NCBI GenBank assembly: GCA_035936835.1
Contig: DASYVT010000215.1
Span: forward strand, 27,394 to 91,393
Direction of reading: 5' to 3'
Source of the DNA: Candidatus Methylomirabilota bacterium
GTDB lineage: Bacteria; Methylomirabilota; Methylomirabilia; Rokubacteriales; CSP1-6
Length of the DNA: 64,000 bases
This document shows, piece after piece, positions 1 to 64,000 of the stretch (position 1 is its first letter; each line of letters opens with the position of its first letter). The notes under the pieces are model-generated. The model was not told where the DNA came from. It made no database searches and saw nothing but the letters and a program-made list of their open reading frames with translations. The translations under genes were made by a program, and so were the position numbers.

Positions 1-22
1 CGAGGATAAGCGCGCGCTGCCC

Positions 23-2068
23 TCAGCGTTTCGCGGGGCCGCCGAGCGTCCCGCTGTGGACAGCGCGTATCTCGACCTCGGCTCCCTCGGCCAGCGCGAG
101 CATGCGCAAGGCGACAGGTGGCACTTGGGCGACGCGGCCGTCGCCGGGAACCACGCTTTCGACCCAGGCCCGTAGCGGAGCGCCAGCCGGGTTCACCAGC
201 TCGACCACGGCGCCCGCGCCGACACCGAGACGCGCGGCGGTGCCGGCATCGAGACGGATGGCCCGCCCCCGCTCCGTCTCGAGGTCCGGCACCGCGGCGA
301 GGCGCACTAGCGGCCGCGCGTCGCGCAGGATAGCGCGGCGCCGGGCGCTTGCCTCGGCGTCGATCGCGCCGTCGCGGAGCACGACGCCATAGATCCCCTC
401 GGCCGCCGCGGGGGTGACGTAGCCCTCGGCGAGGTCCGCGGCGACGGCATCGAGATTGCGCGTCAGAGCGTCGCCGAATCCGCCGCCCCCCGAGCTCTCC
501 ATCACCACCACGTCGTCAGGCTCGATGGGGAAGCCGCCCACCTTGCCCGGCAGCGGAGAAGGCTCGATGGCGCGGTCGCCCCGGCGCACCCAGAAGTGAT
601 TCGTCGCGCCTGACGCGCCGCCGCTCACACCGAAGGGCGGCAGCACCGCCTTCTCGGCAAGGACGGACAAGCTGCTGCCCGCCGTCCGGATGCGCACCTC
701 GCGCCTGAGCCCCAAGCCCCCGCGCCACCGGCCGGGCCCGCCGGAGTCCTCGCGCAGCGCGGTGCTCTCGATGCGCACCGGGTAGAGCTGCTCCACGGCC
801 TCGATGGGCTGGAGCGTGGTCATGTCGCTCTCGGTCCACGTGCGCACGGAGTTGTTGCCATCGCCGTCCGCGTGGGCGCCCGTCCCGCCCGCGGGATACT
901 CGTAGAAAATGAACGTCTCGCCGGTGCGTGGGTCGGGCCCGCCGACATAGCAGTGGTTGCCGCCGCCCTTGAGATCTCCGGTCACGCGGCCGCCGAGGGC
1001 CTGGCCGAGCGCGCCCATCACCGCTGTCTCGACGCAGTACTTCACCTCGACCATGCCGCCGCAGGGCGCGGGCAGGCTGGCGTTGACGATGGTGCCGGGC
1101 GGAGTGATCACGGTGAGCGGGCGGAAGGCGCCGGAGTTGACGTCGCTGCCCGGGTCGAGAAAGGACTTGATGATGGTGAACGCGCCCGTCGGCGCCATGG
1201 CGGGGCCGACGTTGGTGGGCCCCGCGGTCTGCGGCGACGTGCCGGTGAGGTCGACGGTGATGGCATCGCCCGCGACGATCACCCGAGCGCGCACGGTGAG
1301 CGGCTCGAGCCGCTCGCGCCCACTCTCGAGATGCGCCTCGTAGACGTAGGTGCCGTCGGGCAGCTCCCCGATAGCGTGCCGCATGCGCGCCTCGGCCCGG
1401 TCCATCAGCTCCGCCACGGCCTCGCGCACCGTCGACGCGCCGTAGCGCGCGGCCAGCGCCTCGATGCGCTCCGCCGCCTTCCGGCAGGTGCCGATCATGG
1501 CCTGGAAGTCGCCCTGCCTCTCGCGGCGCCCCCGCATGTTGGCGAAGATCAGCTCGAGGGCGGCGTCGTTGGGCCGGCCCCGGTCCACGATCCGGATCGG
1601 GGGAATGCGGACGCCCTCCTGGAAGATCTCCGTCGCCCCGCCGGAGAGGCTGCCCGGGCTCATCCCGCCGACGTCGCCCCAGTGGGCGCGCACCACCGGG
1701 AAGACGAAGAGCTCGGCGGCGCCGATCTCTCCGGGAGCGAAGAGCGGGAGGATCATCGCCACGTCGTTCAGATGGGTACCGCCGGTGTAAGGATCGTTGT
1801 GCAGAAAGATGTCACCTGGGTTGATGTCGGCGCCGAACTTCTCGCGGACCGCGCGCATCGACCATGCGATGGGCACGATGTGGAGCGGGTGGTCCTGGCC
1901 CTTGGACATGGCCACGATCTGGGCGTGGCCGTCCATGAGGACGCAGGAGAAATCCTCGCCCTCGTAGAGGATGGACGAGTACGCGGTGCGCACAAGCGTG
2001 ACGCGCATCTCCCGCACGATCGAGACGAAAGACTCGCGCAGGACCTCGAGCGTGATGGGATCGATCAT
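23..2068 (-). CDS. hyuB: Hydantoinase B/oxoprolinase family protein (N-methylhydantoinase B-like), with a C-terminal extension of about 110 aa
   Basis: Translation from MIDPITLEVLRESF matches the HyuB/OplaH family along its whole length (DPYTGGTHLND, GGGGFGD motifs). The start was taken at the internal Met rather than the longer ORF-track start. The start overlaps the hyuA stop by 4 nt. Confidence 0.85.
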   Translation of the reverse strand: MIDPITLEVLRESFVSIVREMRVTLVRTAYSSILYEGEDFSCVLMDGHAQIVAMSKGQDHPLHIVPIAWSMRAVREKFGADINPGDIFLHNDPYTGGTHLNDVAMILPLFAPGEIGAAELFVFPVVRAHWGDVGGMSPGSLSGGATEIFQEGVRIPPIRIVDRGRPNDAALELIFANMRGRRERQGDFQAMIGTCRKAAERIEALAARYGASTVREAVAELMDRAEARMRHAIGELPDGTYVYEAHLESGRERLEPLTVRARVIVAGDAITVDLTGTSPQTAGPTNVGPAMAPTGAFTIIKSFLDPGSDVNSGAFRPLTVITPPGTIVNASLPAPCGGMVEVKYCVETAVMGALGQALGGRVTGDLKGGGNHCYVGGPDPRTGETFIFYEYPAGGTGAHADGDGNNSVRTWTESDMTTLQPIEAVEQLYPVRIESTALREDSGGPGRWRGGLGLRREVRIRTAGSSLSVLAEKAVLPPFGVSGGASGATNHFWVRRGDRAIEPSPLPGKVGGFPIEPDDVVVMESSGGGGFGDALTRNLDAVAADLAEGYVTPAAAEGIYGVVLRDGAIDAEASARRRAILRDARPLVRLAAVPDLETERGRAIRLDAGTAARLGVGAGAVVELVNPAGAPLRAWVESVVPGDGRVAQVPPVALRMLALAEGAEVEIRAVHSGTLGGPAKR

Positions 2069-4119
2069 GGCGCGGCCACCCGCTCGATCAGGATGTTGCC
2101 GTGCGCGTCGACCACGCCGGCCCAACCCGGGAGCAGCACCGTAGTCGCGCCGAACTCTTCCACGATGGCAGGGCCGGCGAGTCGCGCGCGCTCGGGCAGG
2201 CGCTCCCGCTCCCAGACGGGACAGTCCACGGGCGCGCCCCCGAACCATATGGGGCGTCGCTCGATCAGCGCCTGGTCCATCGAGACGCTGGCACTCCGAT
2301 AGCGATCGGCGGCGGGCTTGGCGACCAAGCCATAGGCGGTAAGCCGCGCATTGACCAGCTCGATGGTCCCGGCGCGGTTCTCGTGGCCGTACACGCTCCT
2401 GTGCTCCCGGTGAAAGGCGTCCTCGATCGCCTCCAAGCCCGCAGCCTTGTCGAGATCACTTGCCGCGCCGATATTCAACTCGAACGCCTGGCCGCGGTAG
2501 CGCAGGTCGAGCGAGCGGAGCAGCCGCTGCGCCTCCGGGCCGAAGCCCTCCAGCTCGAGCTGACGTCGTGCTCCCGTCTCCATCTCGGCAAACAGCGCGT
2601 TGATCACCGGCGCCCGCTCCCGGAGCGGGCCGACGCGCGTCCGGACGTCGTCGTGCTTGATGTCCGAGGCGAGGAGGCCCAACGCCGAGAAGTTTCCCGG
2701 ATGACGCGGGACCAGGACTCGCGAAATGCCGATCTCCTCGGCGAGCGCCAACGCGTGCATGGGGCCGGCGCCGCCGAAGGCGATCAGGGTGAAGTCGCGG
2801 GGGTCGTGGCCGCGCTGGATCGAGATCTCGCGGATGGCCGACGTCATCCGCGCCACGGCGATGCGGATGATGCCCTCGGCCAGCGGCTCGACGTCGAGTC
2901 CTCCGATGCGGCGGGCCAGCGCGGCGACGGCCTCGCGCGCCCGGCCGGGGTCGATCGTGATGCTGCCGCCGAGCCGCCGGCTCGTCCCGATGCGCCCCAG
3001 CACCACGTTCGCGTCGGTGACCGTGGGCTCCGTGCCCCCGAGACCGTACGCCGCCGGCCCGGGAGACGCGCCCGCGCTCCTGGGGCCGACCTGGAGGCTT
3101 CCGTCAAGCTCGAGCCACGCGATCGAGCCCCCGCCGGCGCCCACCGTGTGCATATCAATCTGCGGCACCTTGACGGGGAAGGCGCCCACCATGCTGTCCG
3201 AGGTCATCACCAGCGTGAGGTCTCGGACGAGGCAGACGTCGGTGGACGTCCCGCCCATGTCGTACGTGATGAAATCACGAGGTCCCGAGACCGCCCCCAG
3301 GTGGCAGGCCTGGCTGACGCCGCCGGCGGGCCCGGAGAAAATGGTCCGGATGGGCAGGCGCCGCGCCGTCTCGGTGGTCATCATGCCGCCGGAGGAGCCG
3401 ACGGTGAGGACGCCATGCGTATAGCCGGCCGCGAGCAGGCGCTCCTCGAGCCCGGCAAGGTAGACGTCCATCAGCGGCTGGAGGTAGGCGTTCAGAACCG
3501 TGGTCGAGAAGCGCTCGAACTCGCGGTACTCCGCCACGACGTCGGCCGAGCAGGACACGGGCAGGCCGGGGCGCTTGCCCTTCGCCGCATCCGCGATCGC
3601 GTGCTCGTGCGCCGGGTTGAGATACGCGTGAAGCAGGCAGACGGCCACGGCCTCGGCGCCGGTGGCGAGAGCGGCGTCGAGCGCGCGGTCCACGGATCCC
3701 ATGTCGAGCGGCACCAGCACAGAGCCGTCGGCGTTGAGCCGCTCCGTCACCTCGAACCGGCTCTTGCGGTCGACCACCGGCTTGGGGCGCACGAAGGTCG
3801 GCACGAACAGCGCGGGGATATTGCGCTTGGTGCGGCCGATCTCGATGAGGTCGCGGAAGCCCGCGGTGGTGAGGACCGCGACGGGAGCGCCCCGCCGCTC
3901 GAGCACCGCGTTGGTGCCGACCGTCGTCCCGTGGACCACCCGCCGAACGTCGCGGCTCTCGATGCCGAGGGTACGGAGGCCGGTGAGGACTGCCGCCGCC
4001 TCGCGGCGCCGCTCCGACGGCACCTTGGTGACCACCACGCGGCCGGTGGCCTCGTCGATCGCGGTGAGATCGGTGAACGTGCCGCCCACGTCGATGCCGA
4101 TCAGGAACATGGCCGGCAT
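2065..4119 (-). CDS. hyuA: Hydantoinase A/oxoprolinase family protein (N-methylhydantoinase A-like, ATP-dependent)
   Basis: It has the typical HyuA N-terminus MPAMFLIGIDVGGTFTDL and ROK/ASKHA-like hydantoinase_A motifs. It is translationally coupled to hyuB. The ORF-track N-terminal extension (MRVAEN...) was judged spurious. Confidence 0.85.
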   Translation of the reverse strand: MPAMFLIGIDVGGTFTDLTAIDEATGRVVVTKVPSERRREAAAVLTGLRTLGIESRDVRRVVHGTTVGTNAVLERRGAPVAVLTTAGFRDLIEIGRTKRNIPALFVPTFVRPKPVVDRKSRFEVTERLNADGSVLVPLDMGSVDRALDAALATGAEAVAVCLLHAYLNPAHEHAIADAAKGKRPGLPVSCSADVVAEYREFERFSTTVLNAYLQPLMDVYLAGLEERLLAAGYTHGVLTVGSSGGMMTTETARRLPIRTIFSGPAGGVSQACHLGAVSGPRDFITYDMGGTSTDVCLVRDLTLVMTSDSMVGAFPVKVPQIDMHTVGAGGGSIAWLELDGSLQVGPRSAGASPGPAAYGLGGTEPTVTDANVVLGRIGTSRRLGGSITIDPGRAREAVAALARRIGGLDVEPLAEGIIRIAVARMTSAIREISIQRGHDPRDFTLIAFGGAGPMHALALAEEIGISRVLVPRHPGNFSALGLLASDIKHDDVRTRVGPLRERAPVINALFAEMETGARRQLELEGFGPEAQRLLRSLDLRYRGQAFELNIGAASDLDKAAGLEAIEDAFHREHRSVYGHENRAGTIELVNARLTAYGLVAKPAADRYRSASVSMDQALIERRPIWFGGAPVDCPVWERERLPERARLAGPAIVEEFGATTVLLPGWAGVVDAHGNILIERVAAP

Positions 4120-4203
4120 GATAGCAGAGGCGTCAATTGGTGTTGGGGGCGTGCGTTTCAGGGAAAGACGGCATAGAATGTCCCCCCTCAGAGGAGGTAG
4201 GCC

Positions 4204-5535
4204 ATGGCCGAGACGACCCGAACCCGATCCGCCCGAGAAACCGAGCTTCTGGAGCACGCCAAGCGGCGCCTGCCCGGCGGCGTGCTGGGCACATCCCGGT
4301 ACGCGGAGGACGCCGCCTTCGTCGTCAAGCACGGCAAGGGCTCGAAGATCTACGACGTCAGCGGGCGCGAGTACATCGACTACGTCCTCGCCTCGGGCCC
4401 GCTCATTCTCGGCCACGCGCATCCGGCGGTGGTCGCCGCGGTGCGCGCGCAGATCGAGGGCGGCAGCACGTACTTCATGATCAACGAGCCCATCATCCAG
4501 CTGGCCGAGGAGATCTGCCAGGCGGTGCCGTGCGCCGAACAGGTGCGCTTCACCTCCACGGGCTCGGAGGCGACCTTTTTCGCTCTACGAGTCGCCCGCA
4601 CGTATCGCCAGCGCGACAAGATCCTGAAGTTCGAGGGCGGCTACCACGGCGCCCACGACTATTCCATGATGAGCTCGGCCCCGCGCTCGCCCAAGGCCTT
4701 CCCCGCTCCCGTGCCCGACTCGTCGGGCATCCCCCACGCGCTCGAGGCCGAGGTGCTGATCGCGCCGTTCAACGATCTCGGCACGGTGGAGGGCATCATC
4801 GCCACGCACGCCGACGAGCTGGCCGCGGTCATCGTCGAGCCGTTTCAGCGCCTCATTCCGCCCCAGCCCGGCTTCCTGCAGGGGCTGCGAGAGATCACCC
4901 GCCGCCACGGCGTGCTCCTGGTGTTCGACGAGGTGGTGACGGGATTTCGCCTGGCCTACGGCGGCGCCCAGGAGTATTACGGCGTCGTGCCCGACCTCGC
5001 CGCCGTCGGCAAGATCGTGGGCGGCGGCTTCCCGCTGGCCGCCGTGTGCGGCTCCGAGGAGCTGATGCGCCCCTTCGATCCGGAATACGACGGCAAGGGA
5101 GACTTCATCTCGCAGTCCGGCACGCTGAACGGCAACCCTATTGCCGCGGTGGCCGGCCTCGCCACCCTCGCCGAGCTGCGCAAGCCCGGCGCCTACGACA
5201 CCATCCACACCACCGGCAAGCGCCTCATGGCTGGCCTGAGCGAGCTCGTGCAGAAGGCGGGATTGCCCGCCCAGGTGGTCGGCGAGCCCGTGGTCTTCGA
5301 CATCCTCTTCACCGATGAGCCCGTGGTGGATTACCGCTCGGTCCAGAAGGCGGACGGCGCGCTCGCCAAGGCCTTCACCACCGAGCTGATCAAGCGCGGC
5401 GTGGTGAAGAACACGCAAAAGATGTACATCTCGCTCGTGCATGGAGCGGACGACGTGGCCAAGACGCTCGAGGCCTGCGAGGACGCGCTCAAGGTCCTTC
5501 CCAAGAAGAAGACCCGGGACGGAGGATCTCGATGA
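4204..5535 (+). CDS. Class III aminotransferase (glutamate-1-semialdehyde aminomutase-like fold)
   Basis: Motifs GGYHGAHD and VFDEVVTGFR(L) place it in the class III PLP fold. A strong RBS (gaggagg) precedes the ATG. The stop overlaps the downstream SBP start by 4 nt. Confidence 0.8.
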   Translation: MAETTRTRSARETELLEHAKRRLPGGVLGTSRYAEDAAFVVKHGKGSKIYDVSGREYIDYVLASGPLILGHAHPAVVAAVRAQIEGGSTYFMINEPIIQLAEEICQAVPCAEQVRFTSTGSEATFFALRVARTYRQRDKILKFEGGYHGAHDYSMMSSAPRSPKAFPAPVPDSSGIPHALEAEVLIAPFNDLGTVEGIIATHADELAAVIVEPFQRLIPPQPGFLQGLREITRRHGVLLVFDEVVTGFRLAYGGAQEYYGVVPDLAAVGKIVGGGFPLAAVCGSEELMRPFDPEYDGKGDFISQSGTLNGNPIAAVAGLATLAELRKPGAYDTIHTTGKRLMAGLSELVQKAGLPAQVVGEPVVFDILFTDEPVVDYRSVQKADGALAKAFTTELIKRGVVKNTQKMYISLVHGADDVAKTLEACEDALKVLPKKKTRDGGSR

Positions 5536-7097
5536 CCACAGCACGTCGCGCGGCAGCAATGATCGCCTCTCTCGCGCTGGCCCTGGGTCTCGTCTCCGGG
5601 GTGGTTGGAGCGCAACCCACCGGCACGCTCCTGGTCGGGCTCGTCGCCGAGCCGGTGAATCTCGACCCCGCGCAGGTGACCGATCTCAACTCGAACCGCG
5701 TGGGCCGCCGCATCGTCGAGGGCCTCGTGACCTTCCCCGAGGAGAGCACCCAGGTCGTGCCGGGTCTCGCGGAGTCATGGACGATCTCGAAAGACGGCCT
5801 CCAGTACACCTTCAAGCTCCGGAGCGGCGTCAAGTTCCACGACGGCACGCCGCTCAACGCGGAAGCCGTCAAGTTCTCCATCGAGCGCCAGATCAACACC
5901 GAGCACCCGGCCTACAAGCTCGGCAAGTACCCCTTCGCCAACTTCTTCTTCGGCAACGTCAAGGCCGTCGAGGTGCTGAGCAGCGAGCGCGTGGCCTTCC
6001 TCCTCAAGGAGCCGCGCGCGTCCTTCCTGGCCATCCTGACTTCGGGCGCCGCCTCCATCGTGAGCCCGACGGCAGCGATGAAGTGGGGCCCCGACTATCC
6101 AAGCCATCCCGTGGGCACGGGGCCCTTCCGCTTCGCCTCCTGGGACCGCGGCCAGCGCGTGGTCCTCGAGAAGAACCCGAGCTACTGGAAGTATCCGGTC
6201 AAGATCGAGCGCGCCATCTACCGGCCGATCGTGGAAGACCAGGCGCGCCTGACGGAGCTTCTCACGGGCCAGCTCGATCTGATCGTCGGCGTGCCCGCCG
6301 ATTTCGTCGGCCCGCTCGAGAAGGACCCGAAGGTGACGGTCCTCAAGCAGACGGGCGCGCACGTCTGGTACCTCGGCATGAACAACCAGAAGAAGCCCTT
6401 CGACGACAAGCGCGTCCGCCAGGCGCTCAACTACGCTGTCAACAAGGACGCGATCGTGCGCGACGTGCTGAAGGGCACGGGCTCGCTCTCGAAGGGCCCG
6501 GTGCTGCCGGGCACGTGGGGCGCCGACGCTTCGCTCAAGGCGTATCCGTACGATCCCGAGCGCGCGAAGAAGCTCCTGGCCGAGGCGGGCTACCCGAACG
6601 GCTTCACGACGACACTCTGGGTGCCCGAGTCGGGCTCGGGCATGCAGGCGCCCGTCGCCATGTCCACCGTGATGCAGTCGAACATGAAGGCCGTCGGCGT
6701 GAACGTGACGCTCCAAACGATGGAGTGGGGCGCGTACCTGACCAAGCTGCGCTCGAAGGAGCAGGAGCTCTTCGCACTGTCCTGGATGGCGGGGACGGAA
6801 GACCCCGACATGGTCATGTACCCGCTGCTCCATTCCAGCCAGTGGACGCCCGTCGGTCCGAACCGCGCGCTCTACAAGAACACGCGCTTCGACGAGCTGC
6901 TCCAGCAGGCTCGCCTCACGACCGACCAGGCCAAGCGCGCCCAGCTCTACCGCGAGGCCCAGCGCATCCTGGTGGACGACGCGCCGTGGGTCTTCGTCGA
7001 CCACGAGATCCAGATCGCCGCCTTCGCCAAGCGCGTGCAGGGCTTCAAGCTCCACCCGAGCTTCGACCTGCGCGTGGAGACGATCTCGCTCAAGTGA
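5532..7097 (+). CDS. ABC transporter substrate-binding protein, family 5 (peptide/nickel/opine type)
   Basis: It has an N-terminal signal peptide and SBP_bac_5-like composition (DppA/OppA family motifs). Confidence 0.85.
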   Translation: MTTARRAAAMIASLALALGLVSGVVGAQPTGTLLVGLVAEPVNLDPAQVTDLNSNRVGRRIVEGLVTFPEESTQVVPGLAESWTISKDGLQYTFKLRSGVKFHDGTPLNAEAVKFSIERQINTEHPAYKLGKYPFANFFFGNVKAVEVLSSERVAFLLKEPRASFLAILTSGAASIVSPTAAMKWGPDYPSHPVGTGPFRFASWDRGQRVVLEKNPSYWKYPVKIERAIYRPIVEDQARLTELLTGQLDLIVGVPADFVGPLEKDPKVTVLKQTGAHVWYLGMNNQKKPFDDKRVRQALNYAVNKDAIVRDVLKGTGSLSKGPVLPGTWGADASLKAYPYDPERAKKLLAEAGYPNGFTTTLWVPESGSGMQAPVAMSTVMQSNMKAVGVNVTLQTMEWGAYLTKLRSKEQELFALSWMAGTEDPDMVMYPLLHSSQWTPVGPNRALYKNTRFDELLQQARLTTDQAKRAQLYREAQRILVDDAPWVFVDHEIQIAAFAKRVQGFKLHPSFDLRVETISLK

Positions 7098-7107
7098 GGC
7101 CGCGCCC

Positions 7108-8058
7108 GTGAGGCGCTACGTCGCGCGCCGGCTCCTGCTGCTGGTGCCGGTGCTGGTGGGCGTCTCGATCGTGGTCTTCATGGTGCTGCACCTCTCGCCG
7201 GGCGACCCGGCCGAGATCATGCTGGGCTCCCAGGCGACGCAGGAAGACCTGGCGCGCCTGCGCTCAGAGCTCGGGCTGACCGAGCCCCTCCATATCCAAT
7301 ACCTCCGCTGGGTCAGCCATGTCGCCCGCGGCGACCTCGGCCGCTCGCTCTGGATGCGGCGCCCCGTGCTGGACGAAGTCCTCCACCGCTACAAGGCGAC
7401 GCTCGTGCTCACGGCGAGCGCGCTCTTTCTCTCCACGCTCGGCGGCATCGTCCTGGGCGTCCTCTCGGCGGTGCGCCGGGATTCCCTCCTCGACCGGCTG
7501 AGCGCCGTCACGTCGCTCTTCGGTGCCAGCATGCCCGTCTTCTGGCTTGGGATCGTTCTCATGGTGGTCTTCTCGCTGTGGCTCCGCTGGCTGCCCGCCT
7601 CGGGCATGTGGGCGCCCTACGGCGGCGGCGATCTCGCCGACCTGGCGGCGCACCTCGTCCTGCCCGCGGTGACGCTGGCCGCGGCCTCGCTGACGATCAT
7701 CGCCCGGCTCACGCGCAGCACGATGCTCGACATCCTGAGCCAGGACTACATCCGCACGGCGCGCGCCAAGGGGCTGGTCGAAGGGCGCGTCGTCTTCCGC
7801 CACGGGCTCAAGAACGCGCTGATCCCCATCATCACCGTGGTCGGCGTGCAGGCGGGCTATCTGCTGGGCGGCGCCGTGCTGACGGAGACCGTCTTCGCCT
7901 GGCCCGGTGTCGGGCTCCTCATGGTGCAGGGCATCCTGGCGCGAGATTTTCCCCTCGTGCAGGGGTGCGTTCTCGTCATCGCGCTCACCTTCGTCCTGAT
8001 CAACCTGGCCGTCGATCTCCTCTACGCCTACCTCGACCCGCGCATCCAGTATGAGTAG
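7108..8058 (+). CDS. ABC transporter permease (DppB/OppB-like)
   Basis: Six-TM permease with an EAA-like loop (IRTARAKGL). Confidence 0.85.
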   Translation: MRRYVARRLLLLVPVLVGVSIVVFMVLHLSPGDPAEIMLGSQATQEDLARLRSELGLTEPLHIQYLRWVSHVARGDLGRSLWMRRPVLDEVLHRYKATLVLTASALFLSTLGGIVLGVLSAVRRDSLLDRLSAVTSLFGASMPVFWLGIVLMVVFSLWLRWLPASGMWAPYGGGDLADLAAHLVLPAVTLAAASLTIIARLTRSTMLDILSQDYIRTARAKGLVEGRVVFRHGLKNALIPIITVVGVQAGYLLGGAVLTETVFAWPGVGLLMVQGILARDFPLVQGCVLVIALTFVLINLAVDLLYAYLDPRIQYE

Positions 8059-8878
8059 GCGCTTCGGCCGGAACCGCCTGGCGACGCTCGCCCTGCTCGT
8101 CATCGTGGGCGTGGTGCTGGCTGCGCTCCTGGCTCCGCTGCTGCCGCTCGCCGACCCCGACACCGTGGACACGCCGAACCGTCTACGGCCGCCGCTCACA
8201 CAAGGGCATCCGCTCGGCACGGACGAGTTCGGCCGCGATCTCCTCTCGCGCCTCGTCTGGGGCGCCCGCATTTCGCTCCTGGCGGGCGCCACCACTGCCG
8301 CCGCGGCGATGCTGTTCGGCGTGGTGCTCGGGGTCTTCGGCGGCTACTACTCGGGCTGGCCGGAGACGGTCATCATGCGGCTCACCGATATCCTGATGGC
8401 CTTCCCGTACATCCTGCTGGCCATCGCCATCGTGGCGGGGCTGGGCCCGGGCCTCCGCAACGCGATGATCGCCATCGCCATCGTGGGCTTCCCCATCTAC
8501 ACGCGCCTCGTGCGCGGCATCGTGCTCTCCGTCCGCGGCCTCGAGTTCGTGGAGGCCGCGCGCGCGCTCGGCAGCCCCGACCGCCTGATCCTCGTCCGCC
8601 ACATCGTGCCGCAGCTCATCTCGCCAGTCGTGGTGGCCTTTAGTCTCGATGTCGGCGCGAAGATCCTCGCCACGGCGGGGCTGTCCTTCCTGGGCCTGGG
8701 TACCCAGCCGCCCACGGCCGACTGGGGCAGCATGCTGGCGACGGGCCGGCAGTTCGTCATCCTGAGCCCGCACGTGGTCCTCCTGCCCGGGCTCGCCATC
8801 TTCGTGATCGTGCTGGCGCTCAACCTGGTGGGCGACGCCCTGCGCGATCTCCTCGATCCGCGCACGTATTCTCGCTGA
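8051..8878 (+). CDS. ABC transporter permease (DppC/OppC-like)
   Basis: Typical DppC N-terminus and EAA loop (EAARALGSPDRLILVRHIVP). It overlaps the upstream permease by 8 nt. Confidence 0.85.
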   Translation: MSRRFGRNRLATLALLVIVGVVLAALLAPLLPLADPDTVDTPNRLRPPLTQGHPLGTDEFGRDLLSRLVWGARISLLAGATTAAAAMLFGVVLGVFGGYYSGWPETVIMRLTDILMAFPYILLAIAIVAGLGPGLRNAMIAIAIVGFPIYTRLVRGIVLSVRGLEFVEAARALGSPDRLILVRHIVPQLISPVVVAFSLDVGAKILATAGLSFLGLGTQPPTADWGSMLATGRQFVILSPHVVLLPGLAIFVIVLALNLVGDALRDLLDPRTYSR

Positions 8879-8961
8879 GGGCTCCCCCGATGTATTCAAT
8901 TGCGTGTATGACCAGCCTGGTGTACATTCATCTGGACATTTCATGGAGGAGGTGAGAGAGC

Positions 8962-9231
8962 ATGACCCAGTTGACGATCACGAAGGCCCGTGAGGCGCTC
9001 CTCGATCTACCCGAGCGCCTGGCGAAGGCGTCCGACAAGACGGTGAGCATCACACGGCACGGCCGTCCGGTGTTGGCGGTGCTGCCGTGGGAGCTGTACG
9101 AGAGCATCATCGAAACCCTGGAAGTGCTGGGCGATCCCGAGGCAACGGCCGCCCTCCGGTCGAGCCTCGAAGACATCCGAAAGGGACGCCTGGTCAGCCA
9201 TGAGGTTGCACTGAAGCGTATTCGCGGATGA
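8962..9231 (+). CDS. Phd/YefM family antitoxin
   Basis: 89 aa with the Phd/YefM N-terminal pattern (TITKAREALLDL...ITRHGRPVLAVLPWELYE). A GGAGG RBS precedes it. The stop overlaps the toxin start by 4 nt. Confidence 0.8.
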   Translation: MTQLTITKAREALLDLPERLAKASDKTVSITRHGRPVLAVLPWELYESIIETLEVLGDPEATAALRSSLEDIRKGRLVSHEVALKRIRG

Positions 9232-9557
9232 CCGCCCCGGCCTATCTGGTCAAGTGGACTGAAACCGCCCTCGAGATGGTGGAGGCAATTGCCGACCGGA
9301 GGATTCGCGCACAGATCGTCGCGCGCGTCGAAGAGCTGACGAGAGATCCGGAGCTGGCGGGCAAGCCGCTGGTCGGCGAACTGACCGGCTATCGGACGAT
9401 CCGGGCCGCCGGCCAACGCTATCGGATCATCTACCGCGTGGAGCGCCGGCTGGTGACGATCTTGATTGTGGCAGTCGGTCGGCGTAAGGAGGGCGACAGG
9501 AAGGACATCTACGAGCTGGCCCGCCGCCTTCTGCGCCAGCGTCTGCTTAGCCGCTAA
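9228..9557 (+). CDS. relE: RelE/ParE family toxin
   Basis: 109 aa with RelE/ParE motifs (YRIIYRVERRLVTILIVAVGRRKE). It is paired with the upstream Phd. Confidence 0.8.
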   Translation: MTAPAYLVKWTETALEMVEAIADRRIRAQIVARVEELTRDPELAGKPLVGELTGYRTIRAAGQRYRIIYRVERRLVTILIVAVGRRKEGDRKDIYELARRLLRQRLLSR

Positions 9558-9579
9558 CCCAACGGCGGGCCAGGGAAGC

Positions 9580-11898
9580 CTAGCGCATCGCGTCCCGGAG
9601 CGCCGCCCAGAGCCGCGCAGGCGTCAGCGGCATGTCGAGATGCGTGATCCCCAGCGGCGCCAGCGCGTCGACCGCGGCGTTGACGACGGCGGGCGGGATG
9701 CCGATGCAGCCGGCCTCGCCCACGCCCTTGGCCCCGAGCGGGTTGCGCGGCGAGGGCGTGCAGGTCTTCTCGATCAGGACGTGCGGCACGTCGTCGGCGC
9801 GCGGAATCGCGTAGTCCATGAGCGTGCCGGTCAAGAGCTGGCCGTCGCCGTCGTAGACGATCGCCTCGAGGAGGGCCTGCCCCAGCCCCTGGGCGAGGCT
9901 GCCGTGAAGCTGGCCCTCGGCGAGGAGCGGGTTGATGATGGTGCCGGCGTCGTCCACCCACACCAGCCTTTCGACGATGAGCCGGCCGGTCTCCGCCTCG
10001 ATCCGGACTGCGCAGACGATCGCGCCGAAGGTCCAGACCTCGGTCTCGGGCTGAAAGTACGTGGTGGCCTCGAGGCCCGGCGTGTCGCCCGCCGGCAGGG
10101 CATGGCCGCCCGCGTAGGCCGCGACCGCCACCTCGCGCCACATCACGCGCCGCTGCGGCACGCCGGTGACCTGGAAGCCGCCGGGGACGCCGATGATGTC
10201 GGGCACGGCGGCCTCGAGGAGCCGGGCCGCAATGCGCCGGCCCTTCTCGCGGACGTCGACGGCGACGCGCTGGAGCGCGCTGCCGCCGAGCGCGACGCTC
10301 CGGCTGCCGAAGGTGCCGAAGCCCTCGGGCCCCGAGCGCGTGTCGCCGTGCACCACGACCACGTCGTCCGGCGTGACGCCCAGGTGGTCGGCCACGATCT
10401 GGGCAAACGTCGTCTCGTGTCCCTGCCCGTGCGCGCTCGAGCCGGTGATGGCCGTCACCCGCCCCGACCGCTCGACCTTGATGCTGCCGCTCTCCCAGCC
10501 GAGCGCGCAGGGCTCGACGTACGACGCGAGGCCGATCCCGACGATCTCCCCGCGCGCTCGACGCCCCGCCTGTTCACTCCGCAGCCCCGTGTAATCCGCG
10601 GCGGCGAGCGCGCGCTCGAGGGCCAGGTGGTAGTTGCCCGAATCGTAGACCTGCCCCGTCGCCGTCCGGAACGGGAAGCTCGCGGCCGGGATGAAGTTGC
10701 GCCGGCGGATCTCGGCGGGATCGAGCCCGATCGCCCGCGCGGCCGTGTCCATCAGCCGCTCGATGACGAAGCAGGCCTCGGGCCGGCCGGCGCCGCGGTA
10801 GGCGGAGACGGGCGTCGTCGTGGTGAGCGCGCCGGTGACGGTGATGTCGCACGCCGGCACGACATAGCAGCCCGGCAAGAGACGCGCGTGGTTCCACGGC
10901 GAGCCGCCGGCGGCGTTCATCAGCATCGCGCCGAGTGGTGCTACGATGCGCGCACGCAGGGCCGCGATATGCCCCTCGGCGTCAACGGCCAGCTCGCCCT
11001 CGCAGACGGAGCCGCGCGCCTGGTTCGTGGTGATCTGGTCCTCGCCCCGCGTGGCTATCCACTTGACCGGTCGGCCGACCCGACGCGCCAGCCAACCCAG
11101 CAGCACCTCCTCGCGGTACGGACCCGTCTTGACGCCGAATCCGCCGCCGACATCAGGCGCGATCACCCGCACCCGAGACTCGGGCAGATCGAGGAGCCGC
11201 GCCACTTCGGCTCGAACCCGGAAGGGCGCCTGGCAGGACGTCCAGAGCGTCAGCTCCTCGGTTGACGCATCGAAGGTGGCGAGAACGGAGCGCGGCTCCA
11301 TCGCCACCGCTGAGAGCCGCTGCTGGACCACGCGGAGCGAGACAACGCGCGCCGCGCCGGCGACAGCCCGCGCAGCGTCTCCCTCGCGCAGCGTGCGAAT
11401 GAAGGACCGGTTCCCCGCGATCTCGGGATAGAGCGTGGGCGCTCCCTCGGCTACCGCGCCCTCCGGCTCGGGCAGCGCCTGGAGGGGCTCGTACGTGACC
11501 TCGATCAGATCGACGGCGTCTCGCGCGGCGTAGACACTGTCCGCCACCACGGCGGCCACGGGCGTGCCGGCGGCGTGGACGCGTCCGTCGGCGATGATCG
11601 GATGGGGCGGCACGCGCATGTCCGGCATGAGCCGGTTCACCGGCATCGGCGCCAGGTGGCCGACATCGGCCCCCGTCACGACGGCCACGACGCCGGCGGC
11701 GCGCAGCGCGGGCTCGACGTCGATCTTCACGATGCGCGCATGCGCATGGGGCGAGCGGAGCAGCACCACGTGGGCGCAGCCGGGCGGGGAGATGTCGTCC
11801 ACGTAGCGCCCCGACCCGACGAGTAAGCGATGGTCTTCCCGCCGCTTCAGCGGCCGGCCGATCCACGCGCCGTCTGCGGGCTGCTCTCCTTGGGCCAT
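9580..11898 (-). CDS. Xanthine dehydrogenase family molybdopterin-binding subunit (CoxL/aldehyde oxidoreductase large-subunit-like)
   Basis: 772 aa with the Ald_Xan_dh_C N-terminal domain (GRYVDDI, HAHARI) and molybdopterin-binding domains. No FeS or FAD partner subunits lie nearby. Confidence 0.85.
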   Translation of the reverse strand: MAQGEQPADGAWIGRPLKRREDHRLLVGSGRYVDDISPPGCAHVVLLRSPHAHARIVKIDVEPALRAAGVVAVVTGADVGHLAPMPVNRLMPDMRVPPHPIIADGRVHAAGTPVAAVVADSVYAARDAVDLIEVTYEPLQALPEPEGAVAEGAPTLYPEIAGNRSFIRTLREGDAARAVAGAARVVSLRVVQQRLSAVAMEPRSVLATFDASTEELTLWTSCQAPFRVRAEVARLLDLPESRVRVIAPDVGGGFGVKTGPYREEVLLGWLARRVGRPVKWIATRGEDQITTNQARGSVCEGELAVDAEGHIAALRARIVAPLGAMLMNAAGGSPWNHARLLPGCYVVPACDITVTGALTTTTPVSAYRGAGRPEACFVIERLMDTAARAIGLDPAEIRRRNFIPAASFPFRTATGQVYDSGNYHLALERALAAADYTGLRSEQAGRRARGEIVGIGLASYVEPCALGWESGSIKVERSGRVTAITGSSAHGQGHETTFAQIVADHLGVTPDDVVVVHGDTRSGPEGFGTFGSRSVALGGSALQRVAVDVREKGRRIAARLLEAAVPDIIGVPGGFQVTGVPQRRVMWREVAVAAYAGGHALPAGDTPGLEATTYFQPETEVWTFGAIVCAVRIEAETGRLIVERLVWVDDAGTIINPLLAEGQLHGSLAQGLGQALLEAIVYDGDGQLLTGTLMDYAIPRADDVPHVLIEKTCTPSPRNPLGAKGVGEAGCIGIPPAVVNAAVDALAPLGITHLDMPLTPARLWAALRDAMR

Positions 11899-11907
11899 GC
11901 TCGAGGG

Positions 11908-12215
11908 GCTACCGGCGCCGGGGCCGGCGGGGCTTCCGGTCCGCTTCCAAACTCGAGGTGCGCGTCTCCAGCGCCGAGATCCAGCCCGCGAGGCGGTTCA
12001 ATCGCCTTGCCTCGTGGTCGAATCGCCGGTCCACCGATTCCCAATACCGAGCCATGAGCACAGCAACTCCTCGGAGCTCAGCACGAAGTGATTCGCCGAC
12101 CTCATCGATGTGACGGCAGAATTCGGCGGTCGACTCGTCGATCATGTCGCCGTTAGTGTGTACCAATTCGGGGTCCACGGCCCAAGTCTCGCCGCGCTCC
12201 CGCACCTTGTCAATG
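11908..12215 (-). repeat. Repeat family copy 1 (about 310 bp, roughly 85% identical to 18176-18486). It carries the body of a 116 aa ORF.
   Basis: Aligned by eye to copy 2. The ends are near-identical, including a 46 bp core GGGGTCCACGGCCCAAGTCTCGCCGCGCTCCCGCACCTTGTCAATG, and the middle is more diverged. Confidence 0.65.
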
Positions 12216-12259
12216 TCCCAATAGGGCTCTCGAGGAAGCTGGGGCCGCGGCGGTTCCAA
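11909..12259 (-). CDS. Hypothetical protein encoded by repeat family copy 1 (116 aa, unknown function)
   Basis: Intact ORF MEPPRPQLPREPYWDIDKVRERGETWAVDPELV...LETRTSSLEADRKPRRPRRR. Its stop lies 10 nt upstream of the XDH-family gene start. Paralogous copies were translated at 18.2-18.5 kb and 25.8-25.9 kb. Confidence 0.45.
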   Translation of the reverse strand: MEPPRPQLPREPYWDIDKVRERGETWAVDPELVHTNGDMIDESTAEFCRHIDEVGESLRAELRGVAVLMARYWESVDRRFDHEARRLNRLAGWISALETRTSSLEADRKPRRPRRR

Positions 12260-12360
12260 ACGTGGACATTTACGCCGGTGGAGCTACGCAGTAACTCCAC
12301 TGCATGCGCGCGATGCGAATTGGGCTGCGGAAGGCCAGACCGCGGTTCTCCTCAGCGGTT

Positions 12361-12390
12361 GACAATATACAATCATACTAGCATCATAGG
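12361..12390 (+). promoter_or_regulatory. AT-rich putative sigma70-like promoter (TTGACA followed by TA-rich tract)
   Basis: TTGACAatatacaatcatacTAGCAT lies immediately upstream of the ATG at 12392. It is sharply AT-rich against a 70% GC background. Confidence 0.3.
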
Positions 12391-12391
12391 T

Positions 12392-12778
12392 ATGAGGGAA
12401 CCACGGCTCGTCACCGTCCTCTTGCGGCTCCTGCTCTTCTACAATTCGGGAGCCCGGGCCGGACGGGAGCCTATAGAGGATGAAAAGTTTATCCGAACCG
12501 CCGAAGAGATTGCCCAACAGTTCGGGGGTGGGACCCTCTTCGTGTTCCGCCGAGAAGACCCAAGAGGCTTCTGGTGGGATCGGGGCGTGGTGGACCGGGA
12601 TACCCTCGCCCTACTCGAGGTGGATGTTCCGGATACGGCCGGAGCGCGGGATTGGCTCCGTGGCTATGCGCGAGGTGTCCTTCTGAAGAGGTTCCGTCAG
12701 AAGGCTATCTACCTGAAGTTCATTGGACCCGTTGAGACGCTCCTGGTCACGGACGAAGAAATCGCGAGCGACTCTTAG
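12392..12778 (+). CDS. Hypothetical protein (129 aa)
   Basis: ORF MREPRLVTVLL...FVFRREDPRGFWWDRGVVDRD. No family was recognised. The start was chosen after the AT-rich promoter. Confidence 0.4.
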   Translation: MREPRLVTVLLRLLLFYNSGARAGREPIEDEKFIRTAEEIAQQFGGGTLFVFRREDPRGFWWDRGVVDRDTLALLEVDVPDTAGARDWLRGYARGVLLKRFRQKAIYLKFIGPVETLLVTDEEIASDS

Positions 12779-12791
12779 GGAGGAGACGACC

Positions 12792-12989
12792 ATGGCTCGG
12801 GAGAGAAAACTGGAAGCCCCAGTCACGCTATTCGCGGCGATCGAGACGAAGCAGCATCAGGCCCTGCGGGAAATCGCCTTCGAGCAGCGCCGCTCCATCG
12901 CCGATGTTGTCCGCGAGGCCATCAGCCAATACGTCGCCAAGCGCCCGGCAAGAACGAGTCGGCGGCGGTTGGTCGCGGGCCGGCGGTAA
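12792..12989 (+). CDS. Ribbon-helix-helix (CopG/Arc/MetJ-like) protein
   Basis: 65 aa, MARERKLEAPVTLFAAIETKQHQALREIAFEQRRSIADVVREAISQYV, with an RHH pattern. A GGGAGGAG RBS sits 6 nt upstream. Confidence 0.6.
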   Translation: MARERKLEAPVTLFAAIETKQHQALREIAFEQRRSIADVVREAISQYVAKRPARTSRRRLVAGRR

Positions 12990-13000
12990 AGGGAGCGGGT

Positions 13001-14161
13001 TTAGGTGCTCGCCGACAGCTTGTAGAGACGGGCGCAGTTGTCCCAGAGGATCTTGGCCTTGCTCTTGTCGCTGACGCCCTCGATCCGGACGAACTCCTCG
13101 ATGGCCACCGGGAAGAGCCCGTCGGAGTGCGGGTAGTCGGTCGAGACCACGATGTTGTCGTCGCCGATCGCCTCCACCACCTGGCGGAGCGGTTTCTCAT
13201 CGGCGTCGGTGGCGATATAGCACTGGCGAAAGAAGTACCGGCTCGGCAGCTGTGAGATCTGGATCTCCGAGCCCGGCCCGAACTTCTCCCAGGCCTCGTC
13301 GAGCCGCCAGAGGTACCACGGAAGCCAGCCGCACGTGCCCTCGAGGAACGCACAGCGGAGCCCCGGGTGGCGCTCGAGCACGCCGCCGGCGGCCATGCTC
13401 CCGAACGCCATCATCAGCTCGATCGGGTTGCGCCCGGCGACGCCGATGACCCGGCCGTTCGGGGTGTCGAGGTACCGGCGGGCAATGTCGTCCCTCAACG
13501 ATGACTGTCCCGTCGGGTGGAAGCCCACGGGCACGCCGAGCTCCTCGATCGCGTGCCACAGCGGCTCGAATGCGGGATCGTGGACGTGGCGGCCGTTGAT
13601 CGGGTTCGGGTTGCCGATCACCGCAACGGCGCCCAGCTCACGCACGGCTCGCTTGGCCTCGGCAATCGCGCCCGGGATGTCGTGGAAAGCCAGCTGGGCG
13701 GCGAACTTGAGCCGGCTCGGGTCGATCGAGCAGAAATCGCGCGTCCAGTTGTTGTGCGCGCGCGCCAGGGCGGCCGCCACCTGCGGGTCGAGATCATCGT
13801 GCATCAGGACCTGACGGCCGCGCGTGCCGTAAATAACGGCGACGTCGATGCCCTCGATATCCATCGCCTGGAGATGGGTCGGCGCGTCGTAGCCGCGAGC
13901 GTGCGCCACCGCGTAGTGCGGATGGCGGGCGAAGGAGCGCTCCTGGAGGCTCTTGCCAACCACTGCCGTCCGCGCGCGCTTCGACATCTCGGCGATCTCG
14001 ACGTCGCCGATCCGGATGACCGGCTGGTTCACCGATCCCTCGGCGGACCGCATGAAGCGGGGCGCGAATTTCTTGAACGGCTCGTCCAGGTACTGCTCCC
14101 AGAGGCCGTCCGGCTCCATCGTGTGCAGATCGCTATCCAGGACCCGGAATCCGTTCTTCAT
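13001..14161 (-). CDS. Amidohydrolase 2 family protein (ACMSD-like TIM-barrel metal-dependent hydrolase)
   Basis: 386 aa from MKNGFRVLDSDLHTMEP with a C-terminal STDYPHSD motif. The ORF-track 1002 aa extension is antisense to the adjacent real gene and was discarded. Confidence 0.8.
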   Translation of the reverse strand: MKNGFRVLDSDLHTMEPDGLWEQYLDEPFKKFAPRFMRSAEGSVNQPVIRIGDVEIAEMSKRARTAVVGKSLQERSFARHPHYAVAHARGYDAPTHLQAMDIEGIDVAVIYGTRGRQVLMHDDLDPQVAAALARAHNNWTRDFCSIDPSRLKFAAQLAFHDIPGAIAEAKRAVRELGAVAVIGNPNPINGRHVHDPAFEPLWHAIEELGVPVGFHPTGQSSLRDDIARRYLDTPNGRVIGVAGRNPIELMMAFGSMAAGGVLERHPGLRCAFLEGTCGWLPWYLWRLDEAWEKFGPGSEIQISQLPSRYFFRQCYIATDADEKPLRQVVEAIGDDNIVVSTDYPHSDGLFPVAIEEFVRIEGVSDKSKAKILWDNCARLYKLSAST

Positions 14162-14218
14162 GGCGGAGAGCTTAGTCTGGCGGGCCGGAGACGTCAAGGA
14201 CGGTGCTAGAATCCGCCC

Positions 14219-15598
14219 ATGCCCGACCGCACCCTGAAAATCGAGAACGCGCAGTACGTCCTGACGCTCGATGGGGAGCGCCGAATCATCCGCGACGCCT
14301 CGATCCTCGTGGAGGACGGCCGGATCACGCGCGTTGCCAAGGCGGCCGAGCTTGCCGCGGTCCGTGCTGACCGCGTGATCGACGCGAAGCGCCGGCTCGT
14401 CACGCCGGGCTTCGTCAACGGCCACATGCACATCAGCTACGCGCACGCCGTGCGCGGAATCTTCCCCGACGAGCTGGCGAGCCCGCTCGTCCACGTGTTT
14501 GCCCTGCAGGGCGCCATGACCGAGGAAGAGGAGTACCTCACAACCTTGCTCGGCCTCGTCGAGCTGCTGAAGAACGGCACGGTCTGCTTCGTGGATCCGG
14601 GCAGCACGAAGTTCCCCGACGCGTGCCTGCAGGCCTACGAGGACTCCGGCATCCGGGTGATGCTGGGCGAGTGCGTCACCGACGGGGACGCCCCGTTCAA
14701 GGTGCCGCGCTACGCCACCCACGAGGCTATCGCCCGGACGGCGGGGTTCATCGAGAAATGGCACGGCCGCCTGCAAGGCCGCGTGCGGGCCTGGGCGATG
14801 CCCTTCTCGCCGGAGACGTGCAGCGCCGAGCTGTTGCAGGCGCTCAAGCGCATGGTGGACGAGCGCGGCACTTCCCTGACGCTCCACCACAACAGCGGAC
14901 CCAAGGCGCGCCAGGAATACGCCGCCCGCCATGGCCTCCGACCGACCGAATACCTCGAATCCCTCGGCGTCCTCGGACCGAACGTGCTCCTCGCCCACGT
15001 GCTCGGGATAGACAACGCCGAGATCGACTGCCTGGCCCGTACGCGAACCGGCGTGGTGATGTGCCCCGTCACTTCCGCGAAGAGCGGCCGCGGCGTGCCC
15101 GAGCACGGCCGGATGCCGGAGCTGCTGGCGAAAGGTGTCAAGGTGGCCCTCGGCTGCGACTCGCCGAACAACTCCAACCATCTTGACATGGTCCGGACCA
15201 TGAACATGGCGGCGATCCAGTACAAAGACGCCCGCCAGGACACGCGCCAGATTCCCGCTGAATCCGCGCTGGAGATGGCCACGCTGCTCGGCGCGCAGGC
15301 TCTCGGCGTCGGCGACCAGCAGGGCTCCATCGAGCCCGGCAAGCGGGCGGACCTGGTGCTGTTCGACACCGAGCGGCCGGAGTGGCAGGCGCTCTTCAAT
15401 CCCGTCAACAACCTCGTCTATAACGCCGACGGGCGCAGCGTGCACACGGTCGTCGTGGACGGTCGCGTCGTCGTGGAGGACCACCGTCAGTCGTTCGTCG
15501 ACGAGGGCCGGCTTTTTGGCAAGGTGCAGGAGATCGGAGAGCGGCTCCAGGCCAGGACCGGCATCACGTTCCCCCGCTCGCGCTGGCCGATCGTCTGA
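14219..15598 (+). CDS. Amidohydrolase family protein (chlorohydrolase/aminohydrolase, SsnA/TRZ-ATZ-like)
   Basis: HxH metal motif (GFVNGHMHISYAH) and a C-terminal D in GCDSPNNSNHLD. Confidence 0.8.
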   Translation: MPDRTLKIENAQYVLTLDGERRIIRDASILVEDGRITRVAKAAELAAVRADRVIDAKRRLVTPGFVNGHMHISYAHAVRGIFPDELASPLVHVFALQGAMTEEEEYLTTLLGLVELLKNGTVCFVDPGSTKFPDACLQAYEDSGIRVMLGECVTDGDAPFKVPRYATHEAIARTAGFIEKWHGRLQGRVRAWAMPFSPETCSAELLQALKRMVDERGTSLTLHHNSGPKARQEYAARHGLRPTEYLESLGVLGPNVLLAHVLGIDNAEIDCLARTRTGVVMCPVTSAKSGRGVPEHGRMPELLAKGVKVALGCDSPNNSNHLDMVRTMNMAAIQYKDARQDTRQIPAESALEMATLLGAQALGVGDQQGSIEPGKRADLVLFDTERPEWQALFNPVNNLVYNADGRSVHTVVVDGRVVVEDHRQSFVDEGRLFGKVQEIGERLQARTGITFPRSRWPIV

Positions 15599-16069
15599 AT
15601 GACCGAGCGCGAGGCGTTGACGGCCCTGCGCGGCGACGATGTCGCCCAGGCGGCGCGCGCGGCCGGCGTCCTCTGGGAGATGTGGCACCGCTCCGGCGAA
15701 CCGCGGCTCGACGGGCTCCTGCAGGAAGGTATCGAGGCGATGGAGCGCCAGGACCTGCCCACCGCCGACGCGATGTTCACGCGGTTGATCGACGAGGCGC
15801 CGGCCTTCGCCGAAGGCTGGAACAAGCGCGCCACCGTTCGCTACATGGCCGACGACTACGCGGCGTCGATCGCGGACTGCCGGGAGACGCTCGCGCGCAA
15901 TCCCAACCACTTCGGCGCGCTCTCCGGCCAGGGGCTCTGCCACCTCATGCTGGGCCAGTTCCACGAGGCCGCGGAGCTCTTCCGCCGGACGCTCGCCGTG
16001 CACCCGCATCTCGGCAGCGCGCGCGACAATCTCCGGACAGCCCTAGCCGAAATCGTGAAGCTGAACTAA
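15599..16069 (+). CDS. Tetratricopeptide repeat protein
   Basis: TPR-like repeats (AFAEGWNKRATVRYMADDYAASIADCRETLARNPNH). The start overlaps the previous stop (TGAATG). Confidence 0.6.
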   Translation: MTEREALTALRGDDVAQAARAAGVLWEMWHRSGEPRLDGLLQEGIEAMERQDLPTADAMFTRLIDEAPAFAEGWNKRATVRYMADDYAASIADCRETLARNPNHFGALSGQGLCHLMLGQFHEAAELFRRTLAVHPHLGSARDNLRTALAEIVKLN

Positions 16070-16083
16070 GAGGAGGCCACGCG

Positions 16084-16470
16084 ATGAACAGGCGCATCCA
16101 GGTGCTCGCCACGATGGTGGTCGTCCTTCTCACATTCCCTATGGAGGTTCGAGCCGCCGACGTGCCCGCGCCTTACATTTCCGGCGGAGCCGGCGCGGAC
16201 TCGCGAGAAGAGCTCCTTGCCAAGGAGAAGGAATACAACCTCAAGGTCATCACCGCCGACAAATCCGGCGACTACCTGGCGGGCGTGAAGGTCGTGATCG
16301 AGTCGGCCAAGAAGGAGCAGGTCCTCGACGCCACGATGACGGGACCGATTCTCCTGGCCAAGCTGGTTCCCGGGACGTACACCATCAGGGCCACCTCTGG
16401 CGGTCAGACGCTCACCCGGACAGTGACCATCGCGGCGCAGGGGCTGCGGCAGGTGGACCTTCGCTGGTAG
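16084..16470 (+). CDS. Secreted hypothetical protein (signal peptide, all-beta CarboxypepD_reg-like)
   Basis: The signal peptide is MNRRIQVLATMVVVLLTFPMEVRA, preceded by a GAGGAGG RBS. Confidence 0.5.
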   Translation: MNRRIQVLATMVVVLLTFPMEVRAADVPAPYISGGAGADSREELLAKEKEYNLKVITADKSGDYLAGVKVVIESAKKEQVLDATMTGPILLAKLVPGTYTIRATSGGQTLTRTVTIAAQGLRQVDLRW

Positions 16471-16473
16471 GAC

Positions 16474-18084
16474 TCAGCCGCGCTTTTTCCGGGCGCGGAG
16501 GTCGATGGAGCCGGGCCGTTGGCGCGGGTCTTCGCCCGGAGGGAAAATCTGGGTCTTCTGCACTTTCTGGGTGCCGGTGGTGGGCAGGCGATCGACGAAG
16601 AGGACCCAGCCCGGGGCCTTGAAGTAGGCGAGCCGGCCGAGACACCAGTCGGCGAGCTCGCCCGCCAGCCGCGCGTCGGCCACCGAGCCCGGCATGGCGA
16701 CGACACAGGCCATGACCTCCTCCTCGCGGATCTCGTCGGGCACGGCGACCACGGCCACCTGGGCCACGGCCTCGTGGGCCTGGAGACAGGCCTCCACCTC
16801 CGCCGCCGCGATGTTCTCGCCTGAACGTCGGATGATGTTCTTCTTGCGGTCGACGAAGTAGAGCATGCCGCTCGCGTCCCGGCGCACCGCATCGCCCGTG
16901 TGGAACCAGCCCCCGCGCCACGCGTCTTCCGTCGCCTCCGCGTTCTTGAGATACCCGGCGAAGAATCCGTGCCGGGCGCCTTCCGGCCCGCCCCAGCGGA
17001 CAACAAGCTCGCCCTGCGTCTCGGCGGGCAGCTCCCGGTCCTGCTCGTCGACGACGCGCGCCTCGAGCCCACCGTGGGGCCGGCCGAACGCGCGCGTGTG
17101 GATTTCGCGCGGCTCGAAGCGATCGGCCAGGATGCGGCCGGTCTCGGTCATGCCCCACACTTCCACGAGAGGGAAGCCGAAGCGCTTTTCGAAGGGCTCA
17201 TGGAGCTGGGGCTCGACGCCGGCGCCGAGACCGAACTTGATGCGATGCTCGCGGTCTTCAGGCGCGGGCTCCTGGTTGAGGAGAAGCGGGGGCATCACGC
17301 CCAGATAGTGGATGATCGTGGCGCGCGAGGCGGCCACGTCGGGCCACCAGCGGCGGGGGCTGAAGCGCTCGGACAGGATCAAGCAGTTGGCCGTAAGCAT
17401 GGCGCACGTGGCCGTGACGGCCATGCAGTTCATGTGGAAGAGCGGCAGCGGATTCAGAAAGCGCTCGCGCCCGCGCTCAATGGCGAGGCGCCCGCCCAGG
17501 TCTCGGTACCAGGCCCCGGCGTTGAGGTAGTAGAGGTTGCTGAGGATGCAGCCCTTTGGCCGCCCCGTGGTGCCCGAGGTATAGAGGAGGGCGCACTCGG
17601 TGTCGAGCCCCGGCGCGCCGTCGCGCGGCGCCGGGCCCGCCTTGGGGAACGACGCGGGCAGCGCCTCGGCGTCGACCACCGGCAGCGGCTTCGCGCGCTC
17701 GCGCGCCACCGCCTCTAGAGAGCCCACGCGAGCCGGGATCGTCACCGCCAGCTCCGCCCCGGAATGATCCATCTGGTAGAGGAGCTCGTCATGCCGATAG
17801 TCGGGATTGATGGGCACCACGCCGGCGCCGAGGGCATTCAGGGCCAGGTAGTGAAAGAAAAACTCCGGCCGGTTCTCGAAGAGGAGGCCCACGCGATGGC
17901 CGTGGCCATACCCGGCGGCCGCGTAGCGCTCGCGCAGTGCCAGCGCCTCGGCGCGCACCTGCGCGTAGGTGTACTCGACGCCCTCCGGATGGTAGGCGCG
18001 ACCGGGGGAAGCTGGCGCGCAGAGGAAGGAATGATCGGGCGCGGCCTTCGCCGTGGCCACGAAAGCGTCGAAGACCGTGTCCAT
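16474..18084 (-). CDS. AMP-dependent synthetase/ligase (acyl-CoA synthetase, ANL superfamily)
   Basis: Motifs YTSGTTGRPKG and GWFHTGD. Confidence 0.85.
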   Translation of the reverse strand: MDTVFDAFVATAKAAPDHSFLCAPASPGRAYHPEGVEYTYAQVRAEALALRERYAAAGYGHGHRVGLLFENRPEFFFHYLALNALGAGVVPINPDYRHDELLYQMDHSGAELAVTIPARVGSLEAVARERAKPLPVVDAEALPASFPKAGPAPRDGAPGLDTECALLYTSGTTGRPKGCILSNLYYLNAGAWYRDLGGRLAIERGRERFLNPLPLFHMNCMAVTATCAMLTANCLILSERFSPRRWWPDVAASRATIIHYLGVMPPLLLNQEPAPEDREHRIKFGLGAGVEPQLHEPFEKRFGFPLVEVWGMTETGRILADRFEPREIHTRAFGRPHGGLEARVVDEQDRELPAETQGELVVRWGGPEGARHGFFAGYLKNAEATEDAWRGGWFHTGDAVRRDASGMLYFVDRKKNIIRRSGENIAAAEVEACLQAHEAVAQVAVVAVPDEIREEEVMACVVAMPGSVADARLAGELADWCLGRLAYFKAPGWVLFVDRLPTTGTQKVQKTQIFPPGEDPRQRPGSIDLRARKKRG

Positions 18085-18092
18085 ACCTCTAC

Positions 18093-18146
18093 CCTCTCCT
18101 CATCCCTCTCCCCCGTCGAGGGGGAGAGGGCAGGGTGAGGGGGCCT
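18093..18146. repeat. G-rich palindromic unit (REP-like) in the 5'UTR of the acyl-CoA synthetase gene
   Basis: CCCTCTCCCCCgtcgaGGGGGAGAGGGCAGGGTGAGGGGG. On the minus strand it is followed by tandem GGAGAGGG motifs ahead of the ATG. Confidence 0.5.
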
Positions 18147-18175
18147 GCCAAGCTGCCGACATCCACCGCCCTAGG

Positions 18176-18486
18176 CTACCGAGGCCGGCGGGTCCGGCGA
18201 GGCTTCCGATCGTCTTCCAGGCTCGAGGTGCGCGTCTCGAGCGTCGAGATCCAGCCATCGAGGCGGTCCAATCGCCTCGCCTGCTGGTCGAACCGCCGGT
18301 CCAACGATTCCCCATAACGAGCAATGAGAACGGCAAGGCCGCGGACGTCCGCACGAAGCGGCTCGCCAACCTCATCGATATGGCGGCATGTTTCGGCATT
18401 CTACGCGGCTATGTCGTCGCAAACGTGGGCGACCAACGCGGGGTCCACTGCCCAAGTCTCGCCGCGCTCCCGCACCTTGTCAATGC
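18176..18486 (-). pseudogene. Repeat family copy 2. The paralog of the 116 aa ORF is interrupted by an in-frame TAG (TCG to TAG relative to copy 1).
   Basis: Minus-strand translation gives ...RIDKVRERGETWAVDPALVAHVCDDIAA*NAETCRHIDEVGEPLRADVRGLAVLIARYGESLDRRFDQQARRLDRLDGWISTLETRTSSLEDDRKPRRTRRPR*. Confidence 0.55.
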
Positions 18487-18535
18487 GGCTCGCCCCCTCA
18501 CCCTGCCCTCTCCCCCGATGGGGGAGAGGGAAGCC
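18487..18535. repeat. G-rich palindromic unit (REP-like)
   Basis: CCCCCTCACCCTGCCCTCTCCCCCgatGGGGGAGAGGG lies directly abutting the 46 bp repeat core. Confidence 0.5.
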
Positions 18536-18583
18536 CTGCTCGATGGGCCAATCGCAGAGCTCCACGAGCGGATTCCGCGACAT

Positions 18584-18592
18584 GTTAGAATC
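18584..18592 (+). promoter_or_regulatory. Putative extended -10 promoter element for hicB (TGtTAGAAT)
   Basis: TGTTAGAAT lies about 34 nt upstream of the hicB ATG. An AAGGAGG RBS follows. Confidence 0.3.
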
Positions 18593-18625
18593 TCCTAGAG
18601 CAAGGATCACAAGGAGGTCCAATCC

Positions 18626-18880
18626 ATGGGTGGGCCGGCGGTCTTGCAGTACCAGGTCGCATTCACGCGCGATCCGGAGACTGCAAGCGTGGTAGCGGAG
18701 ATTGCAGCGCTTCAGATCGCTGACTTCGGGGTAGACGTCCCGGAGGCGTTGGATCGCTTGCAATCTATGGCGACCTTCCACCTCGATTGCCTGATTCAAG
18801 AGGGCAAGCCAGTTCCCACCGAAGAAAGGGAGGAAGCGGGGTTCTACCTTCGCGTCAAGCTTCCTCCCCATGCCGCTTAG
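18626..18880 (+). CDS. hicB: HicB family antitoxin (UPF0150 N-terminal domain)
   Basis: 84 aa, [56 protein letters not shown], matching the HicB-like fold pattern. Confidence 0.7.
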
Positions 18881-19085
18881 GCCCCTCAGAGCCCGGGAAA
18901 TCATCCGAAAACTTGAACGGGCGGGTTTTGTGTACCGCCGGCAGAGCGGCAGCCACACCAGATACGTTCATCCAGACGGCCGTGGAGTCACTGTCCCGAT
19001 GCATCCCGGCGACGTTCCCGTTCCAGTCCTGCGCTCGATCCTTCGTCAGGCCGGCCTGAGCGTCGAGAACTGGGAAACCCTGTAA
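18870..19085 (+). CDS. hicA: HicA family toxin (YcfA-like mRNA interferase)
   Basis: 71 aa with [37 protein letters not shown]. It overlaps hicB by 11 nt. Confidence 0.75.
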
Positions 19086-19095
19086 GCGCGACCAA

Positions 19096-19180
19096 CCGGA
19101 GTCCCTCTCCCCCGCCGAGGGGGAGAGGGACTCCCCCAGTACCCTCGCCCCCGAAGGGGGAGAGGGCAGGGTGAGGGGGC
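19096..19180. repeat. Two tandem G-rich palindromic units (REP-like) in a convergent intergenic region, a possible bidirectional terminator
   Basis: GTCCCTCTCCCCCgccgaGGGGGAGAGGGAC and CCCTCGCCCCCgaaGGGGGAGAGGGCAGGGTGAGGGGG lie between the hicA 3' end and the Gfo/Idh/MocA 3' end. Confidence 0.5.
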
Positions 19181-19181
19181 T

Positions 19182-20369
19182 CTAGTCCGCCAGATACGGC
19201 GCCAGGTCCACGCGCCGCCCCTCCGCGGCCGAGAGGTACGCGCCGTAGATGACCGCGATCACGTCGCGGGCCAGCGCGGCGCCCGAGAGCGGCTCGCGGC
19301 CGTGCGCGATGGCCTCCACGAAGTCCTGAATTTCTTGAGGATAGCCGGACATCCAGTCCTCGTCGGGCTGGGGCGCGCTCCAGCCCGCCTTGGTCTCGAG
19401 CTTCTCGACGAGATACTCGTCGCCGAACACGGCCGCGTCGGGCGCATAGGCCTGGACCGCGTCGTTCGGATTGATATTGCACAAGACGACGGCGCGCGCC
19501 GCGTACACGGCCAACTGGTTCCGGATGCCGCCCAGCACGGTGTCGCCGCCTGTGATCTGCGCCACGGTGCCGTCGTCAAACGTGAGGAGCAGCGTGCCCC
19601 AGTCCTCCACGTCCGCGCCGGCCACAGTATTAAGGAAGGGCCGCCCAGCCGCCGTGAACACGTCCGTCTCCGTGAGCTGGGCGGTCTCGGCCATGACGGC
19701 GCGCGGGCGCACGGGCCGGCCGCGGAGCCGGCGACCTTCGTCGGCCTTGAGGTAGAGCGCGGCGCCGAGCGGATGGCATCCCTTGCCGATGAGCGAGCCG
19801 CCCCCGCCCGTCTCCCAGCGCTTGTTGATGGGCGCGTGCGTCCCGCCATGGCTTTCCTCGCCGACGATCCGAAGAATGGGACCCCCCGCGGCGGTGAGCA
19901 GGCGCCGCGCCCGCTGGATGGGCGGGGCGTAGACCCAGTTCTCCGCGTAGCAGAGCCGGACGCCTGCCTGACGGCAGGCGGCGAGGATCTCGTCACTGGC
20001 AGCGAGGGCGCGGCGGAGCATCTCCGCGCGCGGGGTCGCGGCCGGGGCGAAGCAGCCCGTGAGCGGCTTCTCGACGATCACGTGCTTGCCGGCCCGTGCC
20101 GCCGCAATGGCCAGCGGCGCGTGGAGCGACGTCGGCACGCAGAGGTCGACTACGTCCACGTCGGGCGCGGCGAGCACCTCTTCGGCGCTGGCCGCAACCG
20201 TGGTGACGCCAAACTCCTCGGCGAACCGCGCGGCCCGCTCCGGCCGGGCTGCCGCGACCCGCGTGAGCGCCACGTCCACGCCGCGGACCTGATGATAGGC
20301 CTCGGCGTGCAGACGCGCGGAGAAACCGGCGCCGATGAATCCAACACGAAGCGTCCTAGGCTCGTCCAC
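19182..20369 (-). CDS. Gfo/Idh/MocA family NAD(P)-dependent oxidoreductase
   Basis: Rossmann N-terminus LRVGFIGAGFSARLHAEAY. The GTG start is 6 nt after the DUF2075 stop, so it looks co-transcribed. Confidence 0.8.
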   Translation of the reverse strand: MDEPRTLRVGFIGAGFSARLHAEAYHQVRGVDVALTRVAAARPERAARFAEEFGVTTVAASAEEVLAAPDVDVVDLCVPTSLHAPLAIAAARAGKHVIVEKPLTGCFAPAATPRAEMLRRALAASDEILAACRQAGVRLCYAENWVYAPPIQRARRLLTAAGGPILRIVGEESHGGTHAPINKRWETGGGGSLIGKGCHPLGAALYLKADEGRRLRGRPVRPRAVMAETAQLTETDVFTAAGRPFLNTVAGADVEDWGTLLLTFDDGTVAQITGGDTVLGGIRNQLAVYAARAVVLCNINPNDAVQAYAPDAAVFGDEYLVEKLETKAGWSAPQPDEDWMSGYPQEIQDFVEAIAHGREPLSGAALARDVIAVIYGAYLSAAEGRRVDLAPYLAD

Positions 20370-20375
20370 GGCCTA

Positions 20376-22439
20376 TTAGATCAGGGACATCCCGGAGCGG
20401 CTAAGATAGTCGAACGTCTGGTCGTAGTAGACGGGATCCCTCGTTGGATCCTCGCTATCGCCCCACGGCACGACCACCACCATGCCCTGCCGAGCCCGGG
20501 TCAGTAGGACCCGATAAGCATTCTTCAGGTACCTCTTCCTCTCATTCGCAAGGATGCGCTGCCAGCCGTTGCCGCGAAATGACCAGTGCTGCCAGCCTTC
20601 GGGCGTGAAGCGGAAATCCGCATCCCACACCACGCAAGCCCAGTCCAGCTCCAGGCCCTGGATATGGAATTCGGTGGCGACGTCTTCCAGATAGTAGGAC
20701 GAGCGAACATCGTCCTTGCCGTCGAGGAACCAGTGCACGGGATTGACGGGAGTCTTGACGTCCAGCGCATGCGGTTTCAAGCGTTCAGCCTGAGAGGATA
20801 CCACGATGCCGTACCGTTCTGAACCCCGAGCCTTGCCGCGGAGCCATTTCCGGGCCTTGTTCAGGTCCCGGGTCAGCGCGATCGGGTAGCGCTCCTGCAC
20901 GTGCCGGAGGGTCTCGCGGGCCGCACCGAGCTCCAGGTCCAGAAGCTCCTTGACCAACTTCGACACGTTCTCGCTCCGAAACGATCGAATCGACGTGGCT
21001 AGGTGAAGATCCGATTTGAACTCCACGTGCGCCCGGTGTCGCAGGGCTTCGACGATCGGACCTGCTCCGTACTCGCTATCTACGAGTCGGTCGGACACGT
21101 AGATCCTCCAGTCCGGATAGGATTGATCCAGCGCATTCAGCCACTCGCTGATCCCTGCCTCGCCGGTATTTATCTCCTGACCGCCCCCCACGAGACAGAT
21201 GACCACCGCCCAGTCCTCGTGCCGGTCGAGGCAGGAGATCAGGAACTCGGGTTCGGACTGGTTGAAGTTCGGACGGCCCTTCTTGCGCTTCATGAAGTCG
21301 CCCGTCTGTTTCAGGGTCCAGGCACGCTGGGCTTCGTCAAAAATAGCGACGTGTTCGATCGGAGGCTTCTCCGCGTCGACGAGGCATTCGTCCCGAAAGT
21401 GATGGACGTTCTGGACGAATGCGCGGACCTCGCTCAACGCCGTGCCCTTGCGTACGACCCGGCCCCGGAGCCGCTCCTGACGGACCTTGTCCCGGGCTAG
21501 GGCCTCCTGCAGGATCTCCACAAGGGGCCCGTTGCCCGACAGGAACACACTGTAGAGCTCATCTCGATGGTCGATGTGCTTCGTGGCCGCGTCAAGGCCG
21601 ACCAGTGTCTTGCCCGCTCCGGGGACGCCGGTCACGAAGCAGATGGCCTTCTGCGAGCGAGCCTTCGTCGCCGCGATGATAGAGGCGACGGTGCCCGCAG
21701 TCTTGCTGAGATTGGTGGCGCCTGCGTCACTCCGTGAGATCTCGCTGACCGAATGCCCACGATAGAGCGCCAACGTCGCTTCGATAATCGTTGGTGTGGG
21801 CTTGTAGCCGCTCTCCTCCCATTGTTCGATCCGGATTTCCGGCGACCCAACGAGACTCAGGATTCCCTCGATGGCCGCCGCCAAGCCATCGGAGTTCGTC
21901 CGCGCCGCCTCGAACAAACGATCCGAGGGGCGCGTGTCCGGAATACGCTGATGATCTCGACGGGCCCGCGTGCAGATCAGCACGGGGGCGATGTATGCGT
22001 CGTGGCTGCCTTCATGGAAGTTGTGGAGATCCAGGGCGTAGTCTACGACCTGATCTACGTCCTGGGACGAAAAGGCTTGTTCCCCGACCTTGAACTCGAG
22101 GACGAAGATAACCGGTCCGATGATGACAAGCGCATCGATTCGGCGACCCATGCGGGGAATGGTGAACTCTAGGTAGAGCGCGCCTTGACGGCCCGCCAGA
22201 ACGCGCTTGAGGATTTCGGCCTGCTCGAGCCATGCGTCCCGCTGGGTTCCCGTCAGGTCGAAATCGTTCCGCCGCGCCATTCGCGCAAAAATCTCGTTTA
22301 GGTCGGCCGCACAGAACTCCGTGATCGTGCCCGAGTAGTAGGACCGTTGTGCTGCCGCGCGAAGCGAAGAACTCTTCACGGAGGAGAAGTATAGTCTAGG
22401 GCGAGCGTCGTCGCGCATATCGAACCAGTTCTGCTTCAA
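20376..22439 (-). CDS. DUF2075 family protein: N-terminal PD-(D/E)xK-like nuclease domain plus SF1-helicase-like P-loop ATPase (Schlafen-like)
   Basis: A nuclease-like [20 protein letters not shown] block at the N-terminus, Walker A GVPGAGKT, Walker B-like [10 protein letters not shown], and a C-terminal [15 protein letters not shown]. Confidence 0.8.
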
Positions 22440-22493
22440 CTCGGCCTCGGTGAAGAACTGGAACGACCCCTCGCTGGTGGTCAGCCATCTGCT

Positions 22494-23414
22494 CTAGCCA
22501 CGGAACACCGTGTCGGCGTGCCATTCGAGCAGCTCGCGCCTGGGGCGCTCATCAGCCCCTCGCGGCACCCAGATGGTGCTGCCGTCTAGCTGATAGTAGT
22601 GCTCGCCGTTGTCGAAGTCCTTCTTGAGCCGGCGGCTGACACGGAACCGAAGGTCGGGCGCGATGGTCACGTACCCGCGATCGTAGAGCGTATGGACGTC
22701 GGAGCGGAGCAGTAACCCGTTGCTGACGCTGTGTGGTCCACCTTCGGCAACCGGCTGGATATGCGCGGCCTCAAGGACGGGCAAGGCCTTCTCGCGTGTC
22801 ACCGCGCACCGCCGCTCATACGTGTCGGTGACGAGCACGCGGAACGCACCCTGCCCCAGCCGCTGCCACACCGGGACGACTCGGCCCTGCACGGGCCCCT
22901 CAGGTTCGGCGCTAGCGGACGCTCGAGTGAAACGATAGCGCTCGAGCGCAGCTTCCCACAGCTGACGGCCCGTGCCTGATTCGAGATCGTATGTCTTGCC
23001 CTGGACAATGTTCCGGCTGAAATCAGCCGGGGCTGGGATCCAGTCACGCTCACGGAAGAAGAAGGGCTCTTGCAGGATGATGCAGCCGATCGTGTACTGC
23101 GCATGCGGACCCACGGGTGCCCGGCGATACTTGTCAATCCGCCGGCACATCTCGGGATACGAGGGCGCCCCGTTCTTCTGGTCGAACGCGTCCCAGGCAA
23201 TGCTGGCATCAAGCAGCGAGGCATGCGTGAAGAAGCCTCCGCCGGCAATGACGTTCTCTGGGTAGTGGAGCTTGAACAGGAAGGGTTCGCCGGGCTTGAG
23301 CGTTCCGAACAACCGGTTGCCGCCGGGCTGCCAAAAGTTCACCTCGTCCAGATCGGGGCGGTCCCGCAGGAAGCGGTACCAGTCCCGGTCCGTGACGGCA
23401 ACGTAAGCGCGCAC
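22494..23414 (-). CDS. HNH endonuclease (COG3440-like predicted restriction endonuclease) with an unassigned N-terminal domain of about 170 aa
   Basis: C-terminal HNH motif RCAVTREKALPVLEAAHIQPVAEGGPHSVSNGLLLRSDVHTLYDRGYVT. The N-terminus MRAYVAVTDRDWYRFL...NFWQP...FKLHYPENVIAGGGFF may be a PUA/EVE-like beta-barrel. Confidence 0.8.
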   Translation of the reverse strand: MRAYVAVTDRDWYRFLRDRPDLDEVNFWQPGGNRLFGTLKPGEPFLFKLHYPENVIAGGGFFTHASLLDASIAWDAFDQKNGAPSYPEMCRRIDKYRRAPVGPHAQYTIGCIILQEPFFFRERDWIPAPADFSRNIVQGKTYDLESGTGRQLWEAALERYRFTRASASAEPEGPVQGRVVPVWQRLGQGAFRVLVTDTYERRCAVTREKALPVLEAAHIQPVAEGGPHSVSNGLLLRSDVHTLYDRGYVTIAPDLRFRVSRRLKKDFDNGEHYYQLDGSTIWVPRGADERPRRELLEWHADTVFRG

Positions 23415-23433
23415 GGGCGGGAGTCTAGCAGAG

Positions 23434-23760
23434 TCAGGCTTGTTCCACGCTCTGCGCCGCCACCAGCACGGTCATGTTCAGGATGCGGTTCTGCTTGGCG
23501 CCCACCAGCTGCTCGCCGTCCAGGAGCAGCAGGGGCAGGTCCCCCAGGTTGGCCACCCGGAGGTCGGGCACGGAGCCCTCCTCGTCCACCTCCGTGATGC
23601 GTACGCGGTCCCCGGCCTCGGCCAGGGTGACCCACTCGGGCTCCGTCTGCATGGGCGCCAGGATTGGGATCACGGTCAGCGCGCCGTGGCGCTGGGGCTG
23701 GCCGGCCAGGATGCTGCCGAGGGTCTTCGCGATGATCTCGACGTCGGCGACTGTGGGCAT
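23434..23760 (-). CDS. Hypothetical small protein (108 aa), first gene of the HNH-DUF2075 operon
   Basis: MPTVADVEIIAKTLGS...DLPLLLLDGEQLVGAKQNRILNMTVL. An AGGAGG RBS sits 7 nt upstream. It ends 19 nt before the HNH gene. Confidence 0.5.
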   Translation of the reverse strand: MPTVADVEIIAKTLGSILAGQPQRHGALTVIPILAPMQTEPEWVTLAEAGDRVRITEVDEEGSVPDLRVANLGDLPLLLLDGEQLVGAKQNRILNMTVLVAAQSVEQA

Positions 23761-23829
23761 GTAGGGCCTCCTATTAGTAGAGGGCGCTGCGCGGTCTCTG
23801 GACCCGGACAGCCAGTGTGTATCCGTGCT

Positions 23830-23900
23830 GTGACAGGGAGGGTCACGGCCTGTGAGGGGACTTTTCGCTGCCGCCGGGTGGCTGTGACCCCGGCTGTCAC
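23830..23900. promoter_or_regulatory. Two GTGAC-N7-GTCAC palindromes in the 370 bp divergent intergenic region (putative operator sites)
   Basis: GTGACagggaggGTCAC and GTGACcccggctGTCAC lie about 54 bp apart, between the minus-strand operon start (23760) and the plus-strand DUF6883 start (24133). Confidence 0.3.
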
Positions 23901-24132
23901 GGCGGAGGCGGTAGGGAGACGGAAACGAAGCGAGGCAGGCCAGCTCGCCAACCGGCTCCTCAGTCTTTCGGAGAACGCTTCCCGGCCCGGCGAGTGGTCG
24001 TGAGTCTGCTGAGGCGGGTGTATCCAATTCGAGGCATTGGATCGCCACGGCTCGAGTGCTACAGGGAAGTACATCAGCGACGGTGCGAGGGACGCCAAGC
24101 GATGAAGTTGGTCAGGTACGAGGCTCGAGCGC

Positions 24133-24474
24133 ATGCAGATTCCGAATGCGGATCGTGCTGTCATCGACCCGGCGAAGCTTCATGGGTACTTGCTTTCACG
24201 CAACCATCCGGTCGGCCGGTTCAAGGCGGCATTCTTTCTGACACTCGGATACTCGCCGGAGGGCTGGCGCCAGCTCGAGGCGGACCTTCGGGGCCAGCAC
24301 CTGCCTCAGGATGCCGCGCGCGGGGAGGAGACGCGGTATGGGCAAAAATACGCGATCCGCGCTACACTGGTTGGGCCATCGGGGAGCTGGGCGGACGTGG
24401 TGAGCGTCTGGGTCGTGCGTACAGGCGAGGAGTTCCCTAGATTCCTGACTGCCTATCCGGAGGGCGGCAGATGA
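24133..24474 (+). CDS. DUF6883 domain protein (putative toxin-like component)
   Basis: C-terminal SWADVVSVWVVRTGEEFPRFLTAYP, characteristic of DUF6883. Confidence 0.7.
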   Translation: MQIPNADRAVIDPAKLHGYLLSRNHPVGRFKAAFFLTLGYSPEGWRQLEADLRGQHLPQDAARGEETRYGQKYAIRATLVGPSGSWADVVSVWVVRTGEEFPRFLTAYPEGGR

Positions 24475-24704
24475 GTTACCAGGTTCTCGATACCATCGTT
24501 CTCGATCGTGACCTACCTCAGCACGGGTTGCGCAAGGGCGATCTCGGCTCGGTGGTGGAAGTCTACGAGGCCGATGGGCTCGAGGTCGAGTTTGTAACCG
24601 CGTCCGGGCGAAGCGCGGCGCTGTTGACGCTGAACGACCGGGACGTGCGCCCGGTGTCAGATGACGACTTGGTATCTGTCAGACCCTGCCATCGCTCGGC
24701 TTGA
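24471..24704 (+). CDS. DUF4926 domain protein (putative antitoxin-like partner)
   Basis: MSYQVLDTIVLDRDLPQHGLRKGDLGSVVEVYEADGLEVEF pattern. Its start overlaps the DUF6883 gene by 4 nt. Confidence 0.7.
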   Translation: MSYQVLDTIVLDRDLPQHGLRKGDLGSVVEVYEADGLEVEFVTASGRSAALLTLNDRDVRPVSDDDLVSVRPCHRSA

Positions 24705-24742
24705 GCCGGCCGAGCCCTGGGCTTCCGGCAAAGGCGGCGGCC

Positions 24743-24970
24743 ATGGAATGCGTGATTTGTAAGCGCGGCGAGACCCGCCCGGGCATTGCTACGGTCACCG
24801 TAAAGCACGACTCCACGGTCTTGGTGATCAAGGGAGTTCCCGCCGACGTCTGCGCCAACTGCGGTGAAGAGTACGTCGGTGAAGCCACGACGGCGCACCT
24901 GTTGCGCACCGCTGAAGAGGTGTCGCGGGCGGGCGTTGAGGTAGACGTGCGCGAGTACGTGGGGCCGTGA
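24743..24970 (+). CDS. YgiT-type zinc finger protein (MqsA N-terminal-like zinc ribbon, no HTH)
   Basis: MECVICKRGETRPGIATVTVKHDSTVLVIKGVPADVCANCGEEYV, with CxxC...CxxC. Confidence 0.65.
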   Translation: MECVICKRGETRPGIATVTVKHDSTVLVIKGVPADVCANCGEEYVGEATTAHLLRTAEEVSRAGVEVDVREYVGP

Positions 24971-25040
24971 ATCTATAATTGCATTAGTTCTGCACTTGAC
25001 GCGCAAGGCCCGCCTGTTAGACTCTGCCAGTACTTCCTCC

Positions 25041-25084
25041 CCGTTCGATATGCCGAAAGGCCTCGGGCGGGGTTATTTTCTTCT
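25041..25084 (+). terminator. Weak putative intrinsic terminator: short GAAA-tetraloop hairpin followed by a T-rich run
   Basis: GCCgaaaGGCctcgggcggggTTATTTTCTTCT lies downstream of the YgiT-like gene. It is weak for a high-GC genome. Confidence 0.2.
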
Positions 25085-25162
25085 GACCGTGCCTCCCGCC
25101 AATACCCGCTGACCCTGCAATCGCTCGTTTCGCTCTTCTTCAGCGCAACCCTTGACCAGCAC

Positions 25163-25495
25163 TCAACCGCGCGCAACCGCATGGGGGGAATGGCGGCGTT
25201 GCCTACTCTTCCAATGCCGAAGCGTGCGCAGTGTCTTGAGGGTCTTCCCCACCTTCCCCTCGGCGAGACGCAGGTCGTAGAGGGTTTGCAGGTTGAGCCA
25301 GAACTCGGGGTTCGTGTGGAAGAAATGACCGAGGCGTAGCGCGGTATCGCCGGTAATGGCCCGCCGGCCATTGAGGATCCCGGTTACGCGATTGGTCGGC
25401 ACATTCAGCTGGCGTGCGAGCTCGGCAGCGCTCATGTGGAGCGCCTTCAGTTCTTCGGCGAGATGCTCGCCAGGGGGGATTGCCATGCGTGCCAT
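25163..25495 (-). CDS. higA: HigA family antitoxin (XRE-type HTH)
   Basis: PPGEHLAEELKALHMSAAELARQLNVPTNRVTGILNGRRAITGDTALRLGHFFHTNPEFWLNLQTLYDL. Confidence 0.75.
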   Translation of the reverse strand: MARMAIPPGEHLAEELKALHMSAAELARQLNVPTNRVTGILNGRRAITGDTALRLGHFFHTNPEFWLNLQTLYDLRLAEGKVGKTLKTLRTLRHWKSRQRRHSPHAVARG

Positions 25496-25505
25496 GTGTT
25501 TCTCC

Positions 25506-25790
25506 CTAGTGATAGTCCACGATTTCGACATTGACGGGCCCGGCCGAACCGTCTGGCCATTCGAAACATATCCGCCATTGGTCGTTGATGCGAATGCTGT
25601 ACTGGCCCTCTCGGTCGCCGCTCAGCGCCTCGAAACGGTTGCCCGGTAACCCAGCAACGTCCTTGAGTGCCGTAGCCGCCTCGAGACGGTCGAGCTTGAG
25701 CTGCGCGGACCGCTCAATCGCGGAGAACGCCTTGACTCGCCTGCCGGCGGCGAAGGCCCTGGTTCGTTTGTCTCGATACCCGAGGATCAC
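25506..25790 (-). CDS. higB: HigB family toxin (RelE-fold killer protein)
   Basis: GNRFEALSGDREGQYSIRINDQWRICFEWPDGSAGPVNVEIVDYH. It uses a GTG start. Confidence 0.8.
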   Translation of the reverse strand: MILGYRDKRTRAFAAGRRVKAFSAIERSAQLKLDRLEAATALKDVAGLPGNRFEALSGDREGQYSIRINDQWRICFEWPDGSAGPVNVEIVDYH

Positions 25791-25843
25791 CTCGAAGGGT
25801 ATCGAGGAGTACGCGTTACGTCAAGCGTAACTATCGGGAGCTT

Positions 25844-25889
25844 GGGGTCCACGGCCCAAGTTTCTCCGCGCTCCCGCGTCTCGTCAATG
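25844..25889 (-). repeat. Repeat family copy 3: a 46 bp core plus a remnant of the ORF N-terminus, just upstream of higB
   Basis: GGGGTCCACGGCCCAAGTTTCTCCGCGCTCCCGCGTCTCGTCAATG. Minus-strand translation gives PPRPQVYPRSDIDETRERGETWAVDPKL, which aligns with copy 1 PPRPQLPREPYWDIDKVRERGETWAVDPEL. Confidence 0.5.
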
Positions 25890-26074
25890 TCGCTGCGCGG
25901 ATACACCTGCGGCCGCGGCGTTCGGCAGGTCCTCTGCTGAGGAGGTTGTCCTCAACCGCCCTGCTACGAGCAGCGGCCCAAAAGAGCCGGACCTGCGCTC
26001 TGCGTGTTCGCTACAATTGGGCCCCTCCGCCGGCTGATCGTCAGGCCGCGAGGCGGGGACAAGGAGAGCCGACT

Positions 26075-26959
26075 ATGGCCCGCTATCTGAAGATCGCCGC
26101 AGCCCAGATGGGCCCGAACCAGGAGGGCGCGAGCCGCGACGAGATCGTCGAGCGCATGCTCGCCCTGCTTGCCGATGCCGTTCACCAAGGCGTCGAGCTG
26201 ATCGCGTATCCCGAGATGGCGCTGACCACCTACTTCCCGAAGCGTATCCGGAAAGACTTCGACCAGTTCTTCGAGACGGAGGTTCCTCCCAAGGCCCTCG
26301 AGCCCCTGCTCCGGCGCGCGGCCGAGGCCCGCGTGGCGGTCCACGTGGGCTTCTGCGAGAAGGCGGACGGGAAGTACTTCAACACCGCCCTCCTCACCGA
26401 CCGCGATGGCCGGCTCTGCGGCACGTTCCGGAAGATCCACCTGCCCGGCACGAAGGCGGCGGACGGTTTCGCGCAGGTGTACGAGCCCTACTACTTCGAG
26501 CACGGCGACACCGGCTACAAGGTCTTCGAGGCGTGCGGCGCGAAGGTCGGTATCGCGATCTGCCAGGACCGGCGCTATCCGGAGAGCTACCGGTGCCTGG
26601 CTCTCCAGGGCGCCGAGGTCATCCTGATCGGCTACAACACCCCGCTCTCGGCGCTGGCGCTCGACCTCAACGAGCTCTGCCTGCGCTCCGGCGCGTACGC
26701 GAACGCGTGCTTCGTGGTGGGCATCGCCAAGGCCGGCGTGGAGGACGGCGTCGAGCTGATCGGCGGCAGCTGCATCGTGAACCCGCTCGGCCAGGTGATG
26801 GCCAAGGCGACGACGACCGGCGACGAGCTCGTGATCGCCCGCCTGGACCTCGACCAGATGGCGCCCGTCCGCAAGCGGTGGAACTTCCTCGGCCGGCGGC
26901 AGCCCCAGCACTACGCGGCCGTGCTCACGCCCGTGACCGAGAAGGAGCCGCACCGATGA
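26075..26959 (+). CDS. N-carbamoyl-D-amino-acid hydrolase (D-carbamoylase, CN-hydrolase family)
   Basis: E-K-C triad context (YPEMALTTYFP, GIAICQDRRYPE). An AGGAGAG RBS precedes it. Confidence 0.8.
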   Translation: MARYLKIAAAQMGPNQEGASRDEIVERMLALLADAVHQGVELIAYPEMALTTYFPKRIRKDFDQFFETEVPPKALEPLLRRAAEARVAVHVGFCEKADGKYFNTALLTDRDGRLCGTFRKIHLPGTKAADGFAQVYEPYYFEHGDTGYKVFEACGAKVGIAICQDRRYPESYRCLALQGAEVILIGYNTPLSALALDLNELCLRSGAYANACFVVGIAKAGVEDGVELIGGSCIVNPLGQVMAKATTTGDELVIARLDLDQMAPVRKRWNFLGRRQPQHYAAVLTPVTEKEPHR

Positions 26960-28371
26960 CGGCCGGCGTGGACCTGATCGTCCGTGGCGGGCAGGTCGTC
27001 ACCGCCTCCGACGTCGTGGAGACGGCGGTGGCGATCAAGGGAGACCGGATCGTCGCTCTCGGGTCCGAGGCGCTCCTGCCGCCCGCCGATCGGGTCATCG
27101 ACGCCTCCGGCAAGTACGTCCTGCCCGGGCTCATCGACTGCCACCTCCACATCGGGCCGGAGTACGACGACTGGAAGACGGCGCCGCTCGCCGCAGCCCG
27201 CACGGGGCTTACGACGCTCCTGCCCTTCGTCGTGTGCGACGAGGGTGAGACGCTGCCGAAGGCGCTGGTCCGGCTGCGCGAGGAGGCGCAGGCCCTCTCC
27301 GTGCTCGACTTCGGCTTCCACTTCATCCTGAACCACGAGCCGGCGATCCTGGACGGCCTCCCCGAAGCCGTGCGGCTCGGGGTGACCTCGTTCAAGCTGT
27401 TCATGACGTACAAGAAGCGCGGCAAGCGCATGGTCTCCGACGAGTTCATCGCGAAGACGATGGAGCGCCTGAGCCCTCTCGGCGGCCTCTGCCAGCTCCA
27501 CTGCGAGAACGGCGACATCCTCTGCTACCTGGAGGACAAGGCGATCGCCGAGGGCCGCACGGCCCCGACGGACTTCCCCGCAACGTGCCCGGACTGGACG
27601 GAGGAGGAGGCGATCAACCGCGCGATCCTCATCGGGCGGTTGACCGATTGCCCCGTCTATGTCGTTCATCTCTCGACCAAGGTCGGGCTCGAGCGCATCG
27701 TGCGGGCCCAAGGAGACGGGCAGAGGGTGTGGGCGGAGACCTGTCCGCAGTATCTCCTCCTCACGGACACGGAGATGGAGCGCCTGGGGCCCTTCGCGAA
27801 GATCGGTCCGCCGCTCAGGCCCTCCGGCGGTCCCGACCGCGCGGCGCTCTGGGCGGGCTTGGAGCGGGGCTTCGTCTCGACGGTCGCCAGCGATCACTCC
27901 CCTCGGGTGCCGGCCGCCAAGGAGCCGGGATGGAAGAACATCTTCGTCGACGCGGAGGGGAAGCCGATTCCCTTCGGCGCCCCGTCGCTCGAGACACTGG
28001 TGGCGCTCGTCTACACCGAGGGCGTGGCCAACCGTCATCTCCCGATGACCTGGATGGCGCGCGTGCTGTCCGAGAACCCGGCCCGCATCTTCGGCCTCTA
28101 TCCACGCAAGGGCGTGATCCGTGTGGGCGCGGACGCGGACCTCACGATCTGGGACCCCGAGCCGGCGTGGACGATCGAGCGCACGCAGCATCTCGGGATC
28201 GCGGGCTTCACGCCTTACGAGGGCTGGCCGGCGCGCGGCAGGCCGTGGATGACGCTCGTGCGGGGCCAGACGGTGCTCGGCCCCGATGGCGCCATCGAGC
28301 AGAAGCCGGGCTTCGGATGCTACCTGCCGCGGGGCGGGCCGCAGGCTCCCATCGCTGGAAGGGTCCGCTGA
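26956..28371 (+). CDS. D-hydantoinase/dihydropyrimidinase (cyclic amidohydrolase)
   Basis: GLIDCHLHIG HxH motif and carboxylated-Lys context SFKLFMTYK. The start overlaps the upstream stop by 4 nt. Confidence 0.85.
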   Translation: MTAGVDLIVRGGQVVTASDVVETAVAIKGDRIVALGSEALLPPADRVIDASGKYVLPGLIDCHLHIGPEYDDWKTAPLAAARTGLTTLLPFVVCDEGETLPKALVRLREEAQALSVLDFGFHFILNHEPAILDGLPEAVRLGVTSFKLFMTYKKRGKRMVSDEFIAKTMERLSPLGGLCQLHCENGDILCYLEDKAIAEGRTAPTDFPATCPDWTEEEAINRAILIGRLTDCPVYVVHLSTKVGLERIVRAQGDGQRVWAETCPQYLLLTDTEMERLGPFAKIGPPLRPSGGPDRAALWAGLERGFVSTVASDHSPRVPAAKEPGWKNIFVDAEGKPIPFGAPSLETLVALVYTEGVANRHLPMTWMARVLSENPARIFGLYPRKGVIRVGADADLTIWDPEPAWTIERTQHLGIAGFTPYEGWPARGRPWMTLVRGQTVLGPDGAIEQKPGFGCYLPRGGPQAPIAGRVR

Positions 28372-29765
28372 TGGACTACCTGGACCGCCTCGCTCGCTTC
28401 GTGGAGGAGACGCGGCTCCCGGCGCTGCCGGCGAGCGCGATCGCCGCCGGGAAGCTCGTGCTGCTCGACACGCTCGGGGCGATCGTGGCAGGGAGCGCGC
28501 TCGACGAGAACCGGCGTCTCGCCGGACTCGCCGCCGCGCGCGCGCGGCACGGCGAGGCCACGCTGCTCGGCCACAACGAGAAGGCCGACGCCTACTGGGC
28601 GGCGCTGACCAACGCGACGGCGGGGGTAGCGCTCGAGGTGGACGAGGGGAACCGCCTGGGCGGCGGCCATCCCGCCATCCATGTGGTGCCGGGCGTTCTT
28701 GCCATGGCGGAAGAGCGGCAGCTCGGCGGGGGCCGGCTGCTCGAGGCGCTGATCGCGGGCTACGAGGTCGGCTCGCGCCTCGGCGGCGCCACCACCGTCC
28801 GTCCCAACGTGCACTCGCACGGCACGTGGGGGACGATCAGCACGGCGGCTGCCGTCGCCGCGCTAGAGGGCGCTCCGGCGACGACGGTGCGAGAGGTGAT
28901 GAACCTCGCGGCGTCGATGAGCCCCGCGAACACGTGGACGCCCGCGCTCGAAGGGGCGACGATCCGCAACCTCTACCCCGGGCGCGCCGCCTTCCAGGGC
29001 ATCCTGGCCGTCGACCTGCAGCGCGCCGGCTTCACCGGGCTCTCCGACGCGCCCTCCGACGTGTACGGCACGATCCTGGCCGAGCGCTTTGACGGCGCCC
29101 TCGCGCTCGAGGGACTCGGCGAGCGATACCGCATCGAGCAGAATTATTTCAAGCTCCACGCCTGCTGCCGATTCAACCACTTCGCCCTCGACACGGTGAT
29201 GGCGCTCGCGCGCGACCATCGGCTCGCCTGGGACGAGGTGACGAAGGTCCAGGTGACCACGATCCCGTTCGGCCTCCGCATGGCCGATCCCGCGCCGACG
29301 AGCCGGCTCGCGGCGAAGTTCTCGATTCCGTGGGCGGTGGCGGCGGCGCTCGTGCTCGGCCGGGCGGACCTCGCCGCCTTCGAGCCCGCCGTCCTCGACG
29401 ACGCCCGGATCCGCGCGCTCGCCCGGCGGGTCGAGGTCACGGCCGATGCCGAAATGTCGCCGCGGCGCACCGACCATCCCACCGCCCACGTGCGCATCAC
29501 GCTCCGCGACGGGCGGGCGCTCATGGCCTCGACCACCGTGGTCCGCGGCGATGCGGTGGACCCGGTCCCGGAGTCGGAGATCGTGGAGAAGTTCGCCGCG
29601 CTGACGGCGCCGGTGCTCGGCGACGCCCAGGCCCGCCGGGTGGTGGAGGCGGTCCACGAGATCGAGACTCTCAAGGACGTGCGCGACCTCGGCGCGCTCC
29701 TGGTCCCCGCGCTCCGAACCCCTTTCCGCATCCCCCCGGTTCGCATCCAAGGAGGCTCATTATGA
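28371..29765 (+). CDS. MmgE/PrpD family protein (2-methylcitrate dehydratase-like)
   Basis: MmgE/PrpD-like composition (HVVPGVLAMAEE, KLHACCRFNH). Confidence 0.75.
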   Translation: MDYLDRLARFVEETRLPALPASAIAAGKLVLLDTLGAIVAGSALDENRRLAGLAAARARHGEATLLGHNEKADAYWAALTNATAGVALEVDEGNRLGGGHPAIHVVPGVLAMAEERQLGGGRLLEALIAGYEVGSRLGGATTVRPNVHSHGTWGTISTAAAVAALEGAPATTVREVMNLAASMSPANTWTPALEGATIRNLYPGRAAFQGILAVDLQRAGFTGLSDAPSDVYGTILAERFDGALALEGLGERYRIEQNYFKLHACCRFNHFALDTVMALARDHRLAWDEVTKVQVTTIPFGLRMADPAPTSRLAAKFSIPWAVAAALVLGRADLAAFEPAVLDDARIRALARRVEVTADAEMSPRRTDHPTAHVRITLRDGRALMASTTVVRGDAVDPVPESEIVEKFAALTAPVLGDAQARRVVEAVHEIETLKDVRDLGALLVPALRTPFRIPPVRIQGGSL

Positions 29766-30622
29766 TGCAACGTCGCTTTGCCGCCATTGCGGTGGCAGCT
29801 CTTCTCTGCGCGGGTCCCGCGCTCGCCCCCGTATTCGCCCAAGACAAACTTCCACCGCTCAAGACCGGCGTCGACGGCACCTTCGCCCCGCACGCCATGC
29901 CCAAGCTGGGCGGCGGCGTCGAGGGCTTCCAGATCGACCTCTTCACCGAGGTCGCGCGCCGCATGAAGCGCGAGATCACGATCGACGCAGTGAGCTTCTC
30001 GACCCTGATTCCGGGCATGCAGTCCGGCCGCTACGACTTCATCGCCGCGCCGACGACGGTGACCAAGGAGCGGGCGGAGAACATGCTGTTCACCGCGGGG
30101 TACCTGTGGACCGCGTACCAGTTCGGCATCAAGAAAGGCTCGGCGCCGATCAAGGACTGGGCCGATCTCAAGGGCAAGTCGGTGGCCGTCAACAAGGGCA
30201 CGCCCTACGAGACGCTGTCCAAGGCTAAGGGCGCCGAGCTCGGCTTCACGGTGCAGGCCTATGACACCCAGCCGGACGCCACGCAGGCGGTCCTCTCGGG
30301 CCGCGCCTATGCGACTCTCGGCGGCAACACCACCATCGTCTACGCCGCGTCGAAGAACCCGCAGTTCGTGGCCGACCTCGAGCTCACGGACACGCGCGCC
30401 CACTGGGCGGCGCCGGTGCCCAAGAACAACCCGAAGCTCCGCGCCGAGCTCCAGGATGCGCTCGACTGCATGAAGAAGGACGGCACGATCGCCAGGCTTT
30501 CCGAGAAGTGGTTTGGCCGCAAGCCGCCGGCCGACGGCCTCGAGGTGGTCATCACGCCGGGCTACGGCCCGCCGGGCATGCCGGGCTACGACCCGACGCC
30601 GCACGAGCTCCACTGCAACTGA
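29762..30622 (+). CDS. Polar amino-acid ABC transporter substrate-binding protein (family 3)
   Basis: Signal peptide and SBP_bac_3-like pattern (GFQIDLFTEVARRM). An AAGGAGG RBS precedes it. Confidence 0.8.
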   Translation: MMQRRFAAIAVAALLCAGPALAPVFAQDKLPPLKTGVDGTFAPHAMPKLGGGVEGFQIDLFTEVARRMKREITIDAVSFSTLIPGMQSGRYDFIAAPTTVTKERAENMLFTAGYLWTAYQFGIKKGSAPIKDWADLKGKSVAVNKGTPYETLSKAKGAELGFTVQAYDTQPDATQAVLSGRAYATLGGNTTIVYAASKNPQFVADLELTDTRAHWAAPVPKNNPKLRAELQDALDCMKKDGTIARLSEKWFGRKPPADGLEVVITPGYGPPGMPGYDPTPHELHCN

Positions 30623-30652
30623 CCTGAGCGCCAGTGCAACTGACCTGAGCAG

Positions 30653-31393
30653 ATGAACACGCCGATCGTCGACGCGCGCGGCATCCACAAGCATTTCGGC
30701 GCCCTTCACGTTCTGAAGGGCGTCGATTTGAGAGTGGCCGAACGCGAGCTGGTGTTCATCATCGGACCGTCGGGCTCGGGCAAGTCGACCCTGCTGCGCT
30801 GCCTCAACCGGCTGGAGGAGCCGTCCTCCGGCAGCGTCGTGGTGGACGGCATCGACATGCTCGACCCGCGGACCGACATCAATCATGCCCGCCAGCGCAT
30901 CGGCATGGTGTTCCAGTCCTTCAACCTCTATCCGCACATGACGGCGCTCGGCAACGTGACGCTCGCGCTCCGCAAGGTCGCGGGCAAGTCGCGCGCCGGG
31001 GCCGACGCGTTGGGCCAGGCGGCACTGGAGCGGGTCGGCCTCGGCGACCGCGCCGGCCACACGCCGGGCCAGCTCTCGGGCGGCCAGCAGCAGCGGGTTG
31101 CCATCGCGCGCTCGATCGCGCTCGAGCCCCGGGTCATGCTGTTCGACGAGCCGACCAGCGCGCTCGATCCGGAGCTGGTGGGCTCGGTGCTCGAGGTCAT
31201 GCGCTCCTTGCGCGAAAGCGGCATGACCATGATCGTGGTCAGCCACGAGATGGGCTTTGCCCGCAACGCCGCCGACCGGGTCGTGTTCATGGACGAGGGC
31301 GCCATCGTGGAGCAGGGGCCGCCCGCCGCGATCTTCGAGAACCCGGCCCACGAGCGCACGCGCACCTTCATCGGCCAGATCCAGCGGCACTGA
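30653..31393 (+). CDS. Amino-acid ABC transporter ATP-binding protein (GlnQ/HisP-like)
   Basis: Walker A GPSGSGKST, signature LSGGQQQRVAIARS and Walker B LFDEPTSALD. Confidence 0.9.
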   Translation: MNTPIVDARGIHKHFGALHVLKGVDLRVAERELVFIIGPSGSGKSTLLRCLNRLEEPSSGSVVVDGIDMLDPRTDINHARQRIGMVFQSFNLYPHMTALGNVTLALRKVAGKSRAGADALGQAALERVGLGDRAGHTPGQLSGGQQQRVAIARSIALEPRVMLFDEPTSALDPELVGSVLEVMRSLRESGMTMIVVSHEMGFARNAADRVVFMDEGAIVEQGPPAAIFENPAHERTRTFIGQIQRH

Positions 31394-31398
31394 GAGGC

Positions 31399-32079
31399 TT
31401 GTCGAACTGGGACCGCTTCACCGATACGTTCTTCAACGCCAAGGTCATGCTCAAGTACCTGCCGGACATCCTGTCCGGCGTGGTGGTCACGATCGAGCTT
31501 GCCCTCCTCATCGTCGTCACGGGCATTGCCGCCGGCCTGGCACTGGCGCTGCTCAGAAGCCTCGCCATCCGGCCGCTCAACTGGCTGATCATCTTCATCG
31601 TCGACCTGTTCCGCTCGCTGCCGCCGCTGGTCGTCATCGTGCTGATCTATTTCGGCCTGCCCAGCGTCAACCTCTCGCCCTCTGGCTTCGTCTCCACCTG
31701 GCTGTCGCTCGCCTTCGTGCTGATGGCCTTCTCCGAGGAGATCTTCTGGGCCGGCATCACCTCGGTGGCCAAGGGCCAGTGGGAGGCCGCGCGCTCGACC
31801 GGCTTGTCGTTCGGCCAGACCCTGATGAACGTCGTGCTGCCGCAGGCATTCCGGCTGACCATCCCGCCGCTCACCAACCGCACCATCGCCATCACCAAGG
31901 GCACCTCGCTCGGCACCGTCGTCGCCGTCACCGAGATCCTGGGGCAGGCGAGCTCGGCGATGTCCAATTCCTACAATCCCTCGCCGCTGATGATGGGCGC
32001 CGCGGCCTACATCGTGCTGTTCCTCCCCGTCGTCGTGGCGGCCCGCTGGGTCGAGACCAAGTTCGCGTGGAAGCGATGA
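31399..32079 (+). CDS. Amino-acid ABC transporter permease (HisM/GlnP-like)
   Basis: Polar-aa permease with an EAA loop (EAARSTGLSFGQTLMNVVLPQA). Confidence 0.85.
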   Translation: MSNWDRFTDTFFNAKVMLKYLPDILSGVVVTIELALLIVVTGIAAGLALALLRSLAIRPLNWLIIFIVDLFRSLPPLVVIVLIYFGLPSVNLSPSGFVSTWLSLAFVLMAFSEEIFWAGITSVAKGQWEAARSTGLSFGQTLMNVVLPQAFRLTIPPLTNRTIAITKGTSLGTVVAVTEILGQASSAMSNSYNPSPLMMGAAAYIVLFLPVVVAARWVETKFAWKR

Positions 32080-32738
32080 TCGAGACCTTCTTCAACCTGG
32101 AGATCATCGCCGCTTCCTGGCCGATCGTGCTGGCGGGGCTGAGGAACACCGTGCTGCTGTCGCTGCTCGTGGTGCCGCTCGGCCTGTTCGGCGGGCTGAT
32201 CCTGGCGCTGCTGGCGAGCGTGAAGCATCCGGCGATCCGCTGGCCGCTGATGGCCTGGGTCGATTTCTTCCGCGCCTTTCCGCCCTTGGTGCTGCTTATC
32301 TTATTATTCGCCGGACTGCCGTTCGCAGGGCTGGAGCTGAGCGGCTTCGTCTGCGTGGCAGTCGCCTTCTTCCTCAACACCGGCGCCTACTACGGCGAGA
32401 TCCTGAGGGCGGGAATCGATTCCGTGCCGGCCGGCCAGGTCGAGGCCGCGCGCTCCACCGGCCTCTCCCGCCTGCAGGCCATGGCCTACGTCGTGCTGCC
32501 CCAGGCGGTGCGCAACGTGCTGCCCGACCTGCTCTCCAACACGCTCGAGGTGGTGAAGCTCACCTCGCTCGGCAGCGTGGTGGCCGTGCCCGAACTCCTC
32601 TACCAGGCGCGTCAGGCGCAGAGCATCACCTACAACCCGACGCCCATCGTAGTGGCGGCGATCATCTACTTCCTGATGCTATGGCCCGTGGTGCGGCTCT
32701 TGAGCCGGCTGGAGAACCGCGCACTCGCCGGACGGTAG
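32076..32738 (+). CDS. Amino-acid ABC transporter permease (second subunit)
   Basis: EAA loop EAARSTGLSRLQAMAYVVLPQA. The start overlaps the upstream stop by 4 nt. Confidence 0.85.
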   Translation: MIETFFNLEIIAASWPIVLAGLRNTVLLSLLVVPLGLFGGLILALLASVKHPAIRWPLMAWVDFFRAFPPLVLLILLFAGLPFAGLELSGFVCVAVAFFLNTGAYYGEILRAGIDSVPAGQVEAARSTGLSRLQAMAYVVLPQAVRNVLPDLLSNTLEVVKLTSLGSVVAVPELLYQARQAQSITYNPTPIVVAAIIYFLMLWPVVRLLSRLENRALAGR

Positions 32739-32779
32739 CGTTCTCATCCCTCCCGCCATGACGCTGAATGGATGGGCCC

Positions 32780-33055
32780 TCAGGGACGCGAGCGCGGCCG
32801 GGCCGCGCGCCGTGGCGCGAGCCGGTGCGCGGCGACCGCCGCCGGGACGCTCCGCTCGCGCAGTCGCCGCTGCAGCAGCTGACGGAATCCCGGGTGGTGC
32901 TCGACGAGCCGATCGATCAAATCGTCACCCTCCTTCAGCGGCACGAGTTGGAACGCGGGTCTTCCGTTGACGGTCACTACCACCGGTTCGTCATGGCAGC
33001 GATGAGCGTATTCACTCAGGTGCGCTTTTGCTTCACTAAGTGGGATCACTTTCAT
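32780..33055 (-). CDS. Phd/YefM family antitoxin (apparently orphan, with an Arg/Pro-rich C-terminal tail)
   Basis: MKVIPLSEAKAHLSEYAHRCHDEPVVVTVNGRPAFQLVPLKE, preceded by an AGGAGG RBS. No toxin ORF was found adjacent. Confidence 0.65.
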   Translation of the reverse strand: MKVIPLSEAKAHLSEYAHRCHDEPVVVTVNGRPAFQLVPLKEGDDLIDRLVEHHPGFRQLLQRRLRERSVPAAVAAHRLAPRRAARPRSRP

Positions 33056-33165
33056 GATGTTCTGTGAACCTCCTGCCCTGCACGATGAGGGCGTTTCCGC
33101 GCTTCTCGCCCACGAGGACAATAGTCACGCGCTGCTGCGGCCGCCGCAGCTCGGGCTGGGCCACC

Positions 33166-33194
33166 AGATTAGAGCGGACCAGAATTCTGGTCAA
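33166..33194 (-). promoter_or_regulatory. Putative sigma70 promoter (TTGACC-N17-TAATCT, minus strand) overlapping a perfect 16 bp palindrome GACCAGAATTCTGGTC
   Basis: Read on the minus strand it is cTTGACCagaattctggtccgctcTAATCT, about 100 nt upstream of the phd ATG. The palindrome spans the -35 and spacer. Confidence 0.4.
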
Positions 33195-33212
33195 GCCATC
33201 CGTCCAGAGCCG

Positions 33213-34688
33213 TTAGCGCCTAGCTAGATGGCGGAGACGCTCCAAGAGCTTTACCAGCCCCCACGTGTCCTGGCCGCAGTAGCGGAGGAGATCGCCCCGG
33301 AGGTGTGCCTTCACCTCCGGCGTTAGATCCGCCTCCTGGAACAGCAAATGCTCGAGCTCGAGGCTGGCCGTCTCGCCGTCGCCGATCGCCAGGGTGTCAT
33401 AGCGGAGCTCGGGCACCATGGCCGGCAGGACGCTCTTGAGGCTGAAGCTGCCGCCGAAGTCCGGGTGATAGACGTGATTGCGCACCAGTGGGAGCAGATC
33501 CACCAGCCCGTCCGCGATGCGCCGAAGCGGCCCGGCCAGGGCAGGCAGCGCGTCGGCCATCTGCAACAGACACCGGCGCTCGAACGATGCGTTGTAGACC
33601 ACCACGCTGCGCGCGGGCTCGCAGGCGCGGATCAGCCGCTCGGCCAGCGCCGGGCGCGGATCGCCGGGTCCATCGGCCAGCCACTCGTGGTGGGTGACGC
33701 GACCGCCGGCCTCTTCCACGTGGCAGCTGAACTGGACGGGCACTGGCTCCCAGGGATGGCAACCGTTCCAGATTGGAATGGGCAGGCCGACGGTCTCGAA
33801 ATCGAGATACGCCAGCGGCGGTTGGAAAATCCGAAGCGCAGCGGCCAATGTGGAATCGACGATCAGCTGCCCGCTCTGGACGGCGCGGCGCTGCCTGCCC
33901 TGGATCGCTTTGAGCTCGATGTCCTCGGGTAGGTCGTGAAGCGTCGCGTAGCCCTGCTCCTCGAGCTCGCGGGCTCGCGCCCCGCCGCGGTAGAGCGTGC
34001 TGACATGATGCGGCGGCAGCACCGGCCAGCAGCGGGCCATGAAGGGACACTCGTAGGGTTTCGTGCAGTGGTCGCCGATCGCCACGTCGGGGAGCGGGCC
34101 GGCCAGCATCGCCAGCTGGCCCTGGATCACGGCGGGCATCGCCTCGAGCGCCTCGTGAGCCTGCTCCGTCACATCTGAGCGGGTGAAGAGATTGCTCAGG
34201 TCCGGATACGCGCAGGCCTTGTTGAGGTGCATGATCTCGAGCCGCGAGGCCCCGACCCCGCTGCGGCGCACCACGTGCGCCTGCACCGCCACGTCGGGCA
34301 CGTGCTCTTCCTTCACGCTATTGCTGGACTTCACCTCGATGACGCCGGCGCGCGCCGACGGATGCTCCAGGATGTCCACCGAGACGAAGACCTGGCCGGC
34401 GCGGAACGCGGCCTCGTAGATGACCGGCGCCCCGCCTTGAAGGGCCGCTTCGGTGGCCGTGATGCGTTCGTCATAGGCCCGGTACGGCAGGTCGATCAGC
34501 ACGCCGCCAGGCACATATGCCCGCGCCACTATGCCGATCCGGATGCCCACGTCGAACCTGTGCTGGAGCACGTTGTCTGGCGTGAGCTCTGGCGCGGCCG
34601 GCTCGTGCACGGTCCACCAGAGCCGCTTGTGACACTGGAGCCCCGCCATCACGCGGGACTTGGAAAGCCGTATCGCGCCGGGAGGCAT
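33213..34688 (-). CDS. DUF2779 domain protein with an N-terminal RecB/Cas4-like PD-(D/E)xK nuclease domain
   Basis: N-terminus IRLSKSRVMAGLQCHKRLWW. The nuclease core is DILEHPSARAGVIEVKSSNSVKEEHVPDVAVQ. The DUF2779 C-terminus is YDTLAIGDGETAS...YCGQDTWGLVKLLERL. Confidence 0.7.
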   Translation of the reverse strand: MPPGAIRLSKSRVMAGLQCHKRLWWTVHEPAAPELTPDNVLQHRFDVGIRIGIVARAYVPGGVLIDLPYRAYDERITATEAALQGGAPVIYEAAFRAGQVFVSVDILEHPSARAGVIEVKSSNSVKEEHVPDVAVQAHVVRRSGVGASRLEIMHLNKACAYPDLSNLFTRSDVTEQAHEALEAMPAVIQGQLAMLAGPLPDVAIGDHCTKPYECPFMARCWPVLPPHHVSTLYRGGARARELEEQGYATLHDLPEDIELKAIQGRQRRAVQSGQLIVDSTLAAALRIFQPPLAYLDFETVGLPIPIWNGCHPWEPVPVQFSCHVEEAGGRVTHHEWLADGPGDPRPALAERLIRACEPARSVVVYNASFERRCLLQMADALPALAGPLRRIADGLVDLLPLVRNHVYHPDFGGSFSLKSVLPAMVPELRYDTLAIGDGETASLELEHLLFQEADLTPEVKAHLRGDLLRYCGQDTWGLVKLLERLRHLARR

Positions 34689-34781
34689 GGCAGGAGCATA
34701 CAGCAGCCGCTGCAGAGGGCGGTCGCGCCCTTGACAACTCCCCTGTCCCCGGAGCAGGATCGCCGCGGGCGTCGTGGATGA

Positions 34782-34851
34782 CCCTCGACCCGCGACACAA
34801 GTCACCAAGGAGTCCACACCGATGAGCTCGATCTGGATGAAGCCGATCGAC
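34782..34851 (+). repeat. Segmental duplicate (about 70 bp, roughly 90% identical) of the dppC 3' end and downstream region at 43051-43119
   Basis: ccctcgacccgcgacacaagtcaccaaggagtccacaccgatgagctcgatctggatgaagccgatcgac. The other copy is ccctcgacccgcgacaccagtgaccaaggcgtcctcaccgacgagctcgatctggatgaagccgtcgac. Confidence 0.6.
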
Positions 34852-35847
34852 ACGCCCAAGGCCTGGCGGGGCGCGACTCTCGCCGCGCAGACTTCGTGGA
34901 TCCTCACGCTGACCGAGGCCGAGATCGCCGACGTCGATCGTGCTCTGGCCACGGCCAGGGCGACGGGACGGCCGCTCGAGGACATCCAGCGCGAGCACTT
35001 CCCGCTCACGGTGATGCAGCCACGGCTGGCGCAGACGCTCACCGAGCTGTACGACGGCCGCGGCTTCATCGTGGTGCGCGGCCTGCCCGTCCAGCGCTAC
35101 AGCGATGATGATGTCGGCCTCATCTTCTGGGGCCTCGGCCGCTATCTCGGCGGGCCGCTCTACCAGAACCCGCAGGGCGAGCTGCTCGGCCACGTCTACG
35201 ATCACGGCCGGACCTACGGCAATATCGACGTGCGCGGTTACGAGACGAACGCCTACCTGCCGTACCACACGGACGCCGGCGACATGGTAGGCCTGCTCTG
35301 CCTGCGCCGGGGGTTCGAGGGCGGGCTGAGCAGCATCGTGAGCTCGGTGACGGTCCACAACGAGATCCTCGCGCAGCATCCCGAGTATCTCGGCCTGCTC
35401 TACAACGGCTTCTACTACATCCGTCGCGAGGCGGCGCTGACCGAGCGCGGCGTGTCCGAGCGGCCGATCCCCGTGTTCGGCAACAAGGACGGGGTCGTGA
35501 GCTGCCGCTACATCCGCAACCAGATCAATGCCGGCGCGGCGAAGCGCGGGGTGGAGCTGACGACCTTCGAGAAGGCGGCGCTCGACTTCCTCGACGAGCA
35601 GACGCGACGCGCCGACTTGCGGCTGGACATGGACCTGCAGCCGGGTGACATCCAGTTCATCAACAACTACACGATCCTGCACTCGCGCACCGAGTTCGTG
35701 GACGGCGCCGAGCCGCACCAGAAGCGGCACATGCTGCGCCTGTGGCTCAAGTTCCCGAATCCGTGGCCGCTCAGCGCGGAGTTTCCCACGCACCTCGGCT
35801 ACAAGCCGGCGCAGGACACGCCCGTCCTCATCGAGGCGGAGGCCTGA
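34822..35847 (+). CDS. TauD/TfdA family Fe(II)/2-oxoglutarate-dependent dioxygenase
   Basis: HTDAGDM (HxD) and a distal His in a TfdA-like fold. An AAGGAG RBS precedes it. Confidence 0.8.
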   Translation: MSSIWMKPIDTPKAWRGATLAAQTSWILTLTEAEIADVDRALATARATGRPLEDIQREHFPLTVMQPRLAQTLTELYDGRGFIVVRGLPVQRYSDDDVGLIFWGLGRYLGGPLYQNPQGELLGHVYDHGRTYGNIDVRGYETNAYLPYHTDAGDMVGLLCLRRGFEGGLSSIVSSVTVHNEILAQHPEYLGLLYNGFYYIRREAALTERGVSERPIPVFGNKDGVVSCRYIRNQINAGAAKRGVELTTFEKAALDFLDEQTRRADLRLDMDLQPGDIQFINNYTILHSRTEFVDGAEPHQKRHMLRLWLKFPNPWPLSAEFPTHLGYKPAQDTPVLIEAEA

Positions 35848-35852
35848 TCGCC

Positions 35853-36701
35853 ATGCCCAAGGTCCTCACCGGAGCCCAGGTCCGCAGCTTCGAGCAGCAG
35901 GGGTTCCTGTCTCCCGTGCGCACGATGAGCACGGAGCGCGCCGCCGCGTATCGCGCGCGCTTCGAGTCGCTGGAGACGCGCTTCCCCGACGACATCAAGA
36001 AGATGAAGACGAAGTCGCACCTGCTCTGCCCGTGGGTGCTCGACATCGCCGAGGATCCGCACGTCCTCGACATCTTCGAGGACCTGATCGGCCCCAACCT
36101 TCGCTGCTGGAGCATGGCCTGGCGCGTGAAGAAGGCCGACGGGCAGACGTTCGCAGGCTGGCACCAGGACTCGGCGTACGGCGCGGCGCTCCCCGTCGTG
36201 CTGGGCGCCCTCGCGCTCTCGGACTGCGGAACGACCAACGGCTGCCTGCGCGGCATTCCCGGCTCGCACAAGTGGGGTATCCTCAAGCACGAGGAGAGCG
36301 ACGATCCCCGGAGCATCCTGGCCCGGGGCCAGTACATCAGCCAGCCGTTCGACGAGTCCAAGGCGGTGGACTTCGTGCTGAAGGCCGGCGAGATGGCGAT
36401 GTTCGACAACTCGCTCGTGCACGGCTCCGGGACCAACTTCGGTCCCGACCGCCGCTTCCTGCTGCTGGTCGAGATGCTGCCGACGTGGGCCAAGCCGCCG
36501 CGCATCCGCCAGTCAGCGCTACTGCTGCGCGGCACCGACACGTACGGCAACTTCGACGACGAGCAGCGCCCCGACGGCGAGTGGACCGAGCGGGCCGTCG
36601 CGAACTGGTCCGGCGTCGTCAACGCGCGCGCCCGGCTCATCTTCGAGGACAGCAAGATCGGCCCGAGCGTGGCCTACGGCGGCAAGCGTCCGGCGACATG
36701 A
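35853..36701 (+). CDS. Phytanoyl-CoA dioxygenase (PhyH) family protein
   Basis: GWHQDSAY (HxD) and NSLVHGSGTN motifs. Confidence 0.8.
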   Translation: MPKVLTGAQVRSFEQQGFLSPVRTMSTERAAAYRARFESLETRFPDDIKKMKTKSHLLCPWVLDIAEDPHVLDIFEDLIGPNLRCWSMAWRVKKADGQTFAGWHQDSAYGAALPVVLGALALSDCGTTNGCLRGIPGSHKWGILKHEESDDPRSILARGQYISQPFDESKAVDFVLKAGEMAMFDNSLVHGSGTNFGPDRRFLLLVEMLPTWAKPPRIRQSALLLRGTDTYGNFDDEQRPDGEWTERAVANWSGVVNARARLIFEDSKIGPSVAYGGKRPAT

Positions 36702-36740
36702 GCGCCGCCCCTTTCGCCTCACTGTGAGGGCCGGTCTCTG

Positions 36741-37520
36741 ATGACCTACGAAGCGATCCGTCTCGAGCACGCCGACGGCGTGTCCACGATCACGCTCAAC
36801 CGCCCGCCGGTCAACGCGGTATCGCCGACGCTCATGCGGGATGTGCTGGCGGCGGCGGATGAGCTCGAGGCCCGGGACGCCACCCGGTGCATCGTGCTCA
36901 CCGGTTCGGGCACCAAGGCGTTCTCCGCCGGCGCCGATCTCTCCAGTGGCCCGCCCGCCGCCGACGAGGCGGTCCGCTTCCGCGAGCTGGGACGCAAAGT
37001 GGTCGACCGGCTGGAGACGATTCCCAAGCCGGTCATCGCGGCCATCCGCGGATGGTGCATCGGCGGCGGCTTCGCCATCGCCATGGCCTGTGACGTGCGC
37101 CTGGCCTCCTCAACGGCGAAGTTCCGCACCGGCGACGCGTACATCGGCGTCGTGCCGAGCTGGGGGATGAGCCTTGTCCGCCTCGCGCACTACATCGGGC
37201 GCAATCGCACGTTCGATATGCTGATGCTCGGCGAGGACATGAATGCGGAGGAGGCGCGTGACATCGGGCTCGTCTCGCGCGTGATCCCGGATGCGGGGTT
37301 CGATGCGGAGGTCGCGCGCCTCGCGACGCGCGTGGCGGGCGGGGCGCCGATCACGTTCCGGTCGGTCAAGGAGACGGTGCGCGCGCAGTACTGGCTGACG
37401 CCGGAAGCGGCGCAGGAGCTGGAGACGCGCTGGGCGGAGATCGGGAGCGCGTCGGACGACTTTCGCGAAGGCGTGGCGGCATTCCGCGAGAAGCGGGCGC
37501 CCCTGTTCAAGGGACGCTGA
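36741..37520 (+). CDS. Enoyl-CoA hydratase/isomerase (crotonase family)
   Basis: Crotonase fold (AAIRGWCIGGGFAIAMACD). Confidence 0.85.
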   Translation: MTYEAIRLEHADGVSTITLNRPPVNAVSPTLMRDVLAAADELEARDATRCIVLTGSGTKAFSAGADLSSGPPAADEAVRFRELGRKVVDRLETIPKPVIAAIRGWCIGGGFAIAMACDVRLASSTAKFRTGDAYIGVVPSWGMSLVRLAHYIGRNRTFDMLMLGEDMNAEEARDIGLVSRVIPDAGFDAEVARLATRVAGGAPITFRSVKETVRAQYWLTPEAAQELETRWAEIGSASDDFREGVAAFREKRAPLFKGR

Positions 37521-37542
37521 CGTTCGGCATGCCGGCCTTCGT

Positions 37543-39726
37543 GTGAGGACTGCGCCGGCGCTGCACACCTCGGCGCTGAGCGGCGCGCGCGCGACGCCGC
37601 GCGTGGACATCGACCGCATCCTGCATCCGCGCTCGGTGGCGGTCTTCGGCGCCTCGGACAGCAAGGACAAGTTCGGCGGGCGCATCATGCACTTCCTGGT
37701 GCACCACGGCTTCGCGGGCGAGATCTATCCGATCAACCCGCGACGCAGCGACGTGGTCAGGCGCAAGGCCTACCCGTCGATCGCCGACGCGCCGGCGCCA
37801 CCGGACGTCGCCATCCTCGCCGTGCCGGCCGACGCGCTGGTACCGAGCGTGACCGAGGCGGCGGAGGCGGGGGTCGGCTGCTGCGTCATCATCTCCACCG
37901 GCTTCGCGGAGGCGGGCGAAGAGGGCCGCGCGCGTCAGGCCGCGCTCGTGGACATCGCGCGCCGCACCGGCACGCGCCTCGTCGGGCCGAACTGCATGGG
38001 CCTCATCGTGCCCCACCATCACCTGGCGCTCTGCTCCTCGGTGGTGCTCGACACCGACCGCCTCAGGGACGGCGGCATCGGCCTCGTGAGCCAGAGCGGC
38101 GCGCTCATGGTGTCGATCTTCGACCGCGCCGCCGAGGACGGGATCGGCTTCCGTCACTGCGTGTCGCTCGGCAACCAGGTCGACCTGGAGATCTGCGACT
38201 TCGTGGAGTACATGGTCGAGGATCCGGGCACCGAGGCCATCTGCGTGTACGTCGAGGGCCTCCTCGACGGCGCGCGCTTCCGGCGCTGCGCGGCGGGCGC
38301 GCGCCAGGCGGGCAAGCCGCTGCTCATCGTTAAGACCGGACGGACGGCGGCCGGAGTCGCCTCCGCGCGGTCGCACACGGCGAGCCTCGCCGGCTCCTTC
38401 GACGTGTTCGCGGCCGTGTGCCGGGAGGAGGGCGCCGTGATCGCCCGTGATCCCGACGACATGGTCCGGGCCGCGCATTTCCTGGTCCGGCATCGCCGGC
38501 CTCGCCACGGCGGCGTCGGCATCCTCTCGTCCTCGGGCGGCGCCGCCGGCATCGCCTGTGATCGCGTGAGCGAGCTCGGCCTGCCGCTCGCCGTGCTCTC
38601 CCTCGCCACGCGCGCCCAGCTCGACGAGCTCCTCCTGCCGCCGCAGGCGACCAACCCGATCGACCTCGGCGGGCGCCGGAAGCCCGAGGACGTCGAGATC
38701 GCGGGGGAGGCGGCGCGCATCCTGTTCGACGATCCCGACGTCGCCTACGGCCTGGCAATCCTGACCTCGATGCCGTTCTTCGCCAGGCGGACGAAGCTGA
38801 TCGGCGAGGCGGCGCAGGCCGCCGACAAGCCGGTGATGATGACGCTGACACCGGGGGCGGCCGCGAACGCGCCTCGCCAGGCGCTGCGCGACATCGGCCA
38901 ATTTTACTTCGACCGCGCCGAGGACGCGTTGCGCGTGCTCGCGCTTCTCGCCGAGCACGACGCCCTGCGGGCCGCGCCCGTGTCGGCACCGGCGCGACCC
39001 CCCGGGGTGCCGGCCGCCGGCGCGATGCGTGCCGTCGGCGCGGGGCCTCTCGCGGAGGCCGAGGTCAAGCGGCTGCTCGGCGTGTACGGCGTGAAGGTCG
39101 CGCGCGAAGCGGCGGCGCCCACCGCCGCCGCCGCCGGCGAGGCCGCTGCCGGCCTCGGCTTTCCCGTCGTCCTGAAGGCGATCTCCCGCGACATCGTGCA
39201 TAAGAGCGATGTGGGCGCGGTGCGGCTCGGCCTCGGCTCGGGCGACGCGGTGGCCACGGCCGCTCGCGAGATGGCCGCCGCCCTCGCGGACTCGGCGCCG
39301 AAGGCCCGGCTCGAGGGGTTCTCGGTGCAGGAGACAGTGGCGGGCGAGGCGGAGATCATCGTCGGCGCGCGGCGCGATCCGCAGTTCGGCCCCGTGGTGA
39401 TGGTCGGGCTCGGCGGCATCGCGGTGGAGATCCTGAAGGACGTTGCGCTGGCGCCGGCGCCGGTGAGCGGGGCGCGCGCGCGGGTCATGCTCGGCTCGCT
39501 CGCCGCCGCGCCGCTCCTGCGGGGCGCGCGCGGGCGGCCGCCGCTCGACCTCGACGCCGTCGTCGACGCCGTGGTGCGCGTCTCCTGGCTCGCGGCGGAC
39601 CTCGGCGCCCGGCTGGTCGATCTCGAGGTCAATCCGCTCATCGTGCGTCGGGCGAGGCAGGGAGCGGTCGCGGTGGACGGCCGCGGAACTCTCACGCACG
39701 ATCACACAGAGGAGCTCCCGACATGA
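37543..39726 (+). CDS. Acyl-CoA synthetase (NDP-forming), CoA-binding plus ATP-grasp domains
   Basis: CoA-binding N-terminus RSVAVFGASDSKDKFGG...YPINP and a C-terminal ATP-grasp. It uses a GTG start and the true start is uncertain. Confidence 0.75.
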   Translation: MRTAPALHTSALSGARATPRVDIDRILHPRSVAVFGASDSKDKFGGRIMHFLVHHGFAGEIYPINPRRSDVVRRKAYPSIADAPAPPDVAILAVPADALVPSVTEAAEAGVGCCVIISTGFAEAGEEGRARQAALVDIARRTGTRLVGPNCMGLIVPHHHLALCSSVVLDTDRLRDGGIGLVSQSGALMVSIFDRAAEDGIGFRHCVSLGNQVDLEICDFVEYMVEDPGTEAICVYVEGLLDGARFRRCAAGARQAGKPLLIVKTGRTAAGVASARSHTASLAGSFDVFAAVCREEGAVIARDPDDMVRAAHFLVRHRRPRHGGVGILSSSGGAAGIACDRVSELGLPLAVLSLATRAQLDELLLPPQATNPIDLGGRRKPEDVEIAGEAARILFDDPDVAYGLAILTSMPFFARRTKLIGEAAQAADKPVMMTLTPGAAANAPRQALRDIGQFYFDRAEDALRVLALLAEHDALRAAPVSAPARPPGVPAAGAMRAVGAGPLAEAEVKRLLGVYGVKVAREAAAPTAAAAGEAAAGLGFPVVLKAISRDIVHKSDVGAVRLGLGSGDAVATAAREMAAALADSAPKARLEGFSVQETVAGEAEIIVGARRDPQFGPVVMVGLGGIAVEILKDVALAPAPVSGARARVMLGSLAAAPLLRGARGRPPLDLDAVVDAVVRVSWLAADLGARLVDLEVNPLIVRRARQGAVAVDGRGTLTHDHTEELPT

Positions 39727-41228
39727 GCTGGAAGCGAATCCTGACGGCCGTGGTCGCGACGATGCTGCTCGCGACCGTCCCCGCCTCCGCACAGAACGTG
39801 CTGCGGATCGGGCTCAACGACGACCCCGACGCGCTCGATCCGACCATCAGCCGCGCGTACGTCGGCCGCCTCGTTTTCGCCGCGCTCTGCGACAAGCTGT
39901 TCGACGTCACGCCGGACCTCAAGATCGTCCCGCAGCTCGCCACCGGCTACGAGTGGGCGCCCGACAGCCGCTCGGTGGTGCTCAAGCTGCGCTCCGGCGT
40001 CAAGTTCCACGACGGCGAGCCCTTTAACGCCGAGGCGGTGCGCTTCAACATCGAGCGCCATCTGACCACGCCCGGCTCGTTCCGCAAGCCGGAGATCGGC
40101 GATATCACGAACGTCGACGTGCTCAACAACCTTACGGTCCGGATCAACCTCTCGCAGCCGCTGGTGCCGCTGCTGGCCGCCCTGACCGACCGCGCGGGCA
40201 TGATGGTGTCGCCGAAGGCGGCCAAGGAGCTCGGGGACAAGTTCGGCACCCGCCCCGTGTGCGCGGGGCCGTTCAAGTTCGTCGAGCGCGTGGCGCAGGG
40301 CAGGATCGTGCTCGAGCGCTTCGCAGACTACTGGGACAAGTCCAGCATCCGTCTCGACCGCGTCGAGTTCGTGCCGATCACCGATTCGACCTCGCGCCTC
40401 GCCAGCCTGCGCTCGGGCGACTTGCACATGATCGAGCGCGTGTCGCCGACCGATCTCGGTGAGATCCGCGCCGACAGCCGGCTCAAGGTGGTCGGCGTGC
40501 CCGAGCTCGGCTACCAGGTGATCCCGTTCAACGTGAACAACGGCCCGAAGAGCAAGACGCTGGCAGACGTGCGCGTCCGGCAGGCGATCGACCTCGCCAT
40601 CGACCGCGAGACGATCGTCAAGACAGTGTTCAACAACGAGTACATTCCCGGCAACCAGTGGGTCAGCCCGTCTAGCTTCTATTACAACGCCAAGCTCACC
40701 GTGAGGACACGGGACGTCGCGAAGGCCCGGCAGCTGCTGCGCGAGGCCGGCCAGCCGACTCTCACCTTCACGCTCATCCTGCCGCCGGAGCGCGACCGCC
40801 AGGAAGCGGCGCTCATCATTCAGGCCATGCTCGCCGAGGCGGGCATCACGATGAAGCTCCAGACGCAGGAAAACGTCACCATGCTCACGGCCGGCCGCCA
40901 CGGTGACTTCGAGGCGTACTTCACGTTCTGGAGCGGCCGGCCGGACCCCGACGGCAACGTCTTCACCCACACCACGTGCAAGGGCGCCCAGAACGACTCG
41001 CACTGGTGCAACGCGGACTTCGACGCGCTCGTGACCAAGGCGCGGCACGTGGCCGATCCCGCCGAGCGCAAGAAGCTTTACGACCAGGCCACCGAAATAC
41101 TCCTAAAGGAGGTGCCGCGCCTGCACCTATGGCACCGGCGCGTGTTCACCGGCTTCAGCGCGCGCGTGCAGGGCTTCACGCCGCACCCCGACGGGATCAT
41201 CCGCCTCCGCGGGCTGACCCTGAACTGA
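39723..41228 (+). CDS. ABC transporter substrate-binding protein, family 5
   Basis: Signal peptide and SBP_bac_5 pattern. The start overlaps the upstream gene by 4 nt. Confidence 0.85.
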   Translation: MSWKRILTAVVATMLLATVPASAQNVLRIGLNDDPDALDPTISRAYVGRLVFAALCDKLFDVTPDLKIVPQLATGYEWAPDSRSVVLKLRSGVKFHDGEPFNAEAVRFNIERHLTTPGSFRKPEIGDITNVDVLNNLTVRINLSQPLVPLLAALTDRAGMMVSPKAAKELGDKFGTRPVCAGPFKFVERVAQGRIVLERFADYWDKSSIRLDRVEFVPITDSTSRLASLRSGDLHMIERVSPTDLGEIRADSRLKVVGVPELGYQVIPFNVNNGPKSKTLADVRVRQAIDLAIDRETIVKTVFNNEYIPGNQWVSPSSFYYNAKLTVRTRDVAKARQLLREAGQPTLTFTLILPPERDRQEAALIIQAMLAEAGITMKLQTQENVTMLTAGRHGDFEAYFTFWSGRPDPDGNVFTHTTCKGAQNDSHWCNADFDALVTKARHVADPAERKKLYDQATEILLKEVPRLHLWHRRVFTGFSARVQGFTPHPDGIIRLRGLTLN

Positions 41229-41244
41229 GGCCCGACGGCCGGCG

Positions 41245-42198
41245 ATGACGCTCTGGCTCTACATCGCGCGCCGGCTGGCCGTGCTCGTCCCCACGCTGCT
41301 CGTCGTGTCCGTGCTGATCTTCTCGCTCCAGCAGCTGCTGCCGGGCGATCCGGCGCTGGCGCTGGCGGGTGAGGAGCACGACGCGGCCGTGGTGGCGGCG
41401 ATCCGCGCGAGGTACCATCTCGACCGCCCGCTCGCCGTGCAGTACGGGATCTGGATCGGCAATGTCCTGCGCGGCGACTTCGGCGAGTCGCTGCGCAACC
41501 GCATCCCCGTCGCCGAGCTGCTCGCGAGCAAGCTGCCGGTGACGGTAGAGCTCGCGATCTGCTCGATGCTGATAGCGCTCGTTATCGGGCTGCCCGCCGG
41601 CATCGTGTCCGCCGCGCGCAAGGGCACTGCCGTCGACGCCGCCGCCAACCTGGTCGCTCTGTCCGGGCTGTCGGTGCCGCATTTCTGGCTCGGCATCATG
41701 CTGATCCTGCTCTTCGCCGTGCGCCTGGGCTGGCTGCCGGCCTCCGGCTACGTGCCGCCATGGGAGAGCCTGTCGCGGAACTTCCTGACGATCCTGCTGC
41801 CCTCGTTCGTGCTCGGCACCGGCGTGGCCGGCGTGATGATGCGCCACACGCGCAGCGCCATGCTGCAGACGCTCGACGCCGACTACGTGCGAACGGCGCG
41901 GGCCAAGGGCGTCCCCGAGCGGCTGGTCGTGCTCAAGCATGCGCTCCGGAACGCGCTGATCCCGGTCATCACGCTTGGCGCCATCGAGTTCGGGCGCCTG
42001 CTGTCGGGCGCCGTGCTGACCGAGCAGATCTTCGCGATCCCCGGGTTCGGCAAGCTGCTCGTGGACGGCGTGTTCAACCGCGATTACGCTGTCGTGCAGG
42101 CGGTCGTCCTCGTCTCCGCGAGCCTCTACCTGGTCCTAAACCTGCTCGCAGACATCCTCTACTTCGTCGTCAACCCTCGCCTGCGGGGCACAGCGTGA
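41245..42198 (+). CDS. ABC transporter permease (DppB-like)
   Basis: EAA loop YVRTARAKGVPERLVVLKHALRNALIP. Confidence 0.85.
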   Translation: MTLWLYIARRLAVLVPTLLVVSVLIFSLQQLLPGDPALALAGEEHDAAVVAAIRARYHLDRPLAVQYGIWIGNVLRGDFGESLRNRIPVAELLASKLPVTVELAICSMLIALVIGLPAGIVSAARKGTAVDAAANLVALSGLSVPHFWLGIMLILLFAVRLGWLPASGYVPPWESLSRNFLTILLPSFVLGTGVAGVMMRHTRSAMLQTLDADYVRTARAKGVPERLVVLKHALRNALIPVITLGAIEFGRLLSGAVLTEQIFAIPGFGKLLVDGVFNRDYAVVQAVVLVSASLYLVLNLLADILYFVVNPRLRGTA

Positions 42199-43073
42199 CG
42201 GACGCCACCGGCGTCGTCGCGGCGCCGGCCGTGCAGGACACCCGGCGATATCACGCGCTCAAGCGCCTGGCGCGCCGGCCGGCGGCGGTGATCGCCGCGC
42301 TGGTCGTGCTGGGCTTCATCGTCATGGCGGTCGGCGCTCCGCAGATCGCGCCGTTCGACCCCATCACGCCCAACTTCCTCGCCGTGCGCAAGCCGCCGTC
42401 GAGCCTCTACCGGCTCGGCACGGATGAAGTCGGCCGCGACGTGCTCTCGCGCCTCATTTGGGGCGCGCGCGCCTCACTCCTGGCCGGGGTCATACCGGTC
42501 GGCATCGCGCTCGCCGTCAGCATTCCGCTCGGGCTGCTGTCGGGATACGCCGGTGGCTGGGTCGATGGGGTTATCATGCGCATCGTCGACGCGATGCTGG
42601 CCATCCCATTTTTGATCGTGGCCATCGCGCTGGCCGCCTTTCTGGGGCCGAGCCTCACCAACGCGATGATCGCGATCGGGATCGCCGCGCTGCCGACGTT
42701 CCTTCGGCTGGCGCGCGGCACCGTGCTCACGATCAAGACGGAGGAGTACGTCGAGTCGGCGCGTGCCCTCGGCTGCTCGGCGCACCGCATCGCCACGCGT
42801 CACATCTTCCCCAACATGCTGCCGCCGATCTTCATCCAGTCGTCCATCACGGTGGCGGCGGCGATCATCGCCGAGGCGAGCCTGTCGTTCCTCGGGCTCG
42901 GCCAGCAGCCGCCTGCGCCATCGTGGGGCTCCATGCTCAACACGGCTCAGCGCTACCTCTCGCAGGCGCCGTGGATGGCCCTCTACCCGGGGCTCATGAT
43001 CTTTGTCATCGTCATGGCCCTCAATGTCCTTGGCGACGGGCTGCGCGACGCCCTCGACCCGCGACACCAGTGA
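42195..43073 (+). CDS. ABC transporter permease (DppC-like)
   Basis: GTG start. EAA loop ESARALGCSAHRIATRHIFPN. Confidence 0.85.
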   Translation: MTDATGVVAAPAVQDTRRYHALKRLARRPAAVIAALVVLGFIVMAVGAPQIAPFDPITPNFLAVRKPPSSLYRLGTDEVGRDVLSRLIWGARASLLAGVIPVGIALAVSIPLGLLSGYAGGWVDGVIMRIVDAMLAIPFLIVAIALAAFLGPSLTNAMIAIGIAALPTFLRLARGTVLTIKTEEYVESARALGCSAHRIATRHIFPNMLPPIFIQSSITVAAAIIAEASLSFLGLGQQPPAPSWGSMLNTAQRYLSQAPWMALYPGLMIFVIVMALNVLGDGLRDALDPRHQ

Positions 43074-43119
43074 CCAAGGCGTCCTCACCGACGAGCTCGA
43101 TCTGGATGAAGCCGTCGAC
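43051..43119 (+). repeat. Segmental duplicate partner of 34782-34851 (the dppC 3' end plus downstream region)
   Basis: See the feature at 34782-34851. In this copy the ATG that starts TauD in the other copy is ACG. Confidence 0.6.
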
Positions 43120-43196
43120 CGGTCGGCGCACGTTGATCCCCTCCGCGCGAAGGCTTATGCTGTGCGGGCTGGTCACTCCTTCGGCGAAGGTGGCGC

Positions 43197-44261
43197 ATGC
43201 GATTCGGCTGGTTGACGCTCGGGCTTTCCCCCTCTCCCGAAGGAGACTACGCCGCGATCCTCGAGCAGCTCTCGCAGGCGTGCTTCGCGGAGACGGCGGG
43301 CTTCGACGGCATCTGGCTCACCGAGCACAACTTCACGGGCGAGAGCGTCTACTGCGATCCCATCCCGTTCGCCAGCGTCGTGGCCGCGCGCACGTCGCGG
43401 ATCCGGATCGGCTTCGCTGTGATCCAGCTCGCCCTGCGCCACCCGATCCGTCTCGCGACCCAGCTCGCGCTCCTCGATAACCTCTCCGACGGCCGGCTCG
43501 ACGTCGGCGTCGGGCACGGGACCAACTACAACGAGTACGAATTCGTCGGCTACGGGCTCCGGAGCGACGACAGCCGGGCGCGGATGGAGGAGACGCTCGA
43601 CGTGATGATCCGCGCGTGGACGGAGGCGCCGCTGGTCCACGAGGGGAAGTTCTACCAGCTCCGCCTGCCCGCGCTCCGCCCGCGTCCTCGGCAGCGGCCG
43701 CACCCGCCGATCTGGCGCAGCGTCTCGTCCGCGGGCTCGGTGCGCGAGTGCGGCCGGCTCGGCGCGCCGATCATGACGGCGCGCATCCCGCTCTCGACCG
43801 TGCCGGAGCGGCTCGCGCTCTACGAGGCCGGTCTCGCCGAAAGCGGCCTCGACGCCACTGCGCAGCGGCGGCTCCGAGAGCAGGCGGCGGTGTGGCGCTT
43901 CGTCCACGTCGCCGAGAGCCACGCGCAGGCCGAGGACGAGCTCGCTGCGGCGCTCCGGGAGACGCGCCGGCACATGATCCTTGCCCGCGTGACGCACAAT
44001 CCCGCCGACTTCCACGTCCCCACATCGCGCGTCAACCCGTGGAACGATCCGCTCGTCTCCGACGAAGACGGCGTCCGATACGCGCTCGAAGCCGCTACGC
44101 TCTACGGCACCGCGCGGCGTGTCGCCGATCAGGTGGCCGAGATGAGGGACGCGGGCGTGCATCACATCTTCTGCCAGATGTCCTACGGCTACCTACCACA
44201 CGCGACAATCATGGAGTCCATGCGGCGCTTCGGCGAGCACGTCATGCCGAAGTTCCGCTGA
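43197..44261 (+). CDS. LLM class flavin-dependent oxidoreductase (luciferase-like monooxygenase)
   Basis: N-terminus FDGIWLTEHNF and LLM fold motifs. Confidence 0.8.
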   Translation: MRFGWLTLGLSPSPEGDYAAILEQLSQACFAETAGFDGIWLTEHNFTGESVYCDPIPFASVVAARTSRIRIGFAVIQLALRHPIRLATQLALLDNLSDGRLDVGVGHGTNYNEYEFVGYGLRSDDSRARMEETLDVMIRAWTEAPLVHEGKFYQLRLPALRPRPRQRPHPPIWRSVSSAGSVRECGRLGAPIMTARIPLSTVPERLALYEAGLAESGLDATAQRRLREQAAVWRFVHVAESHAQAEDELAAALRETRRHMILARVTHNPADFHVPTSRVNPWNDPLVSDEDGVRYALEAATLYGTARRVADQVAEMRDAGVHHIFCQMSYGYLPHATIMESMRRFGEHVMPKFR

Positions 44262-45760
44262 CCGAGGTTCTGTTTACTTATTAACCCGCATTTTCATTTT
44301 GAAAGGCGAACGGATCGGACCATAATCGCGTAACACCCGCAAGAAATGCGGCTCGCGGCGGCTCCTCGCTGGTCCGGAGGGCATCATCCAGTGGGTGACG
44401 CGACATCTGGCCCGGTTCGCCTCTCGTTCAATCCCCAACTTCGCGTCGAATTCCAGGGCGCCACGGTCACCTCAGACGCAGGGCTGTTACTGCCGCGTGA
44501 GTTGGACGAGCGCCTCGGCCTGAACATGCTGATTGAGCGGCACCTCACGGATCCGCGCACCGGACACAACCGCCAATTTCCTGTATCGGACCTTTTCCGC
44601 CAGTCCATCTACAGCCGCTTGGCGGGCTACGAGGACACTAACGACGCCGAGCGGCTGGCCGAGGACCCGACGTTTCGGATGCTGGCCTCGCGCGAGCGGC
44701 GGGACACGAGCGTCGCGCTCACCTCGACGCTCCACTGGTTCGAAACGGACGTCCTCACAGAGGAACGAAACTACCAAGGACTTGCCCACCTCAACATGGC
44801 ACTGATCCAGCATGCTTCGACGCGATCATCGAACCGGCTGGTAACGCTCGATATCGACAGCTCCGAGAGTCCAGTCCACGGGGCGCAAGAGCAGTCCACC
44901 TACAATGGCCATTTCGAGTCCGTCTGCTACCATCCCCTGTTCGTCTTCAACCCGGACGGCGACTGCCTCGCTGCCAAGCTCCGGCCGGGCAACGTCCCCA
45001 GTGCGCACGGGTGGGACGACGTGCTCCTCCCCATCATTGACCGGTACCACACGCACGGCCAGACCGTCGTCGTCCGCGCGGACGCAGCGTTCGCCTTGCC
45101 CGCCCTCTATGAGGCGCTGGAACGCCGCGGGGTGAAGTACGCGATCCGCCTGCCGGCCAATGACGTGCTCGAGCGCGCATCGAGGATCTGCTCACGCGGC
45201 CCCGCGGCCGACCGAGCCACGCGCCGCTGGTCCGCTATCGGAGCTTCGAGTATCAGGCGGCGTCGTGGGACCGGCCGCGGCGCGTGATCGCCAAGATCGA
45301 GCATCACGTCGGCGAACTGTTTCCCCGGGTGGGCTTCATCGTCACGACGCTCACGGGGACGAACCGGGCGGTCGTCCGCTTCTACAACCAGCGCGGGACG
45401 GCGGAGTAGTGGATCAAGAAGGGTAAGGAAGCCCTCCACTGGACCCGGCTCTCCTGTCACCGGTTCCGGGCCAACGAGGTCCGCCTGCTCCTCGGCGTGA
45501 TCGGCTACAACCTCGGCAATCTGCTCCGCCGGCTGGTCTTGCCGCTCGCCATCCAGAGTTGGTCCCTGACGAGCCTGCAGCAACGGCTCTTCAAGACCGG
45601 TGGCCGCCTCATTCGGCATGCCCGATACTTCGTCCTGCAGCTGGCCGAGAGCTACTTGACATCGACGCTCTTTCGGCAAATCCTTGGGCGCATCGCGCGA
45701 CTCGGGTGGCACCCGACGTGATCGGGCGGACGGCTCAGACGGGGAGCCGGATCGGCGCCG
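44262..45760 (+). mobile_element. Degenerate IS1380-like (IS4-superfamily DDE) insertion sequence, boundaries approximate
   Basis: It holds a transposase pseudogene. The sequences flanking the transposase on both sides are AT-rich. No clean terminal inverted repeats were found. Confidence 0.5.
44346..45721 (+). pseudogene. IS1380-family DDE transposase, inactivated by a 1 nt deletion near 45175 and an in-frame TAG (TAG in place of the CAG seen in intact homologues, giving AE*WIKKGK)
   Basis: N-terminus QGATVTSDAGLLLPRELDERLGL...RLAGYEDTNDAERL. The C-terminus continues in another frame as EDLLTRPRGRPSHAPLVRYRSFEYQAASWDRPRRV...GELFPRVGFIVTTL...RFYNQRGTAE*WIKKGK...RLSCHRF. Confidence 0.7.
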
Positions 45761-45972
45761 GCGGGGGTGTCCCTCCGGTGGGTGGTCACGGGCAGCGAGT
45801 GTTCCGAGGATGGGGGATCGGCGCGCAGGCGCCCCGAGAACGACCCGTGTCACCCGTTGCGGAGGCCCTGCAATGGTGGATCGAGCGTTCCGTCGCCACT
45901 CGGCAGTGGGAGACCAAGGGGAAAATCAGTCCATATCGCAAATCCCAGTTAAAACCACGAATGGAGACGATC

Positions 45973-46884
45973 ATGCTGTGGGTTAAAACGTTCCGGCTGG
46001 CCGTCATCATCGTGATCATCGGTGGCCTCCTCATGCCAGCGCGTGCTGCCGAGTCGCCGCAGACGCGTCAACTGCGTGTGAATGGCGCCGACCTCTCCTA
46101 CCTCGACGAGGGTACGGGCGCTCCAGTCGTCTTTGTGCACGGCAGCTTCGCCGACCTGCGCTTCTGGGAGCCGCAACGCCAAGCGATTGCGCAGCAGTAC
46201 CGCTTCATTGCTTACACGCGGCGGTATCACGGCACGACCCCGTGGGCCGACGAAGGGGGAAACTATTCTGCAGCGACTCATGCCGCGGATCTTACCGCCT
46301 TCATTCGTCAGTTGAACGGCGGCACGGTCCACCTCGTCGCGCTCTCCTATGGCGGGCTTCTTGCCACCTTGGTGGCGTCGGAACACCCAGAACTCCTGCG
46401 CAGCGTCACGTTAGCGGAACCCATAATTGGAGCGCTCTTGGCAAACACCCCGGAAGGCAAGTCTGCGCTCGCCGACCAGGGTAAAACGGTGGCCGCGGTC
46501 GCCGGGGCAGTCAAGGCTGGAGATTCCGTACAGGCCAGCAAGCTGTTCTTTGAGGCGGCGAACAACCAAGGCGCCGGCGCCCTCGAAAAGCAGCCAGAGG
46601 CTATACGTCGGATGATCCTGGATAACGCCAGGACAGTCCCACTGATGATAGCCGCGCCTGCGGCGCCAGCGGTCTCCTGCGCCAGCCTTGGCGGCGTGAA
46701 GGTGCCGACCTTCGTCGTGGGTGGGGAGCAGACCGCGCGATTTTATTCTCTGATCAACGAGGAAGTCGTGCGGTGCACGCCCGGCAGCCGCATGGTGAGG
46801 ATTCCCCACGCCACGCACTGGATGTCCATGCAGAATCCAGCGGCATTCAACGAGGCGCTATTGCAGTTCCTGGCGCAGCATTGA
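45973..46884 (+). CDS. Secreted alpha/beta hydrolase fold protein
   Basis: Signal peptide, HG oxyanion motif VVFVHGSFAD and nucleophile elbow LSYGG. Confidence 0.7.
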   Translation: MLWVKTFRLAVIIVIIGGLLMPARAAESPQTRQLRVNGADLSYLDEGTGAPVVFVHGSFADLRFWEPQRQAIAQQYRFIAYTRRYHGTTPWADEGGNYSAATHAADLTAFIRQLNGGTVHLVALSYGGLLATLVASEHPELLRSVTLAEPIIGALLANTPEGKSALADQGKTVAAVAGAVKAGDSVQASKLFFEAANNQGAGALEKQPEAIRRMILDNARTVPLMIAAPAAPAVSCASLGGVKVPTFVVGGEQTARFYSLINEEVVRCTPGSRMVRIPHATHWMSMQNPAAFNEALLQFLAQH

Positions 46885-47058
46885 GCCGCAAAACGGCGCT
46901 TAATCCAGATGTGGAATTAAAGAAGAAGGTAGTTGATCGTGGAACAAAATTCGGCAATTCCCAGGTGCCACTCTCTTGAGCCAGGGCGGCGCTTGGCGCG
47001 GCCAGTAGAAGCAACGCAGCGATCAACAACGCCAATCCGCCATTAAAGGAGGAGTGTG

Positions 47059-47967
47059 ATGGCTGTCTCCGTAGGGTTCATCGGTGTCGGGAACATGGGC
47101 AATCCGATGGCGGGCAACGTGTTGAAGGCTCTCTTCCCGATGACGGTCTTCGACACAAACCCCAAGGCGATGGAGAACCTTGTCGAGGCCGGAGCCCGTC
47201 GAGCCGGCTCGGCGCGCGAGGTCGTCGACCAGTCCGAGATCGTGCTGACCTCGCTGCCGGCCTCCCCCGATGTGGAAGCGATGTATCTCGAGCCCGGCGG
47301 CTTGGTGGAGCGCGCCAAGCCCGGGACGATCCTCATCGACCTGAGCAGCGTCCTGCCCTCGACGCCGCGGAAGATCGAGCCCCGCGCGAAAGCTCGCGGC
47401 GTGTACTTCCTCGAAGCGCCGGTGAGCGGCGGCGTGAGCGGTGCGCGGGCGGCCACGCTGGCGATCATGGTCGGCGGCGACGCGGAGCCCCTGGCGCGCG
47501 CCCAGCCGGTCTTGCGCGCCATCGGCCCGAACATCTTCCACGTCGGACCTGTCGGCGCCGGCAACACCATGAAGGCGATCAACAACATGATGGCCTGCGT
47601 CAACGGCGTCGCGATGATGGAAGGCCTCGTGCTCGGCGTGAAGGCGGGCCTCGACCCGATGACGATCTACGAGGTGGTCAAGGCGAGCAGCGGGGGCAGC
47701 AAGGCGCTCGAGCGCATCCCGCGCGCGTTGATCCCGAGAAATTTCGAGCCGGGCTTCAAGGTGGCGCTGATGAACAAGGATCTCGAAACGTTCAACACCA
47801 TCGCCAAGGAGCTCCACGTGCCGGTCAGCTTCTCGAACGTCGCCCAGCGCTACCAGCAGGCGGCAATGGCAGCCGGGCTGGCCGAACAGGACACCAGCGT
47901 GGTCTTGACGATCATCGAACGACTGGCGGTCGCGCAGGTCCCCCGTGGCGAGCCACCGAAGGAATAG
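47059..47967 (+). CDS. NAD(P)-dependent oxidoreductase, 3-hydroxyisobutyrate dehydrogenase/6PGDH NAD-binding family
   Basis: GFIGVGNMGNPMAGN Rossmann motif. An AAAGGAGGAG RBS precedes it. Confidence 0.8.
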   Translation: MAVSVGFIGVGNMGNPMAGNVLKALFPMTVFDTNPKAMENLVEAGARRAGSAREVVDQSEIVLTSLPASPDVEAMYLEPGGLVERAKPGTILIDLSSVLPSTPRKIEPRAKARGVYFLEAPVSGGVSGARAATLAIMVGGDAEPLARAQPVLRAIGPNIFHVGPVGAGNTMKAINNMMACVNGVAMMEGLVLGVKAGLDPMTIYEVVKASSGGSKALERIPRALIPRNFEPGFKVALMNKDLETFNTIAKELHVPVSFSNVAQRYQQAAMAAGLAEQDTSVVLTIIERLAVAQVPRGEPPKE

Positions 47968-48071
47968 CGCTCTCGACCACATCGTGCTGGCGCTCAGCCT
48001 CGTGGCGGGAGTAGAATCGCCGGCACCCAGGTGGGCGCGGCCGGACAACGCGGGATAGCCAGGAGGGCGTG

Positions 48072-49292
48072 ATGAAAGACGGGCTCAGGTTCGTGGACTG
48101 CGACATGCACATCATGGAGCCGCCCGATCTCTTCGAGAAGTACCTCGACCCCACGTTCCGGAGCCGCGTGAGCCTGCCGATCGGCGCCGACGGCCGTCCC
48201 AAGCGCGGCACGATCGTCATCGACGGCCTGCCGACGACGATGGACGCCGAGCTCCAGCAGCACCGCAAGCGGCGCCAGCCGGGCCCGAGCCACAGCACGC
48301 AGCCGCTCTCGGGCTCGCGCGCGTATGGCGACACCGGGCCCCTCGACTTCGCGATCAAGCGCGACTACGACCCCGTGGCGCAGCTGATCGGCATGGAGAT
48401 GGAGGGTGTGGACATCGCCGTCCTCTACCCGACCACGGGGCTGAGCCTGCTGGCCCGTGACAACATGGACCCCCAACTCTCGCTCGCGCTCTGCCAGGCC
48501 TACAACAACTGGATCCACGAGTTCTGCCGCCACAGCCCCGACCGGCTCAAGTTCGTCGCCATGCTGCCGCCCCACGAGGTGCACCTGGCCTGCGCGGAGC
48601 TCCTGCGCTGCGTGCGCGAGCTGGGCGCCGTGGGCTCGTTCGTCCGCCCGAACCTCGTCAACGGGCACTACTGGCACTCCAACTACTGGGACCCGCTCTA
48701 CTCCATGCACGAGGCGCTGGACGTCACCTGGGGCTTCCACGAGGGCACTGGCGCCTGGTACTCGCACATGAACGTGCTCTACGGCGAGAACCGCTTCTAC
48801 CGCCACGTCGCCAGCCACTGGATCGAGATGCAGCAGGCGCTGATCGCCATGATCGTGGGCGGCGTCTTCGAGTTCCACCCCAAGCTCCGCGTGGGCTTCC
48901 TCGAGGCGCAAAATTCCTGGGTGCCGGGTCTCCTGTCGCGCATCGAGTGGGACTATCCGCAGTACCGGGACTCCCACGCCCCGTACCTCGCGCTCACGCC
49001 GAAGGAGTACTTCCGGCGCAACTGCTGGGCCGCCGTCGAGGGGAGCGAGCCGGAGATCGAAGCCACGGCGGGGCTGATCGGCGGCGATCGCATGTGCGTC
49101 TCGACCGACTACCCGCACTTCGATTCCAACTTCCCGAACGTGTCGAGCAATGTGCTGAGCCGCGTGCCGCGGGAGATCGCCGCGCAGATCCTGCTGGGAG
49201 GCGCGGGCCTCTACGCCTTCACCGAGGCCCACTTCGCCAAGGCCGACGCGGCGGCGAAGCGCGCGCCGGCGGCCGTCCCCGTCGGAGCCTAG
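48072..49292 (+). CDS. Amidohydrolase 2 family protein
   Basis: FVDCDMHIMEP N-terminus and a C-terminal STDYPHFD motif. Confidence 0.8.
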   Translation: MKDGLRFVDCDMHIMEPPDLFEKYLDPTFRSRVSLPIGADGRPKRGTIVIDGLPTTMDAELQQHRKRRQPGPSHSTQPLSGSRAYGDTGPLDFAIKRDYDPVAQLIGMEMEGVDIAVLYPTTGLSLLARDNMDPQLSLALCQAYNNWIHEFCRHSPDRLKFVAMLPPHEVHLACAELLRCVRELGAVGSFVRPNLVNGHYWHSNYWDPLYSMHEALDVTWGFHEGTGAWYSHMNVLYGENRFYRHVASHWIEMQQALIAMIVGGVFEFHPKLRVGFLEAQNSWVPGLLSRIEWDYPQYRDSHAPYLALTPKEYFRRNCWAAVEGSEPEIEATAGLIGGDRMCVSTDYPHFDSNFPNVSSNVLSRVPREIAAQILLGGAGLYAFTEAHFAKADAAAKRAPAAVPVGA

Positions 49293-49469
49293 AGCAGCAG
49301 ATCGGCGACGAGTAGGATGGGCCGGGAGGAATGGCCAGCCAGGTAGTCGCCGGGCTGGAACACGGCGCGATCCACGAGCCGCTCGTATTCCACCCGTGCC
49401 CAACGCTTGGTCGGAACCGGCGTCGCATCCGTGTCGGTCAGGCGAAGCCCCAACGGCGCCGTTCCGGCT

Positions 49470-49499
49470 CTTGACGTCTAAACGTCAAAACGCTAGAAT
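49470..49499 (+). promoter_or_regulatory. Sigma70-like promoter (TTGACG-N17-TAGAAT) with a perfect palindrome TTGACGTctaaACGTCAA across the -35. The transcript is near-leaderless.
   Basis: cTTGACGTCTAAACGTCAAaacgcTAGAATgttcgcATG. The -10 element ends 7 nt before the antitoxin ATG. Confidence 0.5.
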
Positions 49500-49505
49500 G
49501 TTCGC

Positions 49506-49736
49506 ATGACCAATCCAAAACGCGCGACCGTGTATTTTGATGCGGATATTCACCGGGCCCTGCGGCTCAGGGCGGCGGCGTCCGATCAGTCCATCTCGGA
49601 CATGGTGAACGAGGCCGTGAAGTTGACCTTGGCGGAGGACGCGGAAGATCTGGCGGCGTTTGGCGAGCGCAAGCGGGAGCCGAATCTCGACTTCGAGCAG
49701 TTCGTGAAGGCTCTCAAGCGGCGTGGCAAGCTATAG
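49506..49736 (+). CDS. Ribbon-helix-helix antitoxin (ParD/CopG-like)
   Basis: 76 aa, KRATVYFDADIHRALRLRAAASDQSISDMVNEAV. Confidence 0.7.
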   Translation: MTNPKRATVYFDADIHRALRLRAAASDQSISDMVNEAVKLTLAEDAEDLAAFGERKREPNLDFEQFVKALKRRGKL

Positions 49737-49986
49737 GGTCCTGATCAAGTCTTCCGCGGCCGAGGAGATCGAGGCCGTTGATCAAAAGAAGGACCGTCAG
49801 CGCATCGTGGCCGGCATCCGTTCGCTGGCCGATGATCCTCGGCCGCCTGGTTGCGAGAAGCTCGCCAGCGAGGCCGACCGGTATCGTATAAGAGTGGGCC
49901 GGTATCGAGTCATCTACTCAGTCGGGGACGGGGAGCTGCTCGTCGTTGTGGTCCGGGTTGGGCATCGCAAGGACGTCTATCGATGA
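49723..49986 (+). CDS. RelE/ParE family toxin
   Basis: YRIRVGRYRVIYSVGDGELLVVVVRVGHRKDVY. It has a GTG start that overlaps the antitoxin by 14 nt. Confidence 0.8.
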   Translation: MASYRVLIKSSAAEEIEAVDQKKDRQRIVAGIRSLADDPRPPGCEKLASEADRYRIRVGRYRVIYSVGDGELLVVVVRVGHRKDVYR

Positions 49987-50390
49987 GTTGCGAGAGGATG
50001 TCCTCGAGGCGCTCGAGCTCCGGCACGCTCGTAGACGACGCGGCCACCCGCGACGGTGAGGTCGGCCACGATGCCCGGCAGGCGCTCCTCGGGCACCGTC
50101 GGGATGTGCGAGCTCCACGATTTCACGAGCATCACGTCCGAGGACCTCACCGAAGTGTTCGCCACCGCCGCAAGGAAGCCAAGGCCATGGCCGCGGCCAA
50201 TCCCGTGCTGGGCCGGCTCCACGACCACCCGGATCTGCCGATCCCCGTCGTCGAGACTCCGGACTGCTTCGACATCGCGGTCGTGGACGGTGCCGCCGGG
50301 CGGGGCGCCTACTTCTATGGCGCGGGCGAGCCCGTCACGATGCCCGTCGAGGAGTGATCCGGCCGGCGAGCACCTGAGCCCCGCGGACCC

Positions 50391-51353
50391 TTAGGGGACC
50401 AGCACGATCTTGCCGTGGTGGCCCGGCTCCATCACCGCCTCATGGCTGCGCGCCGCCTGGGCGAGCGGCAGCTCCTGGGCGATGACCGGGCGGAGGGTGC
50501 CGTTGCGCAGTCCCTCCACGAGGGCGGCGTGGATGCCGGCGAGCTGGAGCGGGCTGGCGTGGTAGAGCGCCATGCCCAGGATGGCCGCGTCCTTGTTCAT
50601 GGCCAGGCGGGCGTTGATCTCGACCGTGCCGCGGTTGCCGATGACGACGATGCGCCCGCGCATGGCGATGACGCCGAGGTCCTTCTGGAGATTTGCGTTG
50701 GCCAGCATCTCCATGATGATGGCCGGCCCCTGCCCGCCGGTGAGCCGGACGCACTCGTCGAGGTAGCCCGGGGCGCCGTGGTCGAGCACGTGGTGGGCGC
50801 CCTGCTCGAGCACCATGCGCCGGCCCCGCTCGGTGCCCGCGGTCCCGATCACGGTGAGGCCGCGCGCGCGCGCAAGCTGCACGGCGCCGATGCCCACGCC
50901 GCCGCTGGCGCCGTGGACGAGGACGGTCTCGCCCGCCTCGGCGTGCGCGCGATGGAAGAGCGCGTGGTAGGCCGTGGCGTAGGGGACGTTCATCGCCGCC
51001 CCCTGCGCGAAGCTGGCGTTGGCGGGCAAGGGATGCACCTGGCCCTGGTCGCAGAGGCAGAACTCGGCGTAGGCGCCGCTCACCGTACCGCCCACGTAGA
51101 CGCGATCGCCGACCTTCACGGCCGTTACCCCGGGGCCGACCGCCTCCACAACCCCCGCCGCATCCGCGCCCGGCGTATAGGGCAGCTTGGGCCCGCGTTT
51201 GTCGGTGTTCGCGCGCAGGTAGGTGTCCACGGGGTTCACGCCGACGGCGTGGTTGCGCACGAGGACCTGGTTCGGCCCCGGCTGGGGCGTCGACACCTCC
51301 TCCACCTTCAAGACGGAGGGGCCGCCGTACTCGGAGACGCGGATCGCCTTCAT
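50391..51353 (-). CDS. NADPH:quinone oxidoreductase / zinc-type alcohol dehydrogenase family (MDR)
   Basis: 320 aa from MKAIRVSEYGGPSVLK with a GASGGVGIGAVQLA cofactor motif. The ORF-track 697 aa extension was discarded. Confidence 0.85.
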   Translation of the reverse strand: MKAIRVSEYGGPSVLKVEEVSTPQPGPNQVLVRNHAVGVNPVDTYLRANTDKRGPKLPYTPGADAAGVVEAVGPGVTAVKVGDRVYVGGTVSGAYAEFCLCDQGQVHPLPANASFAQGAAMNVPYATAYHALFHRAHAEAGETVLVHGASGGVGIGAVQLARARGLTVIGTAGTERGRRMVLEQGAHHVLDHGAPGYLDECVRLTGGQGPAIIMEMLANANLQKDLGVIAMRGRIVVIGNRGTVEINARLAMNKDAAILGMALYHASPLQLAGIHAALVEGLRNGTLRPVIAQELPLAQAARSHEAVMEPGHHGKIVLVP

Positions 51354-51367
51354 GATGATGACTCCTT

Positions 51368-52108
51368 TCAAAGCCGACCGCCTCGCAGGCTGATGAACTC
51401 GCCGGTGAGGTAATCGGGCGCCTCGGCAACGAGGAACCGTACCACACGGGCGACTTCCTCCGGCCTGCCGAAGCGCCCGATGGGGAACTGGGCCAACACA
51501 CGCGCGCGCGCCGCGGCATCGGGGGCGACCGCATCCAGCATCTCGGTCTCGATGACCGACGGCAGCACCGCGTTGACCGCGATCCCCTCGCGGGCCAGCT
51601 CGCGGGCCGCCTTGACCGTGAGCGCGAGCATTCCCGCCTTGCTGGCCGCGTAGTGCGCGCCGATGGCCCCGCCCGTGTGCGCCGCGCCCGAAGAGATGTT
51701 CACGATCCGTCCTCCACCGGCCGCCTGGAGCCGCGGAATGGCGGCGCGCATGCAGAAGAATGCGCCGTCCAGATTCACGGCCAGCGTGCGCCGCCAGGTC
51801 TCGTCGTCGATGTCGGTCAGCCGATCGACCCGCCGGCCGATCCCGGCGTTGTTCACCAGGGCGTCGAGGCGACCGAATCGCTCGTCGACGGCCGCGAACA
51901 TCCGCGCCACAGCCGCGGCGTCGCTGACGTCCGCCTGCAAGGCGACCGCCGTCCCGCCCCCGGCGGTGATGGCGGCCGCTGTGGCGTCGGCATCCCTCCA
52001 GCGCGACGCGAAGTTGACTACGACGGCATACCCGGCTGCGGCCAGGGTCTCGGCGATGCTTCGCCCGATACCGCGCGAGCCTCCGGTCACCAGCGCCACC
52101 TTGCTCAT
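51368..52108 (-). CDS. SDR family oxidoreductase
   Basis: ALVTGGSRGIG Rossmann motif and YAASKAG catalytic motif. Confidence 0.8.
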   Translation of the reverse strand: MSKVALVTGGSRGIGRSIAETLAAAGYAVVVNFASRWRDADATAAAITAGGGTAVALQADVSDAAAVARMFAAVDERFGRLDALVNNAGIGRRVDRLTDIDDETWRRTLAVNLDGAFFCMRAAIPRLQAAGGGRIVNISSGAAHTGGAIGAHYAASKAGMLALTVKAARELAREGIAVNAVLPSVIETEMLDAVAPDAAARARVLAQFPIGRFGRPEEVARVVRFLVAEAPDYLTGEFISLRGGRL

Positions 52109-52217
52109 GACCGTCGAGTATACGTCTTCGCCCATGCCCGCCGGTCTCGGCCGGCGCGTGGTCGTTCTTCACTTTCCCGCGAGGCCTGCCCGGAGGATAC
52201 TTGCTCCCGTGGCCCAG

Positions 52218-52718
52218 GTGACAATCCGCCAGCTGACAGTCGTCGACCGGGGCGCCGCGGTAGACGTGATCAACACCGCCGCGCGCTGGTACCGGGACTT
52301 CCTCCCGCCCGATGAGCTCCACGAGTCGGAGATGACGGCTGCCCAGTGGGATGACGAAGCCCGGCGCCTCACCTGGTACGGCGGATTCCTGGACGGCGTC
52401 CTGGTCGCCGTGATGGGGCTCGAGTATGCCCGCGACGCGGCGCTCCTGCGCCACGCCTACATCTTGCCGGAGCACCAGCACCACGGCATCGGGCTACGCC
52501 TGGCCGAGCACCTGGAGAGCGTGGCGCGGCGGGACGGCGCGGCGCTCGGTATCCGCCGGATCATCGTGGGGACCTACGCGCGGAACTACAAGGCCCGGGG
52601 CGCGCTGGAGAAGGCGGGCTACCGCCTCTCGGAGGACTCCGGGGCGATCCTGCGCGAGTACTTCGCCATCCCGGAAGACCGGCTCCGCGCCTCTGTCACC
52701 TACGAAAAGCCCACCTAA
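52218..52718 (+). CDS. GNAT family N-acetyltransferase
   Basis: HQHHGIGLRLAEHL acetyl-CoA binding motif. Putative GTG start. Confidence 0.65.
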   Translation: MTIRQLTVVDRGAAVDVINTAARWYRDFLPPDELHESEMTAAQWDDEARRLTWYGGFLDGVLVAVMGLEYARDAALLRHAYILPEHQHHGIGLRLAEHLESVARRDGAALGIRRIIVGTYARNYKARGALEKAGYRLSEDSGAILREYFAIPEDRLRASVTYEKPT

Positions 52719-52727
52719 GGAGAAACC

Positions 52728-53198
52728 ATGTCACGCCGTGCCGAGATCGCCATGTCACCCGAGGAGCTGCGCGCCTTTCTCGACCAGAAGCTCACGCTGA
52801 CCTGCGCCACCATCGGGTCCAATGGCCGGCCGCACCTCATGCCGCTCTGGTACATCCGCCAGGGCGATGTGATCGCCTGCTGGACCTACGGCGCCTCCCA
52901 GAAAGTGAAGAATCTCGAGCGGCTTCCCCAGGCAACCGTGCAGGTGGAGGCGGGAACGACATACCAAGAGCTGCGCGGCGCCATGCTCGACTGCGACGTG
53001 GAGATCGTCCGCGGCCGCGAGGCCATCCTCGACATCGGCGTAGCGCTGGCCTACCGCTACGGGCAGGCTCCCGCCGGCGCAGCGCCCGAGTTGGTCCGGG
53101 CGGGGGCCGAGAAGAGCGGGGCCAAGCGCGTGGGCCTGCGCTTCCGCCCCACGCGCATCGTCTCGTGGGATCACCGCAAGCTTGGCGGTGGCTACTAG
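52728..53198 (+). CDS. Pyridoxamine 5'-phosphate oxidase family protein (PPOX-class, possibly F420/FMN-binding)
   Basis: Split-barrel pattern TLTCATIGSNGRPHLMPLWY. Confidence 0.7.
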   Translation: MSRRAEIAMSPEELRAFLDQKLTLTCATIGSNGRPHLMPLWYIRQGDVIACWTYGASQKVKNLERLPQATVQVEAGTTYQELRGAMLDCDVEIVRGREAILDIGVALAYRYGQAPAGAAPELVRAGAEKSGAKRVGLRFRPTRIVSWDHRKLGGGY

Positions 53199-54031
53199 CC
53201 TTTGAGACCGCTCACCCGCACGCCTTCGACGATGCGCCGGTTCGCGACCAGGAACACGATGAGAAGCGGCAAGGCGCTCAGCGTGGCGCCCGCCATGATG
53301 GGACCGTACGACTCGGAGCTGTAAGCGCTCCGGAGTAGCGCCAGCGCGACGGGCAGCGGGAACATCTCAGGCTTGTTCACCGCGATGAGCGGCCAGAGGA
53401 AGTCGTTCCAGGCCGATCGAAACGCGAAGATGGCCAGCGCGCCGAGCACCGGCTGGGAGAGCGGCAGGATGATACGCGTGAAGATCCGCCATGGGCCGGC
53501 GCCGTCGATCCGCGCCGCGTCCTCCAGCTCGGTCGGCAGCGTGAGGAAGAACTGGCGGAGGAGAAAGACCCCGAATGCGAAGGTCATCGCGGCCTCCGGG
53601 ACGATCAGCCCCTGGTACGTGCTCAGCCAGCCCAGGCGCTGCGTCAGGATGTACTGCGGCACGAGGAGGACGGCGTTCGGGATCATGAGGCTTCCCACCA
53701 GCAGCGCGAAGATCACGTCGCGGCCGGGGAAGCGCATCCGCGCCAGCGGGTAGGCCGTCGTGGCGCTCGCGAACAATACGACAACGACCGAGCCCAGCGA
53801 CACGATCGTGCTGTTGAGAAACGCGCGGCCGATGCGCGCGGTCCGCGAGCTGCTGAAGAGAACCTCGCCGTAGTGTGCGAGCGTCGCGGGCCACGGGATC
53901 CACTCCGGCGGGACGCGGATGATGTTCGCGGTGGGCTTGAGCGAGGTGACCAGGACCCAGAGGGCGGGCAAGAGCCACAGGATCGCGCAGGCGACCAAGA
54001 GCGCGGTCACTATTCCACGGCGCGAGCGCAT
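53195..54031 (-). CDS. Carbohydrate ABC transporter permease (MalG-like)
   Basis: EAA loop EDAARIDGAGPWRIFTRIILP. Confidence 0.85.
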   Translation of the reverse strand: MRSRRGIVTALLVACAILWLLPALWVLVTSLKPTANIIRVPPEWIPWPATLAHYGEVLFSSSRTARIGRAFLNSTIVSLGSVVVVLFASATTAYPLARMRFPGRDVIFALLVGSLMIPNAVLLVPQYILTQRLGWLSTYQGLIVPEAAMTFAFGVFLLRQFFLTLPTELEDAARIDGAGPWRIFTRIILPLSQPVLGALAIFAFRSAWNDFLWPLIAVNKPEMFPLPVALALLRSAYSSESYGPIMAGATLSALPLLIVFLVANRRIVEGVRVSGLKG

Positions 54032-54035
54032 CGTG

Positions 54036-54908
54036 TCAGTACTGGGTGTGGCCGCGCAGCAGCCGGAACTGGAGGAGAGAGAAGACCAGGATCACCACGA
54101 AGAGCACCCACGCCATCGCGGAGGCCGAGCCGAACTGGAAGAAGTTCTGGAAGGCCGTCTCGTAGAGATGCTGGACCACGGTGCGCGTGGCGTCGCCCGG
54201 ACCGCCCTGCGTGAGGATGAACACCTGCCCGAAGATTTGGAAGGATCCGATAATGTGCGTGACGAACACGAAGAGGAACACCGGGCGGAGCAGCGGCAGC
54301 GTGATGGCCCAGAAGCTCCGCCACCCGCCGGCGCCGTCGAGGGCCGCGGCCTCGTAGAGCTCGCGGGGGATGTCCTGGAGCCCCGCGAGATAGATGACGA
54401 GGTAGTAGCCCGTCACCCACCAGACGGAGGTCAGGATGATCGCCCACATGGCGGTGGACGGGTCCGCGAGCCAGGAGCGGGCCGGGAGCCCGAGCGACTT
54501 CAGGTAGTAGTTCAGCGGCCCGACGACGGGGTCGAGGAGCCAGAGCCACGTGAGCCCCACCGTGACCACGGACAGCGTGAACGGGAAGAAGAACGCCCCG
54601 CGGAGAAACGTGCGCAGCGACATGCCGCGGTTGAGCGCGACCGCGAGCACCAGCGGGATGGCCAGGATGGGCAGCGTGCTGGCGATGCTATAGAACGCGG
54701 TGTTCACGAGGCTCACGTGGAAGCGCGTGTCCTCGAGGAGCTTTCCGTAGTTGGCGAGCCCGACGAACGCGTACTGCGCGCGCCCCAGCCGGGCGTTGGT
54801 GAAGGACAGGCGAAGGCCGTCGAGGAGCGGGTACAGGCGGAAGGCGGCGAACAGCGCGAGCCCGGGCAAGAGGAAGAGGTACGGAGTCAGCGCACCTCTC
54901 CGTCTCAC
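54036..54908 (-). CDS. Carbohydrate ABC transporter permease (MalF-like)
   Basis: EAA loop YEAAALDGAGGWRSFWAITLP. Confidence 0.85.
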   Translation of the reverse strand: MRRRGALTPYLFLLPGLALFAAFRLYPLLDGLRLSFTNARLGRAQYAFVGLANYGKLLEDTRFHVSLVNTAFYSIASTLPILAIPLVLAVALNRGMSLRTFLRGAFFFPFTLSVVTVGLTWLWLLDPVVGPLNYYLKSLGLPARSWLADPSTAMWAIILTSVWWVTGYYLVIYLAGLQDIPRELYEAAALDGAGGWRSFWAITLPLLRPVFLFVFVTHIIGSFQIFGQVFILTQGGPGDATRTVVQHLYETAFQNFFQFGSASAMAWVLFVVILVFSLLQFRLLRGHTQY

Positions 54909-54921
54909 TGACTGGTCCGTT

Positions 54922-56193
54922 CTAGTCGGGCAGAGCGTTGATCTGGCGCGCCAGATCCGTCATCGCCGCGGCCGCGGGCTTCTGCGCGATGTAGACGTTC
55001 TCGATCACCGGGCGCGTGAGGTTCTCCGCGGCGACCCACTTCGGCGTCGGCTGCCCGCCCTGCCAGTTCGGCGCCTGGGCGAGGAGCGTGCGCAGCACGG
55101 GGTCGCTGGTGATCCGCGGGTCCGAGTGCGCCTTTCTGAGCGCCGAGACCTGCCCGGCCCGGAGCGTCCACTCCGCCACGTGATCGCTCATCCACCGCAT
55201 GTAGGCCCACGCGCCGTCGCGCTTCGCGGCGTCCGCCGCCTTGGGCTTGGGGAACGTGAATTGGTGCGGCATCGTCCAGACGACCGGCTGCTTGAAGAGC
55301 CGGGGCACCGGGGCCACGGTGAAGTCCACCTTCGCCTCGCGGAGACCGGTGAAGTTCCACGAGCCGGCGATCCACATGCCGAGTTTGCCCGCGATGAAGG
55401 CGTCCCGGCAGTTGGCGTTGGCCGGAAGCGCGATCTTGTGCTGGGCGTAAATCGCGCCCCAGAACTCGGCGACCTCGACCGCCGCGGGCTCCGTCAGCGC
55501 GGCGCGCTTGAAGTCCGGCGTGTAGACGTTGGCTCCGTTCTGCCAGAGGAGGTTCTGAAAGCCCCAGGTGTACTTGCCCGGGTTCAGGGTGCCGATGGTG
55601 AATCCGTACGTGTCGCCCTTGGTGATCTGCTTGGCCATCGCCAAGAGCTCTTCGCGGTTCGCTGGCACCTTCGGCTTGCCGTCGGCCGCGACGAGACCCG
55701 CGTCGCGCATCACCTTCACGTTGAGGTACAGAATGTGCTGCGGGACGTCGAGCGGGATCGCGTATCGCTTGCCCTGGTAGAGGCCTCCCTGCCAGGTCGA
55801 AGGCAGGTACTCGTCGCCCCGGAACCCCTTCCCCACCGCCGCGGCGTCGTCGATGGCCTCGAGAACGCCGTCGTTGGCGAAGTGCGACACCTCGACGGTG
55901 TGGATCAGCGCGAGGTCCGGGCCTTGTCCGGCGGGCACCGACACCTGGAGCTTGGCGTAGAGGTCCGCCCACGGGATGCGCTGCTGCTCGACGCGGATGC
56001 CCGTCTCCTTCGTGAACTGGTCGATCAGCTCGTCCATGACCTTGCCGTCCGCGCCGGTGAGCCCGTTCCAGTACGAGATGGTCGGCTTCGACTGGGCGGA
56101 CGCGCGGCGAGCGACAACGGGAAGCGCAACGGCGGCGCCTGCGGCGGCGCGGAGAAACGCACGACGATCGAGCTTGACCGATGACCGGTTCAT
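54922..56193 (-). CDS. Carbohydrate ABC transporter substrate-binding protein (family 1), Tat signal
   Basis: Twin-arginine signal MNRSSVKLDRRAFLRAAAG. SBP_bac_1 composition. Confidence 0.8.
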   Translation of the reverse strand: MNRSSVKLDRRAFLRAAAGAAVALPVVARRASAQSKPTISYWNGLTGADGKVMDELIDQFTKETGIRVEQQRIPWADLYAKLQVSVPAGQGPDLALIHTVEVSHFANDGVLEAIDDAAAVGKGFRGDEYLPSTWQGGLYQGKRYAIPLDVPQHILYLNVKVMRDAGLVAADGKPKVPANREELLAMAKQITKGDTYGFTIGTLNPGKYTWGFQNLLWQNGANVYTPDFKRAALTEPAAVEVAEFWGAIYAQHKIALPANANCRDAFIAGKLGMWIAGSWNFTGLREAKVDFTVAPVPRLFKQPVVWTMPHQFTFPKPKAADAAKRDGAWAYMRWMSDHVAEWTLRAGQVSALRKAHSDPRITSDPVLRTLLAQAPNWQGGQPTPKWVAAENLTRPVIENVYIAQKPAAAAMTDLARQINALPD

Positions 56194-56313
56194 AGAGCCT
56201 CCTCGGCCTCTGATCGAGGCCGGAGGCACTATAGCGAGCCCGTCCGTCCCAAGTCAACACGCCCCGCGCGCGCCATTGACAGCCCCCGGTCCGTTCCCTA
56301 GACTTGCCGGGCC

Positions 56314-57813
56314 ATGGCGCGGATCGGCATCGACCTCAGTCGTCGCATCGGACACGTTGACCGGCGCATCTTCGGCAACTTCATCGAGCACCTCGGCCGC
56401 TGCATCTACGGGGGCGTCTTCGACGAGGGCTCGCCGCTCAGCAATGCGAACGGCTACCGCCTCGATGTCCTCGACGCGGTCCGTCCGCTCCGCGTGCCCG
56501 TCCTCCGCTGGCCCGGTGGGAACTTCGTCAGCGGCTATCACTGGCTCGACGGCGTCGGGCCCGTCGCCGACCGCCCGCGCCGCAGCGAGCTGGCCTGGTA
56601 CGCCGAGGAGTCGAACCGCTTCGGCACGAACGAGTTCATCGAGTACTGCCGCGTCATCGGCGCCGAGCCGTACATCTGCGTGAACATGGGCACGGGCACC
56701 ATGGACGAGGCGCAGTCCTGGGTGGAGTACTGCAACGGCACGGGCAACACGTCGTGGGCGAACCTGCGCCGGGCGCACGGCTATCCCGAGCCCCACCGCG
56801 TGCGCTACTGGGGCCTCGGCAACGAGATGTACGGGGGCTGGCAGATCGGGAGCCTCAGCGCCGAGGACTACGTGAAGAAAGCGCGCACCCTGGCGCTCGT
56901 CATGAAGCGCACGGATCCCACGATCGAGCTGATCGGCTGCGGCCACAATGGATGGAGCGACTGGGACGCGGTGGTGCTCGAGGGCCTGGCGCCGATCATC
57001 GACTACCACAGCATCCACCTCTACACGGGCCACCCCGATCACTACACGACGGTCTTCCAGTCGCACCAGGCCGAGCGGGCGGTCCGGATCTGCGAAGCGC
57101 TCATCGAGCGGGTCCGTCACGCCCAGCGCATCGCGCATCCGATCCACATCGCGTTCGACGAATGGAATGTCTGGTACCGCACGCGGAGCCACGAGGATCG
57201 GGTCGGCGGCGTCGAAGAGCGCTACAACCTCTCGGACGCCCTGGCGGTGGCGACATACCTGAACGGATTCATCCGGCATTGTCGTACCGTTCGGCTCGCC
57301 AACTTCGCCCAGCTCGTCAACGCGATCGCCCCGATCTTCACGAACGCGGGGGGGCTCTTCCTGCAGACCATCTACCATCCGCTGCGGCTGTACGCCGAGC
57401 ACACGCTCGAGACGGCCCTCGACGTCCACGTGGACTGCCCGACCTACGATCTGCCGCCCGGGCGGGAGGACGAGGGGGACGGACGCGTGCACCACGTGGC
57501 CGATCTCGGCCCATTCGCGATGCTGGACGCCTCAGCGACCTGCGACGTCGCCGCCGGCACGCTCACGCTTGCCGTCGTCAATCGCGACCGGGATCGCAGG
57601 CATGCGGCGATGATCGATCTTGCGGGCGCGGAGGTCAGCGGAGCCGTCCAGGTGTCGGAGGTCAACGGTCCCGACGTGACCGCGATGAACTCCTTCGAGC
57701 ACCCCGATGCGGTCGGCGCCCGCGAGCGCCGGCTGGAGCCTCGCGACGGCAAGCTCGAGTACGACTTCCCCGCCCATTCGCTCAGCGTCCTGCGGATGCG
57801 GCTCCGGTCATAG
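56314..57813 (+). CDS. Alpha-L-arabinofuranosidase (glycoside hydrolase family 51)
   Basis: GGNFVSGYHW, WGLGNEMYG (catalytic acid/base Glu) and FDEWNVW (nucleophile Glu) motifs. Confidence 0.85.
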   Translation: MARIGIDLSRRIGHVDRRIFGNFIEHLGRCIYGGVFDEGSPLSNANGYRLDVLDAVRPLRVPVLRWPGGNFVSGYHWLDGVGPVADRPRRSELAWYAEESNRFGTNEFIEYCRVIGAEPYICVNMGTGTMDEAQSWVEYCNGTGNTSWANLRRAHGYPEPHRVRYWGLGNEMYGGWQIGSLSAEDYVKKARTLALVMKRTDPTIELIGCGHNGWSDWDAVVLEGLAPIIDYHSIHLYTGHPDHYTTVFQSHQAERAVRICEALIERVRHAQRIAHPIHIAFDEWNVWYRTRSHEDRVGGVEERYNLSDALAVATYLNGFIRHCRTVRLANFAQLVNAIAPIFTNAGGLFLQTIYHPLRLYAEHTLETALDVHVDCPTYDLPPGREDEGDGRVHHVADLGPFAMLDASATCDVAAGTLTLAVVNRDRDRRHAAMIDLAGAEVSGAVQVSEVNGPDVTAMNSFEHPDAVGARERRLEPRDGKLEYDFPAHSLSVLRMRLRS

Positions 57814-57879
57814 CCAAGAGGACCGTCGCCCGGCGCTTACCAACGGGCCTCCGGGCCCGACAAGGATCCCCGCGTGCAG

Positions 57880-59217
57880 CTAGTAGTGAAACTCCGCCAC
57901 GGTGACGTGACCCTGTTCGAGCGGGTACGTCCGCACCGTCATCGACTCGGCGTTCAGCCCGACGGGGACGCCGCGCGATGGGCCGGGCTCGAAGCGCTGC
58001 GTGGCTTCCGACGTTCCCGGCACGCCTTCGTTCACACCCGCCGGGACCTTACCGTCGAGCACGAAGGTGTCGCGGCCGTGGCCAAGATAGCCGCGCGGCC
58101 GCGTCAGCGTCACGAGCGCGCCGGCCCCGCGCTCCTTGTCCGCCGGCAGTCGCGGGCGCACGTGGACGTAGCGGCTCGAGCGTGGGAACGGGGTGCGATA
58201 GATGTGCGTGGTCGGGTAGCCCTCGGCGGTCAGGACGAACTCGTAGTAGGCGTCGGACCGGCCGCGGAAGGGGCCCCAGTGGCCGTCGGCGCCGATCGTC
58301 TTGCGGTGCGCCGGTTCGCCGCCGCGCCGCACTCCTGACGCGGGATCCACCTCGTAGACCTCCACCGTCGCGCCCAGCATCGGCACGTTCGTCGGCGTGC
58401 CGCCCGCGAAGCCACTCACCAGGCCGTCCAGAACGGGCGCCACCTGCGGGACCGGATCGAGCGTCTTGGGCTCGGCGCCGGTGATGAACGCGAACATCGT
58501 GTTGAAGGCGAGGCGGTGGAAGGCGACCTCTCGGTGATCGAGTCCGGAAAGCACGGCATTCGTGGCCCCGCGGAGCTCGGGCCCCGCGAACGTCACGCCC
58601 GTCGGCTGGCCTGGCATCCCGACGAACCGGCCCTCCGGCTGGGCGTACTTGTCGTTGCTGTCGCTGCGGATGGTCATGAAGCGGACGCCGGCGACGACTT
58701 CGTCCGGAGTATTGAGCCGCGTGAGGAATGACCCAGCGCCGTGGAACTCGTTGTTGAGGTTCGGGTTGGTCGCCTGGGTGCCGTGATTCGGAGAGCCGCC
58801 GAGGATGGCGTGGGAGACGTTGGGCGCGCCGCCGCCGAACTTGACGTAGTTGCGGATGGCGTTGCCGCCACGCGAGCTGCCAATGAGCACCACCTGCTTC
58901 TGCCCCGTGCGCGCCAGGATCTCGGCCACCTTCGCGGCCAGCTCGCGGAGCGCGTCGTCGGCGCTGCTGCGGTTCTCCTGTGGCTTCGTGTCGTCGGTAC
59001 GCGCGCTCGGATGCGTGAAGTCGATGGCGAACAGCCGCGCGGGGTCGTAGCCGTTCGACTCGAAGCGCCACACGGTGGTGATCCAGAGCGCCGCGTTGTC
59101 GCCGTTGCCGTGCACGAAGAGAATCGGCGGCGACAGCTCCGCGCCGCGCGCGGGCGGCGCCAAGCCGGGGCCGGCGAGAAGAGAGGCGACGGCCACGATG
59201 GAGACCAAGGCGCGCAT
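57880..59217 (-). CDS. Secreted alpha/beta hydrolase (lipase-like)
   Basis: Signal peptide MRALVSIVAVASLLAGPGLA. ILFVHGNGDN and a VLIGSSRGG nucleophile-elbow-like motif. The ORF-track 1001 aa extension was discarded. Confidence 0.65.
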   Translation of the reverse strand: MRALVSIVAVASLLAGPGLAPPARGAELSPPILFVHGNGDNAALWITTVWRFESNGYDPARLFAIDFTHPSARTDDTKPQENRSSADDALRELAAKVAEILARTGQKQVVLIGSSRGGNAIRNYVKFGGGAPNVSHAILGGSPNHGTQATNPNLNNEFHGAGSFLTRLNTPDEVVAGVRFMTIRSDSNDKYAQPEGRFVGMPGQPTGVTFAGPELRGATNAVLSGLDHREVAFHRLAFNTMFAFITGAEPKTLDPVPQVAPVLDGLVSGFAGGTPTNVPMLGATVEVYEVDPASGVRRGGEPAHRKTIGADGHWGPFRGRSDAYYEFVLTAEGYPTTHIYRTPFPRSSRYVHVRPRLPADKERGAGALVTLTRPRGYLGHGRDTFVLDGKVPAGVNEGVPGTSEATQRFEPGPSRGVPVGLNAESMTVRTYPLEQGHVTVAEFHY

Positions 59218-59355
59218 CGGCAGCGAGTATGCCCCAGCGCGAGCCCGTTTCAAGGGGGGGGTGAGGCCGGCGACCTCGGCGAAGCGGAGCGGCCCGCGAG
59301 GTGCTACATTCTCTCCCGGCCGCGGAATCCTCCACAGACCCGGAAAGGACGGACC

Positions 59356-61002
59356 ATGGGAACGATCACGGGCTCGGAAGTACTGGCGCAGTCGCTCCGG
59401 TCGCAGGGCACCGACACCCTCTTCTACCTGATGGGCGGGCCCATGCTCGAGACCGAGGCGGCCTGCATCGCCCTCGGCATCCGGGCGATCGACACGCGGC
59501 ACGAACAGGCGGCGGCGCTCGCGGCGCACGCCTGGACGCGGGTGACGCGGCGGCCCGGCGTCTGCATGGGCTGCTCGGGCCCGGGCGCGACGAACCTGCT
59601 CACGGGCGTCGCCAACGCTTTCACCGACGCCGCGCCCCTCGTGGCGATCGGCGGGTCGAGCCCCCGAGTCTTTCTCGGGATGGAGGCTTTCCAGGAGATC
59701 GACCAGGTCGCGGTCTTCCGCCCGGTCACGAAATGGGCGGAGCGGATCTACGACGCCAGGCGCATCCCCGACGTGGTCGCGACGGCGTTCCGCCAGGCGA
59801 CGACGGGGCGCCCAGGCCCGGTCTATCTGGATCTGCCGGGCGACGTGCTGGGCGAAAAGGTGGAGGAAGAGAGCATCGTCTATCCGGCCGCGTGGCGCCC
59901 GGCGCCGCGCACGTTGGGCGATCCCGGTGCGATCCGCGAGGCGATCGCGCTCCTCGCGAAGGCCGAGCGCCCGGTCGTCATCGCCGGCAGCGGCGTCTGG
60001 TGGTCCGACGGGGCGGCCGCGCTCCAGGCCTTCGTCGAGACCGCGGGCATCCCCTTTTACACGACGCCGATCTCGCGCGGGCTGATCCCTGAAGACCACG
60101 CGCTGGCGTTTCTCAACGCGCGGAGCAAGGCCTTCACCGAGGCGGACGTGGTGCTGGCGGTGGGCACGCGCTTCAACTGGGTCATCCAGTTCGGCCGTCC
60201 GCCGCGCTTCGCCGCCGACCTCAAGGTCATCCACGTGGACGTGAACCCGACCCAGCTCGGCCACAACCGCGCCGTGGACGTGCCGATCGCGGGCGACGCG
60301 CGCGCGGTGCTCGAGCAGCTCCGGGCGGAAGCCGAGGGCAAGATCGACCCGCGCCGATACGCGGCCTGGACGGGCAAGCTCCGGACGCTCGACGCCGAGA
60401 AGTCGGCGGAGATGGACAAGGCCATGTCCGCGAACACGGCGCCCATCCATCCGCTCCGCCTCTGCAAGGAGGTGCGCGACTTCCTCCAGCGCGACGCGAT
60501 CCTCATCGTGGACGGCCAGGAGATCCTCAACTACGGCCGGCAGGCGATCCCGACCTTCGTGCCCGGCCACCGGCTCAACTCGGGCGCGTTCGGGTGCATG
60601 GGCGTCGGCCTGCCCTTCGCGGTCGGCGCGAAAGTGGCCAAGCCGGACGCGCAGGTGGTCGTGCTTCACGGCGACGGCTCGTATGGGATCAACGCGATGG
60701 AGATCGACACGGCGGTCCGCCACAAGATCCCCATCGTGGTCGTCATCAGCAACAACGGCGGGTGGACGGCCAACGCGCCGTGGACGCGCCCGCTGCCCAA
60801 GCCGGGTCGGAACCTCGGCCACACCCGCTACGACAAGATCGCGCAGGACCTGGGCGCCCACGGCGAGTTCGTCGAGAAGCCGCACGAGATTCGGCCGGCG
60901 CTCGAGCGCGCCTGGGCCTCAGGGAAGCCGGCCGTCGTCAACGTCGTCACCGACGACAAGGCGCGGGCGCAGACCGTGCGCTTCTCCGCGTACACGACCT
61001 AG
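59356..61002 (+). CDS. oxc: Oxalyl-CoA decarboxylase-like thiamine-diphosphate enzyme
   Basis: Blockwise similarity to Oxc: GRPGPVYLDLPGDVL, LLAKAERPVVIAG, GIPFYTTPISRGLIPEDHAL, HGDGSYGINAMEIDTAVRHKIPIVVVISNNGG and VNVVTD. Confidence 0.75.
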   Translation: MGTITGSEVLAQSLRSQGTDTLFYLMGGPMLETEAACIALGIRAIDTRHEQAAALAAHAWTRVTRRPGVCMGCSGPGATNLLTGVANAFTDAAPLVAIGGSSPRVFLGMEAFQEIDQVAVFRPVTKWAERIYDARRIPDVVATAFRQATTGRPGPVYLDLPGDVLGEKVEEESIVYPAAWRPAPRTLGDPGAIREAIALLAKAERPVVIAGSGVWWSDGAAALQAFVETAGIPFYTTPISRGLIPEDHALAFLNARSKAFTEADVVLAVGTRFNWVIQFGRPPRFAADLKVIHVDVNPTQLGHNRAVDVPIAGDARAVLEQLRAEAEGKIDPRRYAAWTGKLRTLDAEKSAEMDKAMSANTAPIHPLRLCKEVRDFLQRDAILIVDGQEILNYGRQAIPTFVPGHRLNSGAFGCMGVGLPFAVGAKVAKPDAQVVVLHGDGSYGINAMEIDTAVRHKIPIVVVISNNGGWTANAPWTRPLPKPGRNLGHTRYDKIAQDLGAHGEFVEKPHEIRPALERAWASGKPAVVNVVTDDKARAQTVRFSAYTT

Positions 61003-61013
61003 GAGCCTGCGCG

Positions 61014-62210
61014 ATGTCAAAAGCGCTCGACGGGATCCGCGTGCTCGACCTGACCCAGTACGAGGCGGGACCGAGCTGCACCCAGATGCTCGCGTGGCTC
61101 GGGGCCGACGTCATCAAGATCGAGGCGCCGGCGGGCGAGCCCGGCCGCACGGCGCTCTCCGACAAGCGCGGCGAGGACGCGTGGTTCTTCCTCCTGCTGA
61201 ACTCCTGCAAGAAGGGCGTGACGCTCAACCTCAAGGCGCCGCGCGGCTGCGCGATGTTCAAGGAGATGGTGAAGCGCGCGGACGTCGTCGTGGAAAACCT
61301 GGGCCCGGGCGCCATGGACCGGCTCGGCCTGGGCTACGAGGCGCTCCACAAGCTCAACCCGCGCGTCATTGCAGCCTCGGTGAAGGGCTTCGGCAGCGGC
61401 GGGCCGTACGCGGAGTACAAGAGCTTCGAATGGATCGCGCAGGCAATGTCGGGCGCGATGAGCATGACGGGCTCGCCCGACGGCCCCCCCACGAAGGCGA
61501 TCGGCGGCCTGGCCGACACGGGCGCGGGTCTTCATACGGTGATCGGCATCCTGGCGGCGATCATCCAGCGGCAGGCGACGGGCGTGGGGCAGCAGATCGA
61601 AGTCGCCCAGCAGGATTCGGTGGTGAACCTCCTCCGCATCCACCTGCGCGACAGCTACGCGACCGGCAAGCCGGTGCCGCGGCAGGGCAACCGCTCGCTG
61701 AACGCGGCGCCGTCGAACCTTTACCGCTGCCGCCCCTTCGGACCGAACGACTACGTCTTCATTCACGTCGCCACCGTGGAGATGTGGAAGGCGCTCACCA
61801 CGATCCTCGGCCGCCCCGAGCTGGGCGACGATCCGCGCTACGCCGACCGGCGCGACCGCGTCCAGTTCATCGACGAGATCGACCCCATGATCGAGGCGTG
61901 GACGGAGAAGCGCACGAAGCACGAGGTGCTGGAAAGCCTGGCGCCGAAGGGTATTCCGTGCGGGGCCGTCCTCGACTCGACCGAGATCCTGGCGGACCCG
62001 CACCTGCGCCAGCGCGGCATGATCGTCGAGCTGGAGCACCCGAGCCGCGGCGCCTACCCGATGCCCGGGAACCCGGTGCGCCTGTCCGACTCGCCCACCG
62101 ACATGACGCGCGCGCCACTCCTCGGCGAGCACAACGCGGAGATCTACGGCGAGCTGCTCGGCTACGGCAGCTCGGAACTCGACGCTCTTCACCGCGACGG
62201 CGTCATCTGA
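61014..62210 (+). CDS. frc: Formyl-CoA:oxalate CoA-transferase-like (CoA-transferase family III)
   Basis: GIRVLDLTQYEAGPSCTQMLAWLGADVIKIE N-terminus and PLLGEH C-terminal motif, typical of Frc/CaiB. Confidence 0.8.
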   Translation: MSKALDGIRVLDLTQYEAGPSCTQMLAWLGADVIKIEAPAGEPGRTALSDKRGEDAWFFLLLNSCKKGVTLNLKAPRGCAMFKEMVKRADVVVENLGPGAMDRLGLGYEALHKLNPRVIAASVKGFGSGGPYAEYKSFEWIAQAMSGAMSMTGSPDGPPTKAIGGLADTGAGLHTVIGILAAIIQRQATGVGQQIEVAQQDSVVNLLRIHLRDSYATGKPVPRQGNRSLNAAPSNLYRCRPFGPNDYVFIHVATVEMWKALTTILGRPELGDDPRYADRRDRVQFIDEIDPMIEAWTEKRTKHEVLESLAPKGIPCGAVLDSTEILADPHLRQRGMIVELEHPSRGAYPMPGNPVRLSDSPTDMTRAPLLGEHNAEIYGELLGYGSSELDALHRDGVI

Positions 62211-62221
62211 CGGAGACGCCG

Positions 62222-63751
62222 ATGAAACGCTCGCTGCGAAGCATGGTCGCGCTGGTCCTGCTCGCGCTGGCGTCCGCGGCGCCCGCCGCCGCGCAGCCGA
62301 GCGGCACCATGACGTGGGCCGTCCACGTCACGCTCGCCACCCGCTGGCTCGATCCGGCGGAGACCGAATCCGAGATCACGCCGTTCATGATCTTCTACGC
62401 GCTCCACGACGCGCTGGTCAAACCGATGCCCGCGAGCCTCAACGCGCCCAGCCTGGCCGAATCGTGGACCGTGTCGAAGGACGGGCGCGTCTGGGAGTTC
62501 GTGCTCCGCAAGGGCGCGCGCTTCCACAACGGCGATCCCGTCACCGGCGAGGACGTGAAGTTCTCCTTCGAGCGATACCGGGGAGCGGCCGCGCCCATCC
62601 TCAAGGAGCGGGTGCGAGAGGTGCAGGTGGTGGACCCCGGCCGCGTGCGCTTCCATCTCAAGGACCCCTGGCCCGACTTCATGACGTTCTACGGCACCAG
62701 CGCGTCCGGCGCGGCCTGGATCGTCCCCAAGAAATACGTCGAGAAGGTCGGCGAGGACGGGTTCCGAAGGGCGCCCATCGGCGCCGGCCCCTACAAGTTC
62801 GTGAGCTTCCAGCCCGGGATCGAGCTGGTGCTGGAGGCTTTTGACGGCTACTGGCGCAAGGCGCCGACCGTGAAGCGCCTCGTGCTCCGCAGCATTCCCG
62901 ACGAGTCGACGCGCGCGGCGGCGCTCAAGCGCGGCGAGGTGGACGTCGCCTACTATCTCAACGGGCCCATTGCCGATGACGTCCGGCGCACGCCGGGCCT
63001 CACGCTGAGCGCGACGCGCACGAACGGCGTTTTCTTCCTGATGTTCCCCGATCAATGGACGGCGGGCTCACCGTGGGCGGATCGTCGCGTCAGGATGGCG
63101 GCGAGCCTGGCCATCGACCGCCAGACGATCAATGAAGCCGAGTCTCTGGGGTTCTCGGGGCCCACGGGCAATATCGTTCCTCGCCACCAGGAGTTCGCGC
63201 TCCCTATCCCGCCCGATCCATACGACCCGAAGCGCGCGAAGGCGCTCCTCGCCGAAGCCGGCTATCCCAACGGGCTCGACGCGGGCGAGTTCACGCCGTT
63301 CCCCCCGTACAACTCGATGGGCGAGGCCATCGCGAACTATCTCAGCGCCGTGGGCATCAGGACCCGCGTGCGCACGATGGAGCGCGCCGCCCTCCTGTCC
63401 GCCTGGCGGGACAAGAAGCTCAAGGGACTGTTCGTTGGAGCGACGGGTTCGGCGGGCAACGCCTCGACGCGCTTCGAGGCCCTCGCGACCGCCCGAGGCG
63501 TCCTGTCATACGGGTCGATCCCGGAGGTCGAGGGCCTCTTCCAGGCACAGATCCAGGAGATGGACCGCAAGAAACGGGAAGACATGCTCCTCCAGATCCA
63601 GCGCATCGTTCATGAGCGCATGATCTTCGCGCCCATCTGGGAAAACGGGTTCATACGGGCCTTCGGGCCGCGCGTCGAGGAGGCCGGGCTGACGCTGATC
63701 CCCGCATTCCCCTACTCGGCGCCGCTCGAAGACGTTCGACTGAAGCGATAG
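62222..63751 (+). CDS. ABC transporter substrate-binding protein, family 5 (orphan, with no adjacent permeases)
   Basis: Signal peptide MKRSLRSMVALVLLALASAAPAAA. SBP_bac_5 pattern. Confidence 0.8.
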   Translation: MKRSLRSMVALVLLALASAAPAAAQPSGTMTWAVHVTLATRWLDPAETESEITPFMIFYALHDALVKPMPASLNAPSLAESWTVSKDGRVWEFVLRKGARFHNGDPVTGEDVKFSFERYRGAAAPILKERVREVQVVDPGRVRFHLKDPWPDFMTFYGTSASGAAWIVPKKYVEKVGEDGFRRAPIGAGPYKFVSFQPGIELVLEAFDGYWRKAPTVKRLVLRSIPDESTRAAALKRGEVDVAYYLNGPIADDVRRTPGLTLSATRTNGVFFLMFPDQWTAGSPWADRRVRMAASLAIDRQTINEAESLGFSGPTGNIVPRHQEFALPIPPDPYDPKRAKALLAEAGYPNGLDAGEFTPFPPYNSMGEAIANYLSAVGIRTRVRTMERAALLSAWRDKKLKGLFVGATGSAGNASTRFEALATARGVLSYGSIPEVEGLFQAQIQEMDRKKREDMLLQIQRIVHERMIFAPIWENGFIRAFGPRVEEAGLTLIPAFPYSAPLEDVRLKR

Positions 63752-63771
63752 CCGACGAAAGGAGTCCTGCC

Positions 63772-64000
63772 ATGGCACGCGCGTACAACGTGATCGACGC
63801 CGATGGACACGTGCTCGAGCCGGTGGACATCTGGGACAAGTACATCGACCCGGCGTACCGCGGGGTTGCGCCGCGGATCATCGCGGACACCGACGGCAAG
63901 GAGCGCCTGCTCATCGAGAACCAGGTGTTGGGAAGCAAGAAGGGCTTCGGCGTCATCGGGGCCATCGGCTCCCGGGACCACGAGGTGCCCGAAGACACCA
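63772..64000 (+). CDS. Amidohydrolase 2 family protein (N-terminal fragment; the gene runs off the window end)
   Basis: MARAYNVIDADGHVLEPVDIWDKYID, preceded by a GGAG RBS. Confidence 0.55.
   Translation, partial: MARAYNVIDADGHVLEPVDIWDKYIDPAYRGVAPRIIADTDGKERLLIENQVLGSKKGFGVIGAIGSRDHEVPEDT

Follow-up and report, generated by a model that had tools for sequence, protein, structure and literature searches.

The question raised by this locus is what kind of unit a short repeat represents when it stands three times in one orientation, each time just upstream of a minus-strand gene, within the 64,000 nucleotides analysed here (the window). We consider it probable, at roughly 0.72, that each copy is a module consisting of a promoter and a leaderless small gene, and that such modules head the units of a conserved catabolic cluster; the carriers are Rokuibacteriota-like soil and groundwater bacteria. 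This reading builds on the anatomy of the copies, their conservation pattern, the start codon, the coding constraint and the partner genes, from which promoter activity, a leaderless start, translational coupling and any role of the protein are proposed.

The three co-oriented copies are real. The 46-nt core occurs exactly three times in the window (12170-12215, 18440-18485 and 25844-25889), with 0, 1 and 0 mismatches, respectively, to the degenerate pattern originally proposed for it, and was found in none of 100 shuffled sequences, a chance expectation of none. A nucleotide profile made from 63 related cores also picks out these three minus-strand sites, and no others, in the 64 kb. Orientation is identical in all three copies and, among the related loci, which hold up to four module copies each, 117 of 117 core matches point one way. 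The similarity is, as had been supposed, neither chance resemblance of low-complexity sequence nor the end of an insertion sequence. Copies 1 and 2 share 235 nt at 80% identity (11916-12150 and 18186-18420) and remain colinear, codon by codon, between the core and the stop; copy 3 resembles copy 1 only in the core and about 40 nt upstream of it. The descriptions of the individual copies in the original prediction also hold: copy 1 is intact, its 116-aa ORF ending shortly before a gene of the XDH family, copy 2 lies upstream of an acyl-CoA synthetase gene and bears an in-frame TAG (18401-18403, codon 16 from the GTG; TCG in copy 1), and copy 3 is the 46-bp core just upstream of higBA (Table 1). 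In copy 1, the pattern TTGACR-N17-GARACT-N6-RTGGA is found at 12174-12213.

Table 1. Features of the three copies and of their surroundings (positions in the window).
Feature	Position	Strand	Basis or remark
Copy 1, conserved non-coding block (candidate promoter region)	12166..12232	-	nhmmer, 63-core profile, 12226-12166, E=1.6e-19
Copy 1, -35-like hexamer TTGACA	12208..12213	-	read from sequence and pattern match
Copy 1, -10-like hexamer GAGACT	12185..12190	-	17 nt past the -35 hexamer
Copy 1, proposed true CDS	11909..12178	-	GTG 12176-12178, 89 aa, stop 11909-11911
Copy 1, mechanical 116-aa ORF with TTG start	11909..12259	-	first 27 codons are the putative promoter block in frame
Copy 2, candidate promoter block	18436..18485	-	TTGACA 18478-18483, GAGACT 18455-18460, GTG 18446-18448
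Copy 2, small-gene pseudogene	18176..18448	-	otherwise colinear with copy 1; original stop 18176-18178
Copy 3, candidate promoter block only	25840..25906	-	TTGACG 25882-25887, GAAACT 25859-25864, GTG 25850-25852
Copy 3, remnant ORF, 21 codons from GTG, VDPKLPIVTLDVTRTPRYPSR	25787..25852	-	TGA overlaps the higB GTG start (GTGA)
Partner of copy 1, XDH/CoxL-family molybdopterin-binding large subunit	9580..11898	-	Pfam
Partner of copy 2, AMP-binding enzyme (acyl-CoA synthetase family)	16474..18084	-	Pfam
REP-like palindrome between copy 2 stop and acyl-CoA synthetase start	18104..18149	.
REP-like palindrome abutting the copy 2 -35 hexamer	18487..18530	.	inverted relative to 18120-18149
higB (25506-25790) and higA (25163-25531)	25163..25790	-	Pfam HigB-like_toxin, HTH_3; behind the copy 3 core
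Promoter-like site of higB, TTGACG-17-TACCCT-5-GTG	25788..25830	-	read from sequence

The block ahead of the GTG, laid out as TTGACA, 17 nt, GAGACT, 6 nt and GTG, carries the argument. In 63 non-redundant copies, its mean entropy at the three codon positions is 0.51, 0.53 and 0.51, in contrast to 0.9, 0.7 and 1.2 downstream of the GTG and 0.22, 0.22 and 0.96 in the C-terminal tail; because it lacks the codon periodicity of the coding pattern past the GTG, the block evolves as conserved non-coding DNA. Conservation sets in abruptly 18 nt upstream of ATTGACA, the -35 hexamer TTGACA is conserved at 98-100% per base in the same copies, and the three "codons" of the spacer vary radically (V/A/M; R/W/G/K/P/stop; E/G/A/V). 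Against a genome GC content of 68%, rare codons ending in A or T are fixed in the block, namely ATT in 63/63 copies (background 10%), ACT in 62/63 (6%) and TAT in 48/48 (23%), figures whose binomial significance is overstated because most of the compared loci are close relatives (enzymes 87-98% identical) and the 63 sequences are therefore not independent. The translated N-termini had been aligned as a peptide motif, PPRPQ..DIDKVRERGETWAVDP; they do not stand as one, since the three codon positions vary equally and in-frame stops are tolerated.

In its geometry, too, the block resembles a promoter. Among 81 distinct blocks, the spacer is 17 nt in 76 and 18 nt in five, the -10 hexamer stands 6 nt ahead of the start in 76, 7 nt in three and 5 nt in two (spacer/start combinations: 17/6 in 74, 18/7 in three, 18/6 in two and 17/5 in two), and 77 of the starts are GTG and four ATG. 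Three distant loci keep TTGAC(A/C)-17-CAGAGT-6/7-(A/G)TG and a low-GC homologue, L008, has TTGACA-16-TAAAAT-8-ATG, all with spacers unrelated in sequence. The -10 hexamers GAGACT and GAAACT match TATAAT at only 3 of 6 positions (threshold, at least 4 of 6), and for this reason the site is absent from the output of the consensus promoter scan; positions 2 (A) and 6 (T) are invariant, and homologues carry CAGAGT, CAGTAT, TAGGAT or TAAAAT at this place. No Shine-Dalgarno sequence (GGAGG-like) is present between the -10 hexamer and the GTG; AAGGAG-type sites are used elsewhere by the organism (26055-26075 and 34800-34822). As for RNA-level signals, Rfam 15 covariance models gave no match at E <= 1 in 11700-12500, and the repeat folds no better than shuffled sequences (z = -0.96 to -2.14), with structures that differ.

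Read from its sequence, the block is most likely a sigma-70-type promoter directly ahead of the start codon of a leaderless gene. Because transcription, directed by a perfect -35 hexamer TTGACA and a weak -10 hexamer GAGACT, would begin at or beside the GTG, the mRNA would have no leader; ribosomes would start on its 5′-terminal GUG, and the small protein would begin with (f)M-D-P-E. A close counterpart was described by Shell et al. (2015; PMC4633059) in mycobacteria, in which an ATG or GTG at the 5′-end of an mRNA is both necessary and sufficient for it to be translated. As in the mycobacterial leaderless mRNAs, a putative promoter stands directly before ATG or GTG with no Shine-Dalgarno and, presumably, no 5′ UTR, and the small ORF is the first cistron. 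In the present case, by contrast, a single gene cluster may contain as many as four homologous promoter-and-ORF units, their bases are conserved one by one in many genomes, and databases annotate them as peptide; the carriers belong to another phylum, and the leaderless state is predicted.

The ORF past the GTG is a member of a real, unnamed protein family under purifying selection, which comprises 772 cluster representatives. The small gene evolves fast, and dN/dS is 0.19-0.47 across 11 pairs and 0.29 between copies 1 and 2 (dS 0.53), as expected of a coding gene body. The original view of a real protein family is upheld; its argument from synonymous differences fails for the core. Neither Pfam nor NCBIfam holds a known family that matches: Pfam searches with the 116-aa ORF (E<=0.01) and with the 89-aa form (E<=1) gave no match, and in NCBIfam the 89-aa form, one long and two distant members find nothing near the cut-offs. 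The 89-aa product of copy 1 is VDPELVHTNG...DRKPRRPRRR, and distant homologues begin with MDPE or VDPE at the same codon as the GTG of the window. AlphaFold places one helix with pLDDT >90 at residues 30-107 of the 116-aa ORF, right after V28-D29, and gives the "motif" part a pLDDT of 56-66; according to this model the product is one long helix, probably a coiled coil. Tandem repeats of 11 to 22 residues lengthen it from 89 aa in the window to as much as about 200 aa in relatives, and the arginine-rich C-terminal tail is conserved (...LEDDRKPRRPRRRR). Long helices with 11- and 22-residue repeats are shared with Apolipoprotein-type amphipathic helices (PF01442, YtxH, DUF1664), and some family members carry precomputed PF01442 matches, but membership in this group was rejected, all Pfam matches, which are of coiled-coil type in long and distant members, lying far below the cut-offs (e.g., 22 bits vs 90). 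A PDB profile search with the family returned coiled-coil noise only.

The partner genes indicate where the modules belong. The partner of copy 1 is a 772-aa protein with Ald_Xan_dh_C, MoCoBD_1 and MoCoBD_2 domains, whose ATG follows the small-gene stop by 10 nt with no Shine-Dalgarno in the gap, and a 9-10-nt junction before a CoxL-type gene also occurs in eight related loci. The original stop of copy 2 is 91 nt from the acyl-CoA synthetase gene; in five related loci the gap between the stop of an intact small gene and the homologous synthetase gene is 8 nt. The genes adjoining the copies form a conserved set (CoxL, acyl-CoA synthetase, GFO oxidoreductase, amidohydrolase and TPR protein), and in relatives the same small gene precedes the same partners, among them a GFO-type oxidoreductase, CoxL, acyl-CoA synthetase, an amidohydrolase (Amidohydro_2) and a 130-aa protein. 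There the small-gene stop lies -4 to +19 nt from the start of the next gene, with the GTGA overlap, +2, +8, +9/10 and +16/19 nt as recurrent junctions and with TGATG and ATGA overlaps as well. Most likely, the copies head the transcription units of a conserved cluster and did not arise as recombination scars. The block also outlasts loss of the ORF: stubs precede higB in the window and in L047, L058 and L079, others stand before the acyl-CoA synthetase gene in four related loci, and core and GTG are fused straight to the GFO oxidoreductase gene in L037 and L040. Within the proposed scheme, the intact copy 1 would serve the CoxL-type gene, copy 2, whose ORF is broken by the TAG and boxed in by REP palindromes, would have kept its promoter, and copy 3 would be a promoter with the four codons that remained once a higBA cassette had inserted behind it in an ancestor.

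Upstream ORFs in operons can be coupled translationally to the next gene by termination-reinitiation at overlapping or close stop and start codons. Because the small-gene stop overlaps the next start or precedes it by 2-19 nt, the next gene is probably translated in this way, and the GTGA, TGATG and ATGA overlaps, the gaps of 2-10 nt and the CoxL gap without a Shine-Dalgarno resemble the coupled cases. In contrast to short regulatory leader peptides, the upstream ORF of this putatively coupled pair has 90-200 codons and is conserved as a protein (dN/dS 0.2-0.5). A further-reaching idea, possible though we hold it with little confidence, is that the module is a dedicated, duplicable expression cassette in which a conserved promoter, a superimposed regulator site and a leaderless coiled-coil ORF act together. 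Translation of the ORF would load ribosomes onto downstream catabolic genes that lack a Shine-Dalgarno, the invariant proline-/arginine-rich C-terminal peptide (KPRRPRRRR-stop) would act in cis at termination and tune reinitiation, and gene conversion would spread the cassette to new genes within a genome. If true, this would be a new class of promoter-leader unit organising a whole regulon.

The close family has more conserved bases than a promoter needs: CGCGGC is kept before the -10 hexamer, in the 3′ half of the spacer, and ATGTATCC is kept upstream of the -35 hexamer; a regulator site or something else is therefore superimposed. The block might be a regulatory DNA site instead of a leaderless promoter, such as the operator of a cluster-specific regulator or a sequence recognised by an alternative sigma factor; transcripts would then begin elsewhere, and the GTG would be an internal start. 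The conservation beyond the hexamers (CGCGGC, and GTATCC 11-13 nt upstream of the -35 hexamer, the latter also in L006, L010 and L102) and the weak -10 hexamer speak for such a site. We nevertheless regard it as rather unlikely, for the GTG lacks a Shine-Dalgarno in an organism that uses AAGGAG-type sites, the -10 hexamer and the start stay 5-8 nt apart even among distant homologues of different sequence, and L008 has the near-consensus TAAAAT at the -10 place.

Alternatively, the block could be translated from an upstream start (ATG-TAT-CC...), so that MYPxCDIDKVRERGETWAVDPE would be a real N-terminal motif, with peptides such as DIDKVRERGETWAVDPE, and the nucleotides would be frozen for a second reason, e.g., to keep mRNA structure low around the start or because a regulator site overlaps. 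About two-thirds of the copies do have an in-frame ATG (some a GTG) 18 nt upstream of ATTGACA, exactly where conservation begins, and translation of these copies from that codon would suit the pattern; most copies keep an open frame through the block, and gene callers annotate it so. However, no upstream start is conserved in the subfamily to which the window belongs (AILTAPRCD..., EPYWD...), many homologues start with MDPE, and the block shows no codon periodicity, tolerates radical changes (A/P, R/W) inside an otherwise invariant "motif" and receives low structure-model confidence despite maximal conservation. In addition, seven copies have an in-frame stop upstream of the GTG and two are frame-shifted within the block, and the ORF from the GTG is intact in all nine lineages. 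Eight of them end with the canonical arginine-rich tail and L050 with a variant (...NRKTPRQL). Because these copies keep the ORF, translation of the block is not needed, and this alternative appears unlikely.

A leaderless module also accounts better for the arrangement of the copies than does integration of the 12.3-18.2 kb and 18.5-25.8 kb segments, of which the copies had been thought to be recombination scars or attachment-site-like direct repeats. Direct repeats in one orientation, a third copy that is just a short core and lower-GC inserts between the copies would suit such an origin, and five related loci (L019, L021, L022, L023 and L026) join the same upstream toxin-like gene and near-identical small genes to four downstream contexts. 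These contexts suggest that homologous exchange at the module does occur. Yet no integrase, recombinase or transposase lies between or beside the copies (9-28 kb), and the segments hold partners (amidohydrolases, TPR protein, acyl-CoA synthetase and GFO oxidoreductase) that are 87-95% identical in relatives, which have the small genes at the same positions. Copies 1 and 2, far from being identical duplications, have accumulated differences under purifying selection (dS 0.53). The lower-GC pieces are toxin-antitoxin pairs and a defence module inserted as foreign DNA in the conserved cluster, and they do not coincide with the repeat-to-repeat intervals. The junction of copy 3 with higB is old, because it is found in at least three other lineages (L047, L058 and L079). 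Scars are thus very unlikely, and the idea of bracketed accessory segments is not upheld. The promoter-like site of higB contains a 6-bp inverted repeat (GTTACG/CGTAAC), a hairpin in the computed fold, and could be higB's own promoter.

At copy 2, a REP palindrome takes the place of the sequence upstream of the -35 hexamer, and a palindrome insertion comparable to that before the acyl-CoA synthetase gene occurs in three related loci. The most improbable reading takes the repeat for a MITE- or REPIN-like non-autonomous element or for an insertion sequence end with a chance ORF, for although the inverted REP-like palindromes flanking copy 2 are 93% complementary (18120-18149 vs 18487-18516) and copy number reaches four per locus, the palindromes are a separate family that also flanks hicBA (19103-19180) and is absent from copies 1 and 3, the module ends without terminal inverted repeats or target-site duplication, plasmid and phage collections give no match, and the position relative to partner genes is conserved across relatives. 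An integron cassette array was rejected as well, the folds of the repeat being no better than shuffles and the annotated stretch containing no integrase.

The phrase "portable leader-gene" in the original prediction comes close to what the evidence shows, and the distribution of the module invites comparison with the putative mobile promoters of Nijveen, Matus-Garcia and van Passel (2012; PMC3575422), in which non-homologous genes of one genome or of different genomes have highly similar upstream regions. A near-identical upstream region does stand before non-homologous genes here, in the window before those for CoxL, acyl-CoA synthetase and higB, and overall one core precedes CoxL, acyl-CoA synthetase, GFO oxidoreductase, amidohydrolase, 130-aa and higBA genes. 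Unlike in promoter reuse, the unit normally includes a coding first cistron, its partner relations are largely conserved among relatives, and no vehicle (IS or MITE) is seen. This pattern suggests old paralogy with gene conversion rather than free mobility.

For public data, the finding points to an annotation error: more than 100 predicted proteins carry as their "most conserved N-terminal motif" what is very probably a promoter in frame, and the correct proteins start at MDPE or VDPE. It also defines an unnamed small coiled-coil family of the 772 representatives, with tandem-repeat length variation and an arginine-rich tail. Putative promoter stubs persist after loss of the first cistron or insertion of a toxin-antitoxin cassette, and the presence of such a first cistron before several enzymes of one cluster calls for an explanation, be it co-regulation, coupling or a scaffold role. 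The module makes promoter architecture and probable leaderless translation accessible to comparison, without experiments, in uncultured Rokuibacteriota-like bacteria.

The 46-nt core occurs exactly three times in the window and in none of 100 shuffles. Scanning the 64 kb with a nucleotide profile built from related cores gives these three minus-strand sites and no others. Copies 1 and 2 are colinear from the core through the stop codon, with a further 235 nt in common at 80% identity. The layout of the original prediction is thus reproduced: the 116-aa ORF of copy 1 stops 10 nt ahead of the 772-aa XDH/CoxL-family gene; copy 2, interrupted by a TAG, precedes the acyl-CoA synthetase gene, its original stop lying 91 nt ahead of this AMP-binding gene with a REP-like palindrome inserted in the gap; what is left of copy 3, next to higB/higA, is the core plus some 40 nt on its upstream side.

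Features of the window, and partner genes placed by their distance from the stop codon of the small gene in related loci
Feature	Position	Strand	Distance from small-gene stop
Core, copy 1	12170-12215	minus	
116-aa ORF, copy 1	11909-12259	minus	
Proposed GTG start, copy 1	12176-12178	minus	
Core, copy 2	18440-18485	minus	
In-frame TAG, copy 2 (TCG in copy 1)	18401-18403	minus	
Core, copy 3	25844-25889	minus	
higB, own promoter-like site	25788-25830	minus	
AT-rich site from consensus scan	12359-12387	plus	
AT-rich site and 128-aa gene pair	12359-12989	plus	
REP-like palindromes	18104-18149, 18487-18530, 19103-19130, 19142-19180		
GFO/IDH/MocA gene of the window	19182-20376		
Lower-GC stretches	12.0-13.0, 18.5-19.0, 20.5-26.0 kb		
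Lower-GC island	20376-25790		
64-nt direct repeat	34782-34845, 43051-43114		
396-aa GFO/IDH/MocA oxidoreductase			GTGA overlap or +9 nt
CoxL-type gene			+9/10 nt
Acyl-CoA synthetase			+8 nt
Amidohydro_2 enzyme			+2 nt
130-aa protein			+16/19 nt
156-aa TPR gene			convergent

The core had also been read in frame as an N-terminal peptide motif (DIDKVRERGETW), and this reading fails on three grounds. The block was compared in 72 distinct copies (63 once near-duplicates were removed), mostly from close relatives, so that the sequences are not independent. First, conservation is base by base, third codon positions included, over a stretch that opens 18 nt ahead of ATTGACA and closes with the GTG of "AVDPE". 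Mean variability by codon position is flat there (0.51/0.53/0.51 bits), whereas the values directly downstream of the GTG (0.9/0.7/1.2) and those of the C-terminal tail (0.22/0.22/0.96) show a coding pattern. Second, rare codons are fixed despite 68% GC: ATT in 63/63 (background 10%), ACT in 62/63 (6%) and TAT in 48/48 (23%). Third, stops and frame shifts are tolerated. In three related loci (L006, L007, L085) an 18-nt spacer and a 7-nt distance to the start shift the frame of the upstream part, and TTGACA then supplies a TGA stop in frame; four others (L082, L054, L091, L079) also carry in-frame stops in the block, and L050 and L093 are frame-shifted there. The ORF from the GTG is intact in all nine (101-174 codons), ending in the canonical arginine-rich tail in eight and in the variant ...NRKTPRQL in L050.

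Just nine bases of the block vary freely, between two invariant boxes, and their changes would be radical if read as amino acids. As a caveat, about two thirds of the copies have an in-frame ATG upstream. Numerous divergent homologues carry gene calls whose first residues are MDPE or VDPE. AlphaFold2 predicts a single helix for residues 30-107 of the 116-aa ORF (pLDDT above 90), which starts right after the GTG codon; the block has low model confidence, yet is the best-conserved part of the alignment. The "N-terminal motif" therefore reads as a DNA signal rather than a peptide, and the predicted protein start is the GTG, with a product of 89 aa. An RNA element was ruled out, since Rfam gave no match on the locus and folding of the three copies and the 3′ junction gave z-scores of -0.96 to +2.23 with no common structure. 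Among the public clusters of the family (P0001-P0066), gene callers run the proteins upstream through the block (MYPxCDIDKVRERGETWAVDPE...), with start codons called inconsistently as ATG, GTG, TTG or CTG; the database N-termini are probably wrong.

At the DNA level, the block consists of TTGACA and GAGACT, 17 nt apart, with the GTG 6 nt further on. Of 81 distinct blocks, 74 have a spacer and a distance to the start of 17/6, three have 18/7, two 18/6 and two 17/5; the start codon is GTG in 77 and ATG in 4. Three distant homologues that begin with MDPE or VDPE (L099, L102, L103) have TTGAC(A/C)-17-CAGAGT-6/7-(A/G)TG with spacers unrelated in sequence; in a fourth (L101) there is only TAGGAT, 8 nt ahead of the ATG, and the -35 hexamer is poorly matched, and a low-GC homologue (L008) has TTGACA-16-TAAAAT-8-ATG. 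We conclude that the block upstream of the GTG is a putative promoter-type element. With a -10 hexamer that matches only 3/6, the core was passed over by a consensus promoter scan, which picked an unrelated AT-rich site on the opposite strand. Because further bases within the block (CGCGGC and GTATCC) are conserved, a superimposed regulator site is suggested. The -10 hexamer is followed by the start codon with neither a leader nor a Shine-Dalgarno sequence in between, and the small gene's mRNA is therefore probably leaderless. In mycobacteria, a message that begins with ATG or GTG needs nothing more to be translated (PMC4633059); a literature search on leaderless translation in Rokubacteria found no paper.

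The small protein belongs to a real but unnamed family, as had been proposed. There are 66 homologues in a 90%-clustered collection, all "hypothetical" or unnamed, and a profile search retrieves 772 cluster representatives at E <= 0.001; the carrier contigs are labelled, as deposited, as Rokuibacteriota, Methylomirabilota, Acidobacteriota/Vicinamibacteria and Deferrimicrobiaceae MAGs. The genome of the window is absent from the GTDB representative genomes, where the best match has 40% identity; Logan assemblies of SRR12277191, SRR12277199 and SRR12277200 do contain genes of the window. Pfam has no family for the 116-aa ORF; the 89-aa form and the long and distant members score nothing above cut-off in Pfam or NCBIfam, and among solved structures a PDB profile search turned up no relative, just coiled-coil and apolipoprotein noise. 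The codon-level comparison called for in the original prediction gives dN/dS 0.29 and dS 0.53 for copy 1 versus copy 2, the third codon position varying most, and dN/dS 0.19-0.47 for ten other pairs; by this measure the gene body is coding. In the alignment, the segment RRHFDVVGESLR and the C-terminal tail ...LEDDRKPRRPRRRR are conserved, and the middle is variable, with tandem helical repeats (ADLRGEIR..., ETRAYIDERxQTS...). The protein can be described only as a predicted coiled coil with a basic tail. The middle region differs by whole tandem repeats in L058, L059, L066, L079, L061 and others, for example by one to seven copies of the 15-residue unit ETRAYIDERVGTSAA; close relatives with >90% identical flanking enzymes can thus have small proteins of anything from 89 to about 220 aa.

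Across 94 related loci, the genes that follow are a recurring set at fixed, tiny distances from the small-gene stop (table); the partners sought in the window (all but the 130-aa protein) lie in it between positions 9.5 and 20.4 kb, and direct comparison of some of them with their counterparts in other loci gave 87-95% identity. Two to four module copies per locus are common, and 117/117 core matches are co-oriented with their neighbours. These recurring conserved partners and the co-orientation argue that each copy heads a transcription unit of the conserved cluster. No Shine-Dalgarno sequence is present in the 10 nt ahead of the CoxL gene, although AAGGAG-type sites are used elsewhere by the organism; this would fit translation of the downstream gene through termination-reinitiation coupling.

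The putative promoter outlasts the ORF. In core-only stubs, a short ORF from the GTG finishes on or beside the following start codon; they stand ahead of the acyl-CoA synthetase gene in L001, L048, L091 and L027, and ahead of higB in the window, L047, L058 and L079. In L037 and L040, core and GTG are directly fused to the oxidoreductase gene. The core of copy 2 is near-perfect (45/46) despite the interrupted ORF and the REP palindromes abutting both sides. Given the same stub before higB in L047, L058 and L079, copy 3 appears as an old remnant common to other lineages, and it is drifting at bases otherwise invariant (TTGACG, GAAACT). The higB gene has a promoter-like site of its own, TTGACG-17-TACCCT-5-GTG, whose -35 hexamer is overlain by a 6-bp inverted repeat (GTTACG/CGTAAC). 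This arrangement suggests that higB, too, is leaderless and has an operator, and the copy 3 stub may consequently be redundant.

Clustering on the C-terminal 72 residues follows partner only in part (a synthetase-linked group and many GFO-linked genes), and orthology by partner gene does not apply throughout: the short repeat-less subfamily of the window, with genes ahead of CoxL, the GFO oxidoreductase, the 130-aa gene and the TPR gene, clusters by genome, as does L030, whose two copies are 82% identical. The pattern points to old paralogy with later homogenisation (gene conversion) or replacement. Exchange at the module probably also happens, as several contigs differ in their downstream genes while the toxin-like gene upstream is the same and the small gene almost so. 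In L019, L021, L022, L023 and L026, the same RelE/ParE-like gene end, as judged by eye, lies about 140 nt upstream of the core, and the near-identical small genes lead into four distinct downstream settings; this speaks for either recombination at the module or duplication of toxin-plus-module units.

The proposal that the repeats are a recombination scar finds no support: no integrase or transposase was found between the copies, plasmid and phage collections gave no match, and none of the lower-GC stretches coincides with the repeat-to-repeat intervals. Those stretches hold a 128-aa gene with its RHH partner, hicBA, an ARPP-1/HNH/SLFN-helicase defence set, and DUF6883, DUF4926, MqsA-like and higBA genes. 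The family-less 128-aa gene, behind a TTGACA-17-CATCAT site, overlaps a ribbon-helix-helix (CopG-like) gene; this low-GC pair, oriented divergently from copy 1, recurs beside the module in L020 and L078 and may be an unclassified toxin-antitoxin pair. In the island, a defence-type trio (ARPP-1, HNH_2, SLFN-g3 helicase), present also in L012, is accompanied by DUF6883, DUF4926, an MqsA-like zinc-ribbon gene and higBA. The GFO/IDH/MocA gene of the window starts 6 nt after the helicase stop, with an N-terminus (MDEPRT...) unlike that of its relatives. In both L012 and L072, about 3 kb including a promoter-small-gene module separate the two genes, with HpaB and an amidohydrolase there too in L012, the only one read for these; the window lineage seems to have deleted this stretch. 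The 64 kb hold no REP-like palindromes other than these four, CCCTCTCCCCCG..GGGGGAGAGGG with a GGGTGAGGGGG tail, which box in copy 2 and hicBA; many related loci (L003, L013, L040, L053, L064, L071, L088, L093) have REP of this type beside the module. The 64-nt direct repeat (92% identity, genes 8.3 kb apart) spans the Shine-Dalgarno site (AAGGAG) and first codons (ATGAGCTCGATCTGGATGAAGCCG) of two genes and probably represents paralogous 5′ ends.

Of the original interpretation, then, the "leader gene" is supported, and the peptide motif and the scar are not. The module is a variation on what is known of promoter reuse, of leaderless first cistrons and of translational coupling. Its main value lies in the correction of annotation, and it also opens a window on the promoters of an uncultured phylum.

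Follow-up and report, generated by a model that had tools for sequence, protein, structure and literature searches.

Do four tightly packed minus-strand genes of a Methylomirabilota/Rokubacteria-like genome form a single defense operon, or is their proximity the product of recombination? The original prediction, made from the 64-kb stretch of DNA analyzed here (the window), favored an undescribed operon, and a recheck of the coordinates bore out its four minus-strand ORFs with gaps of 19, 54, and 6 nt (Table 1). Neither promoter-like sites nor minus-strand terminator-like sites were found between positions 18900 and 24300. Co-transcription of all four genes in the window is possible and may well occur, given the lack of any detected terminator-like site between them. 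The GC3 values of the Gfo/Idh/MocA oxidoreductase (GFO) gene (0.886) and the small upstream ORF (0.945) match those of core genes (0.885 to 0.94); those of the DUF2075 gene (0.767) and the HNH gene (0.795) are like those of toxin-antitoxin genes. At the DNA level, the HNH gene (Table 1), the small ORF (23445-23850), and the DUF2075 gene (20363-22396) lie in separate homology blocks, each with its own relatives and breakpoints.

Table 1. Features of the gene cluster and its surroundings (window coordinates)
Feature	Coordinates	Strand	Remarks
ARPP-1 (PF20208) remnant, 108 aa	23434-23760	-	First 104 residues of a 310-aa protein, then a few junction codons ending in a chance stop
HNH protein, 306 aa	22494-23414	-	ASCH-like domain plus HNH_2
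HNH cassette (gene, ~27 nt upstream, 13 nt downstream)	22481-23441	-	Recurrent DNA homology block
HNH protein residues 1-165, ASCH-like PUA-superfamily beta-barrel	22920-23414	-	Putative modified-base reader
HNH protein residues 183-306 and stop codon, HNH_2 beta-beta-alpha-metal nuclease domain	22494-22868	-	
DUF2075 nuclease-helicase, 687 aa	20376-22439	-	PADLOC candidate PDC-S41; TTG start
Gfo/Idh/MocA NAD(P) oxidoreductase, 395 aa	19182-20369	-	Pfam GFO_IDH_MocA; chimeric 5' end
Dispersed 51-nt repeat, copy	18440-18490	+	Direct-repeat search of the window, family D2, 84% identity
Dispersed 51-nt repeat, second copy	25844-25894	+	Far edge of the HigBA module

The cluster lies in a toxin-antitoxin and defense island

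The surroundings support the predicted toxin-antitoxin and defense island. Neighboring genes encode HicA, DUF6883, DUF4926, an MqsA/YgiT-like protein (a match below the Pfam cutoff), HigB, and an HTH protein. At 16.4 to 28.4 kb, all ORFs taken as genes could be assigned by domain search or by reading except a putative HicB, which had no Pfam match, and no methyltransferase gene was found near the HNH gene among them. Copies of a 51-nt repeat do flank the cluster as predicted, and the three plus-strand copies in the window compare with an expectation of zero. However, the third copy lies at position 12170, and the repeat family is therefore not a specific bracket of this cluster.

The 108-amino-acid ORF is an ARPP-1 remnant

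The smallest ORF had been described as lacking an assignable domain, but it matches Pfam ARPP-1 with an E value of 8e-28. The match spans only profile positions 4 to 91 of 297, and the ORF is therefore a truncated gene. A close relative (locus L001) encodes an intact 310-aa ARPP-1, to whose residues 1 to 104 the remnant is 94% identical; the remaining 206 residues of this orthologue have no counterpart anywhere in the 64-kb window. In two further relatives the match falls into two pieces; the copy in L022 has gained 1 nt, that in L023 has lost 57 nt internally, and, judged from these sequences, the remnant is decaying in both. In L001 the HNH gene lies 4.5 kb away from codon 104 of ARPP-1, and the intervening DNA holds the remainder of ARPP-1 plus genes for a WYL regulator and a pentapeptide protein. 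The ARPP-1/HNH junction in the window has the appearance of a 4.5-kb deletion between genes that were already neighbors, not of an insertion, and the 108-aa ORF would be the leftover of an ARPP-1 gene truncated through this deletion.

The 306-amino-acid protein is a candidate type IV restriction endonuclease

A C-terminal HNH nuclease domain was confirmed in the 306-aa protein (HNH_2, Pfam E value of 1.2e-11). In a profile search this protein matched VcaM4I (6yex) at equivalent positions with an E value of 4e-11, and close homologues all keep H218, H228, and H241, with N232 conserved in at least 90% of them. Sequence and profile matches in the PDB covered the HNH part only, and the N-terminal domain of VcaM4I was not matched. 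For the N-terminal domain, a PUA/EVE-like fold had been suggested. A search of residues 1 to 180 gave no match to EVE (PF01878) or to any other Pfam family at E values up to 0.1. The domain is a PUA-superfamily barrel whose structure is nearer to ASCH, so that the superfamily stands and EVE specifically does not. The same ASCH-like sensor is also fused to Mrr_cat nucleases; such an exchange of domains is typical of modification-dependent enzymes.

The combination of a PUA-superfamily sensor with the HNH nuclease of type IV enzymes is shared with VcaM4I and TspA15I (EVE-HNH) and with TagI (SRA-HNH), although the sensor here is ASCH-like and not EVE. A C-terminal HNH_2 domain, an N-terminal PUA barrel, and no adjacent methyltransferase are features of the VcaM4I/TagI class that are all found here. 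We regard the 306-aa protein as a candidate type IV endonuclease whose cleavage would depend on, or be stimulated by, a modified base (5mC, 5hmC, 6mA, or others); a reader role of ASCH domains is itself a prediction (PMC11037411). The N-terminal barrel would probe for the modification by flipping the base into an aromatic pocket, the HNH_2 domain would then nick or cut the DNA near that base, and host DNA, lacking the modification, would be spared. The ASCH-like-HNH family comprises about 2,700 clusters at 50% identity, with more than 8,000 close homologues in several phyla; its sensor domain has no Pfam model, and the family has no characterized member.

The HNH gene travels as a single-gene cassette

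Using blastn, the HNH cassette was found at 93% identity in L001 (7980-8940), at 92% in L023 (1459-2413), at 80% in L002-5, and at 76% in L006-9, with similar block ends and a conserved motif upstream of the gene, GACTCTGCTAGACTC. By these alignments, the family travels as a single-gene cassette and enters unrelated contexts. Even among HNH genes of at least 94% identity, the downstream gene differs: DUF2075 occupies this place in the window, L022, and L024, but L023 has a second HNH_2 gene there and L001 a 55-aa ORF. At HNH loci, another HNH_2 nuclease is a commoner neighbor (20 of 89) than DUF2075, as is a MazG-like gene (11 of 89), and an HIT protein is also frequent.

A discrete, sharply bounded cassette of about 960 bp would also suit a mainly selfish, homing-endonuclease-like nuclease that inserts into resident genes and plays no part in host defense. 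A few HNH copies on viral contigs point the same way, as does the position of the gene directly 3' of genes that seem truncated, in two contexts unrelated to each other, namely, the ARPP-1 remnant in the window and a deoxyhypusine-synthase-like ORF of 118 aa located 12 nt upstream in L006-9. However, the ARPP-1 junction resembles a deletion, L001 carries both ARPP-1 and HNH on one contig, and neither an intron nor an intein nor a target-site duplication was observed. A type IV enzyme also fits the combination of PUA reader and HNH_2 and the defense-island neighbors, and we consider a selfish role highly improbable.

The 687-amino-acid protein matches the named candidate PDC-S41

The predicted combination of a PD-(D/E)xK N terminus with a Schlafen/SF1-type ATPase was upheld for the 687-aa protein, in which the E-D-ExK and Walker A/B motifs are conserved. 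We located E91, D102, E115-x-K117, Walker A (271-278), DEAQ (368-371), and YRVLLTRAR, and the first three of these are kept even in a relative of 31% identity; the motifs suggest a PD-(D/E)xK nuclease fold. Residues 264 to 658 match Pfam SLFN-g3_helicase/DUF2075 (E value of 1e-84). Conservation sets in only near residues 16 to 31, which leaves the TTG start uncertain. Against the PADLOC profile of PDC-S41, residues 31 to 685 align with positions 2 to 651 of 657 (E value of 8.9e-279, 924 bits), so the protein matches a named candidate. PDC-S41 is one of 145 PDC systems, which are candidates predicted by "guilt-by-embedding" (10.1101/2024.01.29.577857), and it is classed in PADLOC as a single-gene candidate. 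The DUF2075 gene stands alone in most genomes, and the DNA of its cassette block is 89% identical in L011 and 85% in L010.

The layout of a PD-(D/E)xK nuclease and a DUF2075 SF1-type helicase in one polypeptide is shared with the defense proteins Nhi and Nhi-like (Bari et al., bioRxiv 10.1101/776245; Millman et al. 2022, 10.1101/2022.05.11.491447). However, similarity to the PADLOC profile of Staphylococcus epidermidis Nhi is at the P-loop level only (residues 262-294, E value of 0.004, 13.8 bits). By analogy with Nhi, the nuclease-helicase would use ATP, translocate on phage DNA or replication intermediates, and degrade them; its anti-phage activity and Nhi-like mechanism are thus put forward as those of a candidate.

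The oxidoreductase gene is a metabolic resident with a chimeric start

The 395-aa protein belongs to Pfam GFO_IDH_MocA, and its orthologues (86 to 87% identity) have amidase, FAA-hydrolase, luciferase-like, and MaoC genes around them. The genes of L021 run GFO-MaoC-AMP-binding, and this AMP-binding protein shares 83% identity with the one encoded at 16474-18084 in the window, an acyl-CoA synthetase. The GTG start indeed lies 6 nt past the DUF2075 stop, but the spacing reflects a recombination junction and not conserved coupling: in L022 and, less closely, in L011, two loci without GFO, the DNA behind the DUF2075 stop matches the start and initial codons of GFO, whose start codon was thus supplied by the 3' flanking DNA of the cassette. 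By its host-like codons and its synteny with metabolic genes, GFO is a resident metabolic gene outside the defense modules with a chimeric 5' end, and not the unusual dehydrogenase within a nuclease/ATPase operon that had been proposed. It would belong with the downstream acyl-CoA synthetase neighborhood, with recombination bringing in the upstream defense genes and the present start codon.

The four genes are not co-conserved

We fetched 106 loci for comparison, in which DUF2075 contexts form a small sample of 8. No other locus holds all four genes, and GFO lies next to DUF2075 in none but the window. HNH, ARPP-1, or an adjacent GFO orthologue was found at 0 of the 8 DUF2075 loci, one of which (L013) has a weak match of 36% about 5 kb away. 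Counting against separate modules, three related genomes share the ARPP-1 remnant/HNH/DUF2075 trio as a single block of 3.4 kb. Two of them, L022 and L024, lack GFO, and there the trio is followed by genes of host-like GC3 for a 480-aa and a 397-aa protein, HpaB-like and amidohydrolase-like by reading alone. The original prediction of one undescribed four-gene operon thus fails on two of the three grounds named in advance for rejecting it, the lack of co-conservation and the match to PDC-S41. Tight spacing, a common strand, and the lack of a detectable terminator-like site between the genes speak for one new defense or restriction operon of all four genes, oxidoreductase and small protein among them. 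However, the small ORF is a truncated and decaying remnant, GFO is host-like and has its start from a cassette flank, and we find such an operon barely credible.

A facultative two-gene restriction system of HNH and DUF2075 deserves more weight. Its reader/HNH protein would nick modified DNA, and the nuclease-helicase would load at the nick and degrade processively, loosely as in McrBC or other NTPase-coupled type IV systems. The two genes are close together on the same strand in the window, L022, L024, L032, and L101, the last two representing two further divergent lineages, with a gap of 16 nt in L032. HNH/DUF2075 identities drop together across the pairs (97/89, 94/87, 68/76, 60/56, and 50/31%), and six DUF2075 matches in 442 kb of flanking DNA exceed a rough, uncomputed expectation for a gene family this frequent. 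There is also a parallel in the modification-dependent McaZI group, which occurs beside DUF2075 NTPases and for which joint testing was proposed (Lutz et al. 2019, PMC6765204). The likeness lies in a putative modified-DNA-sensing nuclease next to a DUF2075 NTPase in a defense island; McaZI itself, however, is a DUF3427-DUF3883 PD-(D/E)xK enzyme, unlike the PUA-HNH protein here, and its partnership with DUF2075 is a proposal.

Against a two-gene system, only 6 of 94 other HNH loci (about 6 to 9%) have DUF2075 no more than 5 kb away, and order, orientation, and spacing vary: the pair is reversed in L043 and divergent and frameshifted in L042. The nearest relatives of either gene are found without its partner, with DUF2075 (90%) lacking HNH in L011 and HNH lacking DUF2075 in L001 (96%) and L023 (95%). 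Other HNH neighbors are commoner, and PADLOC treats PDC-S41 as a single gene. The association is weak and facultative; some functional synergy may exist, but a two-gene system is unlikely. That the same-strand pairs in particular form a two-component type IV-like system, in which a reader-nickase marks modified DNA and the PD-(D/E)xK-DUF2075 protein destroys it, is distinctly unlikely.

Discussion

The domain content, fold, and cassette boundaries, together with the absence of co-conservation, point to a recombination mosaic, which we consider the probable explanation of the cluster: an ARPP-1 remnant, two autonomous single-gene candidate defense modules, and a housekeeping gene, situated in a variable toxin-antitoxin/defense hotspot of the chromosome. 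A link between a sugar-dehydrogenase-like enzyme and restriction thus leaves nothing unusual to explain, and the cluster offers a clean example of the predicted candidate PDC-S41. More generally, sharp-edged defense cassettes shuffle at a chromosomal hotspot and can truncate one resident gene while donating a start codon to another; therefore, tight spacing alone is no proof of operon membership. For the ASCH-like-HNH family, knowing which modified base is read would bear directly on an old prediction, namely, that nucleic-acid modifications are what ASCH domains recognize, and, if the two-component reading were true, this would be the first bacterial ASCH domain shown to read a DNA modification.

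Locus layout and genomic context

An ORF scan recovered the four packed minus-strand genes of the original prediction, with gaps of 19, 54, and 6 nt, and Pfam agreed with the three domains proposed for them, HNH_2, DUF2075, and Gfo/Idh/MocA. Domain searches placed HicA, DUF6883, DUF4926, HigB, and an HTH antitoxin nearby, together with an MqsA-like zinc-finger protein whose match fell under the Pfam cutoff, and these neighbors bear out the view of the region as a toxin-antitoxin and defense island. The window has a G+C content of ~68%, and relatives of the four genes were found in Candidatus Rokubacteria and Methylomirabilia MAGs. Scanning of the quartet region returned no promoter-like sites and no minus-strand terminator-like sites, which neither supports nor excludes cotranscription. 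Scans of viral contigs were nearly empty, with no close DUF2075 relative and only five HNH relatives, and thus a prophage origin is not indicated.

Coordinates of the genes, repeats, and associated ORFs (window positions)
Feature	Position	Strand	Remarks
108-aa ORF (ARPP-1 remnant)	23434-23760	-	ORF scan; longer GTG-initiated ORF up to 24048
HNH protein gene, 306 aa	22494-23414	-	ORF scan
DUF2075 gene, 687 aa	20376-22439	-	ORF scan; TTG start
Gfo/Idh/MocA oxidoreductase (GFO) gene, 395 aa	19182-20369	-	ORF scan; GTG start
Dispersed repeat, 3 copies	12170-12203, 18440-18490, 25844-25894	+	3 matches versus 0 expected
REP-like palindromic elements (CCCTCTCCCCCG..GGGGGAGAGGGCAGGGTGAGGGGGC)	18103-18149, 18487-18532, 19102-19180		Inverted orientation around HicAB module
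ORF in second low-GC patch, 222 aa	12110-12778
ORF in second low-GC patch, 88 aa	12723-12989		Ribbon-helix-helix antitoxin look

Copies of a repeat had been thought to bracket the quartet. We considered the 51-nt copies at 18440 and 25844 as island ends and set this reading aside, since the family, with a further copy at 12170, is more likely to be dispersed. The repeat (51 nt, ~140 nt between the first two copies; minus-strand reading '...IDKVRERGETWAVDP...') edges a lower-GC segment at each copy and may derive from the 5' ends of a gene family now decayed, or serve as a recombination site. A copy of the REP-like element is also present beside the AMP-binding gene of L021 and close to HicB in L024, two of the homologous loci (L numbers) fetched from other genomes or metagenome contigs. 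Low GC content (0.608) also marks positions 12000 to 13000, which probably hold another small inserted module. At two further loci, L026 (266-2331) and L033 (1012-2960), HigB-HigA genes with ~77% DNA identity to those of the window lie directly 5' of an HNH homolog (70 to 72%), in the order and on the strand of window 22494-25830; the HigBA-HNH linkage therefore predates the DNA now between them in the window.

A truncated ARPP-1 gene precedes the HNH gene

The 108-aa ORF had been described as lacking any assignable domain. Pfam instead matched it to ARPP-1, over part of the profile only (PF20208, positions 4 to 91 of 297; E 8e-28). In L001, where the HNH gene is 96% identical, ARPP-1 is intact at 310 aa, and the window ORF shares 94% identity with residues 1 to 104 of it; between ARPP-1 codon 104 and the HNH gene lie 4.5 kb, absent from the window, that hold the remaining ARPP-1 along with genes for a WYL regulator and a pentapeptide-repeat protein. 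The window ORF ends in a few codons of HNH upstream sequence followed by a fortuitous stop, and no trace of the missing 206 residues was found in the 64-kb window, including beyond the inserted genes. The ARPP-1/HNH junction is essentially common to the window, L022, and L024, except that the window has lost another 24 nt. A single nucleotide is inserted into the remnant of L022, and 57 nt are missing from the interior of that in L023; in each, the protein match falls into two pieces. The remnant thus behaves as a pseudogene, and we assigned it no defense role.

L001, the most closely related contig, contains two ARPP-1 copies, a 93-aa fragment (1170-1451) and the intact 310-aa gene (3181-4113), the latter followed by the WYL-domain regulator and the pentapeptide-repeat protein (798 aa); ARPP-1 itself may be part of a conflict system. 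In an unrelated context, L006 to L009 (e.g., L006 652-1008) carry an HNH gene, 81% identical, 12 nt 3' of an ORF of 118 aa with a match to deoxyhypusine synthase (PF01916), an enzyme normally much longer. This ORF may be a second truncated gene directly 5' of the HNH cassette.

The oxidoreductase gene appears to be a metabolic resident

Pfam found both the N- and C-terminal GFO_IDH_MocA domains in the 395-aa protein. The GC3 of its gene (0.886) is like that of the flanking core genes, namely acyl-CoA synthetase (0.885), CN-hydrolase (0.939), and hydantoinase (0.919); the defense genes have values of 0.767 (DUF2075) and 0.795 (HNH). GFO orthologs with 86 to 87% identity lie among amidase, FAA-hydrolase, luciferase-like, DJ-1, and MaoC genes. 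The order in L021 is GFO, MaoC, and an AMP-binding enzyme that shares 83% identity with the protein encoded at window 16474-18084, which places the window GFO with its downstream neighbor. No adjacent GFO ortholog was found at any of eight genome DUF2075 loci, nor in L022 and L024, which share the ARPP-1-remnant/HNH/DUF2075 block of the window; there, the shared block is followed by genes for 480-aa and 397-aa proteins (GC3 0.93 to 0.94), which we read as HpaB-like and amidohydrolase-like from their sequences. In L023, GFO (97% identical) is 2.5 kb from the HNH gene (95%); the intervening DNA includes a second HNH_2 gene, and DUF2075 is absent.

The bases after the window DUF2075 stop read TAGGCCGTGGACGAG and include the GFO GTG start and first codons. 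This sequence aligns with that 3' of the DUF2075 stop in L022 and, more loosely, in L011, both without GFO, and homology to GFO orthologs starts only near codon 6 ('TLRVGFIG'). The 6-nt gap is thus a recombination scar that by chance gave an in-frame start. With this scar, a core-like GC3, and metabolic synteny, the oxidoreductase is better described as a resident metabolic gene than as an operon member, and no defense role was assigned to it. Nor is the quartet real as one four-gene system, given that GFO lies next to DUF2075 at none of the other loci fetched and the 108-aa ORF is a remnant.

The DUF2075 protein matches a known single-gene defense candidate

SLFN-g3_helicase (DUF2075) spans residues 264 to 658 of the 687-aa protein (Pfam; E 1e-84), and a whole-profile match to PADLOC PDC-S41 (E 8.9e-279) makes it a member of that candidate family. 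The 145 PDC candidates were proposed through “guilt by embedding,” from genes found inside BREX, DISARM, and type I R-M loci (10.1101/2024.01.29.577857), and we read the “S” as denoting a single-gene candidate. A literature search on “PDC-S41” returned no paper, and a PDB sequence search with the DUF2075 protein as the query returned no match. Exact-sequence look-ups of the window DUF2075 and GFO proteins were also empty, probably because of differing start-codon calls.

When the window protein was aligned with eleven relatives, Walker A (GVPGAGKT, residues 271 to 278), Walker B (DEAQ, residues 368 to 371), and a YRVLLTRAR motif were conserved, and the PD-(D/E)xK set (E91, D102, E115-x-K117) was kept in a 31%-identical homolog. 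The nuclease-helicase immunity protein Nhi and the “Nhi-like” protein described by Millman et al. (10.1101/2022.05.11.491447) have this domain layout. Similarity to the Nhi profile is confined to the P-loop, and the architecture is thus that of Nhi with no homology to it. Purely by analogy with Nhi, which has been proposed to degrade phage replication intermediates (10.1101/776245), the protein would translocate at the expense of ATP and cleave through its PD-(D/E)xK domain. At the eight genome loci (49 to 90% identity) the neighbors were unrelated each time, and at several of them the GC3 of the gene was lower than that of its neighbors.

The HNH protein is predicted to carry an ASCH-like barrel

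HNH_2 occupies residues 203 to 251 of the 306-aa protein (Pfam). Our search returned at least 7,993 homologs of about 306 aa, of which the best 120 were all full length at 64 to 96% identity and included Gemmatimonadales, Rokubacteria, and Nitrospirota proteins. The C-terminal part resembles the HNH domain of the EVE-HNH enzyme VcaM4I (6yex) at equivalent positions (profile E 4e-11), and similarity to the SRA-HNH enzyme TagI was weaker. The N-terminal ~170 residues had no match in Pfam, NCBIfam, or PADLOC. A first AlphaFold2 model, built from a shallow alignment (64 to 96% identity), had a mean pLDDT of 57 and was not relied on; its fold matches pointed in the same direction as those of a second model, built from a diverse 69-sequence alignment (mean pLDDT 90.6, pTM 0.85). 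Matches comprised TagI (score 13.3), VcaM4I (12.4), the Zymomonas ASCH protein 5guq (11.9; 133/143 residues aligned), AF2351 (10.6), the EVE domains PH1033 and 2ar1 (8.3 and 8.2), the McrB N-terminal domain (8.2), YTH domains (7.2 to 7.9), the 5mC-binding EVE domain THYN1 (7.8), and the ASCH N4-acetylcytidine amidohydrolase YqfB (7.6). By this list the N-domain is a PUA-superfamily barrel with ASCH nearest, so that the earlier guess of a PUA/EVE-like domain was right in kind.

The N-domain family comprises 2,716 clusters at 50% identity (E up to 1e-3), and 65 sampled members carried HNH_2 (54 members), an Mrr_cat nuclease (2), or a KAP NTPase (1) among their partners, indicating the effector swapping that is typical of sensor domains of modification-dependent enzymes. 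Close homologs all keep H218 and H241, and at least 90% of them keep N232; the aromatic residues W28, F47, W74, and F77 are invariant in the diverse alignment.

Type IV enzymes with fused PUA and HNH domains are well established (PMC6765204; PMC7897488), and ASCH as a DNA reader is a prediction (PMC11037411). The HNH protein resembles this class in its proposed working and in those class features that can be tested, but by sequence it is a member of neither the EVE nor the SRA enzymes. From the behavior of the PUA superfamily, its barrel would flip out and test a modified base, and the HNH_2 domain, like those of VcaM4I and TagI, would then cut the DNA nearby. ORF and domain searches found no methyltransferase in the island, which fits restriction that depends on a modification rather than restriction blocked by one.

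In the sequence 5' of the HNH gene, only the motif GACTCTGCTAGACTC is conserved (window 23415-23441; L001 7980-8000; L022, L023, and L024). Its TAGACT box ends 7 nt short of the HNH GTG start, with no Shine-Dalgarno sequence, and may serve as the -10 element of a leaderless transcript, traveling with the HNH cassette.

HNH and DUF2075 genes are facultatively associated

The first 17 loci had suggested that HNH and DUF2075 never co-occur, a statement softened by a metagenome contig scan that added 80 HNH loci (total 94; 442 kb of flanking DNA). A DUF2075 relative lay within 5 kb of the HNH gene at 6/94 loci, and at 5 of the 57 loci whose flank reached 2 kb or more on one side.

Loci with neighboring HNH and DUF2075 genes
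Locus	Identity to window proteins (HNH / DUF2075)	Arrangement
L022	97 / 89%	Block as in window
L024	94 / 87%	Block as in window
L032	68 / 76%	Same strand, gap 16 nt
L101	50 / 31%	Same strand, MazG-like gene before pair
L043	60 / 56%	Order reversed
L042	59 / about 55%	Divergent strands; DUF2075 frameshifted

Measured against a rough, uncomputed expectation, this co-occurrence exceeds chance, and the neighborhood echoes the remark of Lutz et al. (PMC6765204) that McaZI-type enzymes lie beside DUF2075 NTPases. Unbiased clustering of flanking ORFs recovered commoner HNH neighbors, namely a second, different HNH_2 enzyme (20/89 loci), a MazG-like pyrophosphohydrolase (11/89), and a HIT protein (8 loci). 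Each gene also has its nearest relatives at loci that lack the other: DUF2075 in L011 (90% identical), and HNH in L001 (96%) and L023 (95%). At HNH identities of at least 94%, the downstream neighbor is of three different kinds, and breakpoints are reused, with the HNH block ending at 22481 in L001 and L023 and the DUF2075 block ending at 22396 in L010 and L011. Together, these observations argue for a facultative rather than obligate pair. We rate it as an association typical of defense islands and consider a real functional partnership of the two proteins distinctly improbable.

The second HNH_2 enzyme (~300 aa) has a different N-terminal domain with the motif 'LIGPQGIFKP' and stands in tandem with the HNH gene in either order, with gaps of 9 to 140 nt or an overlap (L002 to L005, L023, L025, L038, L044, L061, L074 to L076, L088, L094, and others); the two may form a recurring type IV pair with different specificities. 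At most of its carrier loci, the MazG-like gene (PF12643, just under the cutoff) directly adjoins the HNH gene or overlaps it (among them L029, L031, L048, L049, L052, L062, L063, L086, and L101), and the HIT-family gene lies within ~2.5 kb; these neighbors hint at modified nucleotides, or pools of them, as a shared theme. In L032, a 454-aa ORF 3' of the HNH-DUF2075 pair (4940-6304) has an apparent reverse-transcriptase motif ('FQIPKRNGGQRTIKAP'), which suggests a retron or DRT-type neighbor.

The quartet locus is an ordinary defense-island mosaic, and its HNH and DUF2075 proteins both belong to kinds already known. Its remaining value lies in a huge, uncharacterized family of predicted ASCH-like-HNH proteins and in a weak but testable association between HNH and DUF2075.
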